A DNA stretch of 64,000 nucleotides, taken from Stegostoma tigrinum. Taxonomy: Eukaryota. The number at the start of each line of letters is the position of its first letter. Positions within the stretch are counted from its first letter, which is position 1. Made by a program: the position numbers and the translations under genes. Location: contig NC_081360.1 in the NCBI RefSeq assembly GCF_030684315.1, positions 23,539,033 to 23,603,032 of the forward strand, in the 5' to 3' direction. The notes under the pieces were generated by a model, which was given only the letters and a program-made list of their open reading frames with translations, did no database searches and was not told the DNA's origin. Positions 1 to 64,000 of this stretch are shown piece after piece.

Positions 1-239
1 CTGGAATGTTATCTGAATCTCTGGATTAACAGTCCAGCAAAACTACCACTAGGCTATTACTTCCCCTGTGCTGGCATGGACTGTCCTGTTCATAAATGCA
101 ACAGTAGTCAATCCAACCCAGGGACAGTGGATTAATGGACAAACCAGGGGAGACTGAGATTCTCCATTGTTTGCTGTGTATTTGTGTTGACACTGTCACA
201 GAAATCGGCATGATCTTTCCTACTACCATTTTGATTAAG

Positions 240-1140
240 CCCAGAGTTTTTCATAATATCTATCAACGATTTGATGAAAGAATTAAATGTAATATTTCCA
301 TGTTTGCTGGCAAAACAAAACTAAGTGGGAGTGTTAGTGGTGAAGAGGACGAAGAAACATTTCAGAGTGATTTTGACAGGTTGAGTGAGTGGAAAATGCA
401 TGGCAGATGTAGTTGAATAAGTTAACCTCTTAAAAACAATAAGGCCAATTGTTATTTACGTTATAGTAGATTGAGAAAGTACAAGGGGACAAGGTTGTCC
501 TTGTAAATCAGTCATTAAAAGCAAACATTTAGTTGCTGCAAACATTTAGGAAGGCAAATGGCTTCTCGGCTTTCTTTACAAGAGGCTTTAAGTACAGAAG
601 CAAGGAAGTCTTACGATAGCTCGGTGAAGCCACAACTGGAGTGTAGTGTACAGTCTCGGTCTCCTTACCTAAGAAGATATGATTGGCATTGAGGGAGTGC
701 AGTGAAGGTTCATGACAATTATTCCTGTGATGGCCGGTTTGTCATATGAGTCGAGTTTACGTCGGTTGGATGTATATTCAGTGGAGTTTAGAAGAATGAG
801 AGAGAATTTAGTTGAGAAAATACAATTATGACAGGTTGGCGAGACTAGAAGAAGTAATAACGCTTCTCTGAAATGGGGAAGACCAAAACAAAGGGTCACA
901 GTCTCAGGAGATGGGATTGGTTATTTTGGGCTGAGCGTGGAGAAATCTCTTCATTCAGAGGTTCGTGAACCTGTGGAATTCACAACCACAGAAAGCTGTA
1001 GAGATACGTCACCTCACATATTTAAGAAAGAAATAGGTAGATTTCTAGAAGCTAAAGGTGAATAGATGAATGGGGAGACAGAGAACATGGCAGATAGAGA
1101 TAGAAGAAGTTTGTACTCAATGGGCTGAATGTCCTAATTT
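240..1140 (+). mobile_element. degenerate CR1-type LINE 3' fragment (RT C-terminus and 3'UTR)
   Basis: Translation similar to 'SKFADDTKL...LQ.D.DRL.EW'; lies in a copy 1 intron. Confidence 0.8.
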
Positions 1141-1636
1141 TGCTCCTATTTTCAATATTTCTATATTTCTATTCAATGAGGAGATGGTAAATGATGCTTC
1201 CCTCATGAAGCCATCAGTTGTGTGTGTCCTGCTATCAAAGTTCTTATCGCAGAAACGTATTTTCTATGATTCTAGAAAATTCTATAATTTAGGAAACAGC
1301 TAATGTCCATTAGACATCATTCAGCAATCCACGAACAACAACTGAAAAACTGAAAAGCCTAACAGCAAATGATTTTCAGGGCTTCCTTTGTTGGATATTC
1401 AGTCAATCACAATCTTCAGACTATATTGCAATGTAGCTGGGATATCTGATGTTGTATCCATTAAGCTCAGTGCCGAGAGTTTGATACAGAATAGCAGCAA
1501 TAATGTGGATTCAGATCCTGCTCCTTTTGAGTAAGTTATTATGACTGATCTCTTCAGCCTGGGACAAACTATGAATCAGTTAATGCGGGTGCTCCATGAA
1601 GAGATAGTGTGTTAAATAACTGACATAAATACTCAC

Positions 1637-1681
1637 ATCTGGAAAGTCCTCAAGAGATGTTTCTGTTGACTTATTTTGTAC
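1637..1681 (-). CDS. copy 1 micro-exon (45 nt) VQNKSTETSLEDFPD
   Basis: tccag|...|gtgagt; homolog of 20912-20956. Confidence 0.8.
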
Positions 1682-4050
1682 CTGGAGTAAAACATTCAGA
1701 TTTAAATATTTTATCTTCTAAACCTTGAATTTTAGAATCATTTCAAAACATAACTTCTAAACGATGCCACATTTCAAATGAGTAAGTGGCAGTCCTTGCA
1801 AATTTTGGAATTGGGATTCAGTGCTGGACTGAACCAAACAGCTCCTGTTCTCCAGTGCAGCAAGAATTGACCCTGCTCTGGAACGTTCAGGCTTTGGTGT
1901 TGTTAGTTAAACTCGTCAAGTGTGAGATATGCCATTGAATCTGCAGTGCCCACTCTGCACAATATCCGTTACAAAGGAAGTGCTAGTAATTATAGACTAC
2001 TATTATTGAGAATGTAAGAAAGGCCATTCTCCTGATGCCGGCATTTATGCCTGATCAGACCTGTGGATATTCTACTGGCTTTACCTTCACTGAAGGCAAG
2101 ACACCTTGAGTGTATGTGAGTTTAAACATCAGACTCCCCACCCGCAGTTTTTTCAGGCTGAAATAAATAATCATTTCACACTTCATTCTGAAGCATTTGG
2201 ATTCTGGATTCTACTCATTTTTGTAGATAATTTGGATCAGGAGGAAAGTAATCTTTCAGAATTCCCAGTTTCTACTTACATTGGATGATTCTTTGATTCC
2301 TTTCTCCTTTGATTTGGTTTTGAGCTGGAATAAAATATTAACATATCTATATTTAATACAGAAGACCAATGAGGAATCTGGTAAACTATCTGAAATGTAA
2401 TATCTTCCAGTATCTTGTTGTATATAATTTTGAGGTTACCTCGACACTGTTTTCACTTGACTCAAATGATCCACTTTTACCGTTGATTGTCTTCAGCCCT
2501 CTGCACTCCACATCAACTTCTATAACCTCATCAGCATAATATTCAACGTGGCTTTTGCAAAAGCCTTTCTCCTGTCAAAACGGATTTGATTAAAATTACA
2601 CTCAGTACTTGCATGCTATAAAGCAGTACACGGTGCACTTTCTATCATATATCGCAATTTGAGCAGCTCTATCTATGTTATATAATCCAGTGCACATGGT
2701 TTTTCTGAGATGTAACTCGGCATACAGGGCCCTTCTTGTGATACACATCTGCTGATATGAGTGTGACAATATAACTCAGAACTTACTGCAGACTTTTTGG
2801 TTCGGAAGCGACAGCTGCGATCATCAAATTCCAGTCCAGAATTCTTGGAGCAGACTGTTTCTTTCACAGAGAATGTTAAATCCACATTGTACGACAATTT
2901 TCCTGTGCGATGAATCTAATGAGAGGGAAACAGTTCATTAGTAACATAGATACACAAGCAGGAGGCTGGAAAAATACAGCAAGCTAGGCAGCATCTGGAA
3001 GAGGAGGAATACTGCATCCAGTTCTGGTCGCCCTATTATAGGAAAGATGTGGATGCTTTGGAGAGGGTTCAGAGGAGGTTTACCAGAATGCTGCCTGGAC
3101 TGGCGGGTTTATCTTATGAAGAGAGGTTGACTGAGCTCGGACTTTTTTCATTGGAGAAAAGGAGGAGGAGAGGAGACCTAATTGAGGTATACAAGATAAT
3201 GAGAGGCATAGATAGAGTTGATAGCCAGAGACTATTTTCCAGGGCAGAAAAGGCTAACACGAGGGGTCATAGTTTTAAGCTGGTTGGAGGAAAGTATAGA
3301 GAGGATGTCAGAGGTGGGTTCTTTACACAGAGAGTTGTGAGAGCATGGAATGCGTTGCCAGCAGCAGTTGTAGAAGCAAGGTCATTGGGGACATTTAAGA
3401 GACTGCTGGACATGCATATGGTCACAGAAATTTGAGGGTGCATACATGAGGATCAATGGTCGGCACAACATCGTGGGCTGAAGGGCCTGTTCTGTGCTGT
3501 ACTGTTCTATGTTCTATGTTCTATGAATCAATGTTTTGGGTATTACCCTTCTTCGGGGATGAATGCTGGGGTAGGGGAAGCTAGAGATAGAGGGAGGGGT
3601 GAGGGGTAGCGGAATGGTGGTGATAGGTGGACTCCCATCAGTATGTGTAATATAACATTATGCTTCTGTTTAATAATTCGTGTCACACCGCGCTCAGTAA
3701 TATTCTTCTAGAATTTTGAGAGTGAAACCGACTGAGACCAGGACATACTTACATCCTTCACACTTCTCCTGGTTATCCTACACAGATTGCTGGTCTCAGT
3801 GATTTGGTTCAGTTTTAGAACAGACGCTCTCAGTGCATCCTTTGGGCTTGGTATTCCTGTCGAGAGAAAAGGAAAGTTGTACAAATCATTCTGGAGTTCT
3901 TCAGTGAGTTATTTTTACACATTGGTGATATCTCAGCGACTGAGACTCATTAGCAGTAATTTGTTCCTCAATGGGGTGATGCTCTCTCTGGTACCTACCT
4001 GAGCAGTGGAGAATCTGCACTGCAGCAATGGTGAGGAGGAAGGCTTTCAT
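1637..4050 (-). CDS. SPP2/Spp24-like paralog, copy 1 (3'-incomplete). Exons 3999-4050, 3753-3856, 2787-2915, 2440-2571, 2280-2324, 1637-1681; the rest presumably lies left of the window
   Basis: All introns are GT-AG with a consistent frame. Spliced protein: MKAFLLTIAAVQILHCS-GIPSPKDALRASVLKLNQITETSNLCRITRRSVKD-IHRTGKLSYNVDLTFSVKETVCSKNSGLEFDDRSCRFRTKKSA-EKGFCKSHVEYYADEVIEVDVECRGLKTINGKSGSFESSENSVE-LKTKSKEKGIKESSN-VQNKSTETSLEDFPD. The motifs DAL.ASV.K.N, F.V.ET.C.K.SG and C-x17-C match mammalian SPP2 as recalled. Confidence 0.85.
2280..2324 (-). CDS. copy 1 micro-exon (45 nt) LKTKSKEKGIKESSN
   Basis: ttccag|...|gtaagt; positional homolog of 21551-21595. Confidence 0.75.
2440..2571 (-). CDS. 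copy 1 exon 4 (132 nt, C-x17-C loop plus Ser/Glu stretch)
   Basis: cag|GAG AAA...GTC GAG|gtaacc. Confidence 0.9.
2787..2915 (-). CDS. copy 1 exon 3 (129 nt, first disulfide loop)
   Basis: tag|ATT CAT...TCT GCA|gtaagt; overlaps track ORF 2673..2897. Confidence 0.9.
3005..3525 (+). mobile_element. young 5'-truncated CR1-type LINE with a (TTCTATG)n tail, nested in a short Penelope-end fragment
   Basis: Uninterrupted ORF 3049..3435 (ALERVQRRFTRMLPG...RGDLIEVYKIM); microsatellite tail. Confidence 0.9.
3753..3856 (-). CDS. copy 1 exon 2 (104 nt)
   Basis: cag|GA ATA CCA...AAG GAT|gtaagt. Confidence 0.88.
3999..4050 (-). CDS. copy 1 exon 1 (signal peptide, 52 nt)
   Basis: ATG at 4050; MKAFLLTIAAVQILHCS+G; donor GTAGGT. 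Confidence 0.88.
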
Positions 4051-4140
4051 TCTGCCTCTTGTGTGATCGGCTGGCTGCTTTCTCAGAGTAAAGGAGCTGC
4101 TTCTCTCTCTTGCTGTGCCCTTTCCTTGCTGCGTTCAGTC

Positions 4141-4187
4141 TTTATATCTCGCGCCTCCACCACATTCAAACACTGACTCATATTTAC
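4141..4187 (-). promoter_or_regulatory. copy 1 proximal promoter: TATAAA (4141-4146), Runx-type ACCACA (4159-4164), AP-1 TGACTCA (4174-4180), forkhead-type TATTTAC (4181-4187)
   Basis: Motifs read directly, about 90 nt upstream of the ATG; same order in all three copies. Confidence 0.7.
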
Positions 4188-4599
4188 ACAGTTTTGGTCC
4201 CGGGCAGGGAAAGCTGCTGCCAAGTGGCTCTAATATGGTCAGAGCTTCTGCCCAGTATCGTCATCATGTTTAGATTTGGTGAGATCAGAGATTATTTTTC
4301 AGCATGTGAAATTATGAATTGACAAGAAGACGGGAAATTATCTGCTGTAATTTTCACAATATATGCATGTCAGTGTTCCTGTGTTTACACAGCTAAATGT
4401 GTTTTACACATTCAGTGCACAAAGCGTATTGAGCTCATGTTGAATCAATTATTGTTGCAAAAAATAATCATTGTACGTTTACAAAGCTCACCATTTCTAT
4501 TTCACAAATTGTTCTTCAAGTTCAGGTGTTGAAGACATGCACTAGGTACTGTGAATTTGTAGAGCACACTGGTCAATTGACTCCACTTTCTTGCCCCTC

Positions 4600-4925
4600 A
4601 TAGAATTCATGAAGTGTGGAAGCAGACCATTTGGCTGATTGAATCCACACTAACCCTCCGAGGAGTATCCCATCCAGAGCCAACCCCTACCCTATCCCTG
4701 TAACTCTACGTATCCCATGGCTAATCCACCTAGCCTGCACATACTTGGATACTATGGGCAATTTCCCATGGCAAATCCACATAACCTGCACATCGTTGGA
4801 CTGTGGGAGGAAACCCATGCAGACTCATGAAGAATATGTAAGGCCCTCAGAGATAAGGCTGGAATCGAACCTAGGTCCCTGATATTGTGAGGCAGCAATG
4901 CTAACCACTGACCCACCATGCTATC
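4600..4925 (-). mobile_element. HE1-like tRNA-derived SINE
   Basis: Same family as 13170-13490, 14205-14450 and 53270-53625; a partial plus-strand copy is at about 4995-5200. Confidence 0.75.
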
Positions 4926-5754
4926 CCATATTGTTACAATCTTGTTAAAATCAGTCCCTAGGTGAGGTACCCTAATTTGTTATAGTTTCAGGGTTCAAAG
5001 ATGTGCAGGTTAGGTGGATTGCCATGCTAAAATTGCCCCATGGTGTCCAGGCATGTGCAGGCTAAATAGATTAGTTGTGGGAAATACAGGATAACAGGGA
5101 TAAGGTGAGGGGCTGGGTCTGGGTGGGATGTTCCTGGACGGCCAGTGCAGACTCGATGGGCTGAATGACCTGCTCTTGTACTTTAGGGATTCTATGTTTC
5201 TACCTCAAACAGTTAATCTGCCAGGTGAGGTAGATTGAATTGACCCCCTGCCTTATTTTCCATACCCGCTCCCAGTTGTTTACAACAAAGGTCTCGACTT
5301 GAAACATCAACTTTCCTGCTCCTCCGATGCTGCTTGGCCTGTTGTGTTCATCTAGCTTCACACTGCGTTATCTCAGATTCTCCAGCGTCCGCAGTTCCTA
5401 CTATCTCTGATTATGGAAAAGATCTGTTTCCTTGCGAATACCTTTCTTCCAGAACCCCCCAAAAAATTAGGTGCTAAAGGGACCAGATTTAATCTGGATT
5501 TCTTGAATTTAAAAGAAAACAGTTTAGCAATGCAACACATATACGTGTAGAGTCGACAAAGAGATGAATTGAAAAAGATAAAATTTAAAATGAAGTGTAT
5601 GAATCAGTCTCTGTTCCGAAGGTGCAGACAGTTGAATATTTTGGCTGTGACATTAAATCCTAGGGTAATGTTGACCTTGGTAGTTCAATAGTTGATTGCA
5701 AGACTTTTGGCTTTGTAAGTTGAGCAAAAGTGTTTTTTCCTGATCATAATGAAC

Positions 5755-6005
5755 AAAAGAACAAATCACAATACTGACAGGAACAGGCCCTTTGGCCCTC
5801 CAAGCCTGCTTTGACACATTTTGCTCTTCCAAAATTAAAATTGTCTTCACTTACAGGACGTGTATCCCTCTAATCCCTTCCTATTCATGTATTTGTCCAG
5901 ATGCTTCTTGAATGCTGCTGTGTGTCTGCTTCCACCACCATTTCTGGCAGCACGTTCCAGGCACTGACCACTCTTTGTGTGCAAAACATGCTTCACATCA
6001 TCTTT
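5755..6005 (-). mobile_element. CR1-type LINE 3' end
   Basis: Similar to the other CR1 tails (ggcccttt.ggccc...aagcctgc). Confidence 0.7.
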
Positions 6006-7079
6006 TGGCATAGTTATTTGTCATTTGGTTTTGAGTAGAGGGAGATAGTCCTTCTGTTTTTCAGTTTCCTTCTGCCCAGTATGCTAGCTAATTAGTTTTG
6101 GGTGCTTAGAGTAACTCAGCAAACTCATTCATTGAATGAAGGCTGAAATAAGAAAATTACCTACATTGTAATGCAGCAGTCAATTTTGTGCTCAGAATGT
6201 CAGGTAGTGGAGGATGTTCACTTGATTCCTGCAGGGCAGAAGTGCTTAAATGGCTTTTCTCAGACAGGTGACCTTCACAGCACGCCAGTATATGCTCTAG
6301 ATTGTTAGCACTAACTGAGAGAAAAGACTAGGCTGCTTTTTATTTATCATCCATCTTTTGCATATTCCTGGAAGACCAAAGTGTAACATTTCTGCATGAG
6401 ATTGCTTTCTGTTGATTGGAAGGAGATTGTAACTTTTGTTTAAAAAGTCACAATTTCAAGCCCATGGCACTCCAAGGTTTTGATCTGTCGTCACGCTAAT
6501 CTTCCATTGATGTTTTATAACTTGCTGGACTTGGACGTTAATTATCTATTAAACACAGCAGAGAGGTTGAAAACATGATTAAATTCTTTTTCAAAGCGTG
6601 TGATCATTGTGACCAGATTGTTAATCATTCTCTGTGTCTGAGCAGGGAAGTGATTTGTAATATGGAGTTTTATCTCTGCAAGTAGTCAATTGTTGTGGAG
6701 ATTTTCAAAGTCTAACATTTAGAGTGTTAAGTTTCTTCATTAAATTTAACCTCTGTGTCTAATTTTTCTGTCTCATAATGTAACTTTCTTTTCCTTACTA
6801 TATTTCTTTTTGACAGTTGACTTTGACATGCACAGGACTTCCTTCTCTGTCATCATTTTGTTTCTTTCATCTCTTAAATATCATCTCTTCAGCAGATAGA
6901 CAATAGCATCATGCATCATGGTCCCGAAAAGCCCACTTTGCTTGTCATCCTGTTGTCATGGTACATGCTTAGTAACTTTCAGCAGCAAAATATCTTCAAG
7001 ATGAAGGTGCGGAATAAATGTTTGCCGATGTTGCACAACATAGGATGTTGGCTGTGGGGGGCGGAGAGGTGGTGGGGAC

Positions 7080-7292
7080 GGGCGGGTCCCCTATTTACAA
7101 ACATCTTCCTTATAAATGTTCATACTTATGAACGTAAACCCATACAGGGGTGTCATTTTAAATATCCGACGTTCAAACATTTTCTGTACTTACGAACTGC
7201 TACTTTGGGTTCTCCTGCATTGTGTTTCAACCTGCGTACAAGTCAACTTAAGGAGTCAGGAATTGAACCCATTTACAAACAGGGACTGTCTT
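7080..7292. mobile_element. possible Tigger/pogo-like MITE remnant
   Basis: Imperfect inverted ends (gtcccct... / ...agggac) and internal repeated 'cttacgaac'-like motifs. Confidence 0.4.
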
Positions 7293-8479
7293 AAATTGTT
7301 CTAGCTAGCCATTGCCAAATACGGTCTAGGAACTCACAGAGCTCATGGCGAGTGCATCATGTGTCATCTCATATATTGCACCTGGGAATTTTATGCTGCT
7401 TTATAGCAATTCCCAGAGACAGAGAGTTGAATTAATTTTCTTATGTGTGACCAATGGGCAAATCAAGTGAGCATCCTCCACTGCCTGACATTCTGAGCAC
7501 AAAATTGACTGCTACATTACAATATAGTTAATTTTCTTATTTCTACCTACATTCAATGAATGTGCTTGCAGAGTTAATACCAGACTCTGCACATGTCAAT
7601 GAATAACAACTAATATACACAGTCATGTGTATATCTGTATTCAGCAATACCCAAAGTTAATGGTTTGTCTTGACTTGTGCATTTCAGTGTTGCAGATACA
7701 GTAAATTTTGGCCATTAATTTGTGCGGTCTTAACGTCATGCGCAACACTTGTGATCAAAATCAATGCTTGCTGACTCTGAACGGGTTTCTGAAAAGAAAC
7801 CATTGAGCAAAATCACAGCAAATACCAGAACTTCTCTGTAGCTGTAACGTACTCCTGACAACAGAAACCATTTAACTCTACATGTGTAGGCGCTGCATCC
7901 ACAGATTTATTTTGGGCTGGGGGGTTATTGACACTTGCGGAAAAGTCAATGGTCAGAGGTTCCTGCCTTCCCGGCCACATGACGCTGTGAGGAGGCCCAA
8001 GGTTTACTGTGGGAGGAGAACAAGGAGGATGAGGGGGAGGGGAAAAACCAAGAGAAGCCTAGCATTGAGCAGTTCAACAAAAGAAGAAAGCTCTGAAGTT
8101 GAACAGATGCCAAATTCAACAGAAAAACAGGAATTAGATTTCAATTAACAACATCAGATATTCAAAACAGAATCTTTAAGACTTTAAAAGACTTTAAGCA
8201 ATCTTTGAAATGGCTCATGTTGTTGCAGATTGGAGATTTAAACAGACCGCGCCCTATTTCATAATATTTGAATCAATCTCATTTGGTTGCTTGCCAGCAC
8301 GTTCCTGCTGCTTATTTATTTTGCAGTTCAATATTTACATCCCACCTCTTCTCAAAATGAATGTTGCTTGTGGCCAATCTTCAAAGTGAAGATAGATGCT
8401 TGAATGTAATAGCCAATGAAGGTTATTGTAGGCTGGTAGTTAGAATGAGAGTAAACAGAAGAGTGTCACTTAAATTGGG

Positions 8480-8600
8480 ATTATTCCAGTTCCCTCTCCC
8501 CATCCCCCTCTCTGATGAAGGGTCTAGGCCCGAAACGTCAGCTTTTGTGCTCCTGAGATGCTGCTTGGCCTGCTGTGTTCATCCAGCCTCACATTTTATT
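8480..8600 (+). mobile_element. Penelope-like element terminal fragment
   Basis: ccctctctgatgaagggtctaggcccgaaacgtcagc... matches the end of the 25270-26720 element; related copies at about 5290-5410, 24510-24625, 47508-47848, 50627-50727 and 54780-55000. Confidence 0.8.
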
Positions 8601-11600
8601 GTCAGTGTCACTTAAGTTGTCTATTTGTAGAAATGGGGAGAAACTGGATCTGCCTGAGATGCTACAATTTATTCAAAAGCAAGATTTTCCACTGAAGGTG
8701 TCAGTGGATTAGCATTTTAAAAAGCAATGATCCGATAATGAGCTCATTACAGACAGAGCTGCCAATGAAATTCTATAGTCAATATTTATGCTCTGGGTAT
8801 CCAGATAGATTTAGGAACATTGTTGACTTTAGCGATGTAATTTACTCCTGATTGCATTCCTGCAAATAAATTATATTTCATTTCAGACAATAGAATCCCT
8901 TCTTGTTAAGATTCACTTGAAGGCATCAAGCTTTCCAACCATGGTCTGGTAATGGTTGGCATTGCATTGCAAATAACAATTTTTATCTTTGAACAATTTG
9001 AGGGTGCATATGTGGGAGTTTTGGTGTGCAAAGTAAATATTCACAAGAAAGGTATTGGCAAGAGGTTCTTCTGGAGAGATCTAAAGGTTAGAGTGACAGT
9101 AAATGGGAATACTTTGTTCTTTGTCATAGGGCAGCATACTAGTCCTTATAGAATGTAGCATCAGCTTTTCCTTGAGTTGCCACACCTCAATCACTGAAAG
9201 TTTGTCAGATCATTGAACCGTTTCCTACATTTCTGTAGGAAAATTTCATTTCTTCTTAAATTTTTAAGCAGCGATGAATGCAGGCTATTTCCCTCATTCC
9301 TCCAAAAGGCTTCACCTTGCCTGAGCTACACCAGCAAGAACTCCAATTCACTATTTACAAATGACAAGTTGTCCTGTCAATTTTTCCATCTCCACAAACC
9401 TTTATCTTGTGCATATCCTTTCATGTGGTCTGTTATGAAATACCTGTTGAGAAGTCAAAAACACTACATCCATGGTTTCCCTCTCCCTTCCTGCCAACTG
9501 TGGCCTGTAGGTCTCCTTTCTCATCCTCATTTTCTTGAATAGCAGTCTTTTTTTGCAACCAAACAATCTGTTGTATCTGCTCCAGAATCTAGGTAATTTT
9601 GGAAGTTTATAGATATGTTTGTCCTCTTATAGAACACTAGAATGTCAGCTATCAACCCTAGAGATTTGTTGGATTTTAGCACAATTAATTTATCCAATAA
9701 TTTAAGTTTTTATTAAGTTCCTCATTCTCATTAGATTCTTAATTTTTCAATGTTTCGGATTTTTTTTTAACCACAAAGTGAGACACTAAATATTTGTTAA
9801 TTGTCTCTGTTGTTTTCCTCTTTGTAATTATAATTATTCCTGTCCTTGTCTCAAAGGAATAGTGTTGTCTTTTGCTACTCTCCTTCTTTTATTATGCTTG
9901 TAAAAAGTATTAGAGCCAAAGTTTATGCCATCTTTGACAAGAAAAGTGGCAGAATCATGCAGGAGGATTGCATTGAGGATTATCTTGACATGAGAAATAT
10001 CTCATTGCATCTTTTAACTAAATTTGGGCATTGAGGCAAAATTCTAAGGAGGAAGTGACAAGTTGAGCATTAAATGGGTTATTCATTATTAACGACCTCA
10101 TTACTTTGCGGCATTCTATTGTACAATCCGCTGTGAACAAATTCAATGTTGAAACTTCTCAACATGGGTATCACAGCAGGCACCTGCAAACTTCAGCTCA
10201 CTGCTTGTTCTAAAAGAACTCCATGTTGAGAACTAGGTCTCAGCTTTTCAGGGCAAACTTAATCAGTACCAGCGATGTGCAGCCCAGATAGACAGACATT
10301 GGCATCCAAGATGTGCTAGCCTCTAAGAACACTCATGGTACATCTTCAATCCACTTCTGCACTTCAATGCTATACCTCAGGGTGCAACAGCAGCTATCAT
10401 TGCCATGCTGTACTCAGGGGCACACACCCAGCTCATGGAGTGGGCCAGGCTCAATCTTCAGCCTCTTTGCTTGTTGTCTTCGCATTCACTCATGATGTAT
10501 TTACCTGGATGCTCATAGCCTCCTGTCCTTGACTTTTTTGCCTTGCCTGCTTGTACCCTAGCCCTCAGCCAGACATATCAAGCTCACAGTATTGCCGTAT
10601 TACCTTACCATTTACTGCAGGCACAAAGCCAGGAAGCTTGTTATGGCCGTCAGCAATCCTCAGTCAAGTCATGGGCAATAGCTTTGTCTCAGAAGATCCT
10701 CGCGCATTAAGTCAAAGGCAGCCTCCAATAACACCAGTGGGTTGGATAAGGCGACTTGTGGTGGTCACTTAGCCAATTACTATATCTGGGGCAGTATCCT
10801 TTCTACATGAGGGTTAGGGAGCTGAATGTGAAGAAGCCCATCACCCCTCCTTCTGCCCTGTAGTCATCCCTGTGAAATGGGAGCGAGGTTTGTATTATGG
10901 TAGATGAAAGTGTTGGTACAGTCCTTACTTTTGCTTCAGTTAGGAAGTTATAGAGTCATAGCACCACAGAGCATGGAAACAGACCCTTTGGTCCAACCAG
11001 CCTATGCTGAACATGATCTCAAATTAAACTTGTCCCACCTGCCCACTCTTGGCCCACGACTCTCCAATACTTTCCTATTTATGTATCCATCCAAATGTTT
11101 TTAAACCCACATCCGCCACTTCATCAGGAAGTTCATTCCATGTGTGAATCACCCTCTGTGTAAAAAGTTTTTCTCTTATGTCTTTTAAATCTCGCTCTTC
11201 TCACTTTAAATATGTACCACCTAGTCTTGAAATCCCCCACCCTAGGGAAAAGACCCCTGCCATTCGCCTTATTTGTGTTCCTCATAATTTTATAAACCTC
11301 TATAAGGTCACATCTCAATCTTCTATGTTCCAGTGAAAAGTGTCCCAGCCTATCCAGCTTCTCTTTATGACTCAAACCCTCTATTCCTGGCAACATCCTG
11401 GTGAATCTCTTTTGAACTTTCTTCAGTTTAATAATATCCTTTCTATAACTGGGCAACCAGAACAGGACACAGTACTCCAGAGGAGGCCTCACCAACATCC
11501 TGTACAACCTCAAATTGACTTCCCAATTCCTCTACTCAAAGGGCTGTACGATGAAAGCAAATATGCCAAATCCATTTTCAACCACCCTGTCTGTGAGTGA

Positions 11601-12113
11601 TGCAAACTTCAAAGAATTATGTACCTGCACCCCATGTCCCTCTATTTTACAACACTACTGAAGGCCCTACCATTATCTGTATAAGACCTAGCTTTGTTTG
11701 TTGTACCAAAATGCAATGTCTACTATTTATCCAGATTGAACACCATCTGCTATTTTTCAGCTCATTGACCCATTTGATCAAGATTCCTTTGTAATCTCAG
11801 AAAACCTTCTTCACTCTCTACTATCTCACCAATTTTGGTTTCATCCGCAAACTTATTAATCTTGCCTTCTATATTCTCATCCAAATTATTTATATAAATG
11901 GCAAACAAAAGACGACCCAGAACCAATACCTGAGGAACACCGTTGGTCACAAGCCTCCAGTCCAAAAGGCAATGCTTCATTCACTCTCTGTCTCCTGCCA
12001 TTGACCCAATCATGTATCCAATTGGCAAGGTCACCCTGAATCCTATGTGATCTAACTCTACTAATTACTCTACCATGCAGAACCTTGTTAAAGGCTTTAC
12101 TAAAATCCAAATA

Positions 12114-12443
12114 CAGGTAGTTTTGCTACAACACGTGTTTTGTTAATGTGAATTACCTGTAACATAATTGATGAATAGTAGACGCTGTTTGGATAATGTG
12201 AATTTTCTACAGCACAAATATAGTGATTTTCTGTAGTAATTTCCCTATAACATGATCTTCTATAGCTTGAGGTCACACAAAATTTCTAATGTTCCATGGT
12301 AGGTCATTGTGTTGTCACACTAAAGCTTCAAGTGTAGTAAGGTTTAAATACAACAGAGCAATTAATGGTTAACATTGTAATGCTCACAGCATCCAGGATA
12401 GGTATCAGTGTCTACAACTGTCGCATTGTAGGAGAACTACTTG
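12114..12443. mobile_element. Tc1/mariner-superfamily (Tigger-like) MITE with TA target duplication, inserted in the LINE
   Basis: TA|CAGGTAGTTTTGCTACAA ... TTGTAGGAGAACTACTTG|TA imperfect terminal inverted repeats; the LINE RT sequence resumes on both sides. Confidence 0.75.
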
Positions 12444-13169
12444 TAAACAATGTCTACTACTCTGCCTTCACTAATCTTTTTAGTGATTTTCTCAAACAAC
12501 TCAATTAAGTTTGTAAGATACGATTTTCCTCTCATAAAGCCATGCTGACCATTCCTAATCAATTGTTGTCTCTCCAAATGTCCGTAAATCCTATCTTTTG
12601 TAATCACCTCCAAAAATTTGCCCACAACTGAAGTCAGACTCACAGGTCCATCCTTCCCCAGTTTCTCCCTACAACTTTTCTTAAACAAAGGTAGAGCATT
12701 AACCACCCTCCAGTCATCAGGCATCTCACCTGTCATTATGGATTTCTGTGAGGGATCTTGTAATTTTCTCCGTTACTTCCCGCAATTTTCAGGGAACAGT
12801 TAGATCAGGTCCTGGAGATTTATCCATGTTTATATTCTCTAAGACCTCCCAACATCCTCTTCTGTAATGTGAACCATTTTAAAAACATCAAAGTTTATTT
12901 CTCTACATTCTCTAGACTCCAAATCTTTCTCCAAAGTAAAAGTTGATGGGAAATATTCATTTAGTATCTTTCCCAAGCCCATGGGTTCTAAACAAAGATG
13001 GCTTCCTTGATCTTTAAAAGGCCCTGTCCTCTCTCTAGTTACCTTCTTGCTTTTAATATATTTGTAGAATCTCTTTGAATTATCCTTAAACTCATCTGTC
13101 AATGCTACCTTCTATCCCTTCTTTGCATTCCTGACTTCTCTCTAAAGAATGCCCCAACACTCTTTATTT

Positions 13170-13490
13170 CATCGATCCCTACTGTGTGGAAACTGGGCCT
13201 TTGGCCCAACAAGTCCACACCTATACTCAGAGCATCCCAACCCGACCCATCCCCCTATAACCCACCTAATCTACTCATCCCTGAATGCTATAGGCAATTT
13301 AGCACGGCCAATCCACCTAGCCTGCACATCTTTGGACTGTGGGAGGAAACCAGAGCACCTGGAGGAAACCCATGCAGACACAGGGAAAATTTGCAAACCC
13401 CACACAGACAGTCACTTGAGGGTGGGATCGAACCTGGGTTTCTGGTGCTGTGAGGCAGCACTGCTAACTACTGAGCCACCATGCCACGCT
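13170..13490 (-). mobile_element. HE1-like SINE nested in the LINE
   Basis: tRNA-like head plus 'ggaggaaacccatgcagacacaggg' core. Confidence 0.8.
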
Positions 13491-14204
13491 TTCATCTTTA
13501 TTAAGAGATTCAATTGAGCCAAGCTGTCTATATCTAAAATAGGATTCTCTTTTATTCTTGACTAGAACCTCAATATCTTTATTTATCCATTGTTCCTTAA
13601 TCTTATCAGCCTTACCATTCACCCTAACACGAACAAAATGCCACTGAACTTTCATCATCCCACTCTTGAATGCTTCCTAATCGTCAGTCGTCTTTTTACC
13701 TGTGAACAGTCTACTCCATTCAACTTTTGAAAGTTCATGTCTCATACCATTTAAATTTGTCATACACCAATTAAAGCTTTAGCTTTTATGGAGCGAATAG
13801 AATTATGATCGCTGGACCCAAAGTGTTCCTTTACTGTTACTTCAGTCACCTGCCCTGTCTTATTGCCCAAAAGAAGGTCTAGTTTTGCTCCTTCCCGAGT
13901 ATAAGCATCCATATATTGATAAAAAAAATTGTTGAGCACATTTGACAAGTACTTCACCATCCAAACCTTTAACACTGTGGCAGTTACTGTCAATGTTTGG
14001 AAAATTAAAACCCCCCATTGTTACAACCTTATTCTGCTTACATATATCTGAGATCTCCCTACATGTTTGTTTCTCAATTTCTGTTACTATTGGGTGGCTA
14101 TAGTACAATCCCATCAAAGTGATCTTTTCTTTCTTATTCGTAATTTCTACCCATATATTTTCACTGGGCGTTTTTTTCAGAAATATCTTCCCCAGTTACA
14201 ATTA

Positions 14205-14450
14205 TAATGTCTGTGTGGAGTTTGTACATTCTCCCCGTGTCTACATGGGTTTCCTCCGGGGGCTCCGGTTTCCTCCCACAGTCCAAAAATGTGCAGGCTA
14301 GGTGGATTGGCCATGCTAAATTGCCCGTAGTGTTCAGGGGTGTGTGGGTTATAGGGGGATGGGTCTGGGTGGGATGCTTCAAGGGGCGGTGTGGACTTGT
14401 TGGGCCGAAGGGCCTGTTTCCACACTGTAGGGAATCTAATCTAATCTAAT
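14205..14450 (+). mobile_element. 5'-truncated HE1-like SINE with (AATCT)n tail, nested in the LINE
   Basis: Core sequence shared with the other copies; tail aatctaatctaatct. Confidence 0.8.
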
Positions 14451-16924
14451 AATGTATTCCTTAATCAAAAACACCACCACCCTTCATCCCCAACATCAGC
14501 CTTTCTTGCCTCCTTTTCTATTCTTCCTATAGCATGTGAAACCAGGAACATTGAGCTGCCAGTCTTGCCCATCTCTCAGCCACATTTTTGTAAAGATATG
14601 ATGTCCTAATCCCATGTTCTTAAGTATGCCTAGTTCATCAGACTTACTTGTAAGATTTCTTGCATTGAAATAAATTCAATATAGTTCTTCAGAGTTACTA
14701 CAGACTTTGACTTGCTTGTCTCTCTTTTCAAATTGACATACTCTGCTCACATTCAGAACCTTTACCATCAATCCTTCTGTCTACACTGCTGTTTATAATT
14801 CCTCCATTCACCTTCTCTATTACCTCAGAATAAAGACTCCCTTAATGAAATAAGCAAACCTCCCTGCTAAGATATTAGTCCCTTTCCAGTTTAGGTTAGA
14901 TCCATCCTTTTTGAACGGTCTTTTCTATCCCAAAAAACATTCCAATTGTCCAAAAATCTGAAACTTGAACAATGCACCAGCTTTTTAGTCATTGATTTAT
15001 CTCCTCTAACCTGTTGTTTCTTCTCTTGTTTGCATTTGACATTGGGTGTAAACCAGAAATTACTACTTTTAGGTCTTATTTTATTTGTCCGGAGTTAATC
15101 GACAGTGCAAGGGCATGCAGGGTTTATACTGTCGGGGTCAGGATGAGTGACAGAAATTAAGGAAGGATGTTGCTGGGAACGATGAAAGTGGTAGGGGATT
15201 TCCTTCATGGAAGATTGGCGCAAGGGCAGGGATAAAGTGAGTGTGATATATCATGAAAAGTGAAAAATGTCATTGACATTGTTCCAAATTTGCTGCGCAT
15301 ATCTCCAGATGGCTGAGGCTGAACTAATCCGGGTGGGAATCCCGGACCAGGCTGTTATATTCTGCTGTTGTGGCTTCCCCTGTTGGCCCTGGGGGTGCAG
15401 GATATCCTGCCTCTGCGCAACTCACCCAGCAGCTCCAATGCCAGCTCCCTGCCCACAAAGCATATCACCAATATTGTGTTCTCTGCTATGTCCAGGACTA
15501 ATGTCAGGAACTATGCAGGGCAGCTCTGGACTAACTGCCCAGGTATATAATACCCTTTTAAAGCTGACACCATCGCCAGATTTCTGGATATCCAAGCAGT
15601 GGCAAATTGTTCTGGTATGGCAAATGAAAGAATGGAGTTAGAATCAGACAAGAAGGGCACCAGAGGAGTGGGGCAGATAGTTATTGAAGCAAGTTTGTGA
15701 AGCTGTAGCAAGAAATCTGAGCTCACTGACCTGAACTGACAGTTAACCTAAGGAGTGTAAGATTCAGCTCTCAGAATCTGTTTTATCATCTCGTCTACTT
15801 AACTCCCATATTATACTTGTTACGTTGTTATCAATTTGTTACAATTGAGTTAGAAGAGTGAACTGGTTGCTTTCCTTGTCTCACTCTTCTCTTGGAGAAA
15901 ATAGAGTTTGAATTTAAGAAGGAAGAGGATATTGCCAATTATAATGTACATTATGCATATATATATATAGGACTGTATACAGCTCTACATCAGATCAAAA
16001 TTTATCCCGATTCCTTAAGTAATAAATACAGAGCTAATGTTTTGCAAGCAAAATTTGCTCTCACAACAAATGTAGATGTTAATGTCAAAAGGTTTAAACA
16101 ATGCAAAAATAGGCAGCTACACTCCTTGTAAAATAAAATACTCACACACATGAAACCAACAAATTTAGGGAAAAAGAAAACTAGAAACTCTGCAGAACAT
16201 TATTTTAAATGTACTTTGGCCAAGTACCAGCTACCTCAGTAATAGATAATTGTTCACATCGTCCTAATGTTATTTTGTGGCCAAATTCAACTCGTTCACC
16301 AACTACAGGAACTTGGGATTCCATCCTGGCCAGGGGCGGTAGATTCTGGATTTTCCTTTCAGAATTCTTGGATTGCTTTCGTAGGAATCCTCTACGCATG
16401 GTGATGAGGGTTTCGGTGAGTTTACAACTCACTAAATTTAGTAACTGGAATTACTAAGGGAAAAAAGACAGAGGGAAAAGGCTATTGCTTCAGAAAAAAC
16501 CCCCAACTTTTTGGCTGTGTGTGCTCACATCTAATGTTTTTTTCCTTCAAAAACTGAGTCATGTGACCTTTCAATGAAAATATTGTGGATTCAGCGACTC
16601 CAGTTGAGTAACATAGGAAACAAACATAGGAACATCGGAGTTAGGAGCAACAGTGGGCAATTCAGCCATTCAAGCCCACCCTGCCGTTTAACATGATCAC
16701 GCTGATCTCAACTCTACTTTTCTACAAGGTCTCCAATGCCCTTTATCCCATTTTTCATTAGAAGCTTACCCATTTCTTTCTTGAATCTGTTGATTGATTC
16801 TGCCTCCCACTCCTAATTCCTAAAATCTCCCAATCCTCAGATTTATTGAATATTAATAAAATACTTATTTTAAACTAATACTAACCTAGACTCTGATCAA
16901 TCTCTTTTCCCAGGTTTTATAGCC

Positions 16925-17265
16925 AATAGAATGGCCTAGTGGTATTATCACTGGAATATTAATCCAGAAACCCAGATAATGTTCTGGGGACCTGGGTTTG
17001 AATCCCACCACAGCAGATGGTGGAATTTGAATTAAATAAGTATCTGGAATTAAGAATCCAATGATGACCATGAATGGATTGTGGAAAATCCCTTCTGGCC
17101 TGTTAAGGAAGGAAGCTGCCATCCTTGCCTGGTCTGGCCTACATGTGATTCCAGGCCCACAGCATAGCGATTGACTTTAAACTGCCTTCTGGGCAATTAG
17201 TGATGGGCAGTGAATGCTGCCTGATCAGTGACACCCTCATTCTGTGAATGAATAAAGGAAAAAAA
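16925..17265 (+). mobile_element. second tRNA-derived SINE family (related copies at about 1-60, 46860-47170, 55420-55600, 62110-62390)
   Basis: A/B-box-like head (tggcctagtgg...gggtttgaatccc), shared body, A-rich tail. Confidence 0.65.
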
Positions 17266-17659
17266 CAGGAATGTATGTTCCCTTCGAATTGTTAACTATT
17301 TCATTAACTGTCTGCTACTGATTATTTATCTTCATTGAATTACTCTAATATTCTCAGCTATCTTAACCAACACGCCCTTCATAGGCATGAAATTGGCTCT
17401 ATTTTGGTTTAATTCTCTGATGAATTTATGTACTTTACTCACAAACTCTACAAGAAAAGCTATCTTGATCAAACTTCCCAAAGCATCCTTTACACTAGGA
17501 TTAGTAATTCATCCATCCCAGATCAAAAATCACTTCTTCCATGATTTGTTTAACAATCTATTATTTTTGGAAACCATTTTATGTGTATAATGTAAAAACA
17601 TCTGCAAATTATTTGTGACTATTTGATATGTCCAGTCGATATGAAGTTTAAGTTAAAGT

Positions 17660-17860
17660 CATGATAGTCCTTCGAAACCATAGGACTTGTCTATCATCAG
17701 GTGGTGGTTTAACCTGAGGATCACCAGGCCTCAGGCTAGGGGAGAGATTGAGAAGAAGAGTCCTTCATGGTAACATCAGCTATTATAGGAATTTAACCCA
17801 TGCTGTTAACATTCCTCTGCATCTCAAACCAGGGATCGAGCCAACTGAGCAAACCACATG
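17660..17860 (-). mobile_element. old SINE-like repeat (related copy at about 22240-22460, plus strand)
   Basis: tRNA-like 'gctcagttggc' head; dispersed similarity. Confidence 0.5.
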
Positions 17861-18737
17861 AAGATTAAAGACCTGCGCAACATTTTCATTGTCTTTGTTA
17901 CATTTTCCTCTGATTTTTGCAAGTATTATCCAACAGTGTAGCTGCTATTAGGGAGCCTATTATTCCTACTAGTGTTTTCTGCTGCTTGTTATTCCTAACT
18001 TTCACCCATACTGATGCTATCTCCTGATCCTTTGAGCCAAGAAATCGTTCCTCTCTCCAATCAATGTGTCAATTTTAATATCAGGGCTAATGTTCCTTTC
18101 TAAATTTGTTTATCAGTTTGAAATGTCATTTGCCCTGCAGTATTTAGTTCCCAGAATCTTTCACCATGTAATCTGTCTCCAAAATGGATATTATGTCAGT
18201 GGTGCTGCCTGCACCTACATCTAATGGAGTAACGCGCAGGGAATGTGGTAATTTTACAGCTACAGCTGCACTTTAAGTTTTTTTTGGTTTGACTGCAGAG
18301 TAGGCACCAGAGAAGATCAATTCCAGATTTGTTTAATGTGTTGTTCAATGGTTTATTCCCCAACATCACTCCAGTTAATCAACTAATAAGGCTCAATTAT
18401 CAAGTGCAAAGGTTTTAAGAGATTCCAAAAGGCAAGATCCAGTGATATTCACTGTTTGCATCTCCCCAAGGTCAAGACTCCGCACTCACAGATTTAAGAA
18501 GCAGCAAACCCCATGATTGAAAAGTCCACACAGTAAGAGAAACAGTCCCACCCGACCACCTTCAGTCATTCAGTTTTAGGTGTGAATCCCCAGCCCACCA
18601 GCAGCTTTCAGTTAACTGAGGAAACTGGTCATGGTATGTGATTAGCTAGTTTCAGTTCTGCAATTCTAAACTCCCATCCAGTCAGCGAAATGAGAAACAA
18701 TATTTGGAGCAACATCAGAAAATATTCTCTTTGCATT

Positions 18738-18743
18738 TTTATT
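18738..18743 (-). terminator. polyadenylation signal AATAAA, copy 2
   Basis: About 210 nt after the stop; copy 3 has ATTAAA at the homologous position. Confidence 0.65.
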
Positions 18744-18954
18744 GTGATCCACAGAATACAAAATAACAAAATACACCAATCGATACAACATTTACAAACT
18801 ATAGAATCTTCCAGTTACAGTAAAATGTACAATCAGGAACCCCAGGTCCCATCATCCTTATGTTTGAAAAAAAAGTACAATTGATTTGTCTTGTTTGATC
18901 AGAATAAGGCCTTGCGTTCACATCAAACTGGGTTTCCAGAATTTTTATTCCTGG

Positions 18955-18987
18955 TTAGTGACGGGATCTTGAATCATCATGGTATTC
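18955..18987 (-). CDS. copy 2 terminal coding exon EYHDDSRSRH*
   Basis: ttccag acceptor; TAA at 18957-18955; the 3'UTR is homologous to the copy 3 3'UTR. Confidence 0.78.
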   Translation of the reverse strand, partial: EYHDDSRSRH

Positions 18988-21900
18988 CTGGAATGAACAG
19001 CAGGAATACAAAAATTATTTTTGAATGGACTGAGTTCAGTCTGAGTTTGGTGTTTTATTGTTAATGTTGATCATAATTGAGAGACAGTTCTCTGGCACAA
19101 ATTCCCCAGCTTATACTTACATTTGAAGACATATCATGTGATGTTTCTGTTGATTTGCTTTTCACCTGCATTAAAATGTTCAGATTAATCAGTTTATCAT
19201 CAGGAATCAGTCAGACATTTTGTAGCTAATACTGAGTATATTAAATCATAAATGGGGAAATGTTAACTCTTGATATTTATGGCTCTCTGCGTAAAAGTAA
19301 ATAAATTTAAAAATACAGAACTGCCTCAGACACTATTGCCATGCAGCTGAACGCAGTCTTCATCGGTTTATTCAAGTTAATAATTATCTGACATAAACTT
19401 TCAAATTATACTCACATTGGGAGACTCCTCAACTGATGTTTCTGTTGATTCATTTTTCATCTGGAAAAGAAAGATTTATAACTTATAATTTAAAACTTTG
19501 CAGACAATCTTGATCACCTCAAAGTGCCTCATAGCTAAACCTTTAAATACAATCAGGTTATAAACAAAGAACTGATGAAACTTTAGATTCTGCATTGGGG
19601 TTCAACGGCTCACACTGAAATTTTCCATTTCAGATCCAAGATATTGAGCCGGATGAATCCCGTAGTGATGAGAAAGCTTGATCAATCAGTGTCAGGAGTT
19701 GACTGGTTAGCTTCTTGGTCATTTGCAAGGCTCAACAGTGAACCATCGCCTCTCCAGAAGCTGCTGCCAGTCAGAGACCATCAGTTTTTGCGTCTGAGAG
19801 GTTATCGGTGGGGGCCAAGTCCTTTAGGGGTCCACACAGGCGAGAAGGTAAAACTTTTTGCTTCAGTTCTCATGGGGTGGGGTTTGTAAGGAGCGGAATG
19901 TCAGGAGGAAATGCACGTAAGGGGCAGGGGTGTTTCAATGGTCACTACCCCTTGCACCATCCCCATCCTCCATCGCTGTTTTTAATTGTCCTCAGATTGT
20001 AACAAACGGATACCTCCCCAAACAGGCAGCGGGCCGCTCTGGTTTCCCACTGACAACTTTTCTCACCCACCAGGAAAGCAGCTGATTAGGACGATCATAT
20101 GTTGAGGCCTTTATTGATTGACCACTTCAAGGCCATATTTGCTGGCAAATTGGGAAGGAACTATGCATCCAGCACTAAATTACTGCGGCAGTGAGATGGG
20201 GGCAAGCAAGACTCCATAATGATTCACTCAATGATTTTCTCCAACCACCACATTCTTGCAGGGTTGATAATAGTTTGTCCTCACTGATGGAATGGAGAAA
20301 TATTCACTCCTATTCTCCTAATCTCAAAACAGCAGTGATAAATCCAGCTCTTGGGACGTGGGGCTGTATTGTTGATGGATAAATTACTGGAAGCCACATT
20401 GACCCTTCCACGTAAAGAAATGATGAGGAAATTGTAATCAATGATGCCCTCATGAAACCGTCAGATCGGCATATCGAGTTATTATAGTTCTTGTCAGTGG
20501 CATGTATTTTCCGTGAATCGAGAAAATTCTAAAATGTATGAAATAACTAACAGCTACTGGGCATCAATTCAACAAAATCCATAAACAACCCAACAGTAAC
20601 TAAACATCAGAATCTCCTCAGCCACAGCCTCTGTTTGGGCATTTATTTAATTAAATTATTTAGAGTCTATTGTGATAAACCCAGGTCTCAATGGGCTATA
20701 GGCATCAATATTGATCTGATGGTAGCTCAGTTTAGAGTTTGATACAGAATAATGCCAACAGTATGGAATCAATTCCTGCACCAGCTGAGGCAGTTCTTGT
20801 GACCACTCTGCTCAACTTGCCCCATGGTATTATCCGTAATTGCCTACCCTCAGTTAATGAGGATGCTCTATGAAGCGAAAGTGAGATAAGCACCTAGTGC
20901 AAAATACTTACATCCGGCAAGTCCTCAAGGGATGTTTCTGTTGACATGCTTTTCACCTGGAATAAAATATTTAATTCATATAATTAGCATTTTGCAAATA
21001 GTTTTGAATCATGGAATCATTTCCAAAGAAAAGCTTTAAATCACAGAAGATTATAGGTAAGGAGGTGACAATATTTTGAATTTCAGAGTCACAATTCTTT
21101 GACTCAAGTGTTGCTGTGGAAAAAACCGTTGCAGTAATAATCAATCCAGTTCTGGGACAATGGAGCTACAATGCTGATGGGTATAATAATGCAGACCATT
21201 CTCCATCAACTGGCATTTATTGTGTTGAATCTGCAGGTCCCTTCTAAATCAGACCAGTAGATAATGTATTTTATTGGTGAGAGGTAGTGTTGTCCTAGTG
21301 CCAATATATGTATCTGCCCAGTCATGTGGATGTTCAGCTGACATTAACCTCAGAGAAGAACAAATGCTCCCTCTGCATTTGACTTCCCCCTCCCCTACCC
21401 CAACATACCCTCTCCCCCAATATCTCAGATGAAAACAAATTAACATCTCATACTCCATTCCAACCTCGTTTCATTCTGGGTTTTATACATTTTTTTGATA
21501 ATTCTGCACAACAAGAAAATAATCTGACAAAGTTTTAAGTTTCTACTCACATTTGGTGATTCCTCAACTGACGTGGGTTTTGCTTCGGTTTTGACCTGTA
21601 TTGAAATATTAATATTGAAGTAATTAGCTCAGTAGAACAGTGAGACATGTGAATTTTCAAAATGATAGAAGCCTCATTGTCCTGATGTGTGTAATTGTGT
21701 GCTTACCTCAAGACTGTTTTCGTTCAACTCTGATGAGTCACTGTTGCTGTCAACTGTCTTCAATCCTCGACACTGTACATCAATGTCAACAATCTCATCA
21801 GCAAAATATGCAACATGGCTTTTGCACAAACCTTTCTCCTGTCAGAACAGAATTGATTAAAATTACAATCAGCACACTTTATAATGTAACTCAATACACA

Positions 21901-22862
21901 CATTGCTTTCTTCAATATAACGTGGAATAAATTGCTCATTCAGGGGTATACCTCTGTACCATGAGTATTTGAGTGTGACAGCACAATTCAGAACTTACTG
22001 CAGGCTTTTTGGCACGGAAGTGACAGCTAGGGTCATCGAATTCCAGTCCAGAATTCTTGGAGCAGATGGTTTCTTTCACGGAAAATGTTAAATCCACATT
22101 GTACGACAATTTCCCAGTGCGGTGAATCTAATGAGAAGAGAAACGTTTCATTAGTGTCTGACTGCAGCTGGAGTTCTTACTCTGGGTGGATTCACCCATC
22201 AGTGTGAGTAAAATAACGCGTTCTGTGGTGTAGATATTCAGTTGGCTGGACGGCTGCTTTGCAAGGGATGGGTGCAATTACTGTCCTGGCTGAGATCGCC
22301 ATGAATATAGCACCTCCTTGACATCGCCTTTCACCACAAGGCATGTTGACCTTCAGGTTAAGCAACAACCAGTCTCTTCAGTCTAAAGAGAGAGCATGAT
22401 GTGGTGGTGCCCTAGAGAGCAGCCCGATGTGCTCTGGAACTATGGTGACCTTACATTTACTTTCAATATGACATTCTTCTGCTTTGTAATAATCCGTGTT
22501 GCTCTGCACGCAGTAATATTCTTGCAGAGTTTAGAGAGTGAAACAGACTGACACACTTACATCCTTCACTCTTCTCCTGGTTATCCCGCACAGATTGCTG
22601 GTCTCAGTGATTCGGTTCAGTTTTAGAACAGACGCTCTCAGAGCATCCTTTGGGCTCGGTTTTCCTGCCAAAAGGAAAAGAAAACTGCACAAAACAGAAT
22701 TGTCTGGGGTTCTTTAGCGAGTTATTTTACACATTAGTGATATCTCAGTGAGTGAGCCTCATTGCCAATAACTCGTTGCTTGATGAGGTGCTGCTCTCTC
22801 TGGTACCTACCTGAGCAGTGGAGAATCTGCACTGCAGCAATGGTGAGGAGGAAGACCTTCAT
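18955..22862 (-). CDS. SPP2/Spp24-like paralog, copy 2 (complete, 9 coding exons, 209 aa). Exons 22811-22862, 22561-22664, 21999-22127, 21707-21838, 21551-21595, 20912-20956, 19416-19460, 19121-19165, 18955-18987
   Basis: 630-nt spliced ORF, all introns GT-AG: MKVFLLTIAAVQILHCS-GKPSPKDALRASVLKLNRITETSNLCGITRRRVKD-IHRTGKLSYNVDLTFSVKETICSKNSGLEFDDPSCHFRAKKPA-EKGLCKSHVAYFADEIVDIDVQCRGLKTVDSNSDSSELNENSLE-VKTEAKPTSVEESPN-VKSMSTETSLEDLPD-MKNESTETSVEESPN-VKSKSTETSHDMSSN-EYHDDSRSRH*. TATA box upstream and AATAAA downstream. Confidence 0.88.
19121..19165 (-). CDS. copy 2 micro-exon 8 VKSKSTETSHDMSSN
   Basis: 45 nt, phase 0-0, cag/gtaagt. Confidence 0.82.
19416..19460 (-). CDS. copy 2 micro-exon 7 MKNESTETSVEESPN
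   Basis: 45 nt, phase 0-0, cag/gtgagt. Confidence 0.82.
20912..20956 (-). CDS. copy 2 micro-exon 6 VKSMSTETSLEDLPD
   Basis: 45 nt, phase 0-0, cag/gtaagt. Confidence 0.82.
21551..21595 (-). CDS. copy 2 micro-exon 5 VKTEAKPTSVEESPN
   Basis: 45 nt, phase 0-0, cag/gtgagt. Confidence 0.82.
21707..21838 (-). CDS. copy 2 exon 4
   Basis: 132 nt, cag/gtaagc. Confidence 0.9.
21999..22127 (-). CDS. copy 2 exon 3
   Basis: 129 nt, tag/gtaagt. Confidence 0.9.
22561..22664 (-). CDS. copy 2 exon 2
   Basis: 104 nt, cag/gtaagt. Confidence 0.88.
22811..22862 (-). CDS. copy 2 exon 1 (signal peptide)
   Basis: ATG at 22862; donor GTAGGT. Confidence 0.88.
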
Positions 22863-22952
22863 TCTGCCTCTTCTGCGATCGGCTGGCTGCTTTCTCAGAG
22901 TAAAGGAGCTGCTTCTCTCTCTTGCTCTGCCCTTTCCTTGCTGAGTTCAGCC

Positions 22953-22999
22953 TTTATATCTCGTGCCTCAACCACATTCAAACATTGACTCATATTTAC
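22953..22999 (-). promoter_or_regulatory. copy 2 proximal promoter: TATAAA (22953-22958), AACCACA Runx/OSE2-type (22970-22976), TGACTCA (22986-22992), TATTTAC (22993-22999)
   Basis: Motifs read directly; conserved in the paralogs. Confidence 0.7.
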
Positions 23000-24904
23000 A
23001 CAGCTTTGGTCTTGGGCAGGGAAGGCTCTAGTGCCAAGTGGCTCTAATATAGGCAGAGCATCCGCCCAGTATCATCATTGTGTTTAGATTTGGTGAGATC
23101 AGGAATTATTCCTCTGAATGTAAAGTACTTAACTGACAGGGGACAGGATTGATCAGTTGTAAATTGCACAAACTGACGCTCAGATCCCGAGATAATTCAC
23201 CGAGATAAGCTTCCAACTACATATGTGGGATATTGTCATATAAATTATTTTGTGACGTGCCCTAACTTTACCTCACCTCTGCTCACCTACTGCTCAAACT
23301 GAAATTCATCCGTTTCTTTCCTCCAGAATTGACAGCTCCAGCCTAGAGACTTGGCTACATACCTGCTTTTTAATCTCAGTAAACTTGAGGCTACTCAGAT
23401 ATCCGCTGCAGTGTGCCTAAAGAGCACCAAATTCTATTCACCCCTTTGCTCACAAACCTACATTGTCTATCAGTTTCAAAAGTGGTTGGATTTTCAAATT
23501 TGGATCCTTGTTTGCAAAGTTTTCTATGGTCTTGCCATGCTTATCTCTATAATCTCCTCCAGCCCCATTATGGTGCAAGATGTCCCATTTTGGAATTAAG
23601 TGCTTATGGATGGAGCTGCTCAAGTAAGCTCTGGAATTCTCTCACCACATCTCTCTCTTTCTCTACAATATTTAATTGTTTGACCAAACTTTTGGTTATC
23701 TGACCTGATACTTCTTCTTGTGGCTCAGTATCAATTTAAGCCTGTTGTGAAGCACCTTGGCAATTTTATTAACTTAAAGGCAGTGTATATTTATAAAATG
23801 ATGAATTGTTCCATTGCAGTCCATTGTCTCTCCATGAATTGCACTGGAACGTCTGGGATTGGAGTTTAATATCAAGGCAATATATCACTCAGGAAGAATC
23901 TTTAGGTATTAGAGTTTCTCACAGGGTTCAGGCTGGACCTGAGATAAAACATGGATCTCACAGACCATGTTTAGGGCAGGAAATCAAATGGTTTGATGCA
24001 TTAAATCGGGTGTCATATCATTATCAGCATGCCCATCAACTGCCCACTCATTCTGTCCCAGTGAGGGTACGGTGAAGGCATCAGGTGGATGCCTACCTTT
24101 GTCACAATGCAGGACCTTAAGTCAGCAGATAACACTCGTTCATGGTCACATTCCACCATCAGCCAGATTTATTAGTTGCCAGCAGGGCACGTTGTTCAAT
24201 GTTCAACCTGGCAGGCTCATCACTGTGTACTGCTGGACAGTGGCACATTGGATGCCTGCTTTCTAGCGTCTGCTGCCAGTTGGAGGCCCTTATACCAACA
24301 GTTTTTCCTCCAAGCCACCACCGTTCCCTTCACACCCCCACTAATGCCCTCACCACCCTGCTGAGTGTTTCTTCAGATCCCTAAAGGCCGGAGTCAAATA
24401 TGGATTTGCTCCTCCTTGGCCCAGCTGCAGTACTAGCAGTAACCACTGCTCCCAGGTGTGCTATTGGTATGCAGAGCTGCTGGATTGACTGGCCAGAGAC
24501 TGTAGGCAATGCTGATGCTGAAGAATCTGAAATAACAAGGTGTAGAGCTGGATGAACACGGCAGGCCGGGCAGCATCAGAGGAGCAGGAAGGTTGATGTT
24601 TCAGGTCTGGACTCTTCTTCTCTGAACTGGCCAGCTTGGCTATGAGGTAGAACATTCTCCAGGAGAGGTAGAGAATCATGTCTCCTGATAACTAAAGGTC
24701 CATGAGCTGGAAAATTAGAACAGAGAGAATAAGCAAGGTAGAAGTAAGCCTACCTCTGACATTGACATTGGGTTGCGGGGAGATTGACTCAGCATGTGAT
24801 ATTCTGATAAAAAAACTGTAAAAGCCTCCAGCAACATTGAAGTAAACCAGTGTACTCCACCAAACAAATACAAGCTCTTTGCTCAAACAGAACCAACCTG
24901 GTTA

Positions 24905-26720
24905 CATTAAAAATAATGGGAACTGCAGATGCTGGAGAATCCAAGATAATAAAGTGTGAAGCTGGATGAACGCAGCAGGCCAGGCAGCATCTCAGGAGCA
25001 CAAAAGCTGACGTTTCAGGCCTAGAGCCTTCATCAGAGAGGGGGATGGGGAGAGGGAACTGGAATAAATAGGGAGAGAGGGGGAGGCAGACCGAAGATGG
25101 AGAGAAAAGAAGATAGGTGGAGAGGAGAGTATAGGTGGGGAGCAAGAGGCGGCGCCGATAGAGTCATCAATGTAACGGAGGAAGAGGTGGGATTTGAGGC
25201 CTGTGTAGGTGCGGAAGGGGGACTGTTCCATGTGACCTACAAAGAGGCAGGCGTAGCTTGGGCCCATGCAGGTCCTTATCCCCAGAGGAGCTCGAACAGT
25301 TCATCCACTTCACCAACACCTTCCACCCCAACCTCAAGTTCACCTGGGCCAACTCCAACACATCCCTCACCTTCCTGGATCTCTCAGTCTCCATCTCAGG
25401 GAACCAGCTAGAAAGTGATGTCCATTTCAAGCCCACCGACTCCCACAGCTACCCAGAATACACCTCCTCCCACCCACCCTCCTGCAAAAATTCCATCCCC
25501 TATTCCCAATTCCTCCGCCTCCGCCGCATCTGCTCCCACGATGAGGCATTCCACTCCCGCACATCCCAGATGTCCACGTTCTTCTAGGACAGCAACATCC
25601 CCCCCCGTAGTGGTCGAAAACGCCCTTGACTGTGTCTCCCGCACTTCCCGCAACACATCCCTCACACCCCGGCCCGCCACAACCGCCCAAAGAGGATCCC
25701 CCTCGTTCTCACACACCACCCCACCAACCTCCAGATACAACGCGTCATCCTCCGACACTTCCGCCATCTACAATCCGACCCCACCACCCAAGACATTTTT
25801 CCATCCCCACCCTTGTCTGCCTTCCGGAGAGACCACTCTCTCCGTGACTCCCTTGTTCGCTCCACACTGCCCTCCAACCCCACCACACCCGGCACCTTCC
25901 CCTGCAACCACAGGAAGTGCTACACTTGCCCCCACACCTCGCCCCTCACCCCCATCCCAGGCCCCAAGATGACTTTCCATATTAAGCAGAGGTTCACCAG
26001 CACATCTGCCAATGTGGTATACTGCATCCATTGTACCCGTTGTGGCTTCCTCCACATTGGACAAACCAAGCAGAAGCTTGGGGACCGCTTTGCAGAACAC
26101 CTCCACTCGGTTCGCAATAAACAACTGCACCTCCCAGTCGCGAACCATTTTAACTCCCCCTCCCATTCTTTAGACGACATGTCCATTATGGGCCTCCTGC
26201 AGTACCACAATGATGCCACCCGAAGGTTGCAGGAACAGCAACTCATATTCCGCTTGGGAACCCTGCAGCCCAATGTTATCAATGTGGACTTCACCAGCTT
26301 CAAAATCTCCCTTTCCCCACCACATCCCAAAACCAGCCCAGTTCGTCCCCTCCCCCCACTGCATCCCAAAACCAGCCCAGCCTGTCTCCGCCTCCCTAAC
26401 CTGTTCTTCCTCTCACCGATCCCTTCCTCCCACCTCAAGCAGCACTTCCATTTCCTACCTACCACCTCATCCCGCCTCCTTGACCTGTCCGTCTTCCCAG
26501 GACTGACCTATCCCCTCCCTACCTCCCCACCTATACTCTCCTCTCCACCTATCTTCTTTTCTCTCCATCTTCGGTCTGCCTCCCCCTCTCTCCCTATTTA
26601 TTCCAGAACCCTCTCCACATCCCCCTCTCTGATGAAGGGCCTAGACCCGAAACGTCAGCTTTTGTGCTCCGGAGATGCTGCTTGGCCTGCTGTGATCATC
26701 CAGCTTCACACTTTATCAAT
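24905..26720 (+). mobile_element. Penelope-like retroelement (RT C-terminus plus GIY-YIG endonuclease) with an inverted 5' segment (24905-25270)
   Basis: MGPSYACLFVG..RYIDD on the minus strand; FLDLSV..HFKPTDSHSY..IPYSQFLRLRRICS; NVVYCIHCTRCGFLHIGQTKQKLGDRFAEH; an in-frame stop at about 25585 indicates inactivation. Confidence 0.92.
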
Positions 26721-27429
26721 CTGGTTACATTGTTGCCTTTCCATATCTCTGTCTTCCTTCTGATTACAACTTATTTCTCACCCATGTTCCATGCCACAGA
26801 GAACAACCGAAACTTTTTTAATGGTTAGCTTTTAATTTGAACAAGAGGAAGTTGTGTAAATTGTTATGAAGGGAGTGGTGTGCAAAGCCCAGTGGGATTT
26901 CTTGCCATATCCTATCAAACACAAAGCATTACCTGCCTACCGAACACCCAAGGGGTCCTTCATGTCTGATTCAAGGCTCATCTTACCACGCACTAATCCT
27001 GGAACAATTCAACATGCAGAAGATGAACTGAAAGGCCAACATCCCTTGTGCCCATACCACCTTTGAAAGCCTGTTGTGCACTCAGACTGTCAATCCAGAT
27101 CTGCCCTGTACAGTTTCTGAAACACCGAGGCATGTTTGGGGCAGAGACCTGGACTCCGCCCACTTGTTTAACCTGTCTATATCCATTTGCAGAGTCTTTG
27201 TGTCATCCTCACCACTTGCATTCCCATCTGCTGAACCATTTTTGTGTCATCCACAGACTAGGCGTCAGCACATTGACTTATGAGCGTAAGAGCACTTGCC
27301 GTGTCCTGTGCCCTAATATCTACTGCAAACAATTATGGCCCCAGCACTGGCCATTATGTGGCACTCCATGAGTTGCAGTTTGCCATACCGAAAATGACTC
27401 TGTCCCAACTGAGAAAATTCATAATGCTG

Positions 27430-28145
27430 AAGTACAGATGGATCTGGGAGTGCTAGTCCAGGATTCTCTACATGTTAACTTGCAGGTTGAGTCCACGATT
27501 AAGAAAGTGAATGTAATGTTGCCACTTATCTCAAGAGGGTTGGAATGTAAAAGCAGTGATGTGCTTTTGAGACTTTATAAAGCACTAGTTAGGCCCCATT
27601 CAGAATACTGTGTCCAATTTTGGGCCCCACACCTCAGGAAGGATATACTGGCACTGGAGCGTGTCCAGCGGAGATTCACAAGGATGATCCCCGGAGTGGT
27701 AGGTCTAACATATGGTGAATGGCTGAGGAACCTGGGATTGTATTCATTAGAGTTTAGAAGGTTGAGGGGAGATCTAATAGAAACATACAAGATAATGCAT
27801 GGCTTAGACAGGGTGGACGCTGGGAAGTTGTTTCCGTTAGGCGGGAGACTAGGACCCGTGGGCACAGCCTTAGAATTAGAGGGGGTAAATTTAAAATGGA
27901 AATGAGGAGACATTTCATCAGCTAGAGAGTGGTCAGCCTGTGGAATTCATTGCCACAGAGTGCAGTGGAGACCAGGACATTAAATGTCTTCAAGGCAGAG
28001 ATTGATAATTTCTTGATCTCGCAAGTAATTAAGGGCTATGGGGAGAGTACGGGTGTGTGGAGTTGAAATGCCCATCAGCCATGATTACATGGCAGAGTGG
28101 ACTCGATGGGCCGAATGGCCTTACTTACATTCCTGTGTCTTATGG
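27430..28145 (+). mobile_element. 5'-truncated CR1-type LINE
   Basis: ORF 27438..27905 (DLGVLV...LYKALVRPH.EYCVQFW); a closely related 3' end is at 30970-31215. Confidence 0.9.
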
Positions 28146-30479
28146 TCAACTCTGTCTTCATTTGGTTAGCCAATCGTCCATCCATGCTAATATCATACCT
28201 CCAGCAACATGGGCTGTTATTTTATTAAGTAGCCCAGTATGTGGTACCTTATTGTGTCACTTTTGGAGATATTGTGCCCTGAGATATTGGTTTCCAGTGC
28301 CCAATATGGATTTCCCTCAGAGCAAGTGGCAAGCTGAATTTGACAGGTACCCACTCTGACTTCTTTATCGAGAGCTCTCAATGCCAGTTCAGCAAATTTG
28401 GTAAATAAGGAAGCTGATTGTCAATGAGGTGAGTTGTGGCATTAATAACATATTTAACAGGCTAAACTCTCATTTATTTGGCAACTTGCTCCTGCCTGGT
28501 GAGAGACTTGCCTCACCACTCATTAAAAACATAAAAGTTGCCGCAACTGTTTCCCGATGTTGAATTAGGCTATGCTGGACTTCTCAACTGACCCTGCCAC
28601 ACAAAAAAAGTCCTTCCCATTATCTTTGAATCCTACATTTTTAATTATTTAAGCCTGTTGTTAAAATGACAGCATTTGGTGAATATAAGTTGTTATAGAC
28701 ACACTGTAAAGATCCTACCCAGCTGTGATATCTGGGTGATACAGGTCATTGAGTTGACTCACATTGCTGTGTGTGGATGTAACATCTTCTGGTATTCTGG
28801 AGGCTGTGTGTTAACAGTGCCCACTCCTGTGACAGTTTTTTGGCCAAATTCCCTCTCCAACTGTCCCACTGAGACTCTCTATTTGAGTCCTCAGGCCTTT
28901 GTGGTTTGTGGAAAACATCTCCCAGTTCCAAGTCACATGCAGTAAACAGCAGGACAGTTTCCGGATTTCTCAGTTGGTAATGAACAGTTTAAAGTTTCAA
29001 AAAGATAAAAGCAACATTAACTCAGTAACTTATACATTCACACTGTGACTGGTTAACACTGCACTGTAAATCCCTACCTTATTCCCTGGGCAAATCAGAT
29101 TTAATTCTTTAATCTGCTCTATTAGAATCACTTCTTAAGAAATCAATCAGTGGTGCAGCTTTTTATACTCACTCAAAGGATGTGGACATATTTGGCAAGG
29201 CTAGAAATGTTATTATTGCTCATCTTTACGAAACACCTGATAAAAACCACCCTATGTTCAATATAATCAAATGGTCAGATACGTTAATCTAAGAATGCTT
29301 TAGCCCAGTGGTCAAAATGGAGGTGACTTGCATCCTAATTTTGTGTGACTGTAGTTCACAAGCAGCAGCTTTGATCAAAGCTTGATTACTTTATGATTCC
29401 AGGTCAATGTAGCATCTGCAGCCTGTGCTGTGTTAGTAAAGGAGCCACAGAGAAAAATTGCTGGAGAGAGCAGATTTCTTTGCAATGTGTCCCTGACAGT
29501 AAAGACTATTCAGTCCTATCACACGTAGGAGCTGTACAGAGGGATTTGATTTGGCCTGGGGCCTGTTGACAGTGGTGTAGATATCTGTGGTTAGGCTTCC
29601 TGCCTCCTGAGCTGAGTGTAGGCCTTGGGGTTTGTGTGGGTGGGGGAGGAAGAATGGTGGCAAATAGACTAGCGTTTGGGGTAAAGTAACATTCATTTAA
29701 GGAAACGACAAATCTCACAGGGAAACAGGTGTCAAAATCTACACAAAAATATTCACGATATTTGGTCAACAATGTAATGAACATCCTGTGACTGTAAAAA
29801 TTGTCAAAATAGGAACAGTTACAAAATTTGGAAGATCAAGAATCTCATTATTTTAAGAGGAATTTATGAGTCTCCATTTCCTGGCGTTTGTTAAGGTGAT
29901 TTTTACTTTTAATTTGAAGCTTTTGAAGTGATGCTTGAGCTGATGAAGGCAATGATAGAAGAGCTGTTTAAGAATTCTTCTGGCAGATCCAATAAGCAAG
30001 AATAGCTTCAGGAAAACTATTTTGAGAGCAGCATTGAGAAGAGGAGCTTGGTGGTTTTACTTGGTTACAAGCTTAACCAGGCGGAATGGGGTACGTGAGG
30101 ACACCAGAATATTAGAAGCAGAGTCAGCTCTTTAGTCCCTTAAACTGACATATTGATCAATTATGTCACAGTTGATTAATACAACTGCTCCTTTTCCTCA
30201 ATTTTAGTGCAAATGCTTTAACGAATTCATCATTTAAGAAGACTATCCTTCTCAATCTTCAAAGTCCTAGTTTTCTATGTAAATATTCAAATGTTCAATT
30301 ATTCGGCGTTGATTTCATGTGCCTGTAGTAAATCAAAGAGTAAAGACCAGGTAAGAGATAAAGATATTGTTGTGGGATATAATAAGCAGACTGTGACAGG
30401 AAAGTATGGTATAGAGTATAAAACTAGCAGTAAATCGACAAATAATGCTACAAATTGTGAAAATAATCAAAAGCCAAAA

Positions 30480-32800
30480 CTACTGTAATGTGTCTGAATA
30501 TACATGGCTTGTAAAACAATATATATCAATTAATGGTGAAAGTAGAACGAAATAAGTACTATTTGTTAGCCATTACAAAGATATTGCTGCAGGATGGTGT
30601 TTACTGGGACATTAGTCTTGAAGGGTACTTGACATTTAGGAAGGACAGGAAGCCACAGAAAGGTGGAAAGATAGTTCTGTTAATTAATGATGGTATTAAC
30701 TCAATAGAAAGGGATGACTTTGTAGACTTTTGTTCCCACTTTCTGTGGTCTGTTGGGTTTATTTTGGATATCAAAAGCCCAGGACAGTTCCTACACCTAA
30801 TGGCATATACCCAGTGAAAGTGAAGTACATTACAAAATATACTGGAAAAATCTTACCCATACAATACTTATAATCATGAGCGAACCCTTATCTGTGGACT
30901 TGTCTGAAGATCAGATCAGAATAGGTGATCAACCTGCTCTACCTCAACTTCTAGTCAACGATCAATCAACATTTCTTCAGCCAGCGAGTGGTGGGCTTGT
31001 GGAATTCATTGCCACGGAGTGCAGTGGAGGCCGGGACGTTGGATGCCTTCAAGGCAGAGATCGACAAATTTTTGATCTCACAAGGAATCAAGGGCTACGG
31101 GGAGAGTTCAGGGAAGTGGAGTTGAAATGCCCATCAGCCATGATTTAAATGGCAGAGTGGACTTGATGGGCCGAATGGCCTTACTTCCACTCCTATGTCT
31201 TATGGTCTTATGGACATCATCCCCATACTAGCCAATTTTTTGCTGTGAGGCAAGCTATTTTATACTCTTTCCATAAAAAGAAGCTTTACATTCCAGTCTT
31301 GACACTATCCATTCTCCAGAAAATGATCAGTTTGACTACAAACAAAAGTCATAAACATGCCAAGTTTTCCATATTTCTTAAATCTATTAACTCACTTGTG
31401 TCTCCTTGGAAAGGTGTTTTTCTCTTTTTTTTAATGAACTTAGACATAAACTCAGTTTGTGTTAGCTGTTCACTTTTAAATCAAGCTATAGCACAATTAC
31501 ATGACAATCATAAATAAAATATTGTTAAGCAGTACACAGTATCACGTCTGATTTACTATGTCTGTTTGATGCCAAACTTCTGCTTTTTGAAGTCACTGAA
31601 ACAGTGCAGTTCATTACTGCTGCATTACAATGTTCCATCTAAACATGCATGCACATTCCCTCAGCCTAACACAAACACTTTAAAAACTCAATCTCTTTAA
31701 TTAATTTGGTCATCATGAGGTTTCATGTATTTTCTCCTTCTATTTTAATCTAACTTAATTCAACTTGATTTCAGCTAACCCAGCAAATTTTAGGTTAATA
31801 TCTACAAGTAAGTGCAGGAAACCAGGGAAAGAAGGAGTTTGGGTAAGACAAGAAATGATAATAGCAATATGTCACTTGTGGGTGTGGCGCACAGGGTCCT
31901 AAATGGTAACTGCATGGCAGGATGGAGTATAATGAAAGAATTAATGGATATTTTTAGATAAGTACAGCAGTAATCTTGGGGGTTTTAATCTGCATGAAGA
32001 TTGGAAAGATCAGATGTGTAAAGGCAGTCTAGATGAGAAGTTCTGGTGCGAATCAGAGATGATATTATATACAAAGCCTTGTATTGTGCAATGAGGTTGG
32101 ATTAGTTATTGTTTTCAGAGTGAAGGTGCCTCCGTTGGCAATTGTAATCAGATGGATTTTACATTCGGTTTGATTAAAGAGTGGGGCCACGACCAGTGTT
32201 TAAAACCTACATAAGTGCAATTGTGAGGGGATGAAACAGAGCTAGTTAAAGTGAACTGGAAAATTATTCTCACCAAACGTCAATGGCGATACAGTGTAAT
32301 GTGAGAGTATATTTCAGAATTTGCAGGATAGATACATTCTAATGAGAAAGTCAAAAATCCAAGGGGAGAACCCACCATCCATAGTGGATTAATACAGTTA
32401 CAGATTGAATCAAATTTTATTTAAAAATATATACACAAGGACAGTTAGAAGGACAGAGGATTGGAGAGACCTGCATGCTTACCTTCAGCAACTAATGCAC
32501 AAGGACACCCAGGTCCCACTGCATTCTCCCCTCTCCCAATTTACAGCCATTCAGGTAATAATCTGCCTTCTTTTTCTTGCTTCCGAAGAGAATAGCGTCA
32601 CATTTACCCATAAAAAAGGATGATAGAAAATTAATAAAGGATGAAACGTCAGAGAGAACACCAGCTAGAAATTTCAAAACAAGTAGCAAGAGTTTCTATG
32701 GGTATTTAAAAGGAGTTAACGAAATGAGCATTGGTTCCATAAAATTATGGGGAAATTAATAATGGAATAAACAGAGAAGCCAGATGAAGCAGATAGGTAT
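30480..32800 (+). mobile_element. fragmented old CR1-type LINE (endonuclease region), split by insertions
   Basis: GYLTFRKDR..GG...LLI; later GGFN.H.DW-like and ARN.KT.SKSFYGY.K fragments. Confidence 0.6.
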
Positions 32801-33359
32801 TTTCTATCACTCCTCTCTAATTTGGGCAAGGAGTCCAATTGCTTGGGGAAATATAAGTGTGACAAAATGTTTCACAGTAGCATGTGAAGACGAGTTAACC
32901 AAGAAATAATGTCAAGAACATTTCCAACCTAGCATCTATGACACACAAGCATATTAATGAAGGCCAAATGGTAACTGTAACTTTACAGCTTACAGATCCC
33001 AGTCAGCCAGTAGGTGGGGTCAAATTGAGATAAGGCATTGTACACCATCAAAAAAAGCTGAAGCTTTTGTCTCTATCTAAGTGAGAAACCAAAAAGGAAT
33101 GGACAACATGCACTAAATGCTTTACATTGACTTGTTTTAAATGTCATCCCTCTAAACATCTTACAAGAGACATCCATGCATGATAAGTTAACTAGTTACA
33201 ATGGGTCTAGCATACTTTGCACTGGCATTATCTGTTTTAATTGGTAGTATAGACTATTGGAATGGATACCCAAAGCCTTATACACAGCTGGGCCAGCAGG
33301 TCCAACTATTGCTGGTTTACTAACATACACAGATCTACATATTATTATGGCTCACATTT

Positions 33360-36300
33360 TGGAGTCATAGAATCATACAACACAGAAACTGACCCTTCGG
33401 TCCAACCAGTACATACTAACCATAACTCCAAACTAAAATAATTGCACCTGCCTGCACTTGGCCCATAAACCTCTTAACATTTCTTATTTGTGTTCTTATC
33501 TAAACATTTTTTTTCAGTGTTGTAATTGTACCTGCATCCACCACTTCCTCGGGAAGTTCATTCCACACATGAATGACTGTGTAAAAAAATTTCCCTTCAT
33601 GTCTTTTTTCAACGTTTCTCCTTTCACCTTAAAAATACGCACCCTAATCTTGAAATCTCCCATCCCAGGTAAAAGGCAACTGCTGTTTACCTTATCTATA
33701 CCCCTCATGACCTTATCAGCATCTATAAGGTCACCCCTCAACTTCCTCCATTCCAGTGGAAAAAATCCCAGCCTATCCAGGCCTGCCTGATAAATCAAAC
33801 CCGCCATAGAAACTATAGAAGATAGGAGCAGGGGGAGCCATTCAGCCCCTCGAGTCTGCTTTGCCAATCTTCAAGATCATGGATGATCATCCAACTCAAG
33901 AGCTTAAACCTGCTTTCTCCCCATTGATCCTATTCACCCCAAGCACTATCTCTAGTGACCTCTCAAATACATTCAATATTTTGGCATCAACTACTTCCTG
34001 TGGTAATGAATTCCACAGGTTCACCACTCTTTGGATGAAGAAATGTCTCCTCATCTCCATCCAAAAATGTTTACCCCGAATCTTGGTTCTGGATAAGCCC
34101 ACCGTGGAGAACATCGTCCTTATATATATCCCAATAGAATTTTATAAGTCTCTATGAGATCGCCCCCATTTGTTTGATCCCTAGCAAAAACACCCTAACC
34201 TGCCCAATCTCTCCTCATACATCAGACCAGCCATCCCTGGAATCAGCCTGGTGAACTTTCGCTGCACTTCCTCAAGAGCAAGAGTATCCTTCCTCAGAAA
34301 AGGAGACCAAAATTGCACACAATATTCCAGGTGCCGTCTCACCAAGACTCTCTACAACTGCAACAACGCATCTCTGCTCGTGTACTTGAAACCTCTCGCA
34401 ATGAAGGCCAACATACCATTTGCCTTCTTTGTCACCTGCTGCACCTGCATGCTTACCTTCAGCAATTGATATACAAGGACACCCAGATCCTGCTGCACAC
34501 TCCCCTCTCCCAATTTATAGCCGTTCAGGTAATAATCTGTTTTCACTATCTTGCTTCCGAAGTGCATAACCTCCCATTTATCCAAATTATACTGCATCTG
34601 CCATTGATTTGCCCACTCACCCGACCTGCCCAGATCATGCTGAAGGATTTCTGCATCAAGAACAAAGAACAAAGAAAATTACGGCACAGGAACAGGCTAT
34701 TCGGCACCCAAGCCTGCACCAATCGAGATCCTTGGTCTAAAACTGTCATCTATTTTCTAAGTGTCTGTATCCCTTTGCTTCCCTGCCCATCTATGTACCT
34801 GTCCAGATACATCTTAAAAGACACTTTCGTGTCTGCGCCTACCACCTCCACTGGCAACGCGTTCCAGGCACCCACCACCCTCTGCATAAAGAACTTTCTA
34901 TGCATATCTCCCCTAAACTTTCCTCCTCTCACTCTGAACACATGACCCCTAGTAATTGAGTCCCCAACTCTGGGGAAAAGCTTCTTGCTATCCACCCTAT
35001 CTATACCCCTCATGATTTTGTAGACCTCAATCAGGACCCCCCTCAATCTCCGTCTTTCTAATGAAAGTAATCCTAATCTACTCAACCTTTCTTCATAGCT
35101 AGCACCCTCCATACCAGGCAATATCCTGGTGAACCTCCTCTGCAGCCTCTCCAAAGATCCACATCCTTTTGATAATGTGGAGATCAGAACTATACGCAGT
35201 ATTTTAAATGTGGCCGAACCAAAGTCTTATACAACTGTAACATCCTCATCAAGATTCAACCTCCCACCCAACTTGGTATCATCTACAAACTTGGAGATGT
35301 TACATTTTGTTCCCTCATCCAAATCATTAACATATGTTATGAATAGCTGGGGCCCCAGCACTGATCTGTGTGGCACCTCATGAGCTGTAGCCTACCAATT
35401 TGAAAAGGACCCATTAATTTCTACTCCTTGTTTCCTCTCCGACAACTAGTTTCCTATCCATCGCAATACACTTCCCCAATCCCATGTGCTTTAATCTTGC
35501 ACATTAACCTCTTACACTGGACTTTGTCAAATGCTTTATGTACGACATCAACTGGCTCCCCCTTGCCAACTCTGCTGGCTACATCTTCATAGAATTCCAA
35601 CAGATTTGTCAAGCATGGTTTCCCTTTCATAAATCCATGCTGACTTTGTCTGATCCTGCCACTGTTTTCTAAATGGTCTGCTTTAGAATCCTTAACAATG
35701 GATTTGAGAATTTTCCCCACTACCGATGTTAGGCTCACTGGTCTATAATTTCCTGTTCTTTCTCTACTTTCCTTATTGAATACTGGAGAGACATTAGCCA
35801 CCCTCCAATCTGCAGGAACTGTTCCTGAGTCGACAGAATTCTGGAAGATGATCAACAATGCATCCACAATTTCTAGAGTCACTTCCTTAAGTACTCTGGG
35901 ATCTAGATTATCAGGTCCTGGGGATTTATCAGCCTTCAATCCCAACAACTTTCCCAGCACCATTTCTCTACTAATATTGATCTCCCTCAGTTCTTCTCTC
36001 TTGTTAAATTTTGCATCCTGTAACAATTCTGATATCTGATTTGTCTCCTCTTTTGTGAAGACAGAACCAAAGTATGCATTCAGTTTCTCAGCCTTTTTTT
36101 ATCCCCTATTATACATTCCCCCGTTTCTGTCTGTAGGGGACCTACATTTGTCTTTACCAGTCTCTTCCTCTACATGTACCTATGGAAACCATTCCTGGAA
36201 ACATCCTGGTACATCTCTTCTGAATCCTCTCGAACTTAATGATATCCATCCTATAACAGGGACACAACGCTCCAGAGAGGCCTCAATAACATCTTGTGCA

Positions 36301-36610
36301 ACCTTAGCATAATGTCCCACCTTCTATACTCAAAGGTCTGAGCAATGAAGGCAAGCATGCTAAATGCCTTCTTAACCGCCCCAGCTATACGTGATGCAAT
36401 CTTCAAAGAATTATGTTCTACAACACTATCCAAACCCTTACTTTAGTTTTATAAGTCTTGCCTTTGTTTGTTTTACCAAACTACAATACCTCACATTTAT
36501 CCAGATTAAACTTCATCTGCCACTCTTCAGCCCATTGGCCCAATTGATGAAGACCTACTTGTAAACTTAGACAATCTTCTTCACTGTCCATTATACTACA
36601 AATCTTGGTA
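33360..36610 (-). mobile_element. stack of nested CR1-type LINE fragments from several subfamilies
   Basis: ORFs 33514-33867, 34352-34672, 34750-35154 and 35454-36026 (KSPGPD..PRVLKE..NYRPVSLTSVVGK). Confidence 0.88.
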
Positions 36611-36849
36611 ACAAATTCACCACCTGCAACATCAAGGATTCTAAACTGTGACATCGATCCTATTCTAAAGAAGTATCACATTGGACTCCAAATGTTAATT
36701 CTGTTTCTCTCTCCACTGAAGCTACCAGACCTGATGAGTTTCCCTCAGACTTCCTCTGGTGATGTTTTTACATTGATGTCAATCATTTTGGTTGCAACCA
36801 AGTTGAGCGGATTCAGCAAATCAAGTAGATGACGACTAGCCTCGACAGC

Positions 36850-37220
36850 TCAAAATGATTCTCACTGATGGGTGGCCTGAATGCATTCAACAGAATCCTG
36901 AGGTTGTGTATTTCATCTGGTCCTTCAGACATGAACCAAGCCTCTCTAGAAATGTAATTTTTGAAGGCAAACGAGTTGGAATTGTGCAAGTTCTACATCA
37001 AGACATACTTGCCAATAGAAAGAAAACCAAGAGCTTGACACATGAATCCATCTATTGGCCTGGCGGCCATAAGAATGTCTGTCAGCTAATCAAGTTGCCT
37101 GAAGCATGTCAGCTCCATTCATCTCAACAATTAAGAGAAACCTTTATCTAAGACAAGCTTCTTTCTGAGCCATGGTCCAAGGCTATGACTGATATTTTAC
37201 ATGTTCAAGAAATCTACTAA
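36850..37220 (+). mobile_element. Gypsy/Ty3 LTR retrotransposon pol remnant (region before and including the integrase zinc-binding domain)
   Basis: I..GWPE...W.FR.E.S....IF.G.RV......IL...KTK.L..ESIYWPG...C..CQ pattern. Confidence 0.7.
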
Positions 37221-37569
37221 TTAACCAATGGTGTACAGGGGAAGGGAGTACGTGCCACCATGTTAAGGGAACAAGAAAGAAGTATAAAATGAGAATTGTT
37301 TGTATTGTATTTAGAGTATCATTGACTTTTCTTTTAATCTGAGTCTAAATTTATGGGGATAATTGAACCAGGCCAGGTTTGGGGTGGTCTTTGGCCTCTC
37401 CCTGCATTTCACTGGTAGATACTGGAATGAAATTACCATATACCTGAATTCTGCTTATCTCCTGAAAATTATTACCTTTGTAAGGTCGTTCCTATACATA
37501 ATAATATAGCACACAGAGGAGCAAGTCAAATAGTCAAAGCAGGCAAGAGCAAGACAAAGAACAAGGCAT

Positions 37570-40372
37570 GACTGATAAATTAAACTGCAATTACTTCAAA
37601 GCAAGAGGTCTAATAGGTAAGGAAGGACAGGACTTGCAATTTAATGTTCTAGAGAATAGATGCTATAGGAAGGATAGAAAGGGGGGCAAAAGATGAGGGG
37701 GAATGGCCTTTTTGGTTAGAGATAATATTACAGCCATACTTCTGGAGGATATTCTTGGGAATACGTCCAGTGAGGTTATTTGGGTAGAACTGAGGAATAG
37801 GAAAGGGATGATTGCCTTATTAGAATTGTACTATAGACCCCCCAGTAGTAAGCAGGAAATTATGAAGCAAATTGGTAAGGAGATCTGATATCTGTAAGAA
37901 TGAAAGGGTTGTAATGGTAATAGATTTTAACTTTCCAAACATAGACTCGGACTGCAATAGTGTTAAGGGCTTGGATGGAGAGGAATTTAAGTGTGCACAA
38001 GAAAGCATTCTGATTCAGTATGTGGATGTACCTAATAGAGAAGGTGCAAAACTTGACTTTGTCTTAGGAAATAAGGCCGGGCAGGTGACTGAGGTGTCAG
38101 TAGGGGAGCACTTTGGGCCCAGTGACTATAATTCTGTCAGTTCTAAAATAGTTATGGAAAGCAATAGACCTGATCTTAAAGTTAAAGTTCTAAGCTGGAG
38201 TAAGGCCAATTTTGATGGTATCAGACAAGAACTTTCAAAAGTCAATTGGGTAGGGTATTTGCAGAAAAAGAGATGGTTGGAAAGTGGGCCCTTTAATAAG
38301 AGATAATGGGAGTCCAGAGACAATATGTTCCTGTTAATGTGAAGGGTAAGGCTGGTAGGTGTAGGGAATACTGGTTGACAAGAGGAATTGAGACTCTGAT
38401 CAAGACAAAGAAAGAGGTGCATGTCAGATGTAGACAGCTCGGATCGAGTGAATCCCTAGAGGAGTATAGAGCAGAAAGAGTATGCTCAAGAGGGAAATCG
38501 AGAGAGCAAAAAGGGGACAAGGAATAGCTTTGGTAAATGGGGTTCAGGAGAATCCAAGGAGATTTGACAAATACATTAAGGACAAAAGAGTAACTAGGGA
38601 AAGAATAGGGACCCTTAAAGATTAACAAGGCCATCTGTGTGTGGAAATGCAGGAGATGGGTGAGATTAATAAATGAGTATTTTGCATCAGTATTTACTGA
38701 GAAGATGGATATGGAAGCTAGAGAACTTGTAGGTATAGATAGCGAAGTCTTGAAAACTGTCCATATTGCAGAGGAGGTGCTGCTGGATGTCCTAAAATGC
38801 TCAAAGGTGGATAAATCCCTTGGACCTGTTCAGGTGTATCCCAGAACTTTGTGGCAAGCTAGGGAACTGATTGCTGGGCCCCTTGCTGATTTATTGGTCT
38901 CACCCATTGCCACGGTTGAGGTACTGGAAGACTGGAGGTTGGCTAATGTGGTGCCGCAATTTAGGAAAGGTGATAAGGAAAAGATAGGGAACCATAGACT
39001 GGTGAGCCTGAGATCAGTCATAGGTAAATTGTTCTAGGGGATTCTGAGGGACAGAATTTGGAAAGGCAAAGACAGATTAGGGATAGTCAACATGGCTCTG
39101 TGCATGGGAAATCATGTCTGACTAACTTGATTGAGGTTTTTGAGGTCGTGACAAATATGATTGAAGGCAGAGTGGTAGACGTTGCCTATATGGACTTCAA
39201 CAAGGTTTGGCAAAGATTTCACATGCTAGACAGGTTAGCAAGGTTTGATCACATGGAGTCCAGGGCAAGTTAGCCATTTGGGTATAGAATTGGCTTGAAG
39301 GCAGGAGACAGAGGGTGGTGCTGGAGGGTTGCTTTTAAGACTGGAGGCCTGTGGCCAACAGTATGTCACAAGGGTCGGTCCTGGGACCACTGCTTTTTGT
39401 CATTTGTATCAATGATTAGTATGTGAATATAGGAGGAATGGTTAGTAGGTTTGCAGATGACACCGAAATTGGTGGTACAGTGGGCAGTGAAGAAAGTTAG
39501 CTAAGACTACACCAGGACCTTGATTAGATGGGCAATGGGCTGAGGGGTGGAAGATGGAGTTTAATTTTGATAAATATGAGATGTTGGATTTTGGAAAGGC
39601 AAATCAGGGCTGGGCATACTCATATAATGGTAGGGTCTTGGGGAGTGTTGCTAAACAAAGAGACTTGGGGTGCAGGTTCATAATTTTTTGAAATTGGAGT
39701 CACAGGCAGGCAGGTTAATGAAGGAGGCATTTGGAATGCTTGCCCTTATTGGTCGGTACATTGAGTGTAGGTGACGGAATGTCATACTGTGGCTGTATAG
39801 GACACTGGTTTAGGCCACTTTTAGAATACTGCATTCAATTCTGGTCTCCTTGCTCTTGGAAAGATGTTGTTAAAGGTGATAGGGTTTGGAAAAGATTTAC
39901 AAGGATGTTGCTGGTGTTGGGAGGGTTTGAGCTATAGGGAGAGGTTGACCAGGCTAGGGCTATTTTCCTTGGAACATCAGAGGTTTGAGGGGTGACTTTA
40001 CAGATGTTTATAAAATCATGAGGGGCATGGATAGGGTGAATAGCCTAGGTCTTTTTCCAGGGTAGGGGTGTCGAAAACTACAGGGCATAGGTTTAAGGTG
40101 AGAGGGGAAAGATTTAAAAGGGTCACAAAGGGTAACATTTTCGCACAGGGCATGATGTGTGTATAGAATGAGCTGCCATTGGAAGTGGTGGAAGCTGGTA
40201 CAATTACAACATTCAAAAGGCATCTGGATGGGCACATGAATAGGAAGGGTTTAGAGGGATTTGGGCCAAATGCTGGCAAATGGGACTAGATTAATTTAGG
40301 ATATCTGGTCAGCTTGTCCAAATCGGTCAGAAGGGTCTGTTTCCTTGCTGCACAACACTGACTCTATGACTT
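37570..40372 (+). mobile_element. near-complete but degenerate CR1-type LINE ORF2 plus 3'UTR; same family as 10950-14700
   Basis: LYYRPP, DFNFPNID, DWRLANVVP, YMDFNK, RPLLEYCIQFW in order, with many frameshifts. Confidence 0.9.
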
Positions 40373-41400
40373 CAGTCACAGTACAAAAATATGAAGAGCC
40401 TCCCTTTCGTTCTTCAGCTCTAGTCAAAGTGGATTTGAAAGATTGTCCACACTCTGTTCCGTCAGAAGATCATCAAACATTTGATGCTCCGGAATGACAT
40501 GAAATTAAATAAGTCTTTGTTTTACAATGACAAATGCAGAAATCACTTGGAGCTGGATTCAGAGACGTCAGTCTGGTGCATCAGGTCGATTATCTCAATT
40601 CAGAGAGGTTAAAAAGTGCACCCAGCTACAAACAAAGAATTGGTTCCCATGTAGAGGGGTAACAGGTAGTGCTGTGTACATCACAGACGAGCCAGAGAGC
40701 TGTTAGTCATATGTGGCGGTAACCTTTGGGTAGTTAGATGTTTCTCACACTGTACCCTCTGGTCGCAGCTAAGAATGTGGATTCTGGACAATGCAAACTT
40801 AGTACTGAATGAAATTACACCCTCCAATGGAAACTGCTGCTGTATGGAAGAACGAGCCAGTGGAATGCAGAAGGATTGAAGCAAGAAATAGCCAAAATCT
40901 TAAAAGCTTGTACTGCAATGAAGAAACGAAGACAGTGTTTATCATTAGTTGGTGGCCAATTCAGACAAAATTACTGCTTGTTCTAGAAGCTTTCAAATGA
41001 TTACTTTGACTCTGAGACTGGTGTCTCCCCTGACCTGGCCTTTGCTAAAACCAAATGCACCCTCAAGTCTCATTTCTAATAGCACAGGGTTCAGCATGAC
41101 TCAGAATTCACAACTATCACAAGCCGCAAGAATTCACACCGGAAACACGTTTCTTCAGATGGTTCATAAAACATTCAAAAGGTCATAAGGCACGAATGAT
41201 CGCTCCACTTTAATTAGGTTTTGTTGCATCGCTAATTAATCAACTTCCAACACTGGGAAGATCCCCAGTGGTCGACATGAGAAATGTGGTCACGGTGTGT
41301 AACAGATTGGTTTGAGTGCTGTGTCTAGCTGAACTCCCCGCAAATCAGTGAAAGAAAGAACAACATTTAGAAGAATGTCAAGAAATATTCTCCATGCAAT

Positions 41401-41406
41401 TTTAAT
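41401..41406 (-). terminator. polyadenylation signal ATTAAA, copy 3
   Basis: Aligns with the copy 2 AATAAA within the homologous 3'UTR. Confidence 0.55.
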
Positions 41407-41623
41407 GTGATCCACAGAATACAAGACAACACACACCAAAAGACAGAACATTTACAAACTATAGAATCTTTCAGTTACAGTGAAATATACAGTCAGGAAG
41501 CCCAGGTTTATAATATGAACAAGCACAATCGATAACATCTTCTTTAATTGGAATGAGATCTTGTGTTAACACCAAGCTCAGCTTTTCAGAAGTTTCATTC
41601 CTGCTTGGTGTTGGAATCTTGAA

Positions 41624-41637
41624 TCACCATAGTGTCC
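41624..41637 (-). CDS. copy 3 terminal coding exon (TGA at 41626-41624 in the shifted frame; ancestral frame runs to 41578)
   Basis: ttccag acceptor; homologous to 18955-18987. Confidence 0.65.
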
Positions 41638-44600
41638 CTGGAAAGAACAGCATGAAGGCAATGGTCATTTTCAGATGCAATTAGTTCAATATTTTATTGT
41701 TATTGATGATCATGACCGAGAGACTATTCTTGGCACTAAGTCCCAGTTTATACTCACGTTTGAAGCCTCCCGCAGTGACCAGTCTTTTGATTTGTTTGAC
41801 ACCTGTATTTAAAAGTATCAGGTATCAATTTATTTTTACTTCTCTAAATTTACAGATTCATATGAAATTTGCTGTTTACAATGATATTAGATTACAAATT
41901 ATTAGATTTTGAAAGGTGATGAAACAGTAACTCCTTAGATTTCAGAGTTGGGAATTCAACAACTCAGCGAAGAAATCCTCACCAGTGCAGCAATAGTCTG
42001 TTCAGCCCTAGGATAGGGGTTCTTGCATAAATTAATGGAGAGTCAGGTTATTGATGAGATTGCCCCTCTTGTGCATTCTTAAAGACACAGGGATTTTTGT
42101 TTGGCAAGTATTGAACATCTAAAAGTTGATCCATTACATTTTTTAAGCGTGAAATAATTTTCATGGGAACAGGTAAACATCTCCTCTTAAGTCCCTCCCA
42201 AAATCCTTTGACTAGCACTGGCGAAGACTTGACAAGATTCATCAGGTCGCCTTCCTTCCCTGGCTGATTCGGGGTGACGTTGAATTCATTAAAAACATAG
42301 CACAGTGCTGTCACAGACTCCACTCTAACCAGAGAAATACGCCATGTGGTTGCCAATAGTGTTGTGGCAAAAATCCAGATATATACTCACGTTTGTAGAC
42401 TCTTGGACGTGGAGTTCTTCTCATTTTCACCTGAATTTAAATAGAAATATTTATATATGCAGTCCAGGGGTTGATGTGATGTTTCTTTGAAACTTTAGCT
42501 TTAGCATCATCAAAACTCAATAACCAAAACAACAGATTAAAGGAGGAGATTTAAAATAGTAAATTTCTGGGATGTGGTGCAATGTATCAGTGTGGAATGG
42601 GGGTGAAGGCATCACCAAATATGTGAATGGTTTACATTGATCATTGGTCAAGATGCTAAAGTAATAAAATGGACTGCGTTGTGTTGACCCTCGGATAATA
42701 AAGAGGAATTATTTCTTTGAACAGCAGCAAGCAATAATAACATCTCTGTGCAGGTTTACTGCTGGTGAAAAGTCAAGAGCTGCTCTGGCTGTCATTCCAT
42801 TGCAGCAGGGGTTCGCCAAAGGAAGAGTCTGAAGATACAACTTCAAGCCTGACAAAATCTGAGTCTAGAGCAAAAGGCAAAGTCAGAGACCCTATTGTCC
42901 AGATGAGTTAAGTTGTGAGGTTACCTCGATGCTGTTTTCACTGGACTCGAAAGATCCACTTCTGCTGTCAAATGTCTTCAATCCTCGACACTCCACATCA
43001 ACGTCAACAACTTCATCAGCAAAATATTCAACGTGGCTCTTGCAAAATCCTCTTGCCTGTCAAATGAAATGGGAGACTTTTCAAGTTATTTATTACTGGG
43101 AGACTATTAAAGATATTTATTACATCATTTTCAGACTGAAATCTGAAGGGAGCTCAATGCACATACAAGTCAATGCACATAGATATTTCTATTATATAAT
43201 CTGATAAATGACTGCCTTTTCTTTACAAAACATAATCAATACTCACAGCCCTGCTTACGATATGACCAAATGCACACAGTCCATTCTGCGACATAAATCA
43301 TCATACAAGGCCCTTTCTCGGATAATTTTCACAGCATGCAACACTTTCTATGACATTGCATAATACACATTGCACTTTCCACTTATAATTCAATACTCAT
43401 GACCCCTTCTATGATACTCATTAATCAATACCCACAACCTTTTCTAACATAACCTTGCGCACATGGCATTTTTTTGATATAGCTCAATACAGAGCCCTTC
43501 TACCCTTTCTGTGATAATCTTTGGTATACACAATACTTTCTATTATATAATTCTGTGCACTTGTAATTTGAATGTAGTTGTGAAGTTTAGAGTCATAGAG
43601 TCTCAAACAGACACTGCGGTCCAACCAGCCCATGCCGAACATAATCCCAGGCTAAGTAGACCCACCTGCCTGTTCTTGGCCCTTATCCCTCTAAACATTT
43701 CTTACTCATGTATTTGCCTAAATGTCATTTAAAGGCTGTAAATGTGCCCACATCCACCACTTCCTGGGGAAGTTCATTCCACACGCAAACCACTCCTGTG
43801 TAAAACAATTGCCCCTCATGTCTTTTTAAAATCTTTCCTCTGTCACCTTAAAAATATACCCTCTATTCTTGAGCTCCCCACCCTATGGAAAAGACACCTG
43901 CTATTCACCTCATCTATACCCATCATGATTTTATAAACCTTTAGATACCCCTCAACTTACTGCGCTCTAGAGAAAAAAGACTCAACCTATCCAGCCTCTT
44001 CCCGTAACTCAAACCCTCCATTCCAGGCGACATCCTGATAAATCTCTTCCGAACCCTCTCCAGCTTAATTATATCCCTCCATAAAGCAGGCAGGCCAGAA
44101 CTGGACACAGTACTCTAGAAGAGGCCTCACCAATATCCTATACAACCTCAACATGATGTCCCAACTCCTCCACACAAAGGCCTGAGTATTGAAAGCAAGC
44201 ATGCTAAATGCCTTCTTAACCACCCCATCTATATGTAATGCAAAATTCAAAGAATTATTACATACCTAAAACCCAAGTCTATCTGTTTCTCTGATATTAC
44301 TCAATATGCAAGTCACTTTCTATAATAAAGCTGAGTATACCGTAACTTTCAATGGCATAACTTTGTATGCATGAAGTTTGAATGTGACAAATGTAACTCA
44401 GAACTTACTGCGGCCTTTTTGGGATGGAAGCGGCAGCTGGGGTCATCAAATTCCAGTCCAGAATTCTTGGAGCAGACTGTTTCTTTCACGGAGAAGGTTA
44501 AATCCACGTTGTATGACAATTTTCCTGTGCGGTAAATCTAATGAGAGGAAAACAGTTCACTAGTGTCTGACTGTACTTGGTTTTCTTACTCTGAACTGAC

Positions 44601-46553
44601 TGACCTCCTACGTAAGAATCACAAGGACAACAATGCCAATTTATATAAAATCTTTAATGTAACAAACTAACCACAAGATGCTACACAAGAGTGTTATAAA
44701 GCAACATTTTGCACTGAACCAAATAAGGTAATGGTTGAATAATTGCCAAAAGGTCAATCAAGGAGGAATCAAAGACAGAAGTGGAGAGATAGCGAGGCAC
44801 AGGCAATGAATTTCAAAGCTTAGAGCCCAGGTAGCTGAAGGCAAAGACGCTAATAGTGGAGAGATGAAAATCAGGAATACTCACTGATATGTAAGGGCTT
44901 AATAGTCTTAATGGATTAATGATAAGAAGTGCATAAAATGTTATCACTTGGACTTGGGTGGGGAGTCAGCTTTGCGTCTTGAAGGAGTAAGAACTAACAT
45001 CAAGGTGTATCGCTGACTCATTGGCAGTGCCTATCATACCAACAGTACTTAGTATCTGGCTACTATCACACAACAAACTTCATCTTATTTAAGTTAAGAG
45101 TATCTTCTCATTATACTACAAAGAATTGTTTTCTCAACGAGAGTAGACCAAGTGGACCCAGTCGTCCCTATCAGGGAAGAGAATGATGTCAGCAAATCTA
45201 CCGGATAGCTCTTACCCCATGGTGTGCTGTGGTGAGGATTCATCTTACAACATTCATGAAGGCAGAAATGAGGACTGGAGGTATCAAGGGAGTGTTGTGA
45301 ATTTGCAGGAAATCAGGGGAGTCAGGAGTGAGGACAAAGGAGGGTTTGCGAAATTTTAAAATCAAGGTATTGTTTGACTTGCAGCTAATGAAGGCTGCAG
45401 GGTGATCATGGTAACAGACCTTGCTACGAATTACGACACATGCAGCAAACCTTTGTACGAACTCAAGTTTATGGAGGAGAAAGGATGAAAGATAAGTCAG
45501 ATGTGCAGCTGAATAGTCAGGTTTATATAATATTGTGAGAATCAAAAATGGAAATTGCTGATAAAACGGATGTTGCCAGCAATTCTGTTTTTGTTTCAGA
45601 TCTCCAACATTCACAGTTCCTTGTTATATTGTAACAGCATGAGAATATTTTTAATAAGACCAATAGTAGACCATTCTGCCCCTCAAGTCTGCACACAATT
45701 CCATAAAATCATGGCTGATCTGATTGTGTTGTAGATTCCACGTTTACTGCCTATCCCCCTACCTGTTGACCAGAGGTCTAGAGGTAAGAACAAGGGCTTC
45801 AGCAGCAAATGAGCTGAGACTAGGGTTGAGACAAGCGATGTTACAGAGACAGAAACTAGCAGACTTGGTGACGATATGAAATTCTGCTCGGAAGCTCTTC
45901 TCAGGGTCAAAAACGTTAGAAGGGGTCTGGTTGAGCCTGAGACAGTTGTGGTGAGAGTGACAAGAGCCAAGTGGAATTGCAACTTGAAATAAGTCAGTGC
46001 GTCAGCAGGATCTCCAAAGGATGACATGAGAGATACAGAGGGAGCAATAAGCTGATCTCACAGAGTGGGAAATCTGGGATAGTTGAGGAGAACTGGAAGG
46101 ACAGAGAATTGAGCCAGTAGGAGGCATGATAAAGAAGGAGTGGAAACTAGGAAGAATGAAGGAAAAATAAGCTGAAAGAGAAGAGGAATAAATGTTCTCA
46201 GTAATAATGTTGTAGAGTTTAGAGAGTGAAACAGACTGAGGCCAGGACGCACTTACATCCTTCACTCTTCTCCTGGTTATCCCGCACAGATTGCTGGTCT
46301 CAGTGATTCGGTTCAGTTTTAGAACAGACGCTCTCAGAGCATCTTTCGGGCTTGGTTTTCCTGTTGAGAGAAAAGGAAAGTTGTACAAAACATTCTGGAG
46401 TTCTTCAGTGAGTTATTTTACACATTGATGATATCTCAGCGAGTGAGCCTCACTGCCAATAACTTGTTGCTCAATGGGGTGCTGCTCTCTCTGGTACCTA
46501 CCTGAGCAGTGGACAATCTGCACTGCAGCAATGGTGAGGAGGAAAACCTTCAT
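41624..46553 (-). CDS. SPP2/Spp24-like paralog, copy 3. Exons 46502-46553, 46257-46360, 44409-44537, 42925-43056, 42391-42430 (40 nt), 41758-41802, 41624-41637; 171 aa with a cationic tail
   Basis: MKVFLLTIAAVQIVHCS-GKPSPKDALRASVLKLNRITETSNLCGITRRRVKD-IYRTGKLSYNVDLTFSVKETVCSKNSGLEFDDPSCRFHPKKAA-ARGFCKSHVEYFADEVVDVDVECRGLKTFDSRSGSFESSENSIE-VKMRRTPRPRVYKRVKQIKRLVTAGGFKRTLW*. If the 40-nt exon is skipped, the tail reads VSNKSKDWSLREASN-GHYGDSRFQHQAGMKLLKS* (stop at 41578). Confidence 0.8.
41758..41802 (-). CDS. copy 3 micro-exon (45 nt)
   Basis: tacag/gtgagt; homolog of copy 2 exon 8, with a shared downstream intron. Confidence 0.78.
42391..42430 (-). CDS. copy 3 frame-shifting micro-exon (40 nt)
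   Basis: ttcag|GTGAAAATG...TCTACAAAC|gtgagt; both ends resemble the 45-nt exon family, but it is 5 nt shorter. Confidence 0.68.
42925..43056 (-). CDS. copy 3 exon 4
   Basis: 132 nt, cag/gtaacc. Confidence 0.9.
43590..44290 (-). mobile_element. 5'-truncated CR1-type LINE in copy 3 intron 3
   Basis: ORF 44065..44250 (LYRILVRPLLEYCVQFW). Confidence 0.85.
44409..44537 (-). CDS. copy 3 exon 3
   Basis: 129 nt, tag/gtaagt. Confidence 0.9.
46257..46360 (-). CDS. copy 3 exon 2
   Basis: 104 nt; inside track ORF 46002..46388. Confidence 0.88.
46502..46553 (-). CDS. copy 3 exon 1 (signal peptide)
   Basis: ATG at 46553; donor GTAGGT. Confidence 0.88.
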
Positions 46554-46643
46554 TCTGCTTCTTGTGTGATCGGCTGGCTGCTTGCTCAGAGTGAAGGAGC
46601 TGCTTCTCTCTCTTGCTCTGCCGTTTCCTTGCTGCGTTCAGTC

Positions 46644-46690
46644 TTTATATCCCGCGTGTTCACCACATTCAAACACTGACTCATATTTAC
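46644..46690 (-). promoter_or_regulatory. copy 3 proximal promoter: TATAAA (46644-46649), ACCACA (46662-46667), TGACTCA (46677-46683), TATTTAC (46684-46690)
   Basis: Motifs read directly; conserved in the paralogs. Confidence 0.7.
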
Positions 46691-48014
46691 TCAGTTTGGC
46701 CCTGGGCAGGGAAAGCTGCTGCCAAGTGGCTTTAATATGGCCAGAGCTTCCGCCTAGTATCGTCATCATGTTCAGATTTGATGGCAATGGGTTAGTTCAG
46801 AATTCGTCCCTGATAGTTGGATATTGTGAGAAGAGATGAAGTAAAGGATTATGTTGCTGGAAGAATAACCCAGATGCCTGATCCAGGCACATAAGTTAAA
46901 TCTCACCATGGCAGGTGGGAAATTTCTTGGATTATCCTATGAAACAATCATGACATCTCCAAATGGATTTGTTCACTAATCCCCTCTTGTGGATTTGACT
47001 GGTGGTCTTGCCTATATGCGATTCTAGACCCATGGCAACATGGTTGACTTGTAACTAATGTTGGAAATGACTTTGCAAGCCAGTCACTCTTATTTTCCCA
47101 AGGGCAATTGGAAATGGGTCATAAATGCTAATCTTTTGGTCAACTGTCACAATATCCTGTGAAGAAAAAGAAAATGGAGCTGTTGCTTTATATGTACATA
47201 TCTGCACTTTTCTGTCTACAAAAGAGATGGATCTGTAGAGGATAACTCTCCTGGCCATGTTTATGACAACTGCAGTCAATAAATGATATGTAAGATGTGT
47301 ATCCGGCAGCAGATATGCTAATTTTGTTTGAAATTACATACACGAGATTCATCCGACTGTTCCAAGAGGATGGAACGCCACTCCCTGAATGCCCTGAAAG
47401 TGTATGGCAATATGGCAATATTTTTTAGTAATAACGCATTAGAATTGAAGATTCCTATAAAACAGTTTAAAGCTTCTCTTTCTGTGGAATTCACTGAGGT
47501 CAGAGAACCTGTCTCTGCCTCCCTAACCTGTTCTTTCTCTCACCCATCCCTTCCTCCCACCCCAAGCCGCACCTCCATCTCCTACCTACTAACCTCATCC
47601 CACCTCCTTGACCTGTCCGTCTTCCCTGGACTGACCTATCCCCTCCCTACCTCCCCACCTATACTCTCCTCCCCACTTATCTTCTTTTCTCTCCATCTTC
47701 GGTCCGCCTCCCCCTCTCTCCCTATTTATTCCAGAACCCTCACCCCATCCCCCTCTCTGATGAAGGGTCTAGGCCCGAAACGTCAGCTTTTGTGCTCCTG
47801 AGATGTTGCTGGGCCTGCTGTGTTCATCCAGCCTCACATTTTATTATCCATACAGCTGTAGTTCACATTTACTTTTACAACAGGTCAAATGAAGCACTTA
47901 CCCAATTGAAATTAATCCAACCCCTTCAAAACGTACAGCATTAGCTCCAAATTTGTACGCCATGAGATCCAACTATTTAAATGACATTCAAATCACATAC
48001 AGATTTCAAAGACT

Positions 48015-48345
48015 AGGTCAAGGTGTTTTTTCAAGATAGGGGAGTCCAAAACTAGAGGGCAGAGGTTTAGGATTAGAGGAGAAAGATTTAAAAGGGACCT
48101 AAGGGGCAATCTTTTCACACAGAGGGTGATGCATGCGTAGAATGAGCTGCCAGAGGAAGTGGTGGAGGCTGGTCCAATTACAACATTTATAAGGCAGCTT
48201 GATGGGTGCATGAACAGGATGGGTTTAGACGGATATGGGCCAAATCTTGGGAAATGGGACTAGGTCAGAATGGGATATCGGGTCAGCATGGACAAGTTGG
48301 ACTGAAGGCTCTGTTTCCCTGCTGTATAACTCTCCGACTCTATGA
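48015..48345 (+). mobile_element. CR1-type LINE 3' end (another at 49395-49700)
   Basis: KTRG.RF..RGERFK.DLRGN.FTQRV-type sequence and tail. Confidence 0.8.
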
Positions 48346-50769
48346 CACTCACCACCTCTCTGTGGAGGGCAACACAGAGTGGTACTTGCCCCCAGCCCTC
48401 GGGCAAAGGGAAAGTTTAGAAAGACAACGATAAGTTTGACGTAAATGATGACTCGGACACGGTCCAGGTGGCACGGGGGCTGGGACCATTCTGCCCAATG
48501 CACACCTCGTGAATACAGGGCAAGTAGTGGCCTCAGTAAAATGTCTGCCTGATGGTAACGTCTAAATCCTGGACATTGCCTGAACGCAGATTGTTCAACA
48601 AAACTTAAATAAAAAAACAAAATCACTGGAGTTAGCAGGTTTTTCTCTGCAGTGTGTCCCTAACAACAGAGGCCATTCAGCACCCACAGGCGTAGGAGCT
48701 GCAAGCAGCGATTTACTTTGGACTGGGGATTTATTGACAGTGGTGCAGAGATCTGTGGCTGGGCTTCTTGCCTCCCCGAGCTCTGCGTAGGCCTCAGGGT
48801 TTGTGTGGGAGGAATGAGGAAAGGCGAGCAACGTTTTGGGAGAAGATAAACATTAGCTTAAGAAAAGGTTGAAAGCCCACAGGGAAACAGATGTGTCGAA
48901 ACCGCAGAACGTTCTGGGGACCAGGGTTTGCTGCAACGGGTGGATCCATCGTCAGCTCTGCACCTTCCGGCTCAAACCAACGTTTGCCAAGTTGCTGGAA
49001 GTGGTGGAGGGGACTGGTAATGTGACGGCACGCAGCAACAGGGCATCCGCGACCCTGCTGAATCTCTCTGCTCACCCAGTACCTCCCTGAGCAATCAATT
49101 CCAACAAACTGGGGAATAAAGCATGGAAAGCAGGTGAATTCTATATGACATCAGGAACAGAGTGAGAAATAAAAGGATGGAAAGATTAACCAAGAGGGAC
49201 AGGCAGGAAAATGAAGGAAATAAAAGCATACGTAGCTTATGTTATACATTGAACCCTTTGATGTTATTTCATTTGAATGCTGTTTCAATTTTAGGGCCCA
49301 TTTCTTTAAATGGCATTTGTATTTGCAGGTTAACAATGTTGCCTTCCCCTTTCCTCCTTTCAGCCCACCCTTGCCTTTTAGAAGATGTTTGGAGGATTGG
49401 ATAGAGTAGGCATTGAGAGCCTTTTTCCTCAGATGGTGCTGACTAGCACAAGGGGACATAGCTTTAAATTGAGGGGTGATAGATATAGGACAGATGTCAG
49501 AGGTAGTTTCTTTACTCAGAGAGTAGAAAGGGTGTGGAATGCGCTGCCTGAAGCAGTAGTAGACTCACCAACTTTAAGGGCATTTAAATGGTCATATGGA
49601 TGACAATGGAATAGTGTAGGTTGGTTTCACTGGTCAGCACAACATCGAGGGCCGAAGGGCCTGTACTGCGCTGTCATGTTCCATGTTCTACATTCTATGT
49701 TTCGATGTTGACGCACTCTCACGCCAGTTCTTCTTCCTGGCCTGGTCTGCCTCACCACCTGCCCACTCCTCCTGGCACGGTTTCACCACCCCATCCCCAA
49801 GCCTTGCTTTTTAGTGCTGTCACCTACCACCACAACTCCCCCTCCTATAGCCTTTCCTTCCACATGTCACCCCCAACCGCCATGTTGCTCCCCCACTTGT
49901 CATTGCCTTCCCCAGGACTTGCCTCCCAGCATTGCGTACCGAACCGCCACACCCCCTGACCACTCCTGGACTTGGTTCCTCCCCCTTCCTCCAGCCTTGC
50001 CCCCTCCCCCACCCACTGCCCCAACCAGAGACAGCTCCCTTCTCTCAATTGAAACCATTCCTTTTCTCTCGGATGTCATTCTGTACATATGCTGCTTTGC
50101 TCCATCTAGTGGCAGAAGTTGGTTGGTGCCAGTAGTACTGGAACTCAGCAAATCCTTGAAATGACCAGCCTCTGCCACCAGATGGAGTCCAGTCAATCAA
50201 ATGTACCTGATTGATTCACCAGACTGACTCACTGAAGCTGCACGCAGTAGGGATCTGATCAGGTGTCTCTATGCTGCGTCTGCAAATCCCAGAGCATTCC
50301 TGCACTTGGTGAATTGGCTGAACTTGATTTGCCAGTTCCCAGCTAATCCTGGGCCTTTGCCATGCTCAAAATATTCTGGTAGTCGTCAGGTTTTTACTCT
50401 GGTTTCTCTGCTCCCTGGAGACTGCTTTCCACACTGTTCCATATTCGCAGTTATTGGGCTGCCAACTGCTTTTATGTTGCTAGGTTTTCCCATCTCCGTC
50501 TGCTCAATCCTGCTGCTGCACCTATCATTTGTTGTCACAATTTCTTATTATGGTGATGGCTTCTTGGAAGATTTGGGTACACGGCGAGGCTAAAGAAACA
50601 CGCTTGAGTGTAAAGGTGATAATGGATCCCCCTCTCTGATGAAGGGTCTAGGCCCGAAACGTCAGCTTTTATGCTCCTGAGATGCTGCTGGGCCTGCTGT
50701 GTTCATCCAGCCTCACATTTTATTATTATGTTTGAGTGTAAAGCCTTGGCGAGACTGGCTTTTATTTTA

Positions 50770-51560
50770 GAGACAGAAAGGACTGCAGATGCTGGAAGCT
50801 AGAATCAGTGAATCTGGAGCTGGGAAAGCACAACAGGTCAAGTAGCATCCGAGGAGCAAGAGAGTCAACGTTTTGGGCTGAAACCCTTCGTCAGGACTGG
50901 GGATGGGGAGGGGAGTCTGGAAATAAATAGCGGGAGAAGTGTGGGTAGCTAAGATGGAGATAGGTGGATGCAGGTAGGGTGTTATTGTGGTTGGCCAGTG
51001 GGAAGAAGGGTGGAGCAGACAGGTGAGTCAGAAGATGGTCAGGTTGGGGCAGGAGAGATTTTGAAGTTGGTGAAGCCAGTGTTGTGGCCTTTGGGCTGTA
51101 AGTTTCCAAGGTGAAATACCAGGTATTGCTCCTCCAGTTTACGTTCGGCCTGACTCTGACTGTAGAGGAGGCCGAGGATGGACTTGTGACCAGGAGAATG
51201 GGAGGGGGAGTTAAAGCGGATGGCTAACGGACAGCCAGATTTGTTGGTGTGTGCAGAGCACAAATGCTCCGCAAACCCGTCCCCAAGATGCATTGGGTCT
51301 CCCCCATATACAGGAGGGAGCAACAGATGCAGTAGATGAAGTTGGGTGAAGTGCCGGTGAGCCTGTTCTGGATTTGGAAGGATTATTTGGGGCCTTGGAG
51401 GAATGTGAGCAGAAGGTGTAAGGGCAGGTGAAATACCTCCTGCAGTTGCAGGGAAAGGTACCAGGTGCAGTGGAGGGGTTGGTGCAGAGTGTGGAGCTGA
51501 CGAGGTAGTCGCAGAGAGAACAGTCCCTGCAGAAAGCAGACAGGAGTAGGTAGGAAAATG
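50770..51560 (-). mobile_element. older Penelope-like element fragment (GIY-YIG region plus terminus)
   Basis: LGDGFAEHL..FNSPSHS..LEEQYLVFHLG; SAFCRDCSLCDYLVSS..GTFPCNC. Confidence 0.85.
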
Positions 51561-52676
51561 TCTTCAAAGATTTTCTATGAAGTGAACAAGCCATGTGGTT
51601 TCCAAGAAGTGCCTTGATAAGAAAGAAATGTTTGAATGTGTCTTTGCGTGGGCAATCATTCACAATCCTTCAAGCTTAGCTCCACAAAAGAAACTAAATA
51701 TGAACCCTTTTAAATGCTGTCCAACGGTGATATGTCCAGAGGCGTGTGTAATCCCTCCCACTGTGAGCTAATGCCAAATCTTCATTAATCTTCAGTTCTC
51801 TGCCCAAAAACAGGTCCGATGTCTAGCACACATAGGACCACCTATGTGGATGTGATGCCAGCTGTGGGTCAGTGTGCTATGTTTTTTAACTCTGAATCAA
51901 AAGACTGTGGGATCAAATACCAAATGCAGCACTTAAGCTGCTGCAGAACTGAGGGAGTGCTGTACTGCTGGTGGGGTTGCCTGTTGGACATCAGATCACA
52001 CCAAGGCCCTGTCTGACATCTGCTGTGAATATACAAGATCCACAACAGATACCATTTGGAAAAGAACAGGAAAATCTTAGCCAATGCTTATCAGTAAAGT
52101 GGGGTCTCTAGCTAGTATCATAATTGTTAATTATGAGATCTGGTAGTATGCAAATTGGCTGTTGAGTTTCTTACTTTTCTGCAAAACTTCAAAAGCACTT
52201 CATTGCTCCAAAAGTACTTTGAACTGAGCTTATGAAAGGTGTGATATAAATGCATGTCTTCTGTAACATCACCATCTGTAATTTTTCACTAGAAACGTGG
52301 CATTACACCATTACCTTACGCAGCACACAGTGACTTCAGTTCATATCAGACACAACTCACAACCAAGGAACAGCCACCTCCATTCTCATCCTCCAACTCT
52401 GGGTAGAACTGTCTAAAGACGCTTACAAATTATAATCATCAGATCTGACCAGTCAGTCCCCCTTTATCTACGTTTGATATTTTAGGATGTTTACCAACTG
52501 ATCTACAGTGTTTGTGGACTCAGTCAGTCACATTCTCTGCCAGCTGTGATGTACAAAGTGGAGAGTTCCCGTTCCTCTCCAGCCTTCAACATTTAGGGTG
52601 GGCACCCACCAGTGTAACTACAATGCTGTCAGGGGTGCCAGCTTACCACCCTGTCTGCCTGACTGCATCGAAGGAT

Positions 52677-53816
52677 CGTGAGGTGTTGACCTGCCCACTC
52701 CTGGTCGTAGTTCCTGTGATCTGCTGCTTAGGGATGGAAACCCGCTCTCTTCACTTGGTGTGGTGTACTTAGTTAGGCCAGATCCACAGTAATGTGGTTC
52801 ATGCATTACCTTCTGAAATGGCCGAGCAAGCCACTCATTTTAAGCGCAATTAGAGATGGGCAACAAATCATAGATCACAGATCATAGAATCCCTACAGAC
52901 GGGATCTTTTTCATGGGTGAGGTTGGGAATTGTCCTGGAGAACTCCTGTCAAGTTTTGTCCCACCGAACAAACTGCTCCCTCGGCCCATTTTACTTGCTG
53001 AACAGGCCAGAACATATCACTGTGGTGCAAAACCAGGAACAAGACTGCCCCCCCATGACAGACTGGGCTGTATAAATTCAAAGCGGGGCAGAACAACAGA
53101 GGCTACATAGCACTGACAATGTCACCTAGAAGGGAGATGAAGTGTTTGCATGAAAGCCAGTCAGCTCGGTGAACCAACCAACAACCCCAGGCCAGAACAG
53201 TTAGAGCACAAATTGTGTTTTCTTTTAAGTCTTCCATGGGATATTGGTGACAAGGCCAACAAGGCCACCATTGGTGGCATGTTGGCTCAGTGGTTTGCAC
53301 TGCTGCCTCACAGCGCCAGGGACCTGGGTTCGATTCCAGCCTCGGGCGACTGTCTGTGTGGAGTTTGCATGTTCTCCCCGCATCTGCGTGGGTTTCCTCC
53401 GGGTTCTCCGGTTTCCTCCCACAGTCCAAAGATGTGCAGGTTAGGGTCGATTGACCATGCCCGTAAATTGCCTGTTGTGTCCAGGGATGTTTGCGTTAGA
53501 CGTGGGAAATGCAGGGGTAGGGGAATGGGCCTGGGTGGGATGCTGTTTGGAGGAGCGGCGTGGAATTGTTGGGCTGAATGGCCTGTTTCCAGACTGTAGG
53601 GATTCTGTAGATCCATGATCTATGATTTGTTGCCCATCTCTAATTGCGCTTAAAATGAGTGGCTTGCTCGGCCATTTCAGAAGGTAATGCATGAACCACA
53701 TTACTGCGGATCTGGCCTAACTAAGTACACCACACCAAGTGAAGAGAGCGGGTTTCCATCCCTAAGCAGCAGCACACAGGAACTATGACCGGGAGTGGGC
53801 AGGTCAACACCTCACG
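52677..53816. repeat. about 220-bp near-identical inverted repeat (52677-52898 / 53594-53816) flanking a spacer that contains an HE1 SINE
   Basis: The arms are reverse complements with only a few mismatches, read directly. Confidence 0.92.
53270..53625 (+). mobile_element. full-length HE1-like SINE
   Basis: tggctcagtgg...gggttcgattcc A/B boxes, core and tail. Confidence 0.85.
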
Positions 53817-53934
53817 CCCGCTCTGTCCATGTGATTGTGGCTGATCTCACCTCGGTCTCAATTCCATGGACCTGCCGGCTCTCCACAACCTTTTGGCCCA
53901 CTGCTAATTAAGACAATTAAAGCATAAAACACTT

Positions 53935-54710
53935 GAGCAAAATTAGGCCATTCGCCCCATTGAGCCTGCTCTGCTATTTGATCACGGCTTATGTGCTTCT
54001 CAACTCTATTCCTCTACCTTTTCCCCGTGACCCTTGATCCCCTCACTAATCAAAAGTCTATCTATCTCTGTCTTAACGACACTCATTAACTTGGCCTCCA
54101 TAACCTTCTGTGGGAGTGAATTTCATAGATTCATCACCTTCTGGCTCAAGAAATTCCTCCTCACCTCGTTTCTAAGGGGCCGTCCTTACATTCTGAGGCT
54201 GTGCCCTTGCGCTCTTGTCTTCCCTAAGAGTGGAAATATCTTCTCCATGCCCATTCCATCCAGGCCACTCAGGATTATGTCAGTTTCAATCAGATCCTTC
54301 TAAACTCCACCATGTACGGAGTCATGGTCTTCGTGTGACAAGCCTTCATGCCTGAGATCATTCTTGTAAACCACCTCGGTTCCCTGTCCAATGTCAGCAC
54401 ATCGTTCCTTAGATACGGGGCCCCAAACCACTCACAATAGTCCAAATGTGGTCTGACTGGAGTCTTATCCAGCCTCAGCAGTACATCTCCATGCTTGTAT
54501 TCTAGCCCACTTGAAATGAATGCTAACATTGCAGTTGACTTCCGCACAACCATCCGAACCTACATGTTAACCTGAAGAGAATCCTAAACAAGGACTCCCT
54601 TTGTGATTCAGATTTCCAAAGCCCTCACCCATTTAGAAAATAGTCTATGCCTCAATTCTTCCTACTAAAGTGCATGACCTCACATTTTCCGACATCATAT
54701 TCCTTCTTTG
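53935..54710 (-). mobile_element. CR1-type LINE 3' fragment
   Basis: ORF 54290..54553 (MLAFISSGLEYK..VRPHLDYC). Confidence 0.8.
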
Positions 54711-56152
54711 CCACTCGCCTAGCCAGTCCAAGTCCTCGTGTAGCCCTCCCACTTCGTCAAAACTACCTGTCACTCCATCTGAGATTACAAGGTGTAGAGC
54801 TGGATGATCACAGCAGGCCAAGCAGCATCAGGGGTGCAGGAAGGCTGACGTTTTCGGGCCTAGAAACATTTTCGGAGAAGGGTCTAAGCCCGAAATGTCA
54901 GCCTTCCAGCTCCTCTGATGCTGCTTGGCCTGCTGTGATCATCCAGCTCTACACCTTGTTATCTCAGATTCTCCAGCATCTGCAGTTCCTACTATCTCTA
55001 TCACTCAATGTATCTTTGTTTCATTGTTGAAGGTCTGTCTTTCTTGACTTTAAATTTACTCACTGGCCCAGAATCCACCACACTTTGGGGTAGTGAATTC
55101 GACAGGTTAATGACATTTTGAGAGAAGTAATTTCTCCTCATTCCCTGTTTTGAATTTGCCAACTTCATCCTAAAATTATGATTTCTCACCCTAGATTGCC
55201 CCAATGGGAAACAGCCTTTCTACGTTCAGTTCCTTACTCAGTCCCTTTAGCACCATTTATACCTCAGTCAGATCTCCCCTCATTCTTCTAATCCCCAGAG
55301 TGTCAAAGGACATCAGTGAACCAAACAGAGGGAAATGCTGGAGAAACTCAGCAGGATTAACAGCATCTGTGGAGAGAGAAACAGAGGTAATGCCTCACGT
55401 CTGGTATAATTTCTTCAGATGAACCAGAAAATGTTTATAACAACTGACAGTGATTTCATGGTCACTGTTACTGAGATTAGTTTTATATCCCAGATTTGTT
55501 TGTGGAATTTCAATTCCACCAGCTGCTATTTCAACCCACATGATGAAAATAGCAGTCTCGACTTTTGAATTATCAGTCCAGAGATAATCATATTACACCA
55601 CCATCTCTCTCAGATGCTAGATCCACTTGAATTGAGGTTTGAGATTCTGATGTTGCAAGCATAGCAAACTGAGCAACCCTTTACAGTGCCATCAGAGAGG
55701 CAGACAGCACGCTCTCTCAGATTGACACATATGGGGTTTAGGCTGTTCCTTGCTTGGCCACATGGGGGCCTTTGTGAGTTGCCTTCTTGATCCTTTGGGA
55801 TAGTAAAATCTTGGTGACGAGCATTGCCACCGTCATGACTTAGTGTGTGCGGTGGAGAGCAACATTAGAGAGCCACATTGCTGAAAAGAATTCAGGATTT
55901 TGTTAACAAGATGGATAACATGACAGAGAGAGAAAATAAATAATACACTGAGGATGAGCATTATTTTCCCATAATGAAAACAAAAGTTGCTGGAGATCAC
56001 GGGGGTGGGAGGGGGTTGGTGTCAGGCAGAATCCATGGAGAGAAAACAAGCTAACGTTTTGTGTCTAGACGACTCTTCATCAGAGCTGAAGGGGGCAACA
56101 CTTATACTATAGTGGGAGGGGTGGGGTTTTGGAGTGTTGGGGGGTGAGGTGA

Positions 56153-58435
56153 ACAGGGAGAAAGGATGTTGATAGTTCAGATTAAAAGATCAGAATATGA
56201 GAACATCACAAGTGAGATGAATTAAAGGAGAAACTGTGCAGAGGGAGAGCAAGTTCATCCAAGCGAGGAGAATACTGGTGGATGGGGACATTGCTTTCAC
56301 AGATGGCAAGAGCCAATCGGTAACAATAAAATCCATTGCTATTTGCCCAACATTGGGACAGCAATCATCTCAAAATGTCTTGATGGAATGAATTGTTTTT
56401 GACGGACAGCAAATGTCATTGTTTGGGTGAATGTTGGGACTGTGAGTATCAAAAGGTCGTTGAGAAAGAGTGGTCAACCTTTGAAACCTCAAACCTGACA
56501 CTGTAAAAACTCTCAGGTTTGTGGGACCATTCTTGAAATTTGGTGTCAACAGCACAAAACCTCAAGTGACAAATATTGATGTTGGCTAAGACTCTGCTGT
56601 CAGTGGGAGTAAATGGCCTCGGACCAGGGTAAACCATCATTTGCTGATTGTAAATTAAATCAATTAGGGTAGAAGTTGAGAGTTTGGGCCGCTGAGAAAT
56701 TCTGTTGAAACACAGCCTTCTGTTGGCAGAGAATAGAAACTTAAGATAGTTGTTGAGCACTTATCAACTCTGGGATGTGCATCCATCAGCTGGCCTATAC
56801 AGAGAGATCTTCCAATGCTCAGAGTGATAAGGAAAGGAAGCCATGTCTCTTGTGGTAGTTACCATTTTCAAAAATTTTTTAAAAAATTATCATTACAGAT
56901 TTGCTCAGTGTTTTCCTTGCCTAGATCTTCATCGTGAAATTATCAGGTATATGGAAATATTTCCCTGATGGCAGCCCTCTGGAATGTTGTACCTGGCATG
57001 TAGGAATAATACCTAAAGGTTTAACATTTATGTACTCAAAATAAAAAAATACATTTCAAATGCCTGAGGGTTTGAAATGTTTTCATTAATGGAGGCCCAT
57101 TTTATGTTCGGACATATGTTAACAAAATTGAGTCAATGTTCACATGCGGGAGAACTCTTGACATCTTTCAGGCACTGGGCTGATAACTAGCAAATAGTTT
57201 TCATGCTAAACAGGTTCCAGGCATTGGCTATCTCCGGCAAGAGCGAATCTCACCATCTCCCCTTATCATTCAATGGCTTCCCCATTGCTAAATCCTGCGG
57301 GAGAATATTAATTTCCTCAGCGTTACCATTGATCAGAAACATGACTGAACCAACTAATATAAGTATTGCAGCTACAAAAGCCTGCAAATTCTGCAGCAAA
57401 TAACTAACCTTCTCAGACACTGCCCACCCCTAGCTCCTCTTGCCAGCATTAAAATTACAGCCTGGTGGTAAATGATCCTTAAGTGCTTAAGGGCCTCCAT
57501 TGGCTGTAGGCCTTACCTGCCATCTTTAAAATTTCAAAACAAAAACTAAGGTTGGGTAGATAGAAAGGAGGGAGGCCTTGCAGAAACATTTCCATCATCA
57601 CCCTCCACCCACACATCTCCAAACAACATTAAGACGGGCTTGTAAAATTCTGCTGATCCACCCACTATCGACACATACACACGCACACACACATCCAGAT
57701 ATCCTTTTTTGAAGGGGACCGGAATTACAGAAAACCCCTTGCAAGTGGCGGCAACAACTCGGATCGTGTTGCACCTTTAACAGAGCAAAAAGCCCCAAGG
57801 CATGTCACAGGAACATTGAAAACCAAAATTTGACATTGAGCCACACAAGGAGATATTACACCAAAAATCAGCAGATTTTTAATGGGTGCCTTTGAAGGGA
57901 AGAGAGCGAGAAGTCGTGGGAGAGAAGCTCAGGCAACTGTACAGTGAATGATGGTGAAGTGATTGAAATTGAGGATGTTCAAGGGGCCAGAGTTTGGTAA
58001 GTGCCCAATCTTAGAGGACTGTGCGGTCAAAGAAGATTGCAGAAAAAGAAGGGATAAGGACTCAGAGGGATTTAATTGTAAACAAGGATAAGAAATTCGA
58101 ATTAATCAAAAGAAGACTTGAAAAAATTCTTTTAGGGGACAGGGAGAAAGGATGTTGATATTTCAGATTAAAAGATCAGAACACGGGAGAGTCACAACTG
58201 AGATGAATTAAAGGAGAAATTGTTCAGAGAAAGACCAAGTTCAGCCACGCGAGGAAAATGCTGGTGGATGGGGATGTTGCTTTCACAGATGGGACAAGCC
58301 AATCAGAAATAATAAAATCATTGCTATTCTCCCAACACTCTGACCTCAATCGTCTCAAAATGTCTTGATGGAATGAATTGTTTTTGAAGGACGGCGAATG
58401 TCATTGTTCAGGTGAGTGTTGAGACTGACAGTATC
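56153..58435 (+). repeat. about 300-bp diverged direct repeat (56153-56450 and 58139-58435)
   Basis: Both start acagggagaaaggatgttgata.ttcagattaaaagatcagaa and share tctcaaaatgtcttgatggaatgaattgtttttga. Confidence 0.85.
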
Positions 58436-58850
58436 TCACAGAATGAGATCACACGGACCATGTGTTCTTGGACTGTTTACACAGGTTTTCCAGATTTAAA
58501 ACCATAAACACATTGTGTCAAACCTCTATTCAGGTCACTGCCAGCTCTGTGCAGAGCACCTTAGCTGCATTGTTTAACCCTGGAATTGGTTTATTGTGAA
58601 AAGACTCAGTCTCAGTCATTGTTAGAGCAATTGCAGATTGCTGAAGTGCAATGAACAGGCAACAGGACAATGTCTACAATAATCAGCTTGTTTTATTTTA
58701 ATGTTTTCAACTTATTGAGCGAGAGAGAAGAGACTACTGTTATTGTGACAGAGCTAATGAGATAAGAATGAATGCTTCAGTTTGCACTGCTTGCAGTTGA
58801 AATAATGGCAGACATATCGACTTGTGCATTCTGTGAACTCCGAACCCCCG

Positions 58851-59009
58851 TTACTCCACTTTGGATTCCTGGTTCTGTTTACGATTTGGCTTCTTTCTGG
58901 AGGATAATCCTTGGCTCAAAGGCTTGCCTTGCTTATTGGGTCTTCTTGGGTTGGCATCATTTCCACGGCTCTGAGGAAATTGCTTGTTATTCTGGTAATT
59001 CCAGTCAAC
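58851..59009 (-). CDS. spp2: spp2 last coding exon (159 nt including TAA)
   Basis: Pyrimidine tract plus ctag acceptor; open in phase 0; AATAAA at 58692-58697 downstream. Confidence 0.72.
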   Translation of the reverse strand, partial: VDWNYQNNKQFPQSRGNDANPRRPNKQGKPLSQGLSSRKKPNRKQNQESKVE

Positions 59010-62000
59010 CTAGCATTGAATAGAGAGAAGTTTACTTCCAAGCCCTTCCTGTTGACCGATCATGTCATTTCAAGGATGAGCAAGTCGCAGATAGTGGAAT
59101 GAGAGGTGAGCGAGTGCAGTCTGACACTGACTGACTGTGCCATCATTTCACAGCTTGCTCCTTTATTTAGAATAGCTCATTCAGGGATTAGTGTGCGGGC
59201 AGACATTCATCAAAGAGGTCAAAGGTGATGGCGTGAGAGCTACCACTCAGCTTGGGGCTGGGAGAGGTGTTGGACAGGGCTAGTAACCATCACCAGTTCT
59301 CGAAAGAAATGCCAAGTGGTTGGAAAGCTGTATTTTTTGGAGGAGTCTTAGTTGTCCTCTGACTTGGGCTCCCAGGTGAACAATACTCACAGCTGCAGCA
59401 GAATGGATAAAAGTTCACTGGGGGCTCATTCTCAAAGAACAAACATGACTGTATCTGCTCCCTGTTATAGCCCCATCCAGCGTTCCATTCTATTATATTC
59501 GAGACAAGTGTGTATTACAGGTAGGTGTGCATGGCACAAGAGACTAAAACAAAACCACCTATTTGATAATAGTTGAATTCCTGTGCCAATCCCAGTTATC
59601 TCACAGTGGGTCCCACAGAGTGTCCCCCACCCTTTCACAGCCTGCCTCACCAAAACCAGCAGATGCTCTGTCCTTTAATGGCCCTTGGAAATCCCATTTG
59701 GAAACCAATGCTACAAAGGGAATGGACTAGAATGGGCATAGCTACACGCTGAAGGCATTGATTTCAGATTGTCACCAAGACTTACTGATGAATAATACTC
59801 ATCCTGGAATTTTGGTTGTCTTCTTCGGTACCACATCTGCAATAAAAATATATTGTTTCATATAAATATTCATACACAAAGCCACAGAAATTATTTTGGA
59901 AACAAAATGATTCTCCAAAACAGAATTTAATAAAATTTATTATTATATAATTTGTTGAATCTCGAAGATGACGATGAGTGGAAGTTCTCTGAGTATATTA
60001 GCCTCTGATCGACTACTCCTGAGTTATGAGCACAAACCCAGCTGATTTACCTATATTCATTCTGCACCTTCAACATCCCTGATTTTAATTGATCCACTAT
60101 AGGGGGGCCAATGCCTTCGGCTGTCTGGGCCTCAGACTTTTGGAATTTTTTCCCGAAACCTCTCTGCCTCATTTTCTGTTCAAACATATTGTGAATGGCG
60201 TCTATTTGACCAATCTGTTGTTCATTTATCCTAGTACCTCCTTATCTGGCTCATTGCTGAGCTTTGATTTAGAATGGTCCTGTGAAGGGCCTTTGGCGGG
60301 ATCTTTTATTAAACTAGTGGTGCTATATAAATACAGGTTAATGTTGATAACTTTAATTATTTTGTAGATTTTATTTCAGAGTGATTTGTGATGACGACCA
60401 TGTCAATTTTCTGTGAAGGATTGCTTCCCTTTGTCTCAAACGTTGATTTTTAAGGCAGTTGAAAGCTCTCTCAGTAAAGCTTCATTCTAACACATTTATG
60501 AAGCTTTCTTCTACCTAAAGTCCAGGCAGAGCCTTCGTCCATGATTGCAATTGAGATGAAACATTGTGACAGGGCCAATGGGTTCAGTAAGTCCTGCACA
60601 GTCCAGTATTGCTATATTCCTGTGACTAATTCTCCGTGCTGTAATAGCTCTGGGTACAATGAAAAAAAATGACAACATCACAGTAAACTGTATAAATCAG
60701 CACAAATAGTGCAAAAGCACTCAGCAAAATCCCAAAACAATATAGGCAATAGAAATGTGATGTCTGGGCAGTCACATATCTTTCCCAAGGCTCAAATGAA
60801 GTCAATCCATGTCTACGTAATTATCTCTCTCTTTCCCTCTAGGCTCTATCTCTACTTCCTCAGGAGGCTAAGGAAATTCGGCATGTCCAGAATGACATTT
60901 ACCAATTTTATAAATGAACCATAGAAAACATCCTATCTGGATGCACCACAACATGGTATGGCAACTGCTCTTCTCAACACCACAAAAATCTACAGAGAGT
61001 CTTTAACACAGCCTTCACAAAAAGTAGCCTCTATCCATTGATTCCATCTACACTTCCCACTGCAAGCAAGATAATCAAAGAGACCCTCCACACTCTGGTT
61101 ATATTCTCTTCCAACCTCTTCCATTGGGAAGAAGATATAAAGCTTTGAATACACGAACGAATAGATTCAAGAAACATTTTCTCCCCAGTGTTTTCAGATT
61201 TCGGAATGGACCTCTCAAATGTTAATTAATTCTGATGTCTCTCTCCCTCTGCACCTCCTCTGCAGCTGTAACACTGTATTCTGCACCCTGTCCTACTACC
61301 CTGATACACTTTATTTGGTATAATCTGTCTGGATAGCTCAAAACAACACCTTTCACTGTTTCACAATACATGTGACAACAATCAATCAATCTCCACTTAT
61401 CACTTACTCCTTTACAAACCCCTCCCCTCTTTTCAGCCCCATCTTCAGCATATATACCAACATCTTCCTAGTTACAATCAGTTCTAAAGAATGATGAGTG
61501 GACCCGAAAAGCTAATTCTGCTTTCTCTCCACTTTTGCTGCCAAACTTGCTGAATTACTCCAGCAATTTCTTTTCTCATTTCAGGGCTATGCAATTGCAA
61601 AAACAACTGATCAGATCTAAGGTCTGCAGTCCTGCCATATCCATTCGTGAATGGTGGGAGACAACTAATCAGCTCACTGGAGAAGGAGACTCCAAAAATA
61701 TCCCCATCCTCAATAATGGGACAGCCCAGCAATCAGTGCAAAAAATAAAGCTGAAGCATTTGCAGCAATCTTCAGCCGGAAATGTTGAATAGATGATCCA
61801 TCTCAGCTTCTTCCAGAGGGCCTGTCTTCAGCCAATTTGATTCACTCCATACTATATCAAGGAACACTGAATGCAGTGAATAATACAAAGGCTATGGACT
61901 CTGACAATATTCCAACAATACTCCTGAAGACCTTACCCAATTGCAGATCAGATCCCCAACCACAATCATGCTGCTTTTCACCCCAGTGTTGCGATCAGAC

Positions 62001-62776
62001 CACCTACTCCTCACATGTTCCCAGTGGCAGCTGAAGAATCAGTTGCTGATGCACTCTGGCATTTCCCCACCTCACCTTGGCAGTCTCACTGAATTCTAGG
62101 GCACAACCAGGAAGATGGCGGAATTTGAATTTGTTAAATGTCTGGTATTAGGAGTCAAACAATGACTATGAAACCATTGCCAATTGTCAGGGGAAAAAAA
62201 ACCCATCTGGCTCACCGATGCCCTTTCGAAAAGGGAACTGCCACCCTTACCTGGCCTGGCCTACACATGACTCCAACACGCACAGCAATATAGCTGGCAC
62301 TTAACTGCTCTTAGGGCAATCAGGGAGAAATTAATAATTGTTGGCCCAGCCAGGGATGCCCACATTCCATGAGTGGATTTAAAAAAAGTTAATTCCAGTT
62401 AAATATATAAGAAATTAAATTGGAATATATGAAAACATTTAGAATTTATAGTTGTGCTAAAACTGGAGTGGAGAACCTAAGCCTATCCAAGCCTGGATCA
62501 GTTGAATAAGTACGGCAAGGAAAGGTTAACTGGGAGAACCGGTTGTTGAGGCCAATTCAATTGCAAAATTTACACATCTATAAGACATAAGAGGGTACAT
62601 TTACCATTACTCAGAATAATGAGCTTAAAATAAAAGATTACCTCTTCATCACTTTCAAAGGAGGCTGATTCACTGCTGCTGTCCATGAATGCATCTCTGC
62701 TGTCCATGCACTGTAGATACACATCAACGACTGCACCAAAGGAATAGCTAACGCGGCTTTGGCATGTGGTCATTTT
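58851..62776 (-). CDS. spp2: 3' part of secreted phosphoprotein 24 (probable canonical spp2, or a further paralog). Exons 62642-62776, 59786-59836, 58851-59009; the 5' exons lie right of the window
   Basis: Phase-0 GT-AG exons give KMTTCQSRVSYSFGAVVDVYLQCMDSRDAFMDSSSESASFESDEE-MWYRRRQPKFQDEYYSS-VDWNYQNNKQFPQSRGNDANPRRPNKQGKPLSQGLSSRKKPNRKQNQESKVE*. This reproduces the SPP2 order (C-x17-C loop, poly-Ser/Glu ending S.EE, next exon starting with M, basic tail). Confidence 0.75.
59786..59836 (-). CDS. spp2: spp2 exon (51 nt) MWYRRRQPKFQDEYYSS
   Basis: ttgcag/gtaagt. Confidence 0.72.
60840..61392 (+). mobile_element. Rex1/Babar-like LINE 3' fragment with (AATC)n tail, in a spp2 intron
   Basis: RLYFLRRLRKFGMS..TNF..IE.ILSGC.T.WYGNCS motif. 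Confidence 0.75.
62642..62776 (-). CDS. spp2: spp2 exon (135 nt; TRH1/BMP-binding-type loop plus phosphoserine cluster)
   Basis: tgcag|AAA ATG...GAA GAG|gtaatc; overlaps track ORF 62570..62773. Confidence 0.85.
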
Positions 62777-62879
62777 CTGCAGCAGTGAAATAAAGATCAG
62801 TTTATCTAATTAACTTGATAATTGGAGGTGAATTAAAACAGTTGATCATGAGAATAAAACAAATAAGATTCAGGGTCGA

Positions 62880-63990
62880 TCACATGCAGTACGATCATGG
62901 CTGATCTTCTTCCTCAGTCCCAATTTCCTTCCCACTCCCCATTGCCTGTGACTTCCCTCGATGTCATAAACAGAACTGTCAGTTGTAGTCCTGAATTTAT
63001 TCACTGATGGAACATTGGCAGCCTCCTAGGATAGAGGATTCCAAAGATTCGTAGTATACTCAGTTACCAAGCAAAATTCTCCTCATCTTAGTTTTAAATA
63101 GTTAACCTTTAGCTCTGACTGTGCTGCAGATTCCCCAGTCGGCACAAACAAACTCTCAACCTTGTCATACCCCTGCAGAATATTATAGTTTCAATGACTG
63201 CACCTCTTATTGTTCTAAAAATCAGAGTATAAAGGCTTATTTTACTCCAACTCTCATCATAGAAAAGCTCTCTTAACCCAGGAATCCTGTGGTGCACTTC
63301 AGGTTCAACTATCTAGAAAGCAAGTGTATCCCCCTTTAGATGTGAAGACCAAATGTGAACACGGTGATTCCGGTAAGGTGTCAGTAAAGTTAACATAGAA
63401 TGTGAAACAGTACAGCACAAGAACAGGCCCTTTGGCCCATGATGTTGTGCTGAACATGATGCCAAATTAAACTAATCCCTTCTACCTGCCTTTGATCCGT
63501 ATCCCTCCATTCCTTGCATGTTCATGTGCTTATCTAAAAGCCTCTTAAATGCTACTAATGTATATGCCTTCACCATGACCCTGGCAGAACATTCCAGACT
63601 CCTACCACCCTCTGTGTAAAAAACTTGCCCCTCACACCTCCTTTGAACCTTTCCTCCCTCCTTTTAAATATATTAGATATTTCAATTCTGGGAAAAAGAT
63701 TCGAACCGTCAACACTATCTGTGCATCGCAAAAATTCATCGACTTCTATAAGATCTGCACAATTGTAGCAAGATTTCTTTATTCTCATACACCAACCTCC
63801 TACTCCTTGTCTTCCTAAATGCTTGGTGCACCTATATCTGAACTTTCTTGAGTTTCATGTACGACAACATCCAAATCCCCCCAATACAAATGTTTGATCG
63901 CTTGTCACCACTTTTAAAAATATTCTGTCTTATATTAAACCTCTAGAAACATCAATGATCTTGACATACATTATTACTTGCATCAAGAGG
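62880..63990 (-). mobile_element. nested CR1-type LINE fragments in a spp2 intron
   Basis: ORFs 63109-63297 and 63570-63788 (RGKFFTQRVVGVWN.LP). Confidence 0.75.
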
Positions 63991-64000
63991 AAGATGTTCT

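Follow-up and report, generated by a model that had tools for sequence, protein, structure and literature searches.

A frameshifted basic tail in an spp2.3 gene of the zebra shark Spp24 cluster

The window analysed here, a stretch of 64,000 nucleotides from the zebra shark Stegostoma tigrinum, contains four spp2 (Spp24) genes, A, B, C and D, all on the minus strand (Table 1). A first-pass annotation of this DNA had described three paralogs about 19-24 kb apart with shared head exon sizes of 52/104/129/132 nt and intact splice sites, and the 3' half of another spp2 on the same strand. These features are all present: start-to-start distances are 18.8 kb (A-B) and 23.7 kb (B-C), splice sites in genes A-D are canonical AG/GT in 44 of 44 cases with no internal stops, and the partial gene is gene D. 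Although hidden from the ORF track, the genes are present in public annotation, where matching RefSeq models exist for the zebra shark proteins; the spliced products equal these models for A (169/169 aa, in-window part), B (209/209), D (114 aa) and the first 168 of the 171 residues of C, whose RefSeq model misses the final splice junction and continues into the intron there. Gene A runs past the left window edge, beyond which lie its last exon and a further two of 45 nt. The TATAAA element lies 96 nt upstream of the ATG in each of A, B and C, and ATTAAA signals are found downstream of the gene C stop at 41548, 41406 and 41214.

Table 1. Spp2 genes and associated elements in the window
Feature	Position	Strand	Remarks
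Gene A, spp2.3, acidic Ser-x-Glu tail	1637..4050	-	XP_048391317.1, Sti4501
Gene A exons	4050-3999, 3856-3753, 2915-2787, 2571-2440, 2324-2280, 1681-1637	-	ATG at 4050; last two in-window exons 45 nt
Gene A TATAAA	4141..4146	-	96 nt upstream of ATG
Gene B, complete spp2.3, acidic tail	18955..22862	-	XP_048391351.1, Sti4513; nine coding exons, 209 aa
Gene B head exons	22862-22811, 22664-22561, 22127-21999, 21838-21707	-	
Gene B tail exons	21595-21551, 20956-20912, 19460-19416, 19165-19121	-	four x 45 nt, phase 0; last exon from 18987
Gene B TATAAA	22953..22958	-	upstream of ATG
Gene B candidate poly(A) signal AATAAA	18738..18743	-	one of four in 700 nt
Gene C, spp2.3, frameshifted cationic tail	41624..46553	-	locus of XP_048390101.2, Sti3961; seven coding exons, 171 aa
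Gene C head exons	46553-46502, 46360-46257, 44537-44409, 43056-42925	-	
Gene C exon 5	42391..42430	-	40 nt, not 45; frameshift site, phase 0 in, phase 1 out
Gene C exon 6	41758..41802	-	45-nt Ser-x-Glu-type exon in shifted frame; encodes basic tail core
Gene C last exon, coding part	41624..41637	-	family's common last exon in shifted frame; stop after 4 codons
Gene C TATAAA	46644..46649	-	upstream of ATG
Gene D, 3' half of spp2.1	58851..62776	-	XP_048390755.1, Sti4237
Gene D exons	62776-62642, 59836-59786, 59009-58851	-	135, 51 and 159 nt; exons 1-3 right of window

The four genes are part of a cluster of ten loci (G000:C9:23.517-23.760 Mb) that is flanked by an ARL4-like gene on one side and vps8 on the other. 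The two flank genes checked are an intronless Arf-family gene at C9:23.224 Mb, which we take to be ARL4C, and a gene with a Vps8 domain at C9:23.937 Mb, which agrees with the family's locus between arl4c/sh3bp4 and nme9/vps8. By eye, long ORFs across 400 kb of flank look repeat-like. Between 23.34 and 23.94 Mb no cluster member beyond the ten was found, as against the 12 spp2 genes given for the zebra shark in PMC13188829. The claim of at least four co-oriented members thus applies to the window but not to the cluster, which has five loci per strand.

The four window genes almost certainly belong to the Spp24 family as members of the elasmobranch spp2 cluster. In the Pfam scan that the first-pass annotation had proposed as a check, all 11 full-length family proteins scanned, among them the models of A, B, C and D, scored above the Spp-24 cut-off (32-49.5 bits versus 26) and single exons alone just below it, whereas Cathelicidins remained below the cut-off in all 11 (best 19.3 bits versus 21). 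Four cysteines are invariant in 30 of 30 aligned proteins, spp2.2 and spp2.3 bear a fifth (Cys43), all four window proteins have a signal peptide as judged from sequence, and A-D share a serine-rich stretch at the end of exon 4. The AlphaFold model of paralogue F, a second zebra shark copy with the basic tail, has a cystatin fold with a disordered tail, and it has Foldseek matches to cystatins. In phylogenetic trees A-C fall in spp2.3 together with catshark spp2.3s1-7 (support 98/96), with spp2.3 sister to spp2.2, and gene D groups with catshark spp2.1 (XP_038644123.1; 100/98) as the one spp2.1-type gene in the 603 kb searched. In gene D the serine stretch is followed by an Arg/Lys-rich tail unrelated to that of gene C, with a net charge of +10 over the last 69 aa and an Arg-rich C-terminus. 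Described earlier as a canonical-looking spp2, D belongs to spp2.1, one clade among the four of chondrichthyans, and its one-to-one orthology with bony-vertebrate spp2 is at most putative. The signal peptide, four-cysteine cystatin-like domain, serine-rich stretch and, in D and C, basic C-terminus are shared with mammalian SPP2/Spp24 (PF07448). Mammalian SPP2, however, is single-copy and mostly made in liver, whereas the shark genes are multi-copy and, in catshark, skeletal or gill-expressed; the fifth cysteine of spp2.2/2.3 and the separate frameshift origin of the gene C tail are further differences.

A description of this cluster, of which the first-pass annotation knew none, was published in 2026: PMC13188829 gives phylogeny, synteny and expression of the chondrichthyan spp2.1, spp2.2, spp2.3 and Like genes with the same flanks, and all four window genes are rows of its Table S14 (Sti4501, Sti4513, Sti3961, Sti4237). 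The idea of a cartilaginous-fish expansion is upheld. What is new here relative to the text of PMC13188829 is the frameshifted basic tail; its main text uses none of the terms exon, frameshift, lysine or conversion. There, spp2.3 proteins are described as accumulating SxE motifs and lacking an Arg-rich C-terminus. This description fits A and B, in which Ser-x-Glu-rich phase-0 exons of 45 nt repeat to form the tail, but not C, F or the study's own catshark spp2.3s1 and spp2.3s2, which bear basic tails; S-x-E counts are 11 in A, 9 in B and 3 in the cationic type. The acidic members resemble the SCPP genes (PMC9122587) in being tandem, secreted, acidic SxE mineral-matrix proteins with phase-0 introns; SCPPs, however, trace back to sparc-like 5' exons and have no cystatin domain, and the likeness is convergent.

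In gene C exon 5 is 40 nt long, which shifts the reading frame of the acidic-type exon that follows and yields a Lys/Arg-rich tail of 32 residues, 12 of them Lys/Arg and none acidic. Exon 6 of C and an in-frame acidic exon are identical at 30 of 45 nt, the best of 10,000 shuffles reaching 27. The three tail types that the first-pass annotation regarded as interchangeable do exist, but the cationic one is the acidic exon type in another frame and not a swapped-in module. Beside exon 5 no frame-restoring splice sites are present at the needed offsets, although some transcripts might skip the exon. Contigs from four of four runs (one sample; genomic pieces) contain exon 5 without difference or gap; these contigs, paralogue F and the models of other species rule out an assembly error at the 40-nt exon. 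Exon 5 differs between C and F at four residues. Over exon 6 together with the last exon, C and F differ by four substitutions; none of these alters the protein in the new frame (chance about 0.005), and all four alter a residue in the old frame, one giving a stop. As judged by sequence comparison, this frame test of four substitutions demonstrates that selection now keeps the shifted frame in gene C.

The motif KR[VEI]KQ[IV]K[RK] is found in 31 of 152 labelled proteins from 18 of 23 species, sharks as well as rays, with the qualification that the basic tails outside the zebra shark come from gene models and that the motif, having served as selection criterion, has a partly circular conservation. 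The cationic core is not better conserved than the best acidic-tail windows (0.80 versus 0.84 between orders, 0.74 versus 0.82 between shark and ray), a control that favours the acidic set. The 13-residue spacer after exon 4 is identical in length in all 31 motif proteins, and shared residues atypical of the latent frame are seen as well. Tails are 23-47 residues long with a net charge of about +8 to +16. Ray and sawshark tails end at codon 11 of exon 6, and a latent stop at this codon is present in the shifted frame of 10 of 19 in-frame acidic exons. In the outgroups, spp2.2 and the elephant shark gene, tail and last exon are in the acidic frame. Given that sharks and rays have the same tail, the frameshift predates their split, which lies more than 250 million years back. 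We consider it very likely that there was one ancient frameshift and that the shifted frame is spliced and translated.

Alternatively, the basic tail could be an annotation artefact or reflect tolerated loss of the acidic tail, with copies kept for head dosage and the peptide having no role. Acidic exons read in the shifted frame are basic by default (mean net charge -1.2 to +1.7, 19 exons), in line with a general trend (PMC12871928); moreover, frameshifted isoform models turn up sporadically (P0075, P0154) and the tail is shorter in rays. The silent-only C-F changes, however, together with seven positions around the junction that show no or almost no variation across 17-18 of 18 species, the duplication of the shifted exon itself in catsharks and the same tail in the non-RefSeq gene model GCC33940.1, make this explanation quite improbable.

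A single frameshift has to be reconciled with trees of the whole head, in which cationic and acidic genes pair by species in four shark lineages and a single cationic clade is rejected (AU p 0.003). In PMC13188829 the species-wise grouping of spp2.3 is taken as recent independent duplication, a model under which the frameshift would have arisen several times, and the latent frame is already motif-like. We regard repeated shifts as very improbable, because they would have to account for the constant spacer, for the shared atypical residues and for exon 4, which in 29 of 31 cationic proteins is nearer to its cationic counterparts from another order; in rays, moreover, the cationic clade (100/96) is separate from the acidic clade (98/97). 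For exon 1, by comparison, 23 of 31 cationic proteins lie nearer to the acidic paralogues of their own species and 8 are ties. The AU test rejects a single cationic clade with exons 1-3 (p 0.0002), whereas with exon 4 it does not (p 0.14). The tree built from exon 4 alone and rooted on spp2.1 comprises 44 columns, and its root is unreliable. A single cationic origin therefore needs a homogenisation step, and we suggest that in sharks exons 1-3 were probably homogenised between paralogues, with exon 4 and the tail retaining the old split between acidic and basic genes, which is thereby masked in whole-gene trees. Shark-only gene conversion of 5' exons has a precedent in sparc-L/scpp (PMC9122587), and 5' homogenisation of this kind can make old paralogues seem young. 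The elephant shark gene falls outside spp2.2+2.3 in the present tree (97/86) and inside spp2.3 in PMC13188829; the acidic-to-basic direction holds with either placement.

The family had been introduced as liver-secreted, but in the data of PMC13188829 no catshark copy is liver-expressed: spp2.2 and spp2.3 are expressed in the skeleton, and spp2.1 peaks in gill. In Meckel's cartilage the basic-tailed spp2.3s1 and spp2.3s2 reach 1109 and 2692 TPM; their maxima elsewhere among the 31 samples, the three skeletal ones excepted, are 4.2 and 11.6 TPM (PMC13188829). These values come from near-identical paralogues, and the in situ probes of that study cross-hybridise. Computed from these published data, the two genes account for 42-45% of catshark spp2.3 TPM. 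Should some four in ten spp2.3 transcripts specify a basic protein in place of an acidic phosphoprotein, the family would supply two opposite reagents and not many doses of one, and the models of 2026 would change accordingly.

Cathelicidins (PF00666) likewise combine a cystatin-fold domain with a cationic peptide at the C-terminus, and gene C could encode a convergent precursor from which a host-defence peptide is cut off the head to guard avascular cartilage. Cathelin-like domains are among the top Foldseek matches of the head, language-model features lie near cathelicidin clusters (0.93 versus 0.98 for Spp24-like), and the length and charge of the tail would suit such a peptide. However, the gene C type is below the Pfam cut-off and nested in spp2.3, and in catshark it is skeletal and not, as expected of a cathelicidin, expressed in leukocytes or barrier epithelia, with basal s1/s2 TPM of 0.02/0 in blood, 0/3.2 in spleen and 0.03/2.0 in gill and near-zero values in gut and skin denticles (PMC13188829). 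The tail core is invariant across orders and not fast-evolving, and an amphipathic helix is not supported, the hydrophobic moment being reached by 736-2470 of 5000 shuffles. Finally, the basic tail is spread over three exons, whereas a cathelicidin peptide is encoded in a single final exon. In total, a host-defence function appears improbable.

Combining sequence history and expression, we suggest with moderate confidence that gene C represents an old spp2.3 sub-lineage in which the 40-nt exon makes a basic tail that likely binds the polyanions of mineralising cartilage. That polyanion binding would be the main role of the tail is proposed more tentatively, at slightly less than an even chance. 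In this model, (i) chondrocytes would secrete both acidic and basic spp2.3 forms, (ii) the acidic forms would be phosphorylated by Fam20C and bind calcium phosphate, (iii) the basic tail, disordered and with XBBXBX, may bind the phosphorylated tails of sibling proteins as well as the sulphated chains of proteoglycans, (iv) the basic form would offset local negative charge and keep the head, a putative growth-factor binder, at the mineral front, and (v) gene conversion or unequal crossing-over would homogenise exons 1-3 of shark paralogues. XBBXBX is a heparin-binding consensus, short and common in basic peptides. An extension that we consider rather unlikely is that a small deletion in early elasmobranchs converted the polyanionic phospho-tail to a conserved polycation and that an acid/base pair, secreted by shark and ray chondrocytes in near-equal amounts, co-assembles, possibly via the fifth cysteine, and controls mineralisation of tessellated cartilage, chimaeras with their one acidic-type copy lacking the pair.

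With the same sequence history, the basic tail could instead re-create the Arg-rich, cleavable C-terminus of mammalian Spp24 and function mainly as a protease-switched, high-affinity putative BMP/TGF-beta binder in cartilage. The order of head, Ser-rich stretch and basic tail is that of canonical Spp24, and the two Lys-Arg pairs in the tail point the same way; on the other hand, the gene C tail is derived from acidic exons and unrelated to the canonical tail, and a furin-type R-X-[KR]-R site is present in just one of four tails checked, so that we see this role as possible but unlikely.

These genes bear on the question of how cartilaginous fishes mineralise cartilage without bone, for which spp2.3 is the main candidate family. 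The tail is also a clean example of a motif that a frameshift created with reversed charge and that has persisted since sharks and rays diverged. In euAP3 a frameshift after duplication similarly made a new conserved C-terminal motif (PMC1513400), and in HMGB1 disease frameshifts replace a disordered acidic tail with a basic tail (PMC9931588). Compared with these cases as described there, the charge reversal in gene C is fixed, occurs in a secreted matrix protein and spreads through modular micro-exons.

The spp2 (Spp24) cluster of the zebra shark is a known cluster with an old variant that is hitherto unreported. PMC13188829 (BMC Biol 2026) covers the spp2 locus, with four clades (spp2.1, spp2.2, spp2.3 and spp2.Like), expression in mineralising chondrocytes and spp2.3 copy numbers that reach 15 or more in skate; because it describes the locus and its Table S14 includes all four genes of the window (A-D), the idea that the cluster was undescribed fails. 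Its text presents catshark proteins other than spp2.1 as seemingly lacking an Arg-rich C-terminus; our comparison rests on this text and Tables S13 and S14, and the figures and.fas alignments may show whether basic tails were noticed. The top-ranked results of the literature searched, where coverage of subscription journals is thin, included a single paper on shark spp2 and no description of a frameshifted or cationic form. Precedents for the frameshift mechanism are reported for euAP3 (PMC1513400) and HMGB1 (PMC9931588).

Self-comparison of the window gives three homologous minus-strand blocks. The exon models of A-D have canonical splice sites (44/44) and no internal stops, and the paralogues with identical exon sizes and intact splice sites proposed in the first-pass annotation are borne out by A, B and C, each with TATAAA 96 nt upstream. 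The products of A-D are named zebra shark RefSeq proteins except that the RefSeq model of C reads into its last intron; the whale, bamboo and epaulette shark models matching C have 171 aa, as does the C model built here. At window position 42173, four intronic bases are missing from the contigs of all four sequencing runs, an allele or assembly difference. An exon 3 query of the genome gave nine matches, all on the cluster's contig within 240 kb, and tblastn and HMM scans over 603 kb gave ten loci. The claim of four co-oriented members thus holds for A-D, and not for the whole cluster, in which Z and A-D lie on the minus strand and E-I on the plus strand. On the left, an intronless Arf-family gene flanks the cluster at a distance of about 290 kb; on the right, a Vps8 domain is encoded about 180 kb away. 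Farther out, locus L067 has weak matches to Spp-24 and to the spp2 profile built here and is possibly a spp2.Like gene. A further copy within a 463 kb region exists for 51% of the window, and three or more for 30%, the repeated sequence consisting of paralogue segments and interspersed repeats. Elsewhere in the genome (G000:C14:77.22-77.23 Mb), L041 and L042 encode TGF-beta-family mature domains with an identical 125-residue translation, one on each strand and separated by about 11 kb.

Coordinates of genes, exons and loci (plain positions refer to the window; G000:C9 is the zebra shark contig holding the cluster)
Feature	Position	Strand	Description	Basis
Gene A	4050 (ATG)-1637, runs on left of window	-	exons 52/104/129/132/45/45 nt	exon models by coordinates
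Gene B	22862-18955	-	52/104/129/132, four 45-nt exons, last exon	exon models by coordinates
Gene C	46553-41624	-	52/104/129/132/40/45/14	exon models by coordinates
Gene D	62776-58851	-	three 3' exons	exon models by coordinates
Exon 2 of A, B, C	3856-3753, 22664-22561, 46360-46257	-	carries fifth cysteine	protein comparison
Gene E	G000:C9:23,675,746-23,685,327	+	spp2.2	head-tree placement
Locus Z	G000:C9:23,517,2xx-23,518,793	-	broken paralogue	exon 2 106 nt, exon 4 131 nt, lengths off frame
Locus H	G000:C9:23,739,205-23,744,233	+	broken paralogue	two stops, two AT donors
Locus L067	G000:C9:24,655,419-24,655,505	-	divergent cystatin-type exon, ~0.9 Mb right of cluster	

The variant lies in the tail, the exons behind the cystatin-type head (exons 1-4). 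A profile scan shows exon 4 to be followed by 45-nt phase-0 exons in all spp2.3 genes whose tails were traced, and 34 of 51 acidic tails ending in the shared last exon fall, across species, in one length class modulo 15. In C and its paralogue F the first tail exon has 40 nt and the next is a normal 45-nt exon, which in C is identical to an in-frame acidic exon at 30/45 nt (10,000 shuffles: mean 16, maximum 27) and which in both genes is entered in phase 1, giving a Lys/Arg-rich peptide. Since the stop codon of C sits in the last exon, before the poly(A) signals, and such stops do not as a rule elicit nonsense-mediated decay, decay is not expected. The mature pI before phosphorylation is about 9.9 for F and 5.6-5.9 for A and B. 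Read in the shifted frame, 19 in-frame exons have a mean net charge of +1.7, against -1.2 in the acidic frame, and 6 of them are open, so the basic reading was already latent in the acidic exons; a similar charge trend is reported for shifted frames of repeats generally (PMC12871928).

That the basic tail is neutral is one alternative. C and F are distinguished by four substitutions across exon 6 and the coding stretch of the last exon. In the shifted frame none of the four alters the protein; in the old frame each changes the residue, in one case to a stop. Given that 27% of single changes are silent, the chance of 4/4 is about 0.005, and that of zero replacements about 0.013 at 10% background. 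From this small sample of four substitutions, the shifted frame appears to be the frame now under selection. Exon 5 is freer, with four residues differing, and conservation of the basic core is not above that of the best acidic windows, which counts against our reading.

The protein set comprised the best 120 of 133 matches, with additions from protein clusters and a further search; 152 of 161 proteins from 23 species were labelled, leaving out nine that were fused, partial, aberrant or unnamed. The motif KR[VEI]KQ[IV]K[RK] occurs in 31 of the 152, in 18 of the 23 species and in all ten elasmobranch orders sampled, with a one-residue variant in a nineteenth species. White shark, two Mobula species and elephant shark yielded no instance of it, a weak absence as protein clusters were opened only partly; in one white shark model the head is of the cationic type and the tail exons are skipped. 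The spacer from the end of exon 4 to the junction, which played no part in selection, has 13 residues in 31/31. Ray and sawshark tails stop at codon 11 of exon 6, a position at which a latent stop is present in 10 of 19 acidic exons. The change is read as acidic to basic because the acidic frame is the one used in spp2.2 and in the elephant shark gene.

Trees conceal this age. Among the 31 cationic proteins, the nearest match (same-species acidic paralogue/cationic protein of another order/tie) is distributed 23/0/8 for exon 1, 21/7/3 for exon 2, 15/12/4 for exon 3 and 2/29/0 for exon 4. Tests on 68 rows do not reject a single cationic clade for exon 4 (p 0.14); they do reject one at p 0.0007 on exons 1-2, at p 0.0002 on exons 1-3 and at p 0.003 on the head as a whole. 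In the head tree cationic and acidic clades separate in rays and pair by species in four shark lineages. From this exon-wise pattern we infer gene conversion among the 5' exons of shark paralogues, homogenisation that would hide the old cationic/acidic split. For sparc-L/scpp, 5' conversion likewise confined to sharks has been reported (PMC9122587). Exon 1 of gene E is 100% identical to that of five spp2.3 genes, and exon 2 61-67%; a Gly/Lys/Arg-rich insert lengthens its exon 4. In gene A and in its whale shark match, a cationic-type exon 4 is followed by an acidic tail, and A is likely a recombinant.

A tree of heads only (43 chosen proteins) groups D with catshark spp2.1 (100/98) and E with spp2.2 (100/99), and places A, B and C inside spp2.3 (98/96). 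A fifth cysteine of the mature domain (Cys43) is present in 8/8 spp2.2 and spp2.3 proteins checked, and spp2.1 proteins have four cysteines (14/14); unpaired, Cys43 could join paralogues as dimers. A second alternative is that the basic tail is a host-defence peptide. In the AlphaFold model of F the head is a confident helix-plus-sheet and the tail has pLDDT <50, and the top Foldseek matches are cystatin F, a cathelin-like domain and cystatin E/M. The Pfam scan proposed at first pass gave Spp-24 above cut-off in 11/11 full-length proteins and Cathelicidins in none of these 11. In catshark, XP_038646306.1 (spp2.3s1) and XP_038646303.1 (spp2.3s2, which carries the shifted exon twice) both have the basic tail; in the PMC13188829 data they are skeletal-specific among 31 samples and, subject to uncertainty in how reads are assigned among close paralogues, account for 45% of spp2.3 TPM in Meckel's cartilage, 43% in chondrocranium and 42% in vertebrae.

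The acidic forms would be phosphorylated by Fam20C and would bind calcium phosphate. Three S-x-E sites are kept in the basic form, which adds a disordered polycation; four of four basic tails checked have one match to XBBXBX, a heparin consensus, and the tail would most likely bind sulphated proteoglycan and sibling phospho-tails. Alternatively, it may be a re-made Spp24-type BMP-affinity tail (PMC3753320).

The first tail exon of gene A is net basic (+3). In two ray spp2.3 models, P0096 (Hemitrygon) and P0098 (Rhinoraja), a basic tail end occurs without the frameshift motif, and basic ends of spp2.3 may have arisen more than once; that of P0096 consists of repeats of an Arg-rich unit.

Follow-up and report, generated by a model that had tools for sequence, protein, structure and literature searches.

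The window, a stretch of 64,000 nucleotides from Stegostoma tigrinum, carries on its minus strand a gene with nine coding exons, here called gene B, together with paralogs A and C and the 3′ part of an spp2.1-type paralog. It also contains decayed frames at 25630-26763 (+), 35454-36098 (-) and 27372-27905 (+), which we take to be retroelements of GIY-YIG/Penelope-like and CR1/L2-like kinds. The exons of gene B are joined into a model of 209 aa and are laid out as follows.

22811..22862, minus: exon 1, signal peptide; 52 coding nt, followed by a phase-1 intron
22561..22664, minus: exon 2, helix and first strand of the cystatin-like domain; 104 coding nt
21999..22127, minus: exon 3; 129 coding nt, matches Pfam Spp-24 (PF07448)
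21707..21838, minus: exon 4, end of the domain and Ser-rich linker; 132 nt, S-x-E end, phase 0
21551..21595, minus: 45-nt module 1; one S-x-E
20912..20956, minus: 45-nt module 2; two S-x-E
19416..19460, minus: 45-nt module 3; two S-x-E
19121..19165, minus: 45-nt module 4; one S-x-E and another across the next junction
18738..18987, minus: terminal exon; 10 codons and stop at 18955-18987, then 3′ UTR

The model agrees letter for letter with the 209-residue RefSeq protein XP_048391351.1 (labelled secreted phosphoprotein 24-like, Stegostoma tigrinum), the four modules included, and the coding part of the terminal exon agrees with RefSeq model P0002. An AATAAA lies within the terminal exon at about 18738-18743. 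The earlier note had described four 45-nt phase-0 exons, and all four are present with the peptides it quoted; a pyrimidine tract and AG precede, and GT(A/G)AGT follows, each of them. Seven of the eight introns are phase 0, intron 1 being phase 1. In all three window copies, exon 4 closes with an S-x-E (SLE, SVE, SIE) followed by a phase-0 donor, also as claimed. The splice signals, the RefSeq model and the models of orthologues suggest that all four modules are included in the gene B mRNA; module number and donors vary among the models of relatives (P0003, P0007, P0016, P0018). A contig from run X1 covers 18900-21900 unspliced with a single, intronic difference, but it provides no independent support because it may be the source of the window sequence itself.

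Identity and modular tail of gene B

The gene B protein matches the Pfam Spp-24 profile (PF07448) at 34.6 bits against a cut-off of 26 (E 2e-8), and the Pfam result for P0002 is Spp-24 rather than Cathelicidin. A Ser-rich S-x-E linker follows the domain at the end of exon 4. AlphaFold gives a block of pLDDT 81-94 at residues 21-120, and residues 22-119 form a helix and four strands, a predicted cystatin/cathelin fold whose closest structural counterparts are cathelin and cystatin domains. A sequence search of solved structures returned a single weak match, cystatin F (E 0.28). Residues 127-209 fall under pLDDT 50, and this tail is predicted to be disordered.

Gene B is a spp2.3-type member of the elasmobranch spp2 cluster. 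Its protein is 77% identical to catshark spp2.3s4 (P0040) and 51% to an spp2.2-like protein; it shares the module and the terminal exon with spp2.3, and the spp2.1 and spp2.2 genes are separate in the cluster. The protein tree was rooted on the spp2.2-like row and so gives no independent test of spp2.3 membership. The description of these genes as Spp24 duplicates holds. SPP2/Spp24 membership is also marked by a conserved sh3bp4/arl4c/nme9/vps8 locus, and XP_048391351.1 is itself an entry in the published spp2 synteny table (Table S14; PMC13188829).

The four modules are copies of one homologous unit. They are pairwise identical, in register, at 27-34 of 45 nt, with a mean of 30.8/45 against a shuffled mean of 12.8 and a maximum of 17.7 among 5000 shuffles. 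Chance exon-like matches were rejected as an explanation. Since the shifted frame holds a stop in all four modules of gene B, frame 0 is their usable frame; among the acidic modules of this genome, 12 of 19 contain a shifted-frame stop. The eight S-x-E motifs counted previously are all found (two in exon 4 and six inside the micro-exons), and a ninth straddles the junction of module 4 with the terminal exon at 18955-18987, an exon absent from that count. Nine motifs compare with 3.0 expected from composition (P = 0.00015). The tail is 23% D/E with a net charge of -8 over 70 aa, and the calculated charge with all seven sites phosphorylated is about -22. Because the tail alone is only mildly acidic, its charge would depend on the kinase.

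The module was followed through a set of 178 proteins, of which 36 carry the basic motif treated below, 60 without a terminal anchor were dropped, and 82 are non-basic with both anchors. The middle of the protein measures exactly n x 15 aa in 57 of these 82, n being mostly 3 or 4; the other 25 depart from it because of additional donors, units of 14 or 16 residues, or errors in the models. Across the 206 modules of the 57 proteins, Ser5 is kept in 97%, Glu7 in 95%, Ser9 in 93% and Glu11 in 79%. Inspection by eye of the catshark spp2.3s7 probe, whose sequence derives from a predicted transcript, finds the spliced form, in which three 45-nt units are flanked by the same exon-4 end and the same terminal exon. 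Across sharks and rays, the tail is a 15-codon exon module repeated one to seven times.

These numbers bear on the view that function resides in the cystatin-like domain, through BMP binding and gene dosage, and that the tail is a tolerated repeat of drifting length. The range of one to seven modules among paralogs and species fits such drift, as does the broken state of two of the nine local copies, and BMP2 binding and precipitation inhibition have been ascribed to the domain (PMC13188829). Drift sits poorly, however, with the retention at 79-97% of S and E in both S-x-E motifs while their neighbours vary, with a motif count above the composition expectation, and with a basic tail peptide that is conserved in sharks and rays. 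We therefore regard this view as unlikely, if the best placed of the alternatives, and prefer a tail with a function of its own.

The spp2 cluster and its frame-switched copies

The remaining spp2-type features of the window lie on either side of gene B.

1637..4050, minus: paralog A, acidic; exons 1-4 plus modules at 2280-2324 and 1637-1681; equals P0041
42925..46553, minus: paralog C, exons 1-4, from exon mapping
42391..42430, minus: paralog C, 40-nt frame-shifting short copy of the 45-nt module, phase 0 to 1
41758..41802, minus: paralog C, 45-nt module in the shifted frame, Lys/Arg-rich peptide
58851..62776, minus: spp2.1-type paralog, 3′ part; outgroup for tail architecture
62642-62776, minus: spp2.1-type exon 4; ends S-x-E-E, phase 0
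59786-59836, minus: spp2.1-type tail exon, single; 51 nt, phase 0, Arg-rich
from 59009, minus: spp2.1-type terminal exon

Searching with exon 3 located nine copies in a 240-kb span of contig C9, and a tenth, the spp2.1-type copy, overlaps the end of the window. Copy number was not taken from the genome-wide Pfam Spp-24 search, which gave only two weak exon matches. Exon maps sort the nine copies into four acidic-tailed genes (module numbers 4, 4, 6 and up to 4), two basic-tailed genes, one spp2.2-like gene with a single module and two broken copies. Two further modules and the terminal exon of paralog A lie just beyond the window.

The cluster (G000:C9:23480033-23791999) consists of two halves in opposite orientation with one basic copy each, the minus-strand copies running up to spp2.1 and the plus-strand copies starting from the spp2.2-like gene. 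The 5′ exons of the spp2.1-type gene, which is without a module array, reach about 69480, beyond the window. The broken spp2.3 copies lie at G000:C9:23516600-23518793 (-) and 23739205-23744750 (+); one of the pair has a 131-nt exon 4 with the donor lost, the other has stops in exon 4, and both carry a 42-nt variant of the module. In copy c9 (G000:C9:23758251-23758770, +), module 2 lacks a GT donor, and splicing in the models moves to a later donor with a gain of five residues, which is also the case in Chiloscyllium and Rhincodon; the models leave out module 3, whose donor is GC.

The third window copy (C) lacks an acidic tail, its module being read in a shifted frame with a basic product. Copy C (window 41637-46553, -) and copy c6 (G000:C9:23705885-23708900, +) both have a first module of 40 nt. 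These 40-nt exons align to the module majority with a score reached by none of 3000 shuffles; derivation from the Arg-rich spp2.1 exon was rejected, about 510 of 3000 shuffles reaching that score. Contigs of runs X1 and X2, which are all unspliced and come from one sample that is possibly the source of the window, are identical at the 40-nt exon of copy C. The second exon of the basic copies is identical to the module majority at 30-31 of 45 positions (shuffle maximum 24 among 20000) and, read one base over, encodes R-V-K-Q-I-K-R-L-V. Frame 0 of this exon holds a stop in c6, and C differs from c6 at two positions, both silent in the shifted frame. Although the RefSeq model of copy C extends into the last intron, an intact acceptor at window 41637 gives an R-T-L-W-stop end, as in whale shark and c6. 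The basic frame must be derived, since phase 0 is kept all through spp2.1, spp2.2 and most copies of spp2.3.

The basic motif occurs in 36 of the 178 proteins and in 19 of 22 elasmobranch species (12 sharks and 7 rays); within this set, no basic tail was found in white shark or in two Mobula species. In all basic proteins the first exon encodes 13 residues, the last three being [VI][YI][KR], and the second peptide is the same. A sevengill copy agrees with the shifted majority in 9 of 14 residues, and ten of the 36 proteins (nine ray, one sawshark) stop after 10 residues, at the stop of the shifted majority. After exon 4, catshark spp2.3s1 and s2 carry net charges of +10 and +14 and no S-x-E. 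The amphipathic pattern of the basic tail is reached by 5 to 22% of shuffles and is not significant.

On the question whether these tails arose once or several times, a domain tree of 78 chosen proteins and 126 columns groups the proteins by lineage, with 9 changes for the basic label, and rejects a single basic clade (AU p = 0.0001); a single origin therefore needs homogenisation of the 5′ part. The basic label takes 15 changes on a tree of exons 1-3, 7 of them forced by starred branches (77 rows, few columns, weak support), and 8 changes on an exon-4 tree, 1 of them forced (77 rows, weak support). Copies C and c6 are 97% identical in exon 4, 96% in the module and 92% in the UTR, as against 76-81%, 51-64% and 78-85%, respectively, between basic and acidic copies of this genome. 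Upstream of this, the cluster copies resemble one another at 81-100% in promoter, exon 1 and intron 1, which suggests gene conversion; any two copies compared in this genome are 81-98% alike in upstream DNA and intron 1, and such likeness in every pair, with divergence from exon 4 on, is what 5′ gene conversion predicts. To judge from this gradient and the shared peptide, a net loss of 5 nt in the first module most likely took place once, before the split of sharks and rays.

It could be held instead that basic tails arose repeatedly by like frameshifts, or that they act in host defence, as cathelicidin does, and not in mineralisation. The absence of a single basic clade on the domain tree would agree with this, and the nearest folds are cathelin domains. 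Cathelicidins combine a cathelin domain with a cleaved cationic antimicrobial peptide; the predicted fold is similar here, and the Pfam family of P0002 is Spp-24. Repeated frameshifts do not readily account for a 13-residue first exon and a second peptide common to all basic copies, the C/c6 gradient from exon 4 fits 5′ gene conversion, and the catshark basic genes s1 and s2 are restricted to cartilage. This alternative is improbable, and one ancient loss followed by 5′ gene conversion is the origin that we prefer.

Relation to SCPPs and to published spp2 expression

The tail of gene B had been described as an SCPP-like design on a non-SCPP gene. Mature SCPP proteins are not known to have a folded domain. 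Gene B as an SCPP was considered and rejected: it belongs to the Spp-24 family, it keeps the cystatin fold, and its contig has no SPARC-domain match, all eight such matches lying on contigs other than C9. The design itself is SCPP-like in that the product is secreted, S-x-E-rich, predicted to be disordered and built of phase-0 modules. The convergence that had been proposed does not stand in full, because phase-0 features are inherited: the spp2.2-like gene also has an exon 4 with an S-x-E end at phase 0, followed by one 45-nt module, and the phase-0 tail introns of gene B occur likewise in spp2.1 and spp2.2. What is derived is the S-x-E-loaded module, single in spp2.2 and multiplied in spp2.3. 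A tail built by exon duplication is thus upheld as to duplication, S-x-E enrichment and predicted disorder, while the exon 4 end and the short phase-0 exons are not novel.

SCPPs originated from the 5′ part of sparc-L, which they adjoin, with loss of the Kazal/calcium-binding domain (PMC9122587). Elasmobranchs have their own scpp, derived from sparc-L and with phase-0 introns (Leurs et al., 2022, PMC9122587), and the statement that the bony-vertebrate SCPP repertoire is absent or much reduced in cartilaginous fishes was too strong. Acidic SCPPs and the elasmobranch scpp resemble gene B in secretion, S-x-E motifs, mostly phase-0 introns and mineralised tissue, but SCPPs are without a folded C-terminal domain, whereas gene B has a predicted cystatin fold and a phase-1 first intron. 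The parallel is an analogy only. A look at PMC7814152 found nothing on intron phase.

Nearer relatives differ mainly in the tail. Bony-vertebrate SPP2/Spp24 shares the signal peptide, the Spp-24 domain and a Ser-rich linker ending in SSEE, but it is a single, liver-expressed gene (PMC13188829) rather than part of a tandem cluster, and seven bony-vertebrate-type sequences have 3-4 S-x-E after the domain, against 9 here, and no 15-residue repeat. Elephant shark Spp2 (XP_007905871.1) is spp2.3-type, with 22 S-x-E counted and a module-like segment at its end; it differs in its shorter internal repeats and in a basic patch within the same chain. In this single holocephalan protein (P0180), one tail combines acidic repeats with a basic patch; in elasmobranchs the two are divided between paralogs.

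The expansion of spp2 in cartilaginous fishes into four clades has been reported recently (Debiais-Thibaud et al., 2026, BMC Biol, PMC13188829), with S-x-E accumulation in the duplicates as putative Fam20C sites. The spp2.3 clade of that study resembles gene B in its tandem cluster, its cystatin-like domain with conserved Cys, its Ser-rich linker and its many S-x-E. Both spp2.2 and spp2.3 are expressed in mineralising chondrocytes, where catshark spp2.3 also gives in situ signal, and neither in liver (PMC13188829). Catshark spp2.3 genes reach 71-2708 TPM in three cartilage samples, against 0-0.17 TPM in liver, no more than 0.07 in blood and a maximum of 1.3 in denticles and dental lamina (PMC13188829). 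By our calculation from Table 2 of that paper, s1 and s2, the basic genes, contribute 42-45% of the total spp2.3 TPM across the three cartilage samples, a share that multi-mapping may blur; near-identical 5′ exons blur the per-gene TPM of catshark spp2.3.

Expansion, S-x-E build-up, cartilage expression and the functional idea are thus mostly in print already (PMC13188829). The words 'exon', 'intron', 'frameshift' and 'lysine' do not occur in the main text of that paper, and neither the 15-codon exon module (1-7 repeats) nor the 40-nt frame-switched Lys/Arg copies appear in its text. According to that source, all duplicates accumulate S-x-E, with an Arg-rich end only in catshark spp2.1 and spp2.L2; the basic tails of catshark spp2.3s1 and s2, without S-x-E, run counter to these statements. 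Our literature search turned up nothing further on shark spp2, no paper that links spp2 to exon phase or frameshift, and none that brings together Fam20C, S-x-E and secreted phosphoprotein 24.

The expression values favour the mineralisation role of the earlier note where it concerns cartilage, catshark spp2.3 being found in mineralising chondrocytes, and go against its serum, tooth and denticle variants, where TPM is at most 1.3 (PMC13188829). A liver-made serum mineral chaperone, comparable to mammalian Spp24 and fetuin-A in calciprotein particles, would continue the role of the mammalian orthologue (PMC13188829) and would suit the signal peptide and predicted phospho-tail, yet the liver and blood values given above make it very doubtful. 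Least plausible of all is an SCPP stand-in in the enameloid and dentine of tooth or denticle, which has secretion, S-x-E and short phase-0 exons in its favour but meets both the very low spp2.3 TPM in denticles and dental lamina (PMC13188829) and the expression there of spp2.Like genes and true elasmobranch scpp (PMC13188829, PMC9122587).

A proposed phosphate-tuned tail and cationic partner in mineralising cartilage

In the reading that we favour, with a probability of roughly 0.7, gene B is a spp2.3-type duplicate whose four-module, predicted-disordered tail would become a polyanion on phosphorylation by Fam20C and, in that form, probably bind calcium phosphate where cartilage mineralises. 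Reasoning from the catshark orthologues, mineralising chondrocytes would secrete the protein, Fam20C would phosphorylate the serines of the predicted S-x-E sites, and the polyanionic tail may bind calcium phosphate and so control crystal nucleation or growth locally. The modules probably multiplied via tandem duplication or unequal crossing-over. As each module is 3n in length and phase 0-0, its duplication keeps the frame, and frame-keeping multiplication would let module number set phosphate capacity. In a sister sub-lineage (C and c6), a net loss of 5 nt in the first module placed the downstream module in its Lys/Arg frame, and this cationic partner would bind polyanions within the same matrix, whether glycosaminoglycans, mineral or phospho-tails.

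More tentatively, a two-charge system may have been made from this one 45-nt module, in which module number tunes phosphate and an ancient frameshift gave a cationic tail. Both forms would have persisted in sharks and rays, with expression in catshark cartilage at about 57:43 (acidic to basic), and they may either co-assemble or partition between mineral and proteoglycan. We consider this extension possible but less likely than its opposite.

To explain how cartilage is mineralised in sharks and rays, whose SCPP genes are few, spp2.3 is at present the leading candidate. Our exon map supplies a concrete mechanism for the S-x-E build-up that was noted by eye in PMC13188829, and it makes the copy-number idea of that paper countable, as modules per genome. 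The basic paralogs qualify its statement that all duplicates accumulate S-x-E. They are, in addition, a clear and long-conserved example of how the frameshift of an existing exon can give rise to a new peptide.

Follow-up and report, generated by a model that had tools for sequence, protein, structure and literature searches.

A conserved cationic tail of frameshift origin in elasmobranch spp2.3 genes and its possible role in pre-mineralising cartilage

How sharks and rays mineralise their cartilage without bone is an open question, for which the spp2.3 proteins have recently been proposed as main players acting through acidic phosphorylated tails. The window, the 64,000-nucleotide stretch of zebra shark (Stegostoma tigrinum) DNA analysed here, contains three tandem copies of one such gene, all on the minus strand, and the third copy raises the question of how a member of this family came to encode a tail of the opposite charge and what that tail might do.

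Copy 3, its 40-nt exon and the surrounding cluster

Copy 3 consists of seven coding exons whose predicted splice product is 171 amino acids (aa) long, with a hydrophobic N-terminus, a serine stretch closing exon 4 and a predicted tail of 32 aa with a net charge of +12, from which D and E are absent. The exons of copy 3 and its two sister copies are as follows.

46502..46553, minus strand: copy 3 exon 1, 52 nt; start codon and signal-peptide-like stretch, in agreement with RefSeq model XP_048390101.2
46257..46360, minus strand: copy 3 exon 2, 104 nt; cystatin-like domain
44409..44537, minus strand: copy 3 exon 3, 129 nt; cystatin-like domain (Spp-24 E 4e-5, Cathelicidins E 0.12)
42925..43056, minus strand: copy 3 exon 4, 132 nt; end of the cystatin-like domain and serine/acidic stretch, ending in phase 0
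42391..42430, minus strand: copy 3 exon 5, 40 nt; net loss of 5 nt relative to the 45-nt family unit, frame shifted
41758..41802, minus strand: copy 3 exon 6, 45 nt; homologue of an acidic tail exon in the shifted frame, with most of the conserved cationic core
41624..41637, minus strand: start of the copy 3 last exon, coding in the shifted frame; new TGA at 41626-41624
41605..41607, minus strand: CAA in copy 3 at the site of the old family TAA, from comparison of the last exon with copy 2
18955..22862, minus strand: copy 2, an spp2.3 paralog whose acidic tail includes four 45-nt exons (P0043)
1637..4050, minus strand: copy 1, acidic-tailed spp2.3 paralog matching the named zebra-shark protein P0010; its last exon and two further tail exons fall beyond the left edge of the window

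An earlier, sequence-only reading of this DNA had proposed that a 40-nt exon converts an acidic tail into a cationic peptide, and its description of the exon is largely borne out. Exon 5 (42430-42391) is 40 nt long and flanked by cag and gtgagt, splicing of the seven predicted exons reproduces the +12 tail lacking D and E, and codon 11 of the last exon, TAA in copy 2, is CAA in copy 3. The length also holds in contigs of DNA runs, as a 413-bp contig over 42311-42723 is exact across the exon, with no other letters and no gaps, in all four DNA runs (two samples, one study), and is thus not an assembly error. Elsewhere, runs X1-X3 differ from the window by three substitutions in exon 4 (42985-43002) and all four runs carry a 4-nt intron deletion at 42173. 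Two statements of the earlier reading hold in part. The 40 nt upstream of exon 5 contain no other AG, as expected if no nearby splice site restores the frame, but GT occurs at exon lengths of 22, 30, 40 and 44, of which 30 alone is a multiple of three and offers a weak GTCTAC donor. Likewise, all seven other tail exons of the window copies are 45 nt long, whereas the cluster elsewhere contains another 40-nt, one 42-nt and one 51-nt exon. The RefSeq model of copy 3 (XP_048390101.2, P0021; LOC125453961) contains the 40-nt exon but continues into the last intron to give 192 aa; the ...RTLW end is present in whale-shark protein P0002, the tail of which equals the one predicted for copy 3, and in the second zebra-shark gene (P0018).

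All nine exon-4 matches of the genome lie within one 240-kb cluster in which cationic and acidic genes alternate. The genome contains exactly two cationic exon-6 sequences, the second belonging to a gene ∼125 kb from copy 3 on the opposite strand, with an exon 5 that is also 40 nt long. The two exons 6 differ at two of 45 bases, both silent in the new frame, and one of these differences creates a TGA in the old frame of the second gene. The second isoform that skipping of exon 5 had been expected to yield is therefore removed in that gene. Its old-frame last exon (G000:C9:23708872) is nevertheless intact with the TAA kept, and in white-shark model P0172 the last exon, read in the old frame, directly follows a cationic-type exon 4; an isoform skipping both tail exons, conversion of the last exon or model error could each possibly account for these two observations. 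The inverted second half of the cluster (G000:C9:23682824-23759250, loci L014-L021) contains an spp2.2-like gene, the second cationic gene and more acidic copies, and loci L007 and L008, with stop codons in exon 4, are likely pseudogenes. Read by eye, window positions 62776-58851 on the minus strand hold the 3' part of a more distant spp2 gene, with a 135-nt exon, a 51-nt exon at 59836-59786 and a basic last exon, which is likely spp2.1.

By its sequence, copy 3 is an elasmobranch spp2.3 gene (secreted phosphoprotein 24-like). The Spp-24 profile scores 34.6-46.6 bits in eight of eight proteins (Pfam cut-off 26), including 36.6 for XP_048390101.2, whereas none of the eight exceeds the cut-off of 21 for the Cathelicidins profile, the best reaching 15.6 bits. 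With PF00666, XP_048390101.2 gave no match line and five other cationic proteins scored 12.4-13.7 bits (cut-off 21); in a PF00666 search of the zebra-shark genome none of six candidates matched, but the control likewise gave no match, so that this search does not bear on the presence of a true cathelicidin in the species. Cysteines C74, C87, C100 and C118 are invariant in all 49 aligned proteins. An AlphaFold model of the whale-shark ortholog, built on the 49-sequence alignment, predicts a confident cystatin fold followed by a disordered tail, residues 126-171 falling below pLDDT 50. Its best PDB match is the LL-37 cathelin domain (4eyc; E 1.4e-4, 23% identity), and the next matches, cystatin F, chemerin and cystatin E/M, lie within a factor of 7 of it, which indicates that the match reflects a shared cystatin fold. 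In a tree of the front (pre-tail) part of 96 of 156 proteins, with fragments, fused models, most isoforms and near-copies left out, spp2.2 (10 rows, anchored by XP_038646305.1) forms one side of a 100/99 branch, and copy 3 falls within spp2.3, beside relatives of catshark s2 and apart from spp2.2. Copy 3 is listed in a published synteny table (PMC13188829). Membership of the cathelicidins, to which the earlier reading had likened copy 3, thus fails on the Pfam profile and, as described below, on exon number and on expression of the catshark counterparts.

Conservation, origin and gene conversion

Among predicted RefSeq models, the cationic core occurs in 35 of 188 collected proteins and in 19 of the 23 species with hits, comprising 12 sharks (carpet, cat, hound, basking, horn, sevengill and saw) and seven batoids (rays and skates). 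A cationic record was absent among the collected proteins of white shark, two Mobula species and chimaera, so that three of 22 elasmobranch species have no such record and 19 of 22 have both tail kinds. Conservation was assessed with one record per species in 17 species (12 sharks, five rays). Shark-ray identity is 72% at tail positions 11-23 and 74% over domain residues 19-93, compared with 26% at tail positions 1-10 and 41-59% in the acidic tail exons. The core retains fixed hydrophobic residues (V, Y, V, I/V and L/I), and a dibasic pair occupies tail positions 4-5 in 16 of the 17 species. Cationic tails carry a net charge of +7 to +16 and no SxE motif in 17 of 17 cases, against 5-11 SxE motifs in each of 22 acidic tails, and the mature proteins have a pI of 9.6-10.0 and 5.6-5.9, respectively. 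Conservation of the cationic core between sharks and rays, which the earlier reading had left to comparison with relatives, supports the view that the shifted frame is under selection. Its suggestion that the peptide is released after Val is not upheld, Val being also the usual first residue of acidic tail exons and replaced by M or L in six of 17 species. In Scyliorhinus (P0030, P0007, P0031 and P0032) the cationic 45-nt unit is tandemly duplicated, giving tails of +14 to +16; judged from these proteins, exon repetition has continued in the new frame. Rhinoraja P0078 and Hemitrygon P0086 have basic tails (+10 and +12) that are apparently in the old frame, possibly through substitution or through repeats of the basic end of the last exon, and may represent further independent moves to positive charge.

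That a frameshift made an acidic SxE tail cationic is supported by homology between the cationic exons and the acidic exons of the cluster. Between cationic exon 6 and the 15 acidic 45-nt exons, 21-31 of 45 nt agree; for shuffled sequences the best match averages 16 and reaches a maximum of 26. At positions 1, 3, 4, 5, 7, 12 and 15 (at 5 in a tie with V), the acidic exons translated in the shifted frame have the same most frequent residue as the cationic exon, and their mean net charge is +2.3 versus −1.1 unshifted. Eight of the 15 contain TGA at shifted codon 11, and ten of the 35 cationic records (nine batoid, one sawshark) terminate exactly at this codon while the others continue, exon borders in species other than the zebra shark being placed by protein alignment. 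The sevengill protein has E at position 2, as the acidic frame predicts, and the spp2.2 and chimaera proteins end in the acidic frame. The resemblance of shifted acidic exons to the core, their frequent possession of the stop used in rays, and the acidic state of spp2.2 and chimaera indicate a change from acidic to cationic. The acidic state is therefore ancestral, and the first cationic form likely stopped at codon 11 and was later extended in most sharks. For the five bases lost from exon 5, one- and two-gap placements align alike (21-23 of 40) and the two genes disagree. The birth of a new and strongly conserved peptide through a frameshift is unusually clear here, and rays still display the intermediate stop.

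The cationic tail is common to sharks and rays, which leaves unsupported the proposal that it arose independently in copy 3; most likely the frameshift arose once, before the two lineages separated roughly 250-300 million years ago. The front part of the proteins tells a different history. In the front-part tree the 25 cationic rows need eight to nine changes, all forced by well-supported branches, cationic genes fall beside acidic copies from the same lineage, and a single cationic clade is rejected (AU p 0.002). This scatter by lineage suggests gene conversion, and the single origin therefore rests on the tail. Eight parallel frameshifts were considered and rejected: the tails share V2, L/I8 and V9, where the shifted acidic frame gives E, N and I, so that one origin followed by conversion is far likelier. 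These comparisons suggest that a single origin has very probably been masked by gene conversion of exons 1-4. Conversion is also consistent with the exon pattern of copy 3, in which exon 1 matches all five compared paralogs at 48-50 of 52 bases while exon 4 matches the other cationic gene at 128 of 132 bases and the other paralogs at only 100-107. Copy 1, although acidic, has an exon 4 (window 2571-2440) with a cationic-type end and falls among the cationic genes in the tree; a conversion tract is likely. In rays, the folded domain of cationic genes P0073, P0074, P0077 and P0066 is basic (+5 to +13), acidic copies being mostly −1 to −6, and these four form one group in the tree, a pattern that would fit slower conversion in that lineage. 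The apparent recent species-specific duplications of the spp2 cluster would then at least partly be gene conversion.

Expression and possible function

The catshark counterparts of copy 3 can be identified in published expression data, in which XP_038646303.1 is spp2.3s2 and XP_038646306.1 is spp2.3s1 (PMC13188829). Both proteins carry the same cationic core as copy 3, and the acidic catshark records are s3, s4, s5, s6 and s7 isoform X1. In Meckel's cartilage, chondrocranium and vertebrae, respectively, s1 reaches 1109, 373 and 1078 TPM and s2 reaches 2692, 877 and 2378 TPM (PMC13188829); the s1+s2 share of spp2.3 transcripts calculated from these tables is 0.45, 0.43 and 0.42. Across 28 non-cartilage samples of healthy adult catshark the two genes attain at most 11.6 TPM, with 0 in blood, 0-3 in spleen, 0-2 in gill, <1 in skin denticles, 0 in liver and values within 0-3 in intestine (PMC13188829). 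Embryonic vertebrae contain 545 cationic versus 225 TPM for the five acidic copies at 5 cm, before mineralisation, and 1834 versus 1935 TPM at 8 cm, after its onset (PMC13188829). These TPM values derive from kallisto on near-identical paralogs, in unchallenged animals of a species other than the zebra shark, and the tissue panel lies outside the Leydig and epigonal organs; the in situ probes of that study cross-react and cannot separate the copies (PMC13188829).

Our preferred reading, to which we assign a probability of roughly 0.55, is that copy 3 carries a frameshift that arose once before the shark/ray split and that its tail would serve as an electrostatic anchor on the sulfated glycosaminoglycans (GAGs) of pre-mineralising cartilage. 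Polyanion binding would be the best functional reading of the tail. Chondrocytes would secrete a protein of pI near 10 into a matrix dense in sulfated GAGs, and the cationic tail would hold the cystatin-like domain in this matrix ahead of the mineral front. Labour would be divided, the cationic copies priming or holding the matrix and the acidic, likely phosphorylated paralogs binding and handling calcium phosphate. Secretion by chondrocytes in the zebra shark, GAG binding and the division of labour are what we infer from the counterparts and the tail. The XBBXBX pattern, which is linked to heparin binding, occurs in 17 of 17 cationic tails, but is common in any K/R-rich stretch, which limits its weight for GAG binding. 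Retention of the domain in matrix would be expected from this pattern and from the behaviour of synthetic +14 peptides, which enter cartilage and are retained by aggrecan GAGs (PMC9297664). The conserved hydrophobic residues exceed what plain charge would need and would fit a specific partner or a membrane equally. An amphipathic helix was considered and rejected, as the helical moment of the tail (0.70) is not above that of shuffles (p 0.07) and the tail is disordered in the AlphaFold model. A bolder and less likely extension is a two-part mineralisation system made from one exon in two frames, in which a polycation would partner a phosphorylated polyanion at ∼1:1 in calcifying cartilage, cation first, with the domains homogenised by gene conversion throughout the history of sharks and rays and the tails kept apart.

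Three rivals of the anchor are mutually compatible, and each appears unlikely. The cationic tail may instead pair with the phosphorylated SxE tails, or with phosphate or nascent mineral, forming complexes or droplets of balanced charge that would regulate calcium phosphate in the matrix. The near 1:1 ratio of cationic to acidic transcripts in all three adult cartilages (0.45, 0.43 and 0.42) and at 8 cm, the alternation of the two gene kinds in the cluster, their joint retention in 19 of 22 elasmobranchs and the match of net +7 to +16 with 5-11 SxE sites all speak for pairing. The 2.4:1 ratio before mineralisation does not, and GAGs would be by far the more abundant polyanion compared with the spp2 paralogs; we give pairing a small chance. 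A lesser one attaches to the proposal that the frameshift re-created the Arg-rich end of mammalian Spp24 and that the cationic copies act as the cluster's growth-factor (BMP/TGF-beta) regulators. BMPs are themselves basic, heparin-binding proteins, for which a +12 tail would be an odd partner. The mammalian Arg-rich C-terminus raises affinity for BMP-2 and TGF-beta, truncation lowering it (PMC3753320), and is trimmed by proteases; the order of domain, serine stretch and basic end matches, dibasic pairs are found at positions 4-5 in 16 of 17 species and expression precedes mineralisation. Yet the tails are non-homologous, that of the shark being derived from acidic exons, and the likely spp2.1 gene and spp2.2 already have basic stretches.

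Most cationic peptides of this kind kill microbes in dilute buffer, and in a convergent cathelicidin the tail would be released to protect avascular cartilage, or inflamed tissue after induction, from microbes. The layout is alike, the LL-37 cathelin domain is the best structural match (E 1.4e-4, 23% identity), the charge and hydrophobic spacing of the tail resemble those of peptide antibiotics and catsharks have duplicated the cationic exon (+14 to +16). This reading is nevertheless less probable again than the previous two. In healthy animals the catshark counterparts range from 0 to 3 TPM across blood, spleen, gill, skin denticles, intestine and liver (PMC13188829), the peptide is spread over three of seven exons rather than confined to the last of four, its core is nearly invariant from shark to ray whereas cathelicidin peptides are highly variable, and the cathelin match reflects the common cystatin fold. 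Catshark spp2.1 ends in an Arg-rich stretch and its transcripts occur in gill (6145 TPM), an olfactory sample, skin denticles and oesophagus (PMC13188829); on those grounds it is the better barrier or antimicrobial candidate. That the frameshift is recent or neutral, the copy decaying or the exon always skipped is already largely refuted and retains a negligible probability. Splicing of copy 3 is predicted only and its RefSeq model ends differently, one white-shark model (P0172) skips both tail exons, and the cluster contains two broken copies. Against this, the tail is conserved in 19 species, the two zebra-shark genes differ only silently, the skip frame contains a stop and the catshark counterparts are very highly expressed.

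Relation to known systems

The protein records are already known in RefSeq as 'secreted phosphoprotein 24-like' and the spp2.3 family is published, copy 3 being Sti3961 in Table S14 of PMC13188829, whose s1 and s2 share the cationic core. The text of that paper describes all duplicates as gaining SxE motifs, with an Arg-rich end only in spp2.1 and L2, and the spp2.3 clade as having many SxE motifs in the tail, whereas copy 3-type tails have none. Figures such as its Fig. 9 aside, the text of this 2026 paper does not describe the cationic tail of s1 and s2, and none of the words 'frameshift', 'exon', 'gene conversion', 'concerted', 'antimicrobial' or 'cathelicidin' is used in it. Searches of the literature, largely outside subscription journals, likewise turned up neither the frameshift origin nor the conserved cationic subtype nor any sign of gene conversion in this cluster. 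With ∼45% of catshark spp2.3 transcripts encoding the opposite charge, the mineralisation model is changed. PMC13188829 explains the grouping by species through duplications that were recent and independent; the shared tail suggests instead an old subtype homogenised by conversion, and caution is warranted wherever species-specific 'recent duplications' in this cluster may in part be conversion products.

Mammalian SPP2/Spp24 resembles copy 3 in its signal peptide, Spp-24 cystatin-like domain, serine stretch, basic C-terminus and skeletal matrix context. It differs in being a single, liver-made gene, and its Arg-rich end is longer and non-homologous to the shark tail. SPP2 and the cathelicidins both belong to the cystatin superfamily (PMC2784779), and the latter (PF00666; LL-37 precursor) share with copy 3 a fold of the cystatin type, an acidic stretch after it and a cationic end. 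Cathelicidins have four exons with the mature peptide wholly in exon 4, and the peptides are highly variable (PMC3487008); a shark cathelicidin is named nowhere in the available text of PMC6795676. Copy 3, in contrast, lies below the Pfam cut-off, has seven exons at a probable spp2 locus and a conserved tail, and its counterparts are expressed in cartilage.

The proposed anchor would also have functional parallels among matrix proteins. Chondroadherin and PRELP are cartilage proteins with a cationic, GAG-binding end. Their domains are unrelated to that of copy 3 and have no frameshift origin, and GAG binding by the shark tail is predicted; together with the synthetic +14 peptides (PMC9297664), they nevertheless share with it a short K/R-rich end of similar charge in a proteoglycan-rich matrix.
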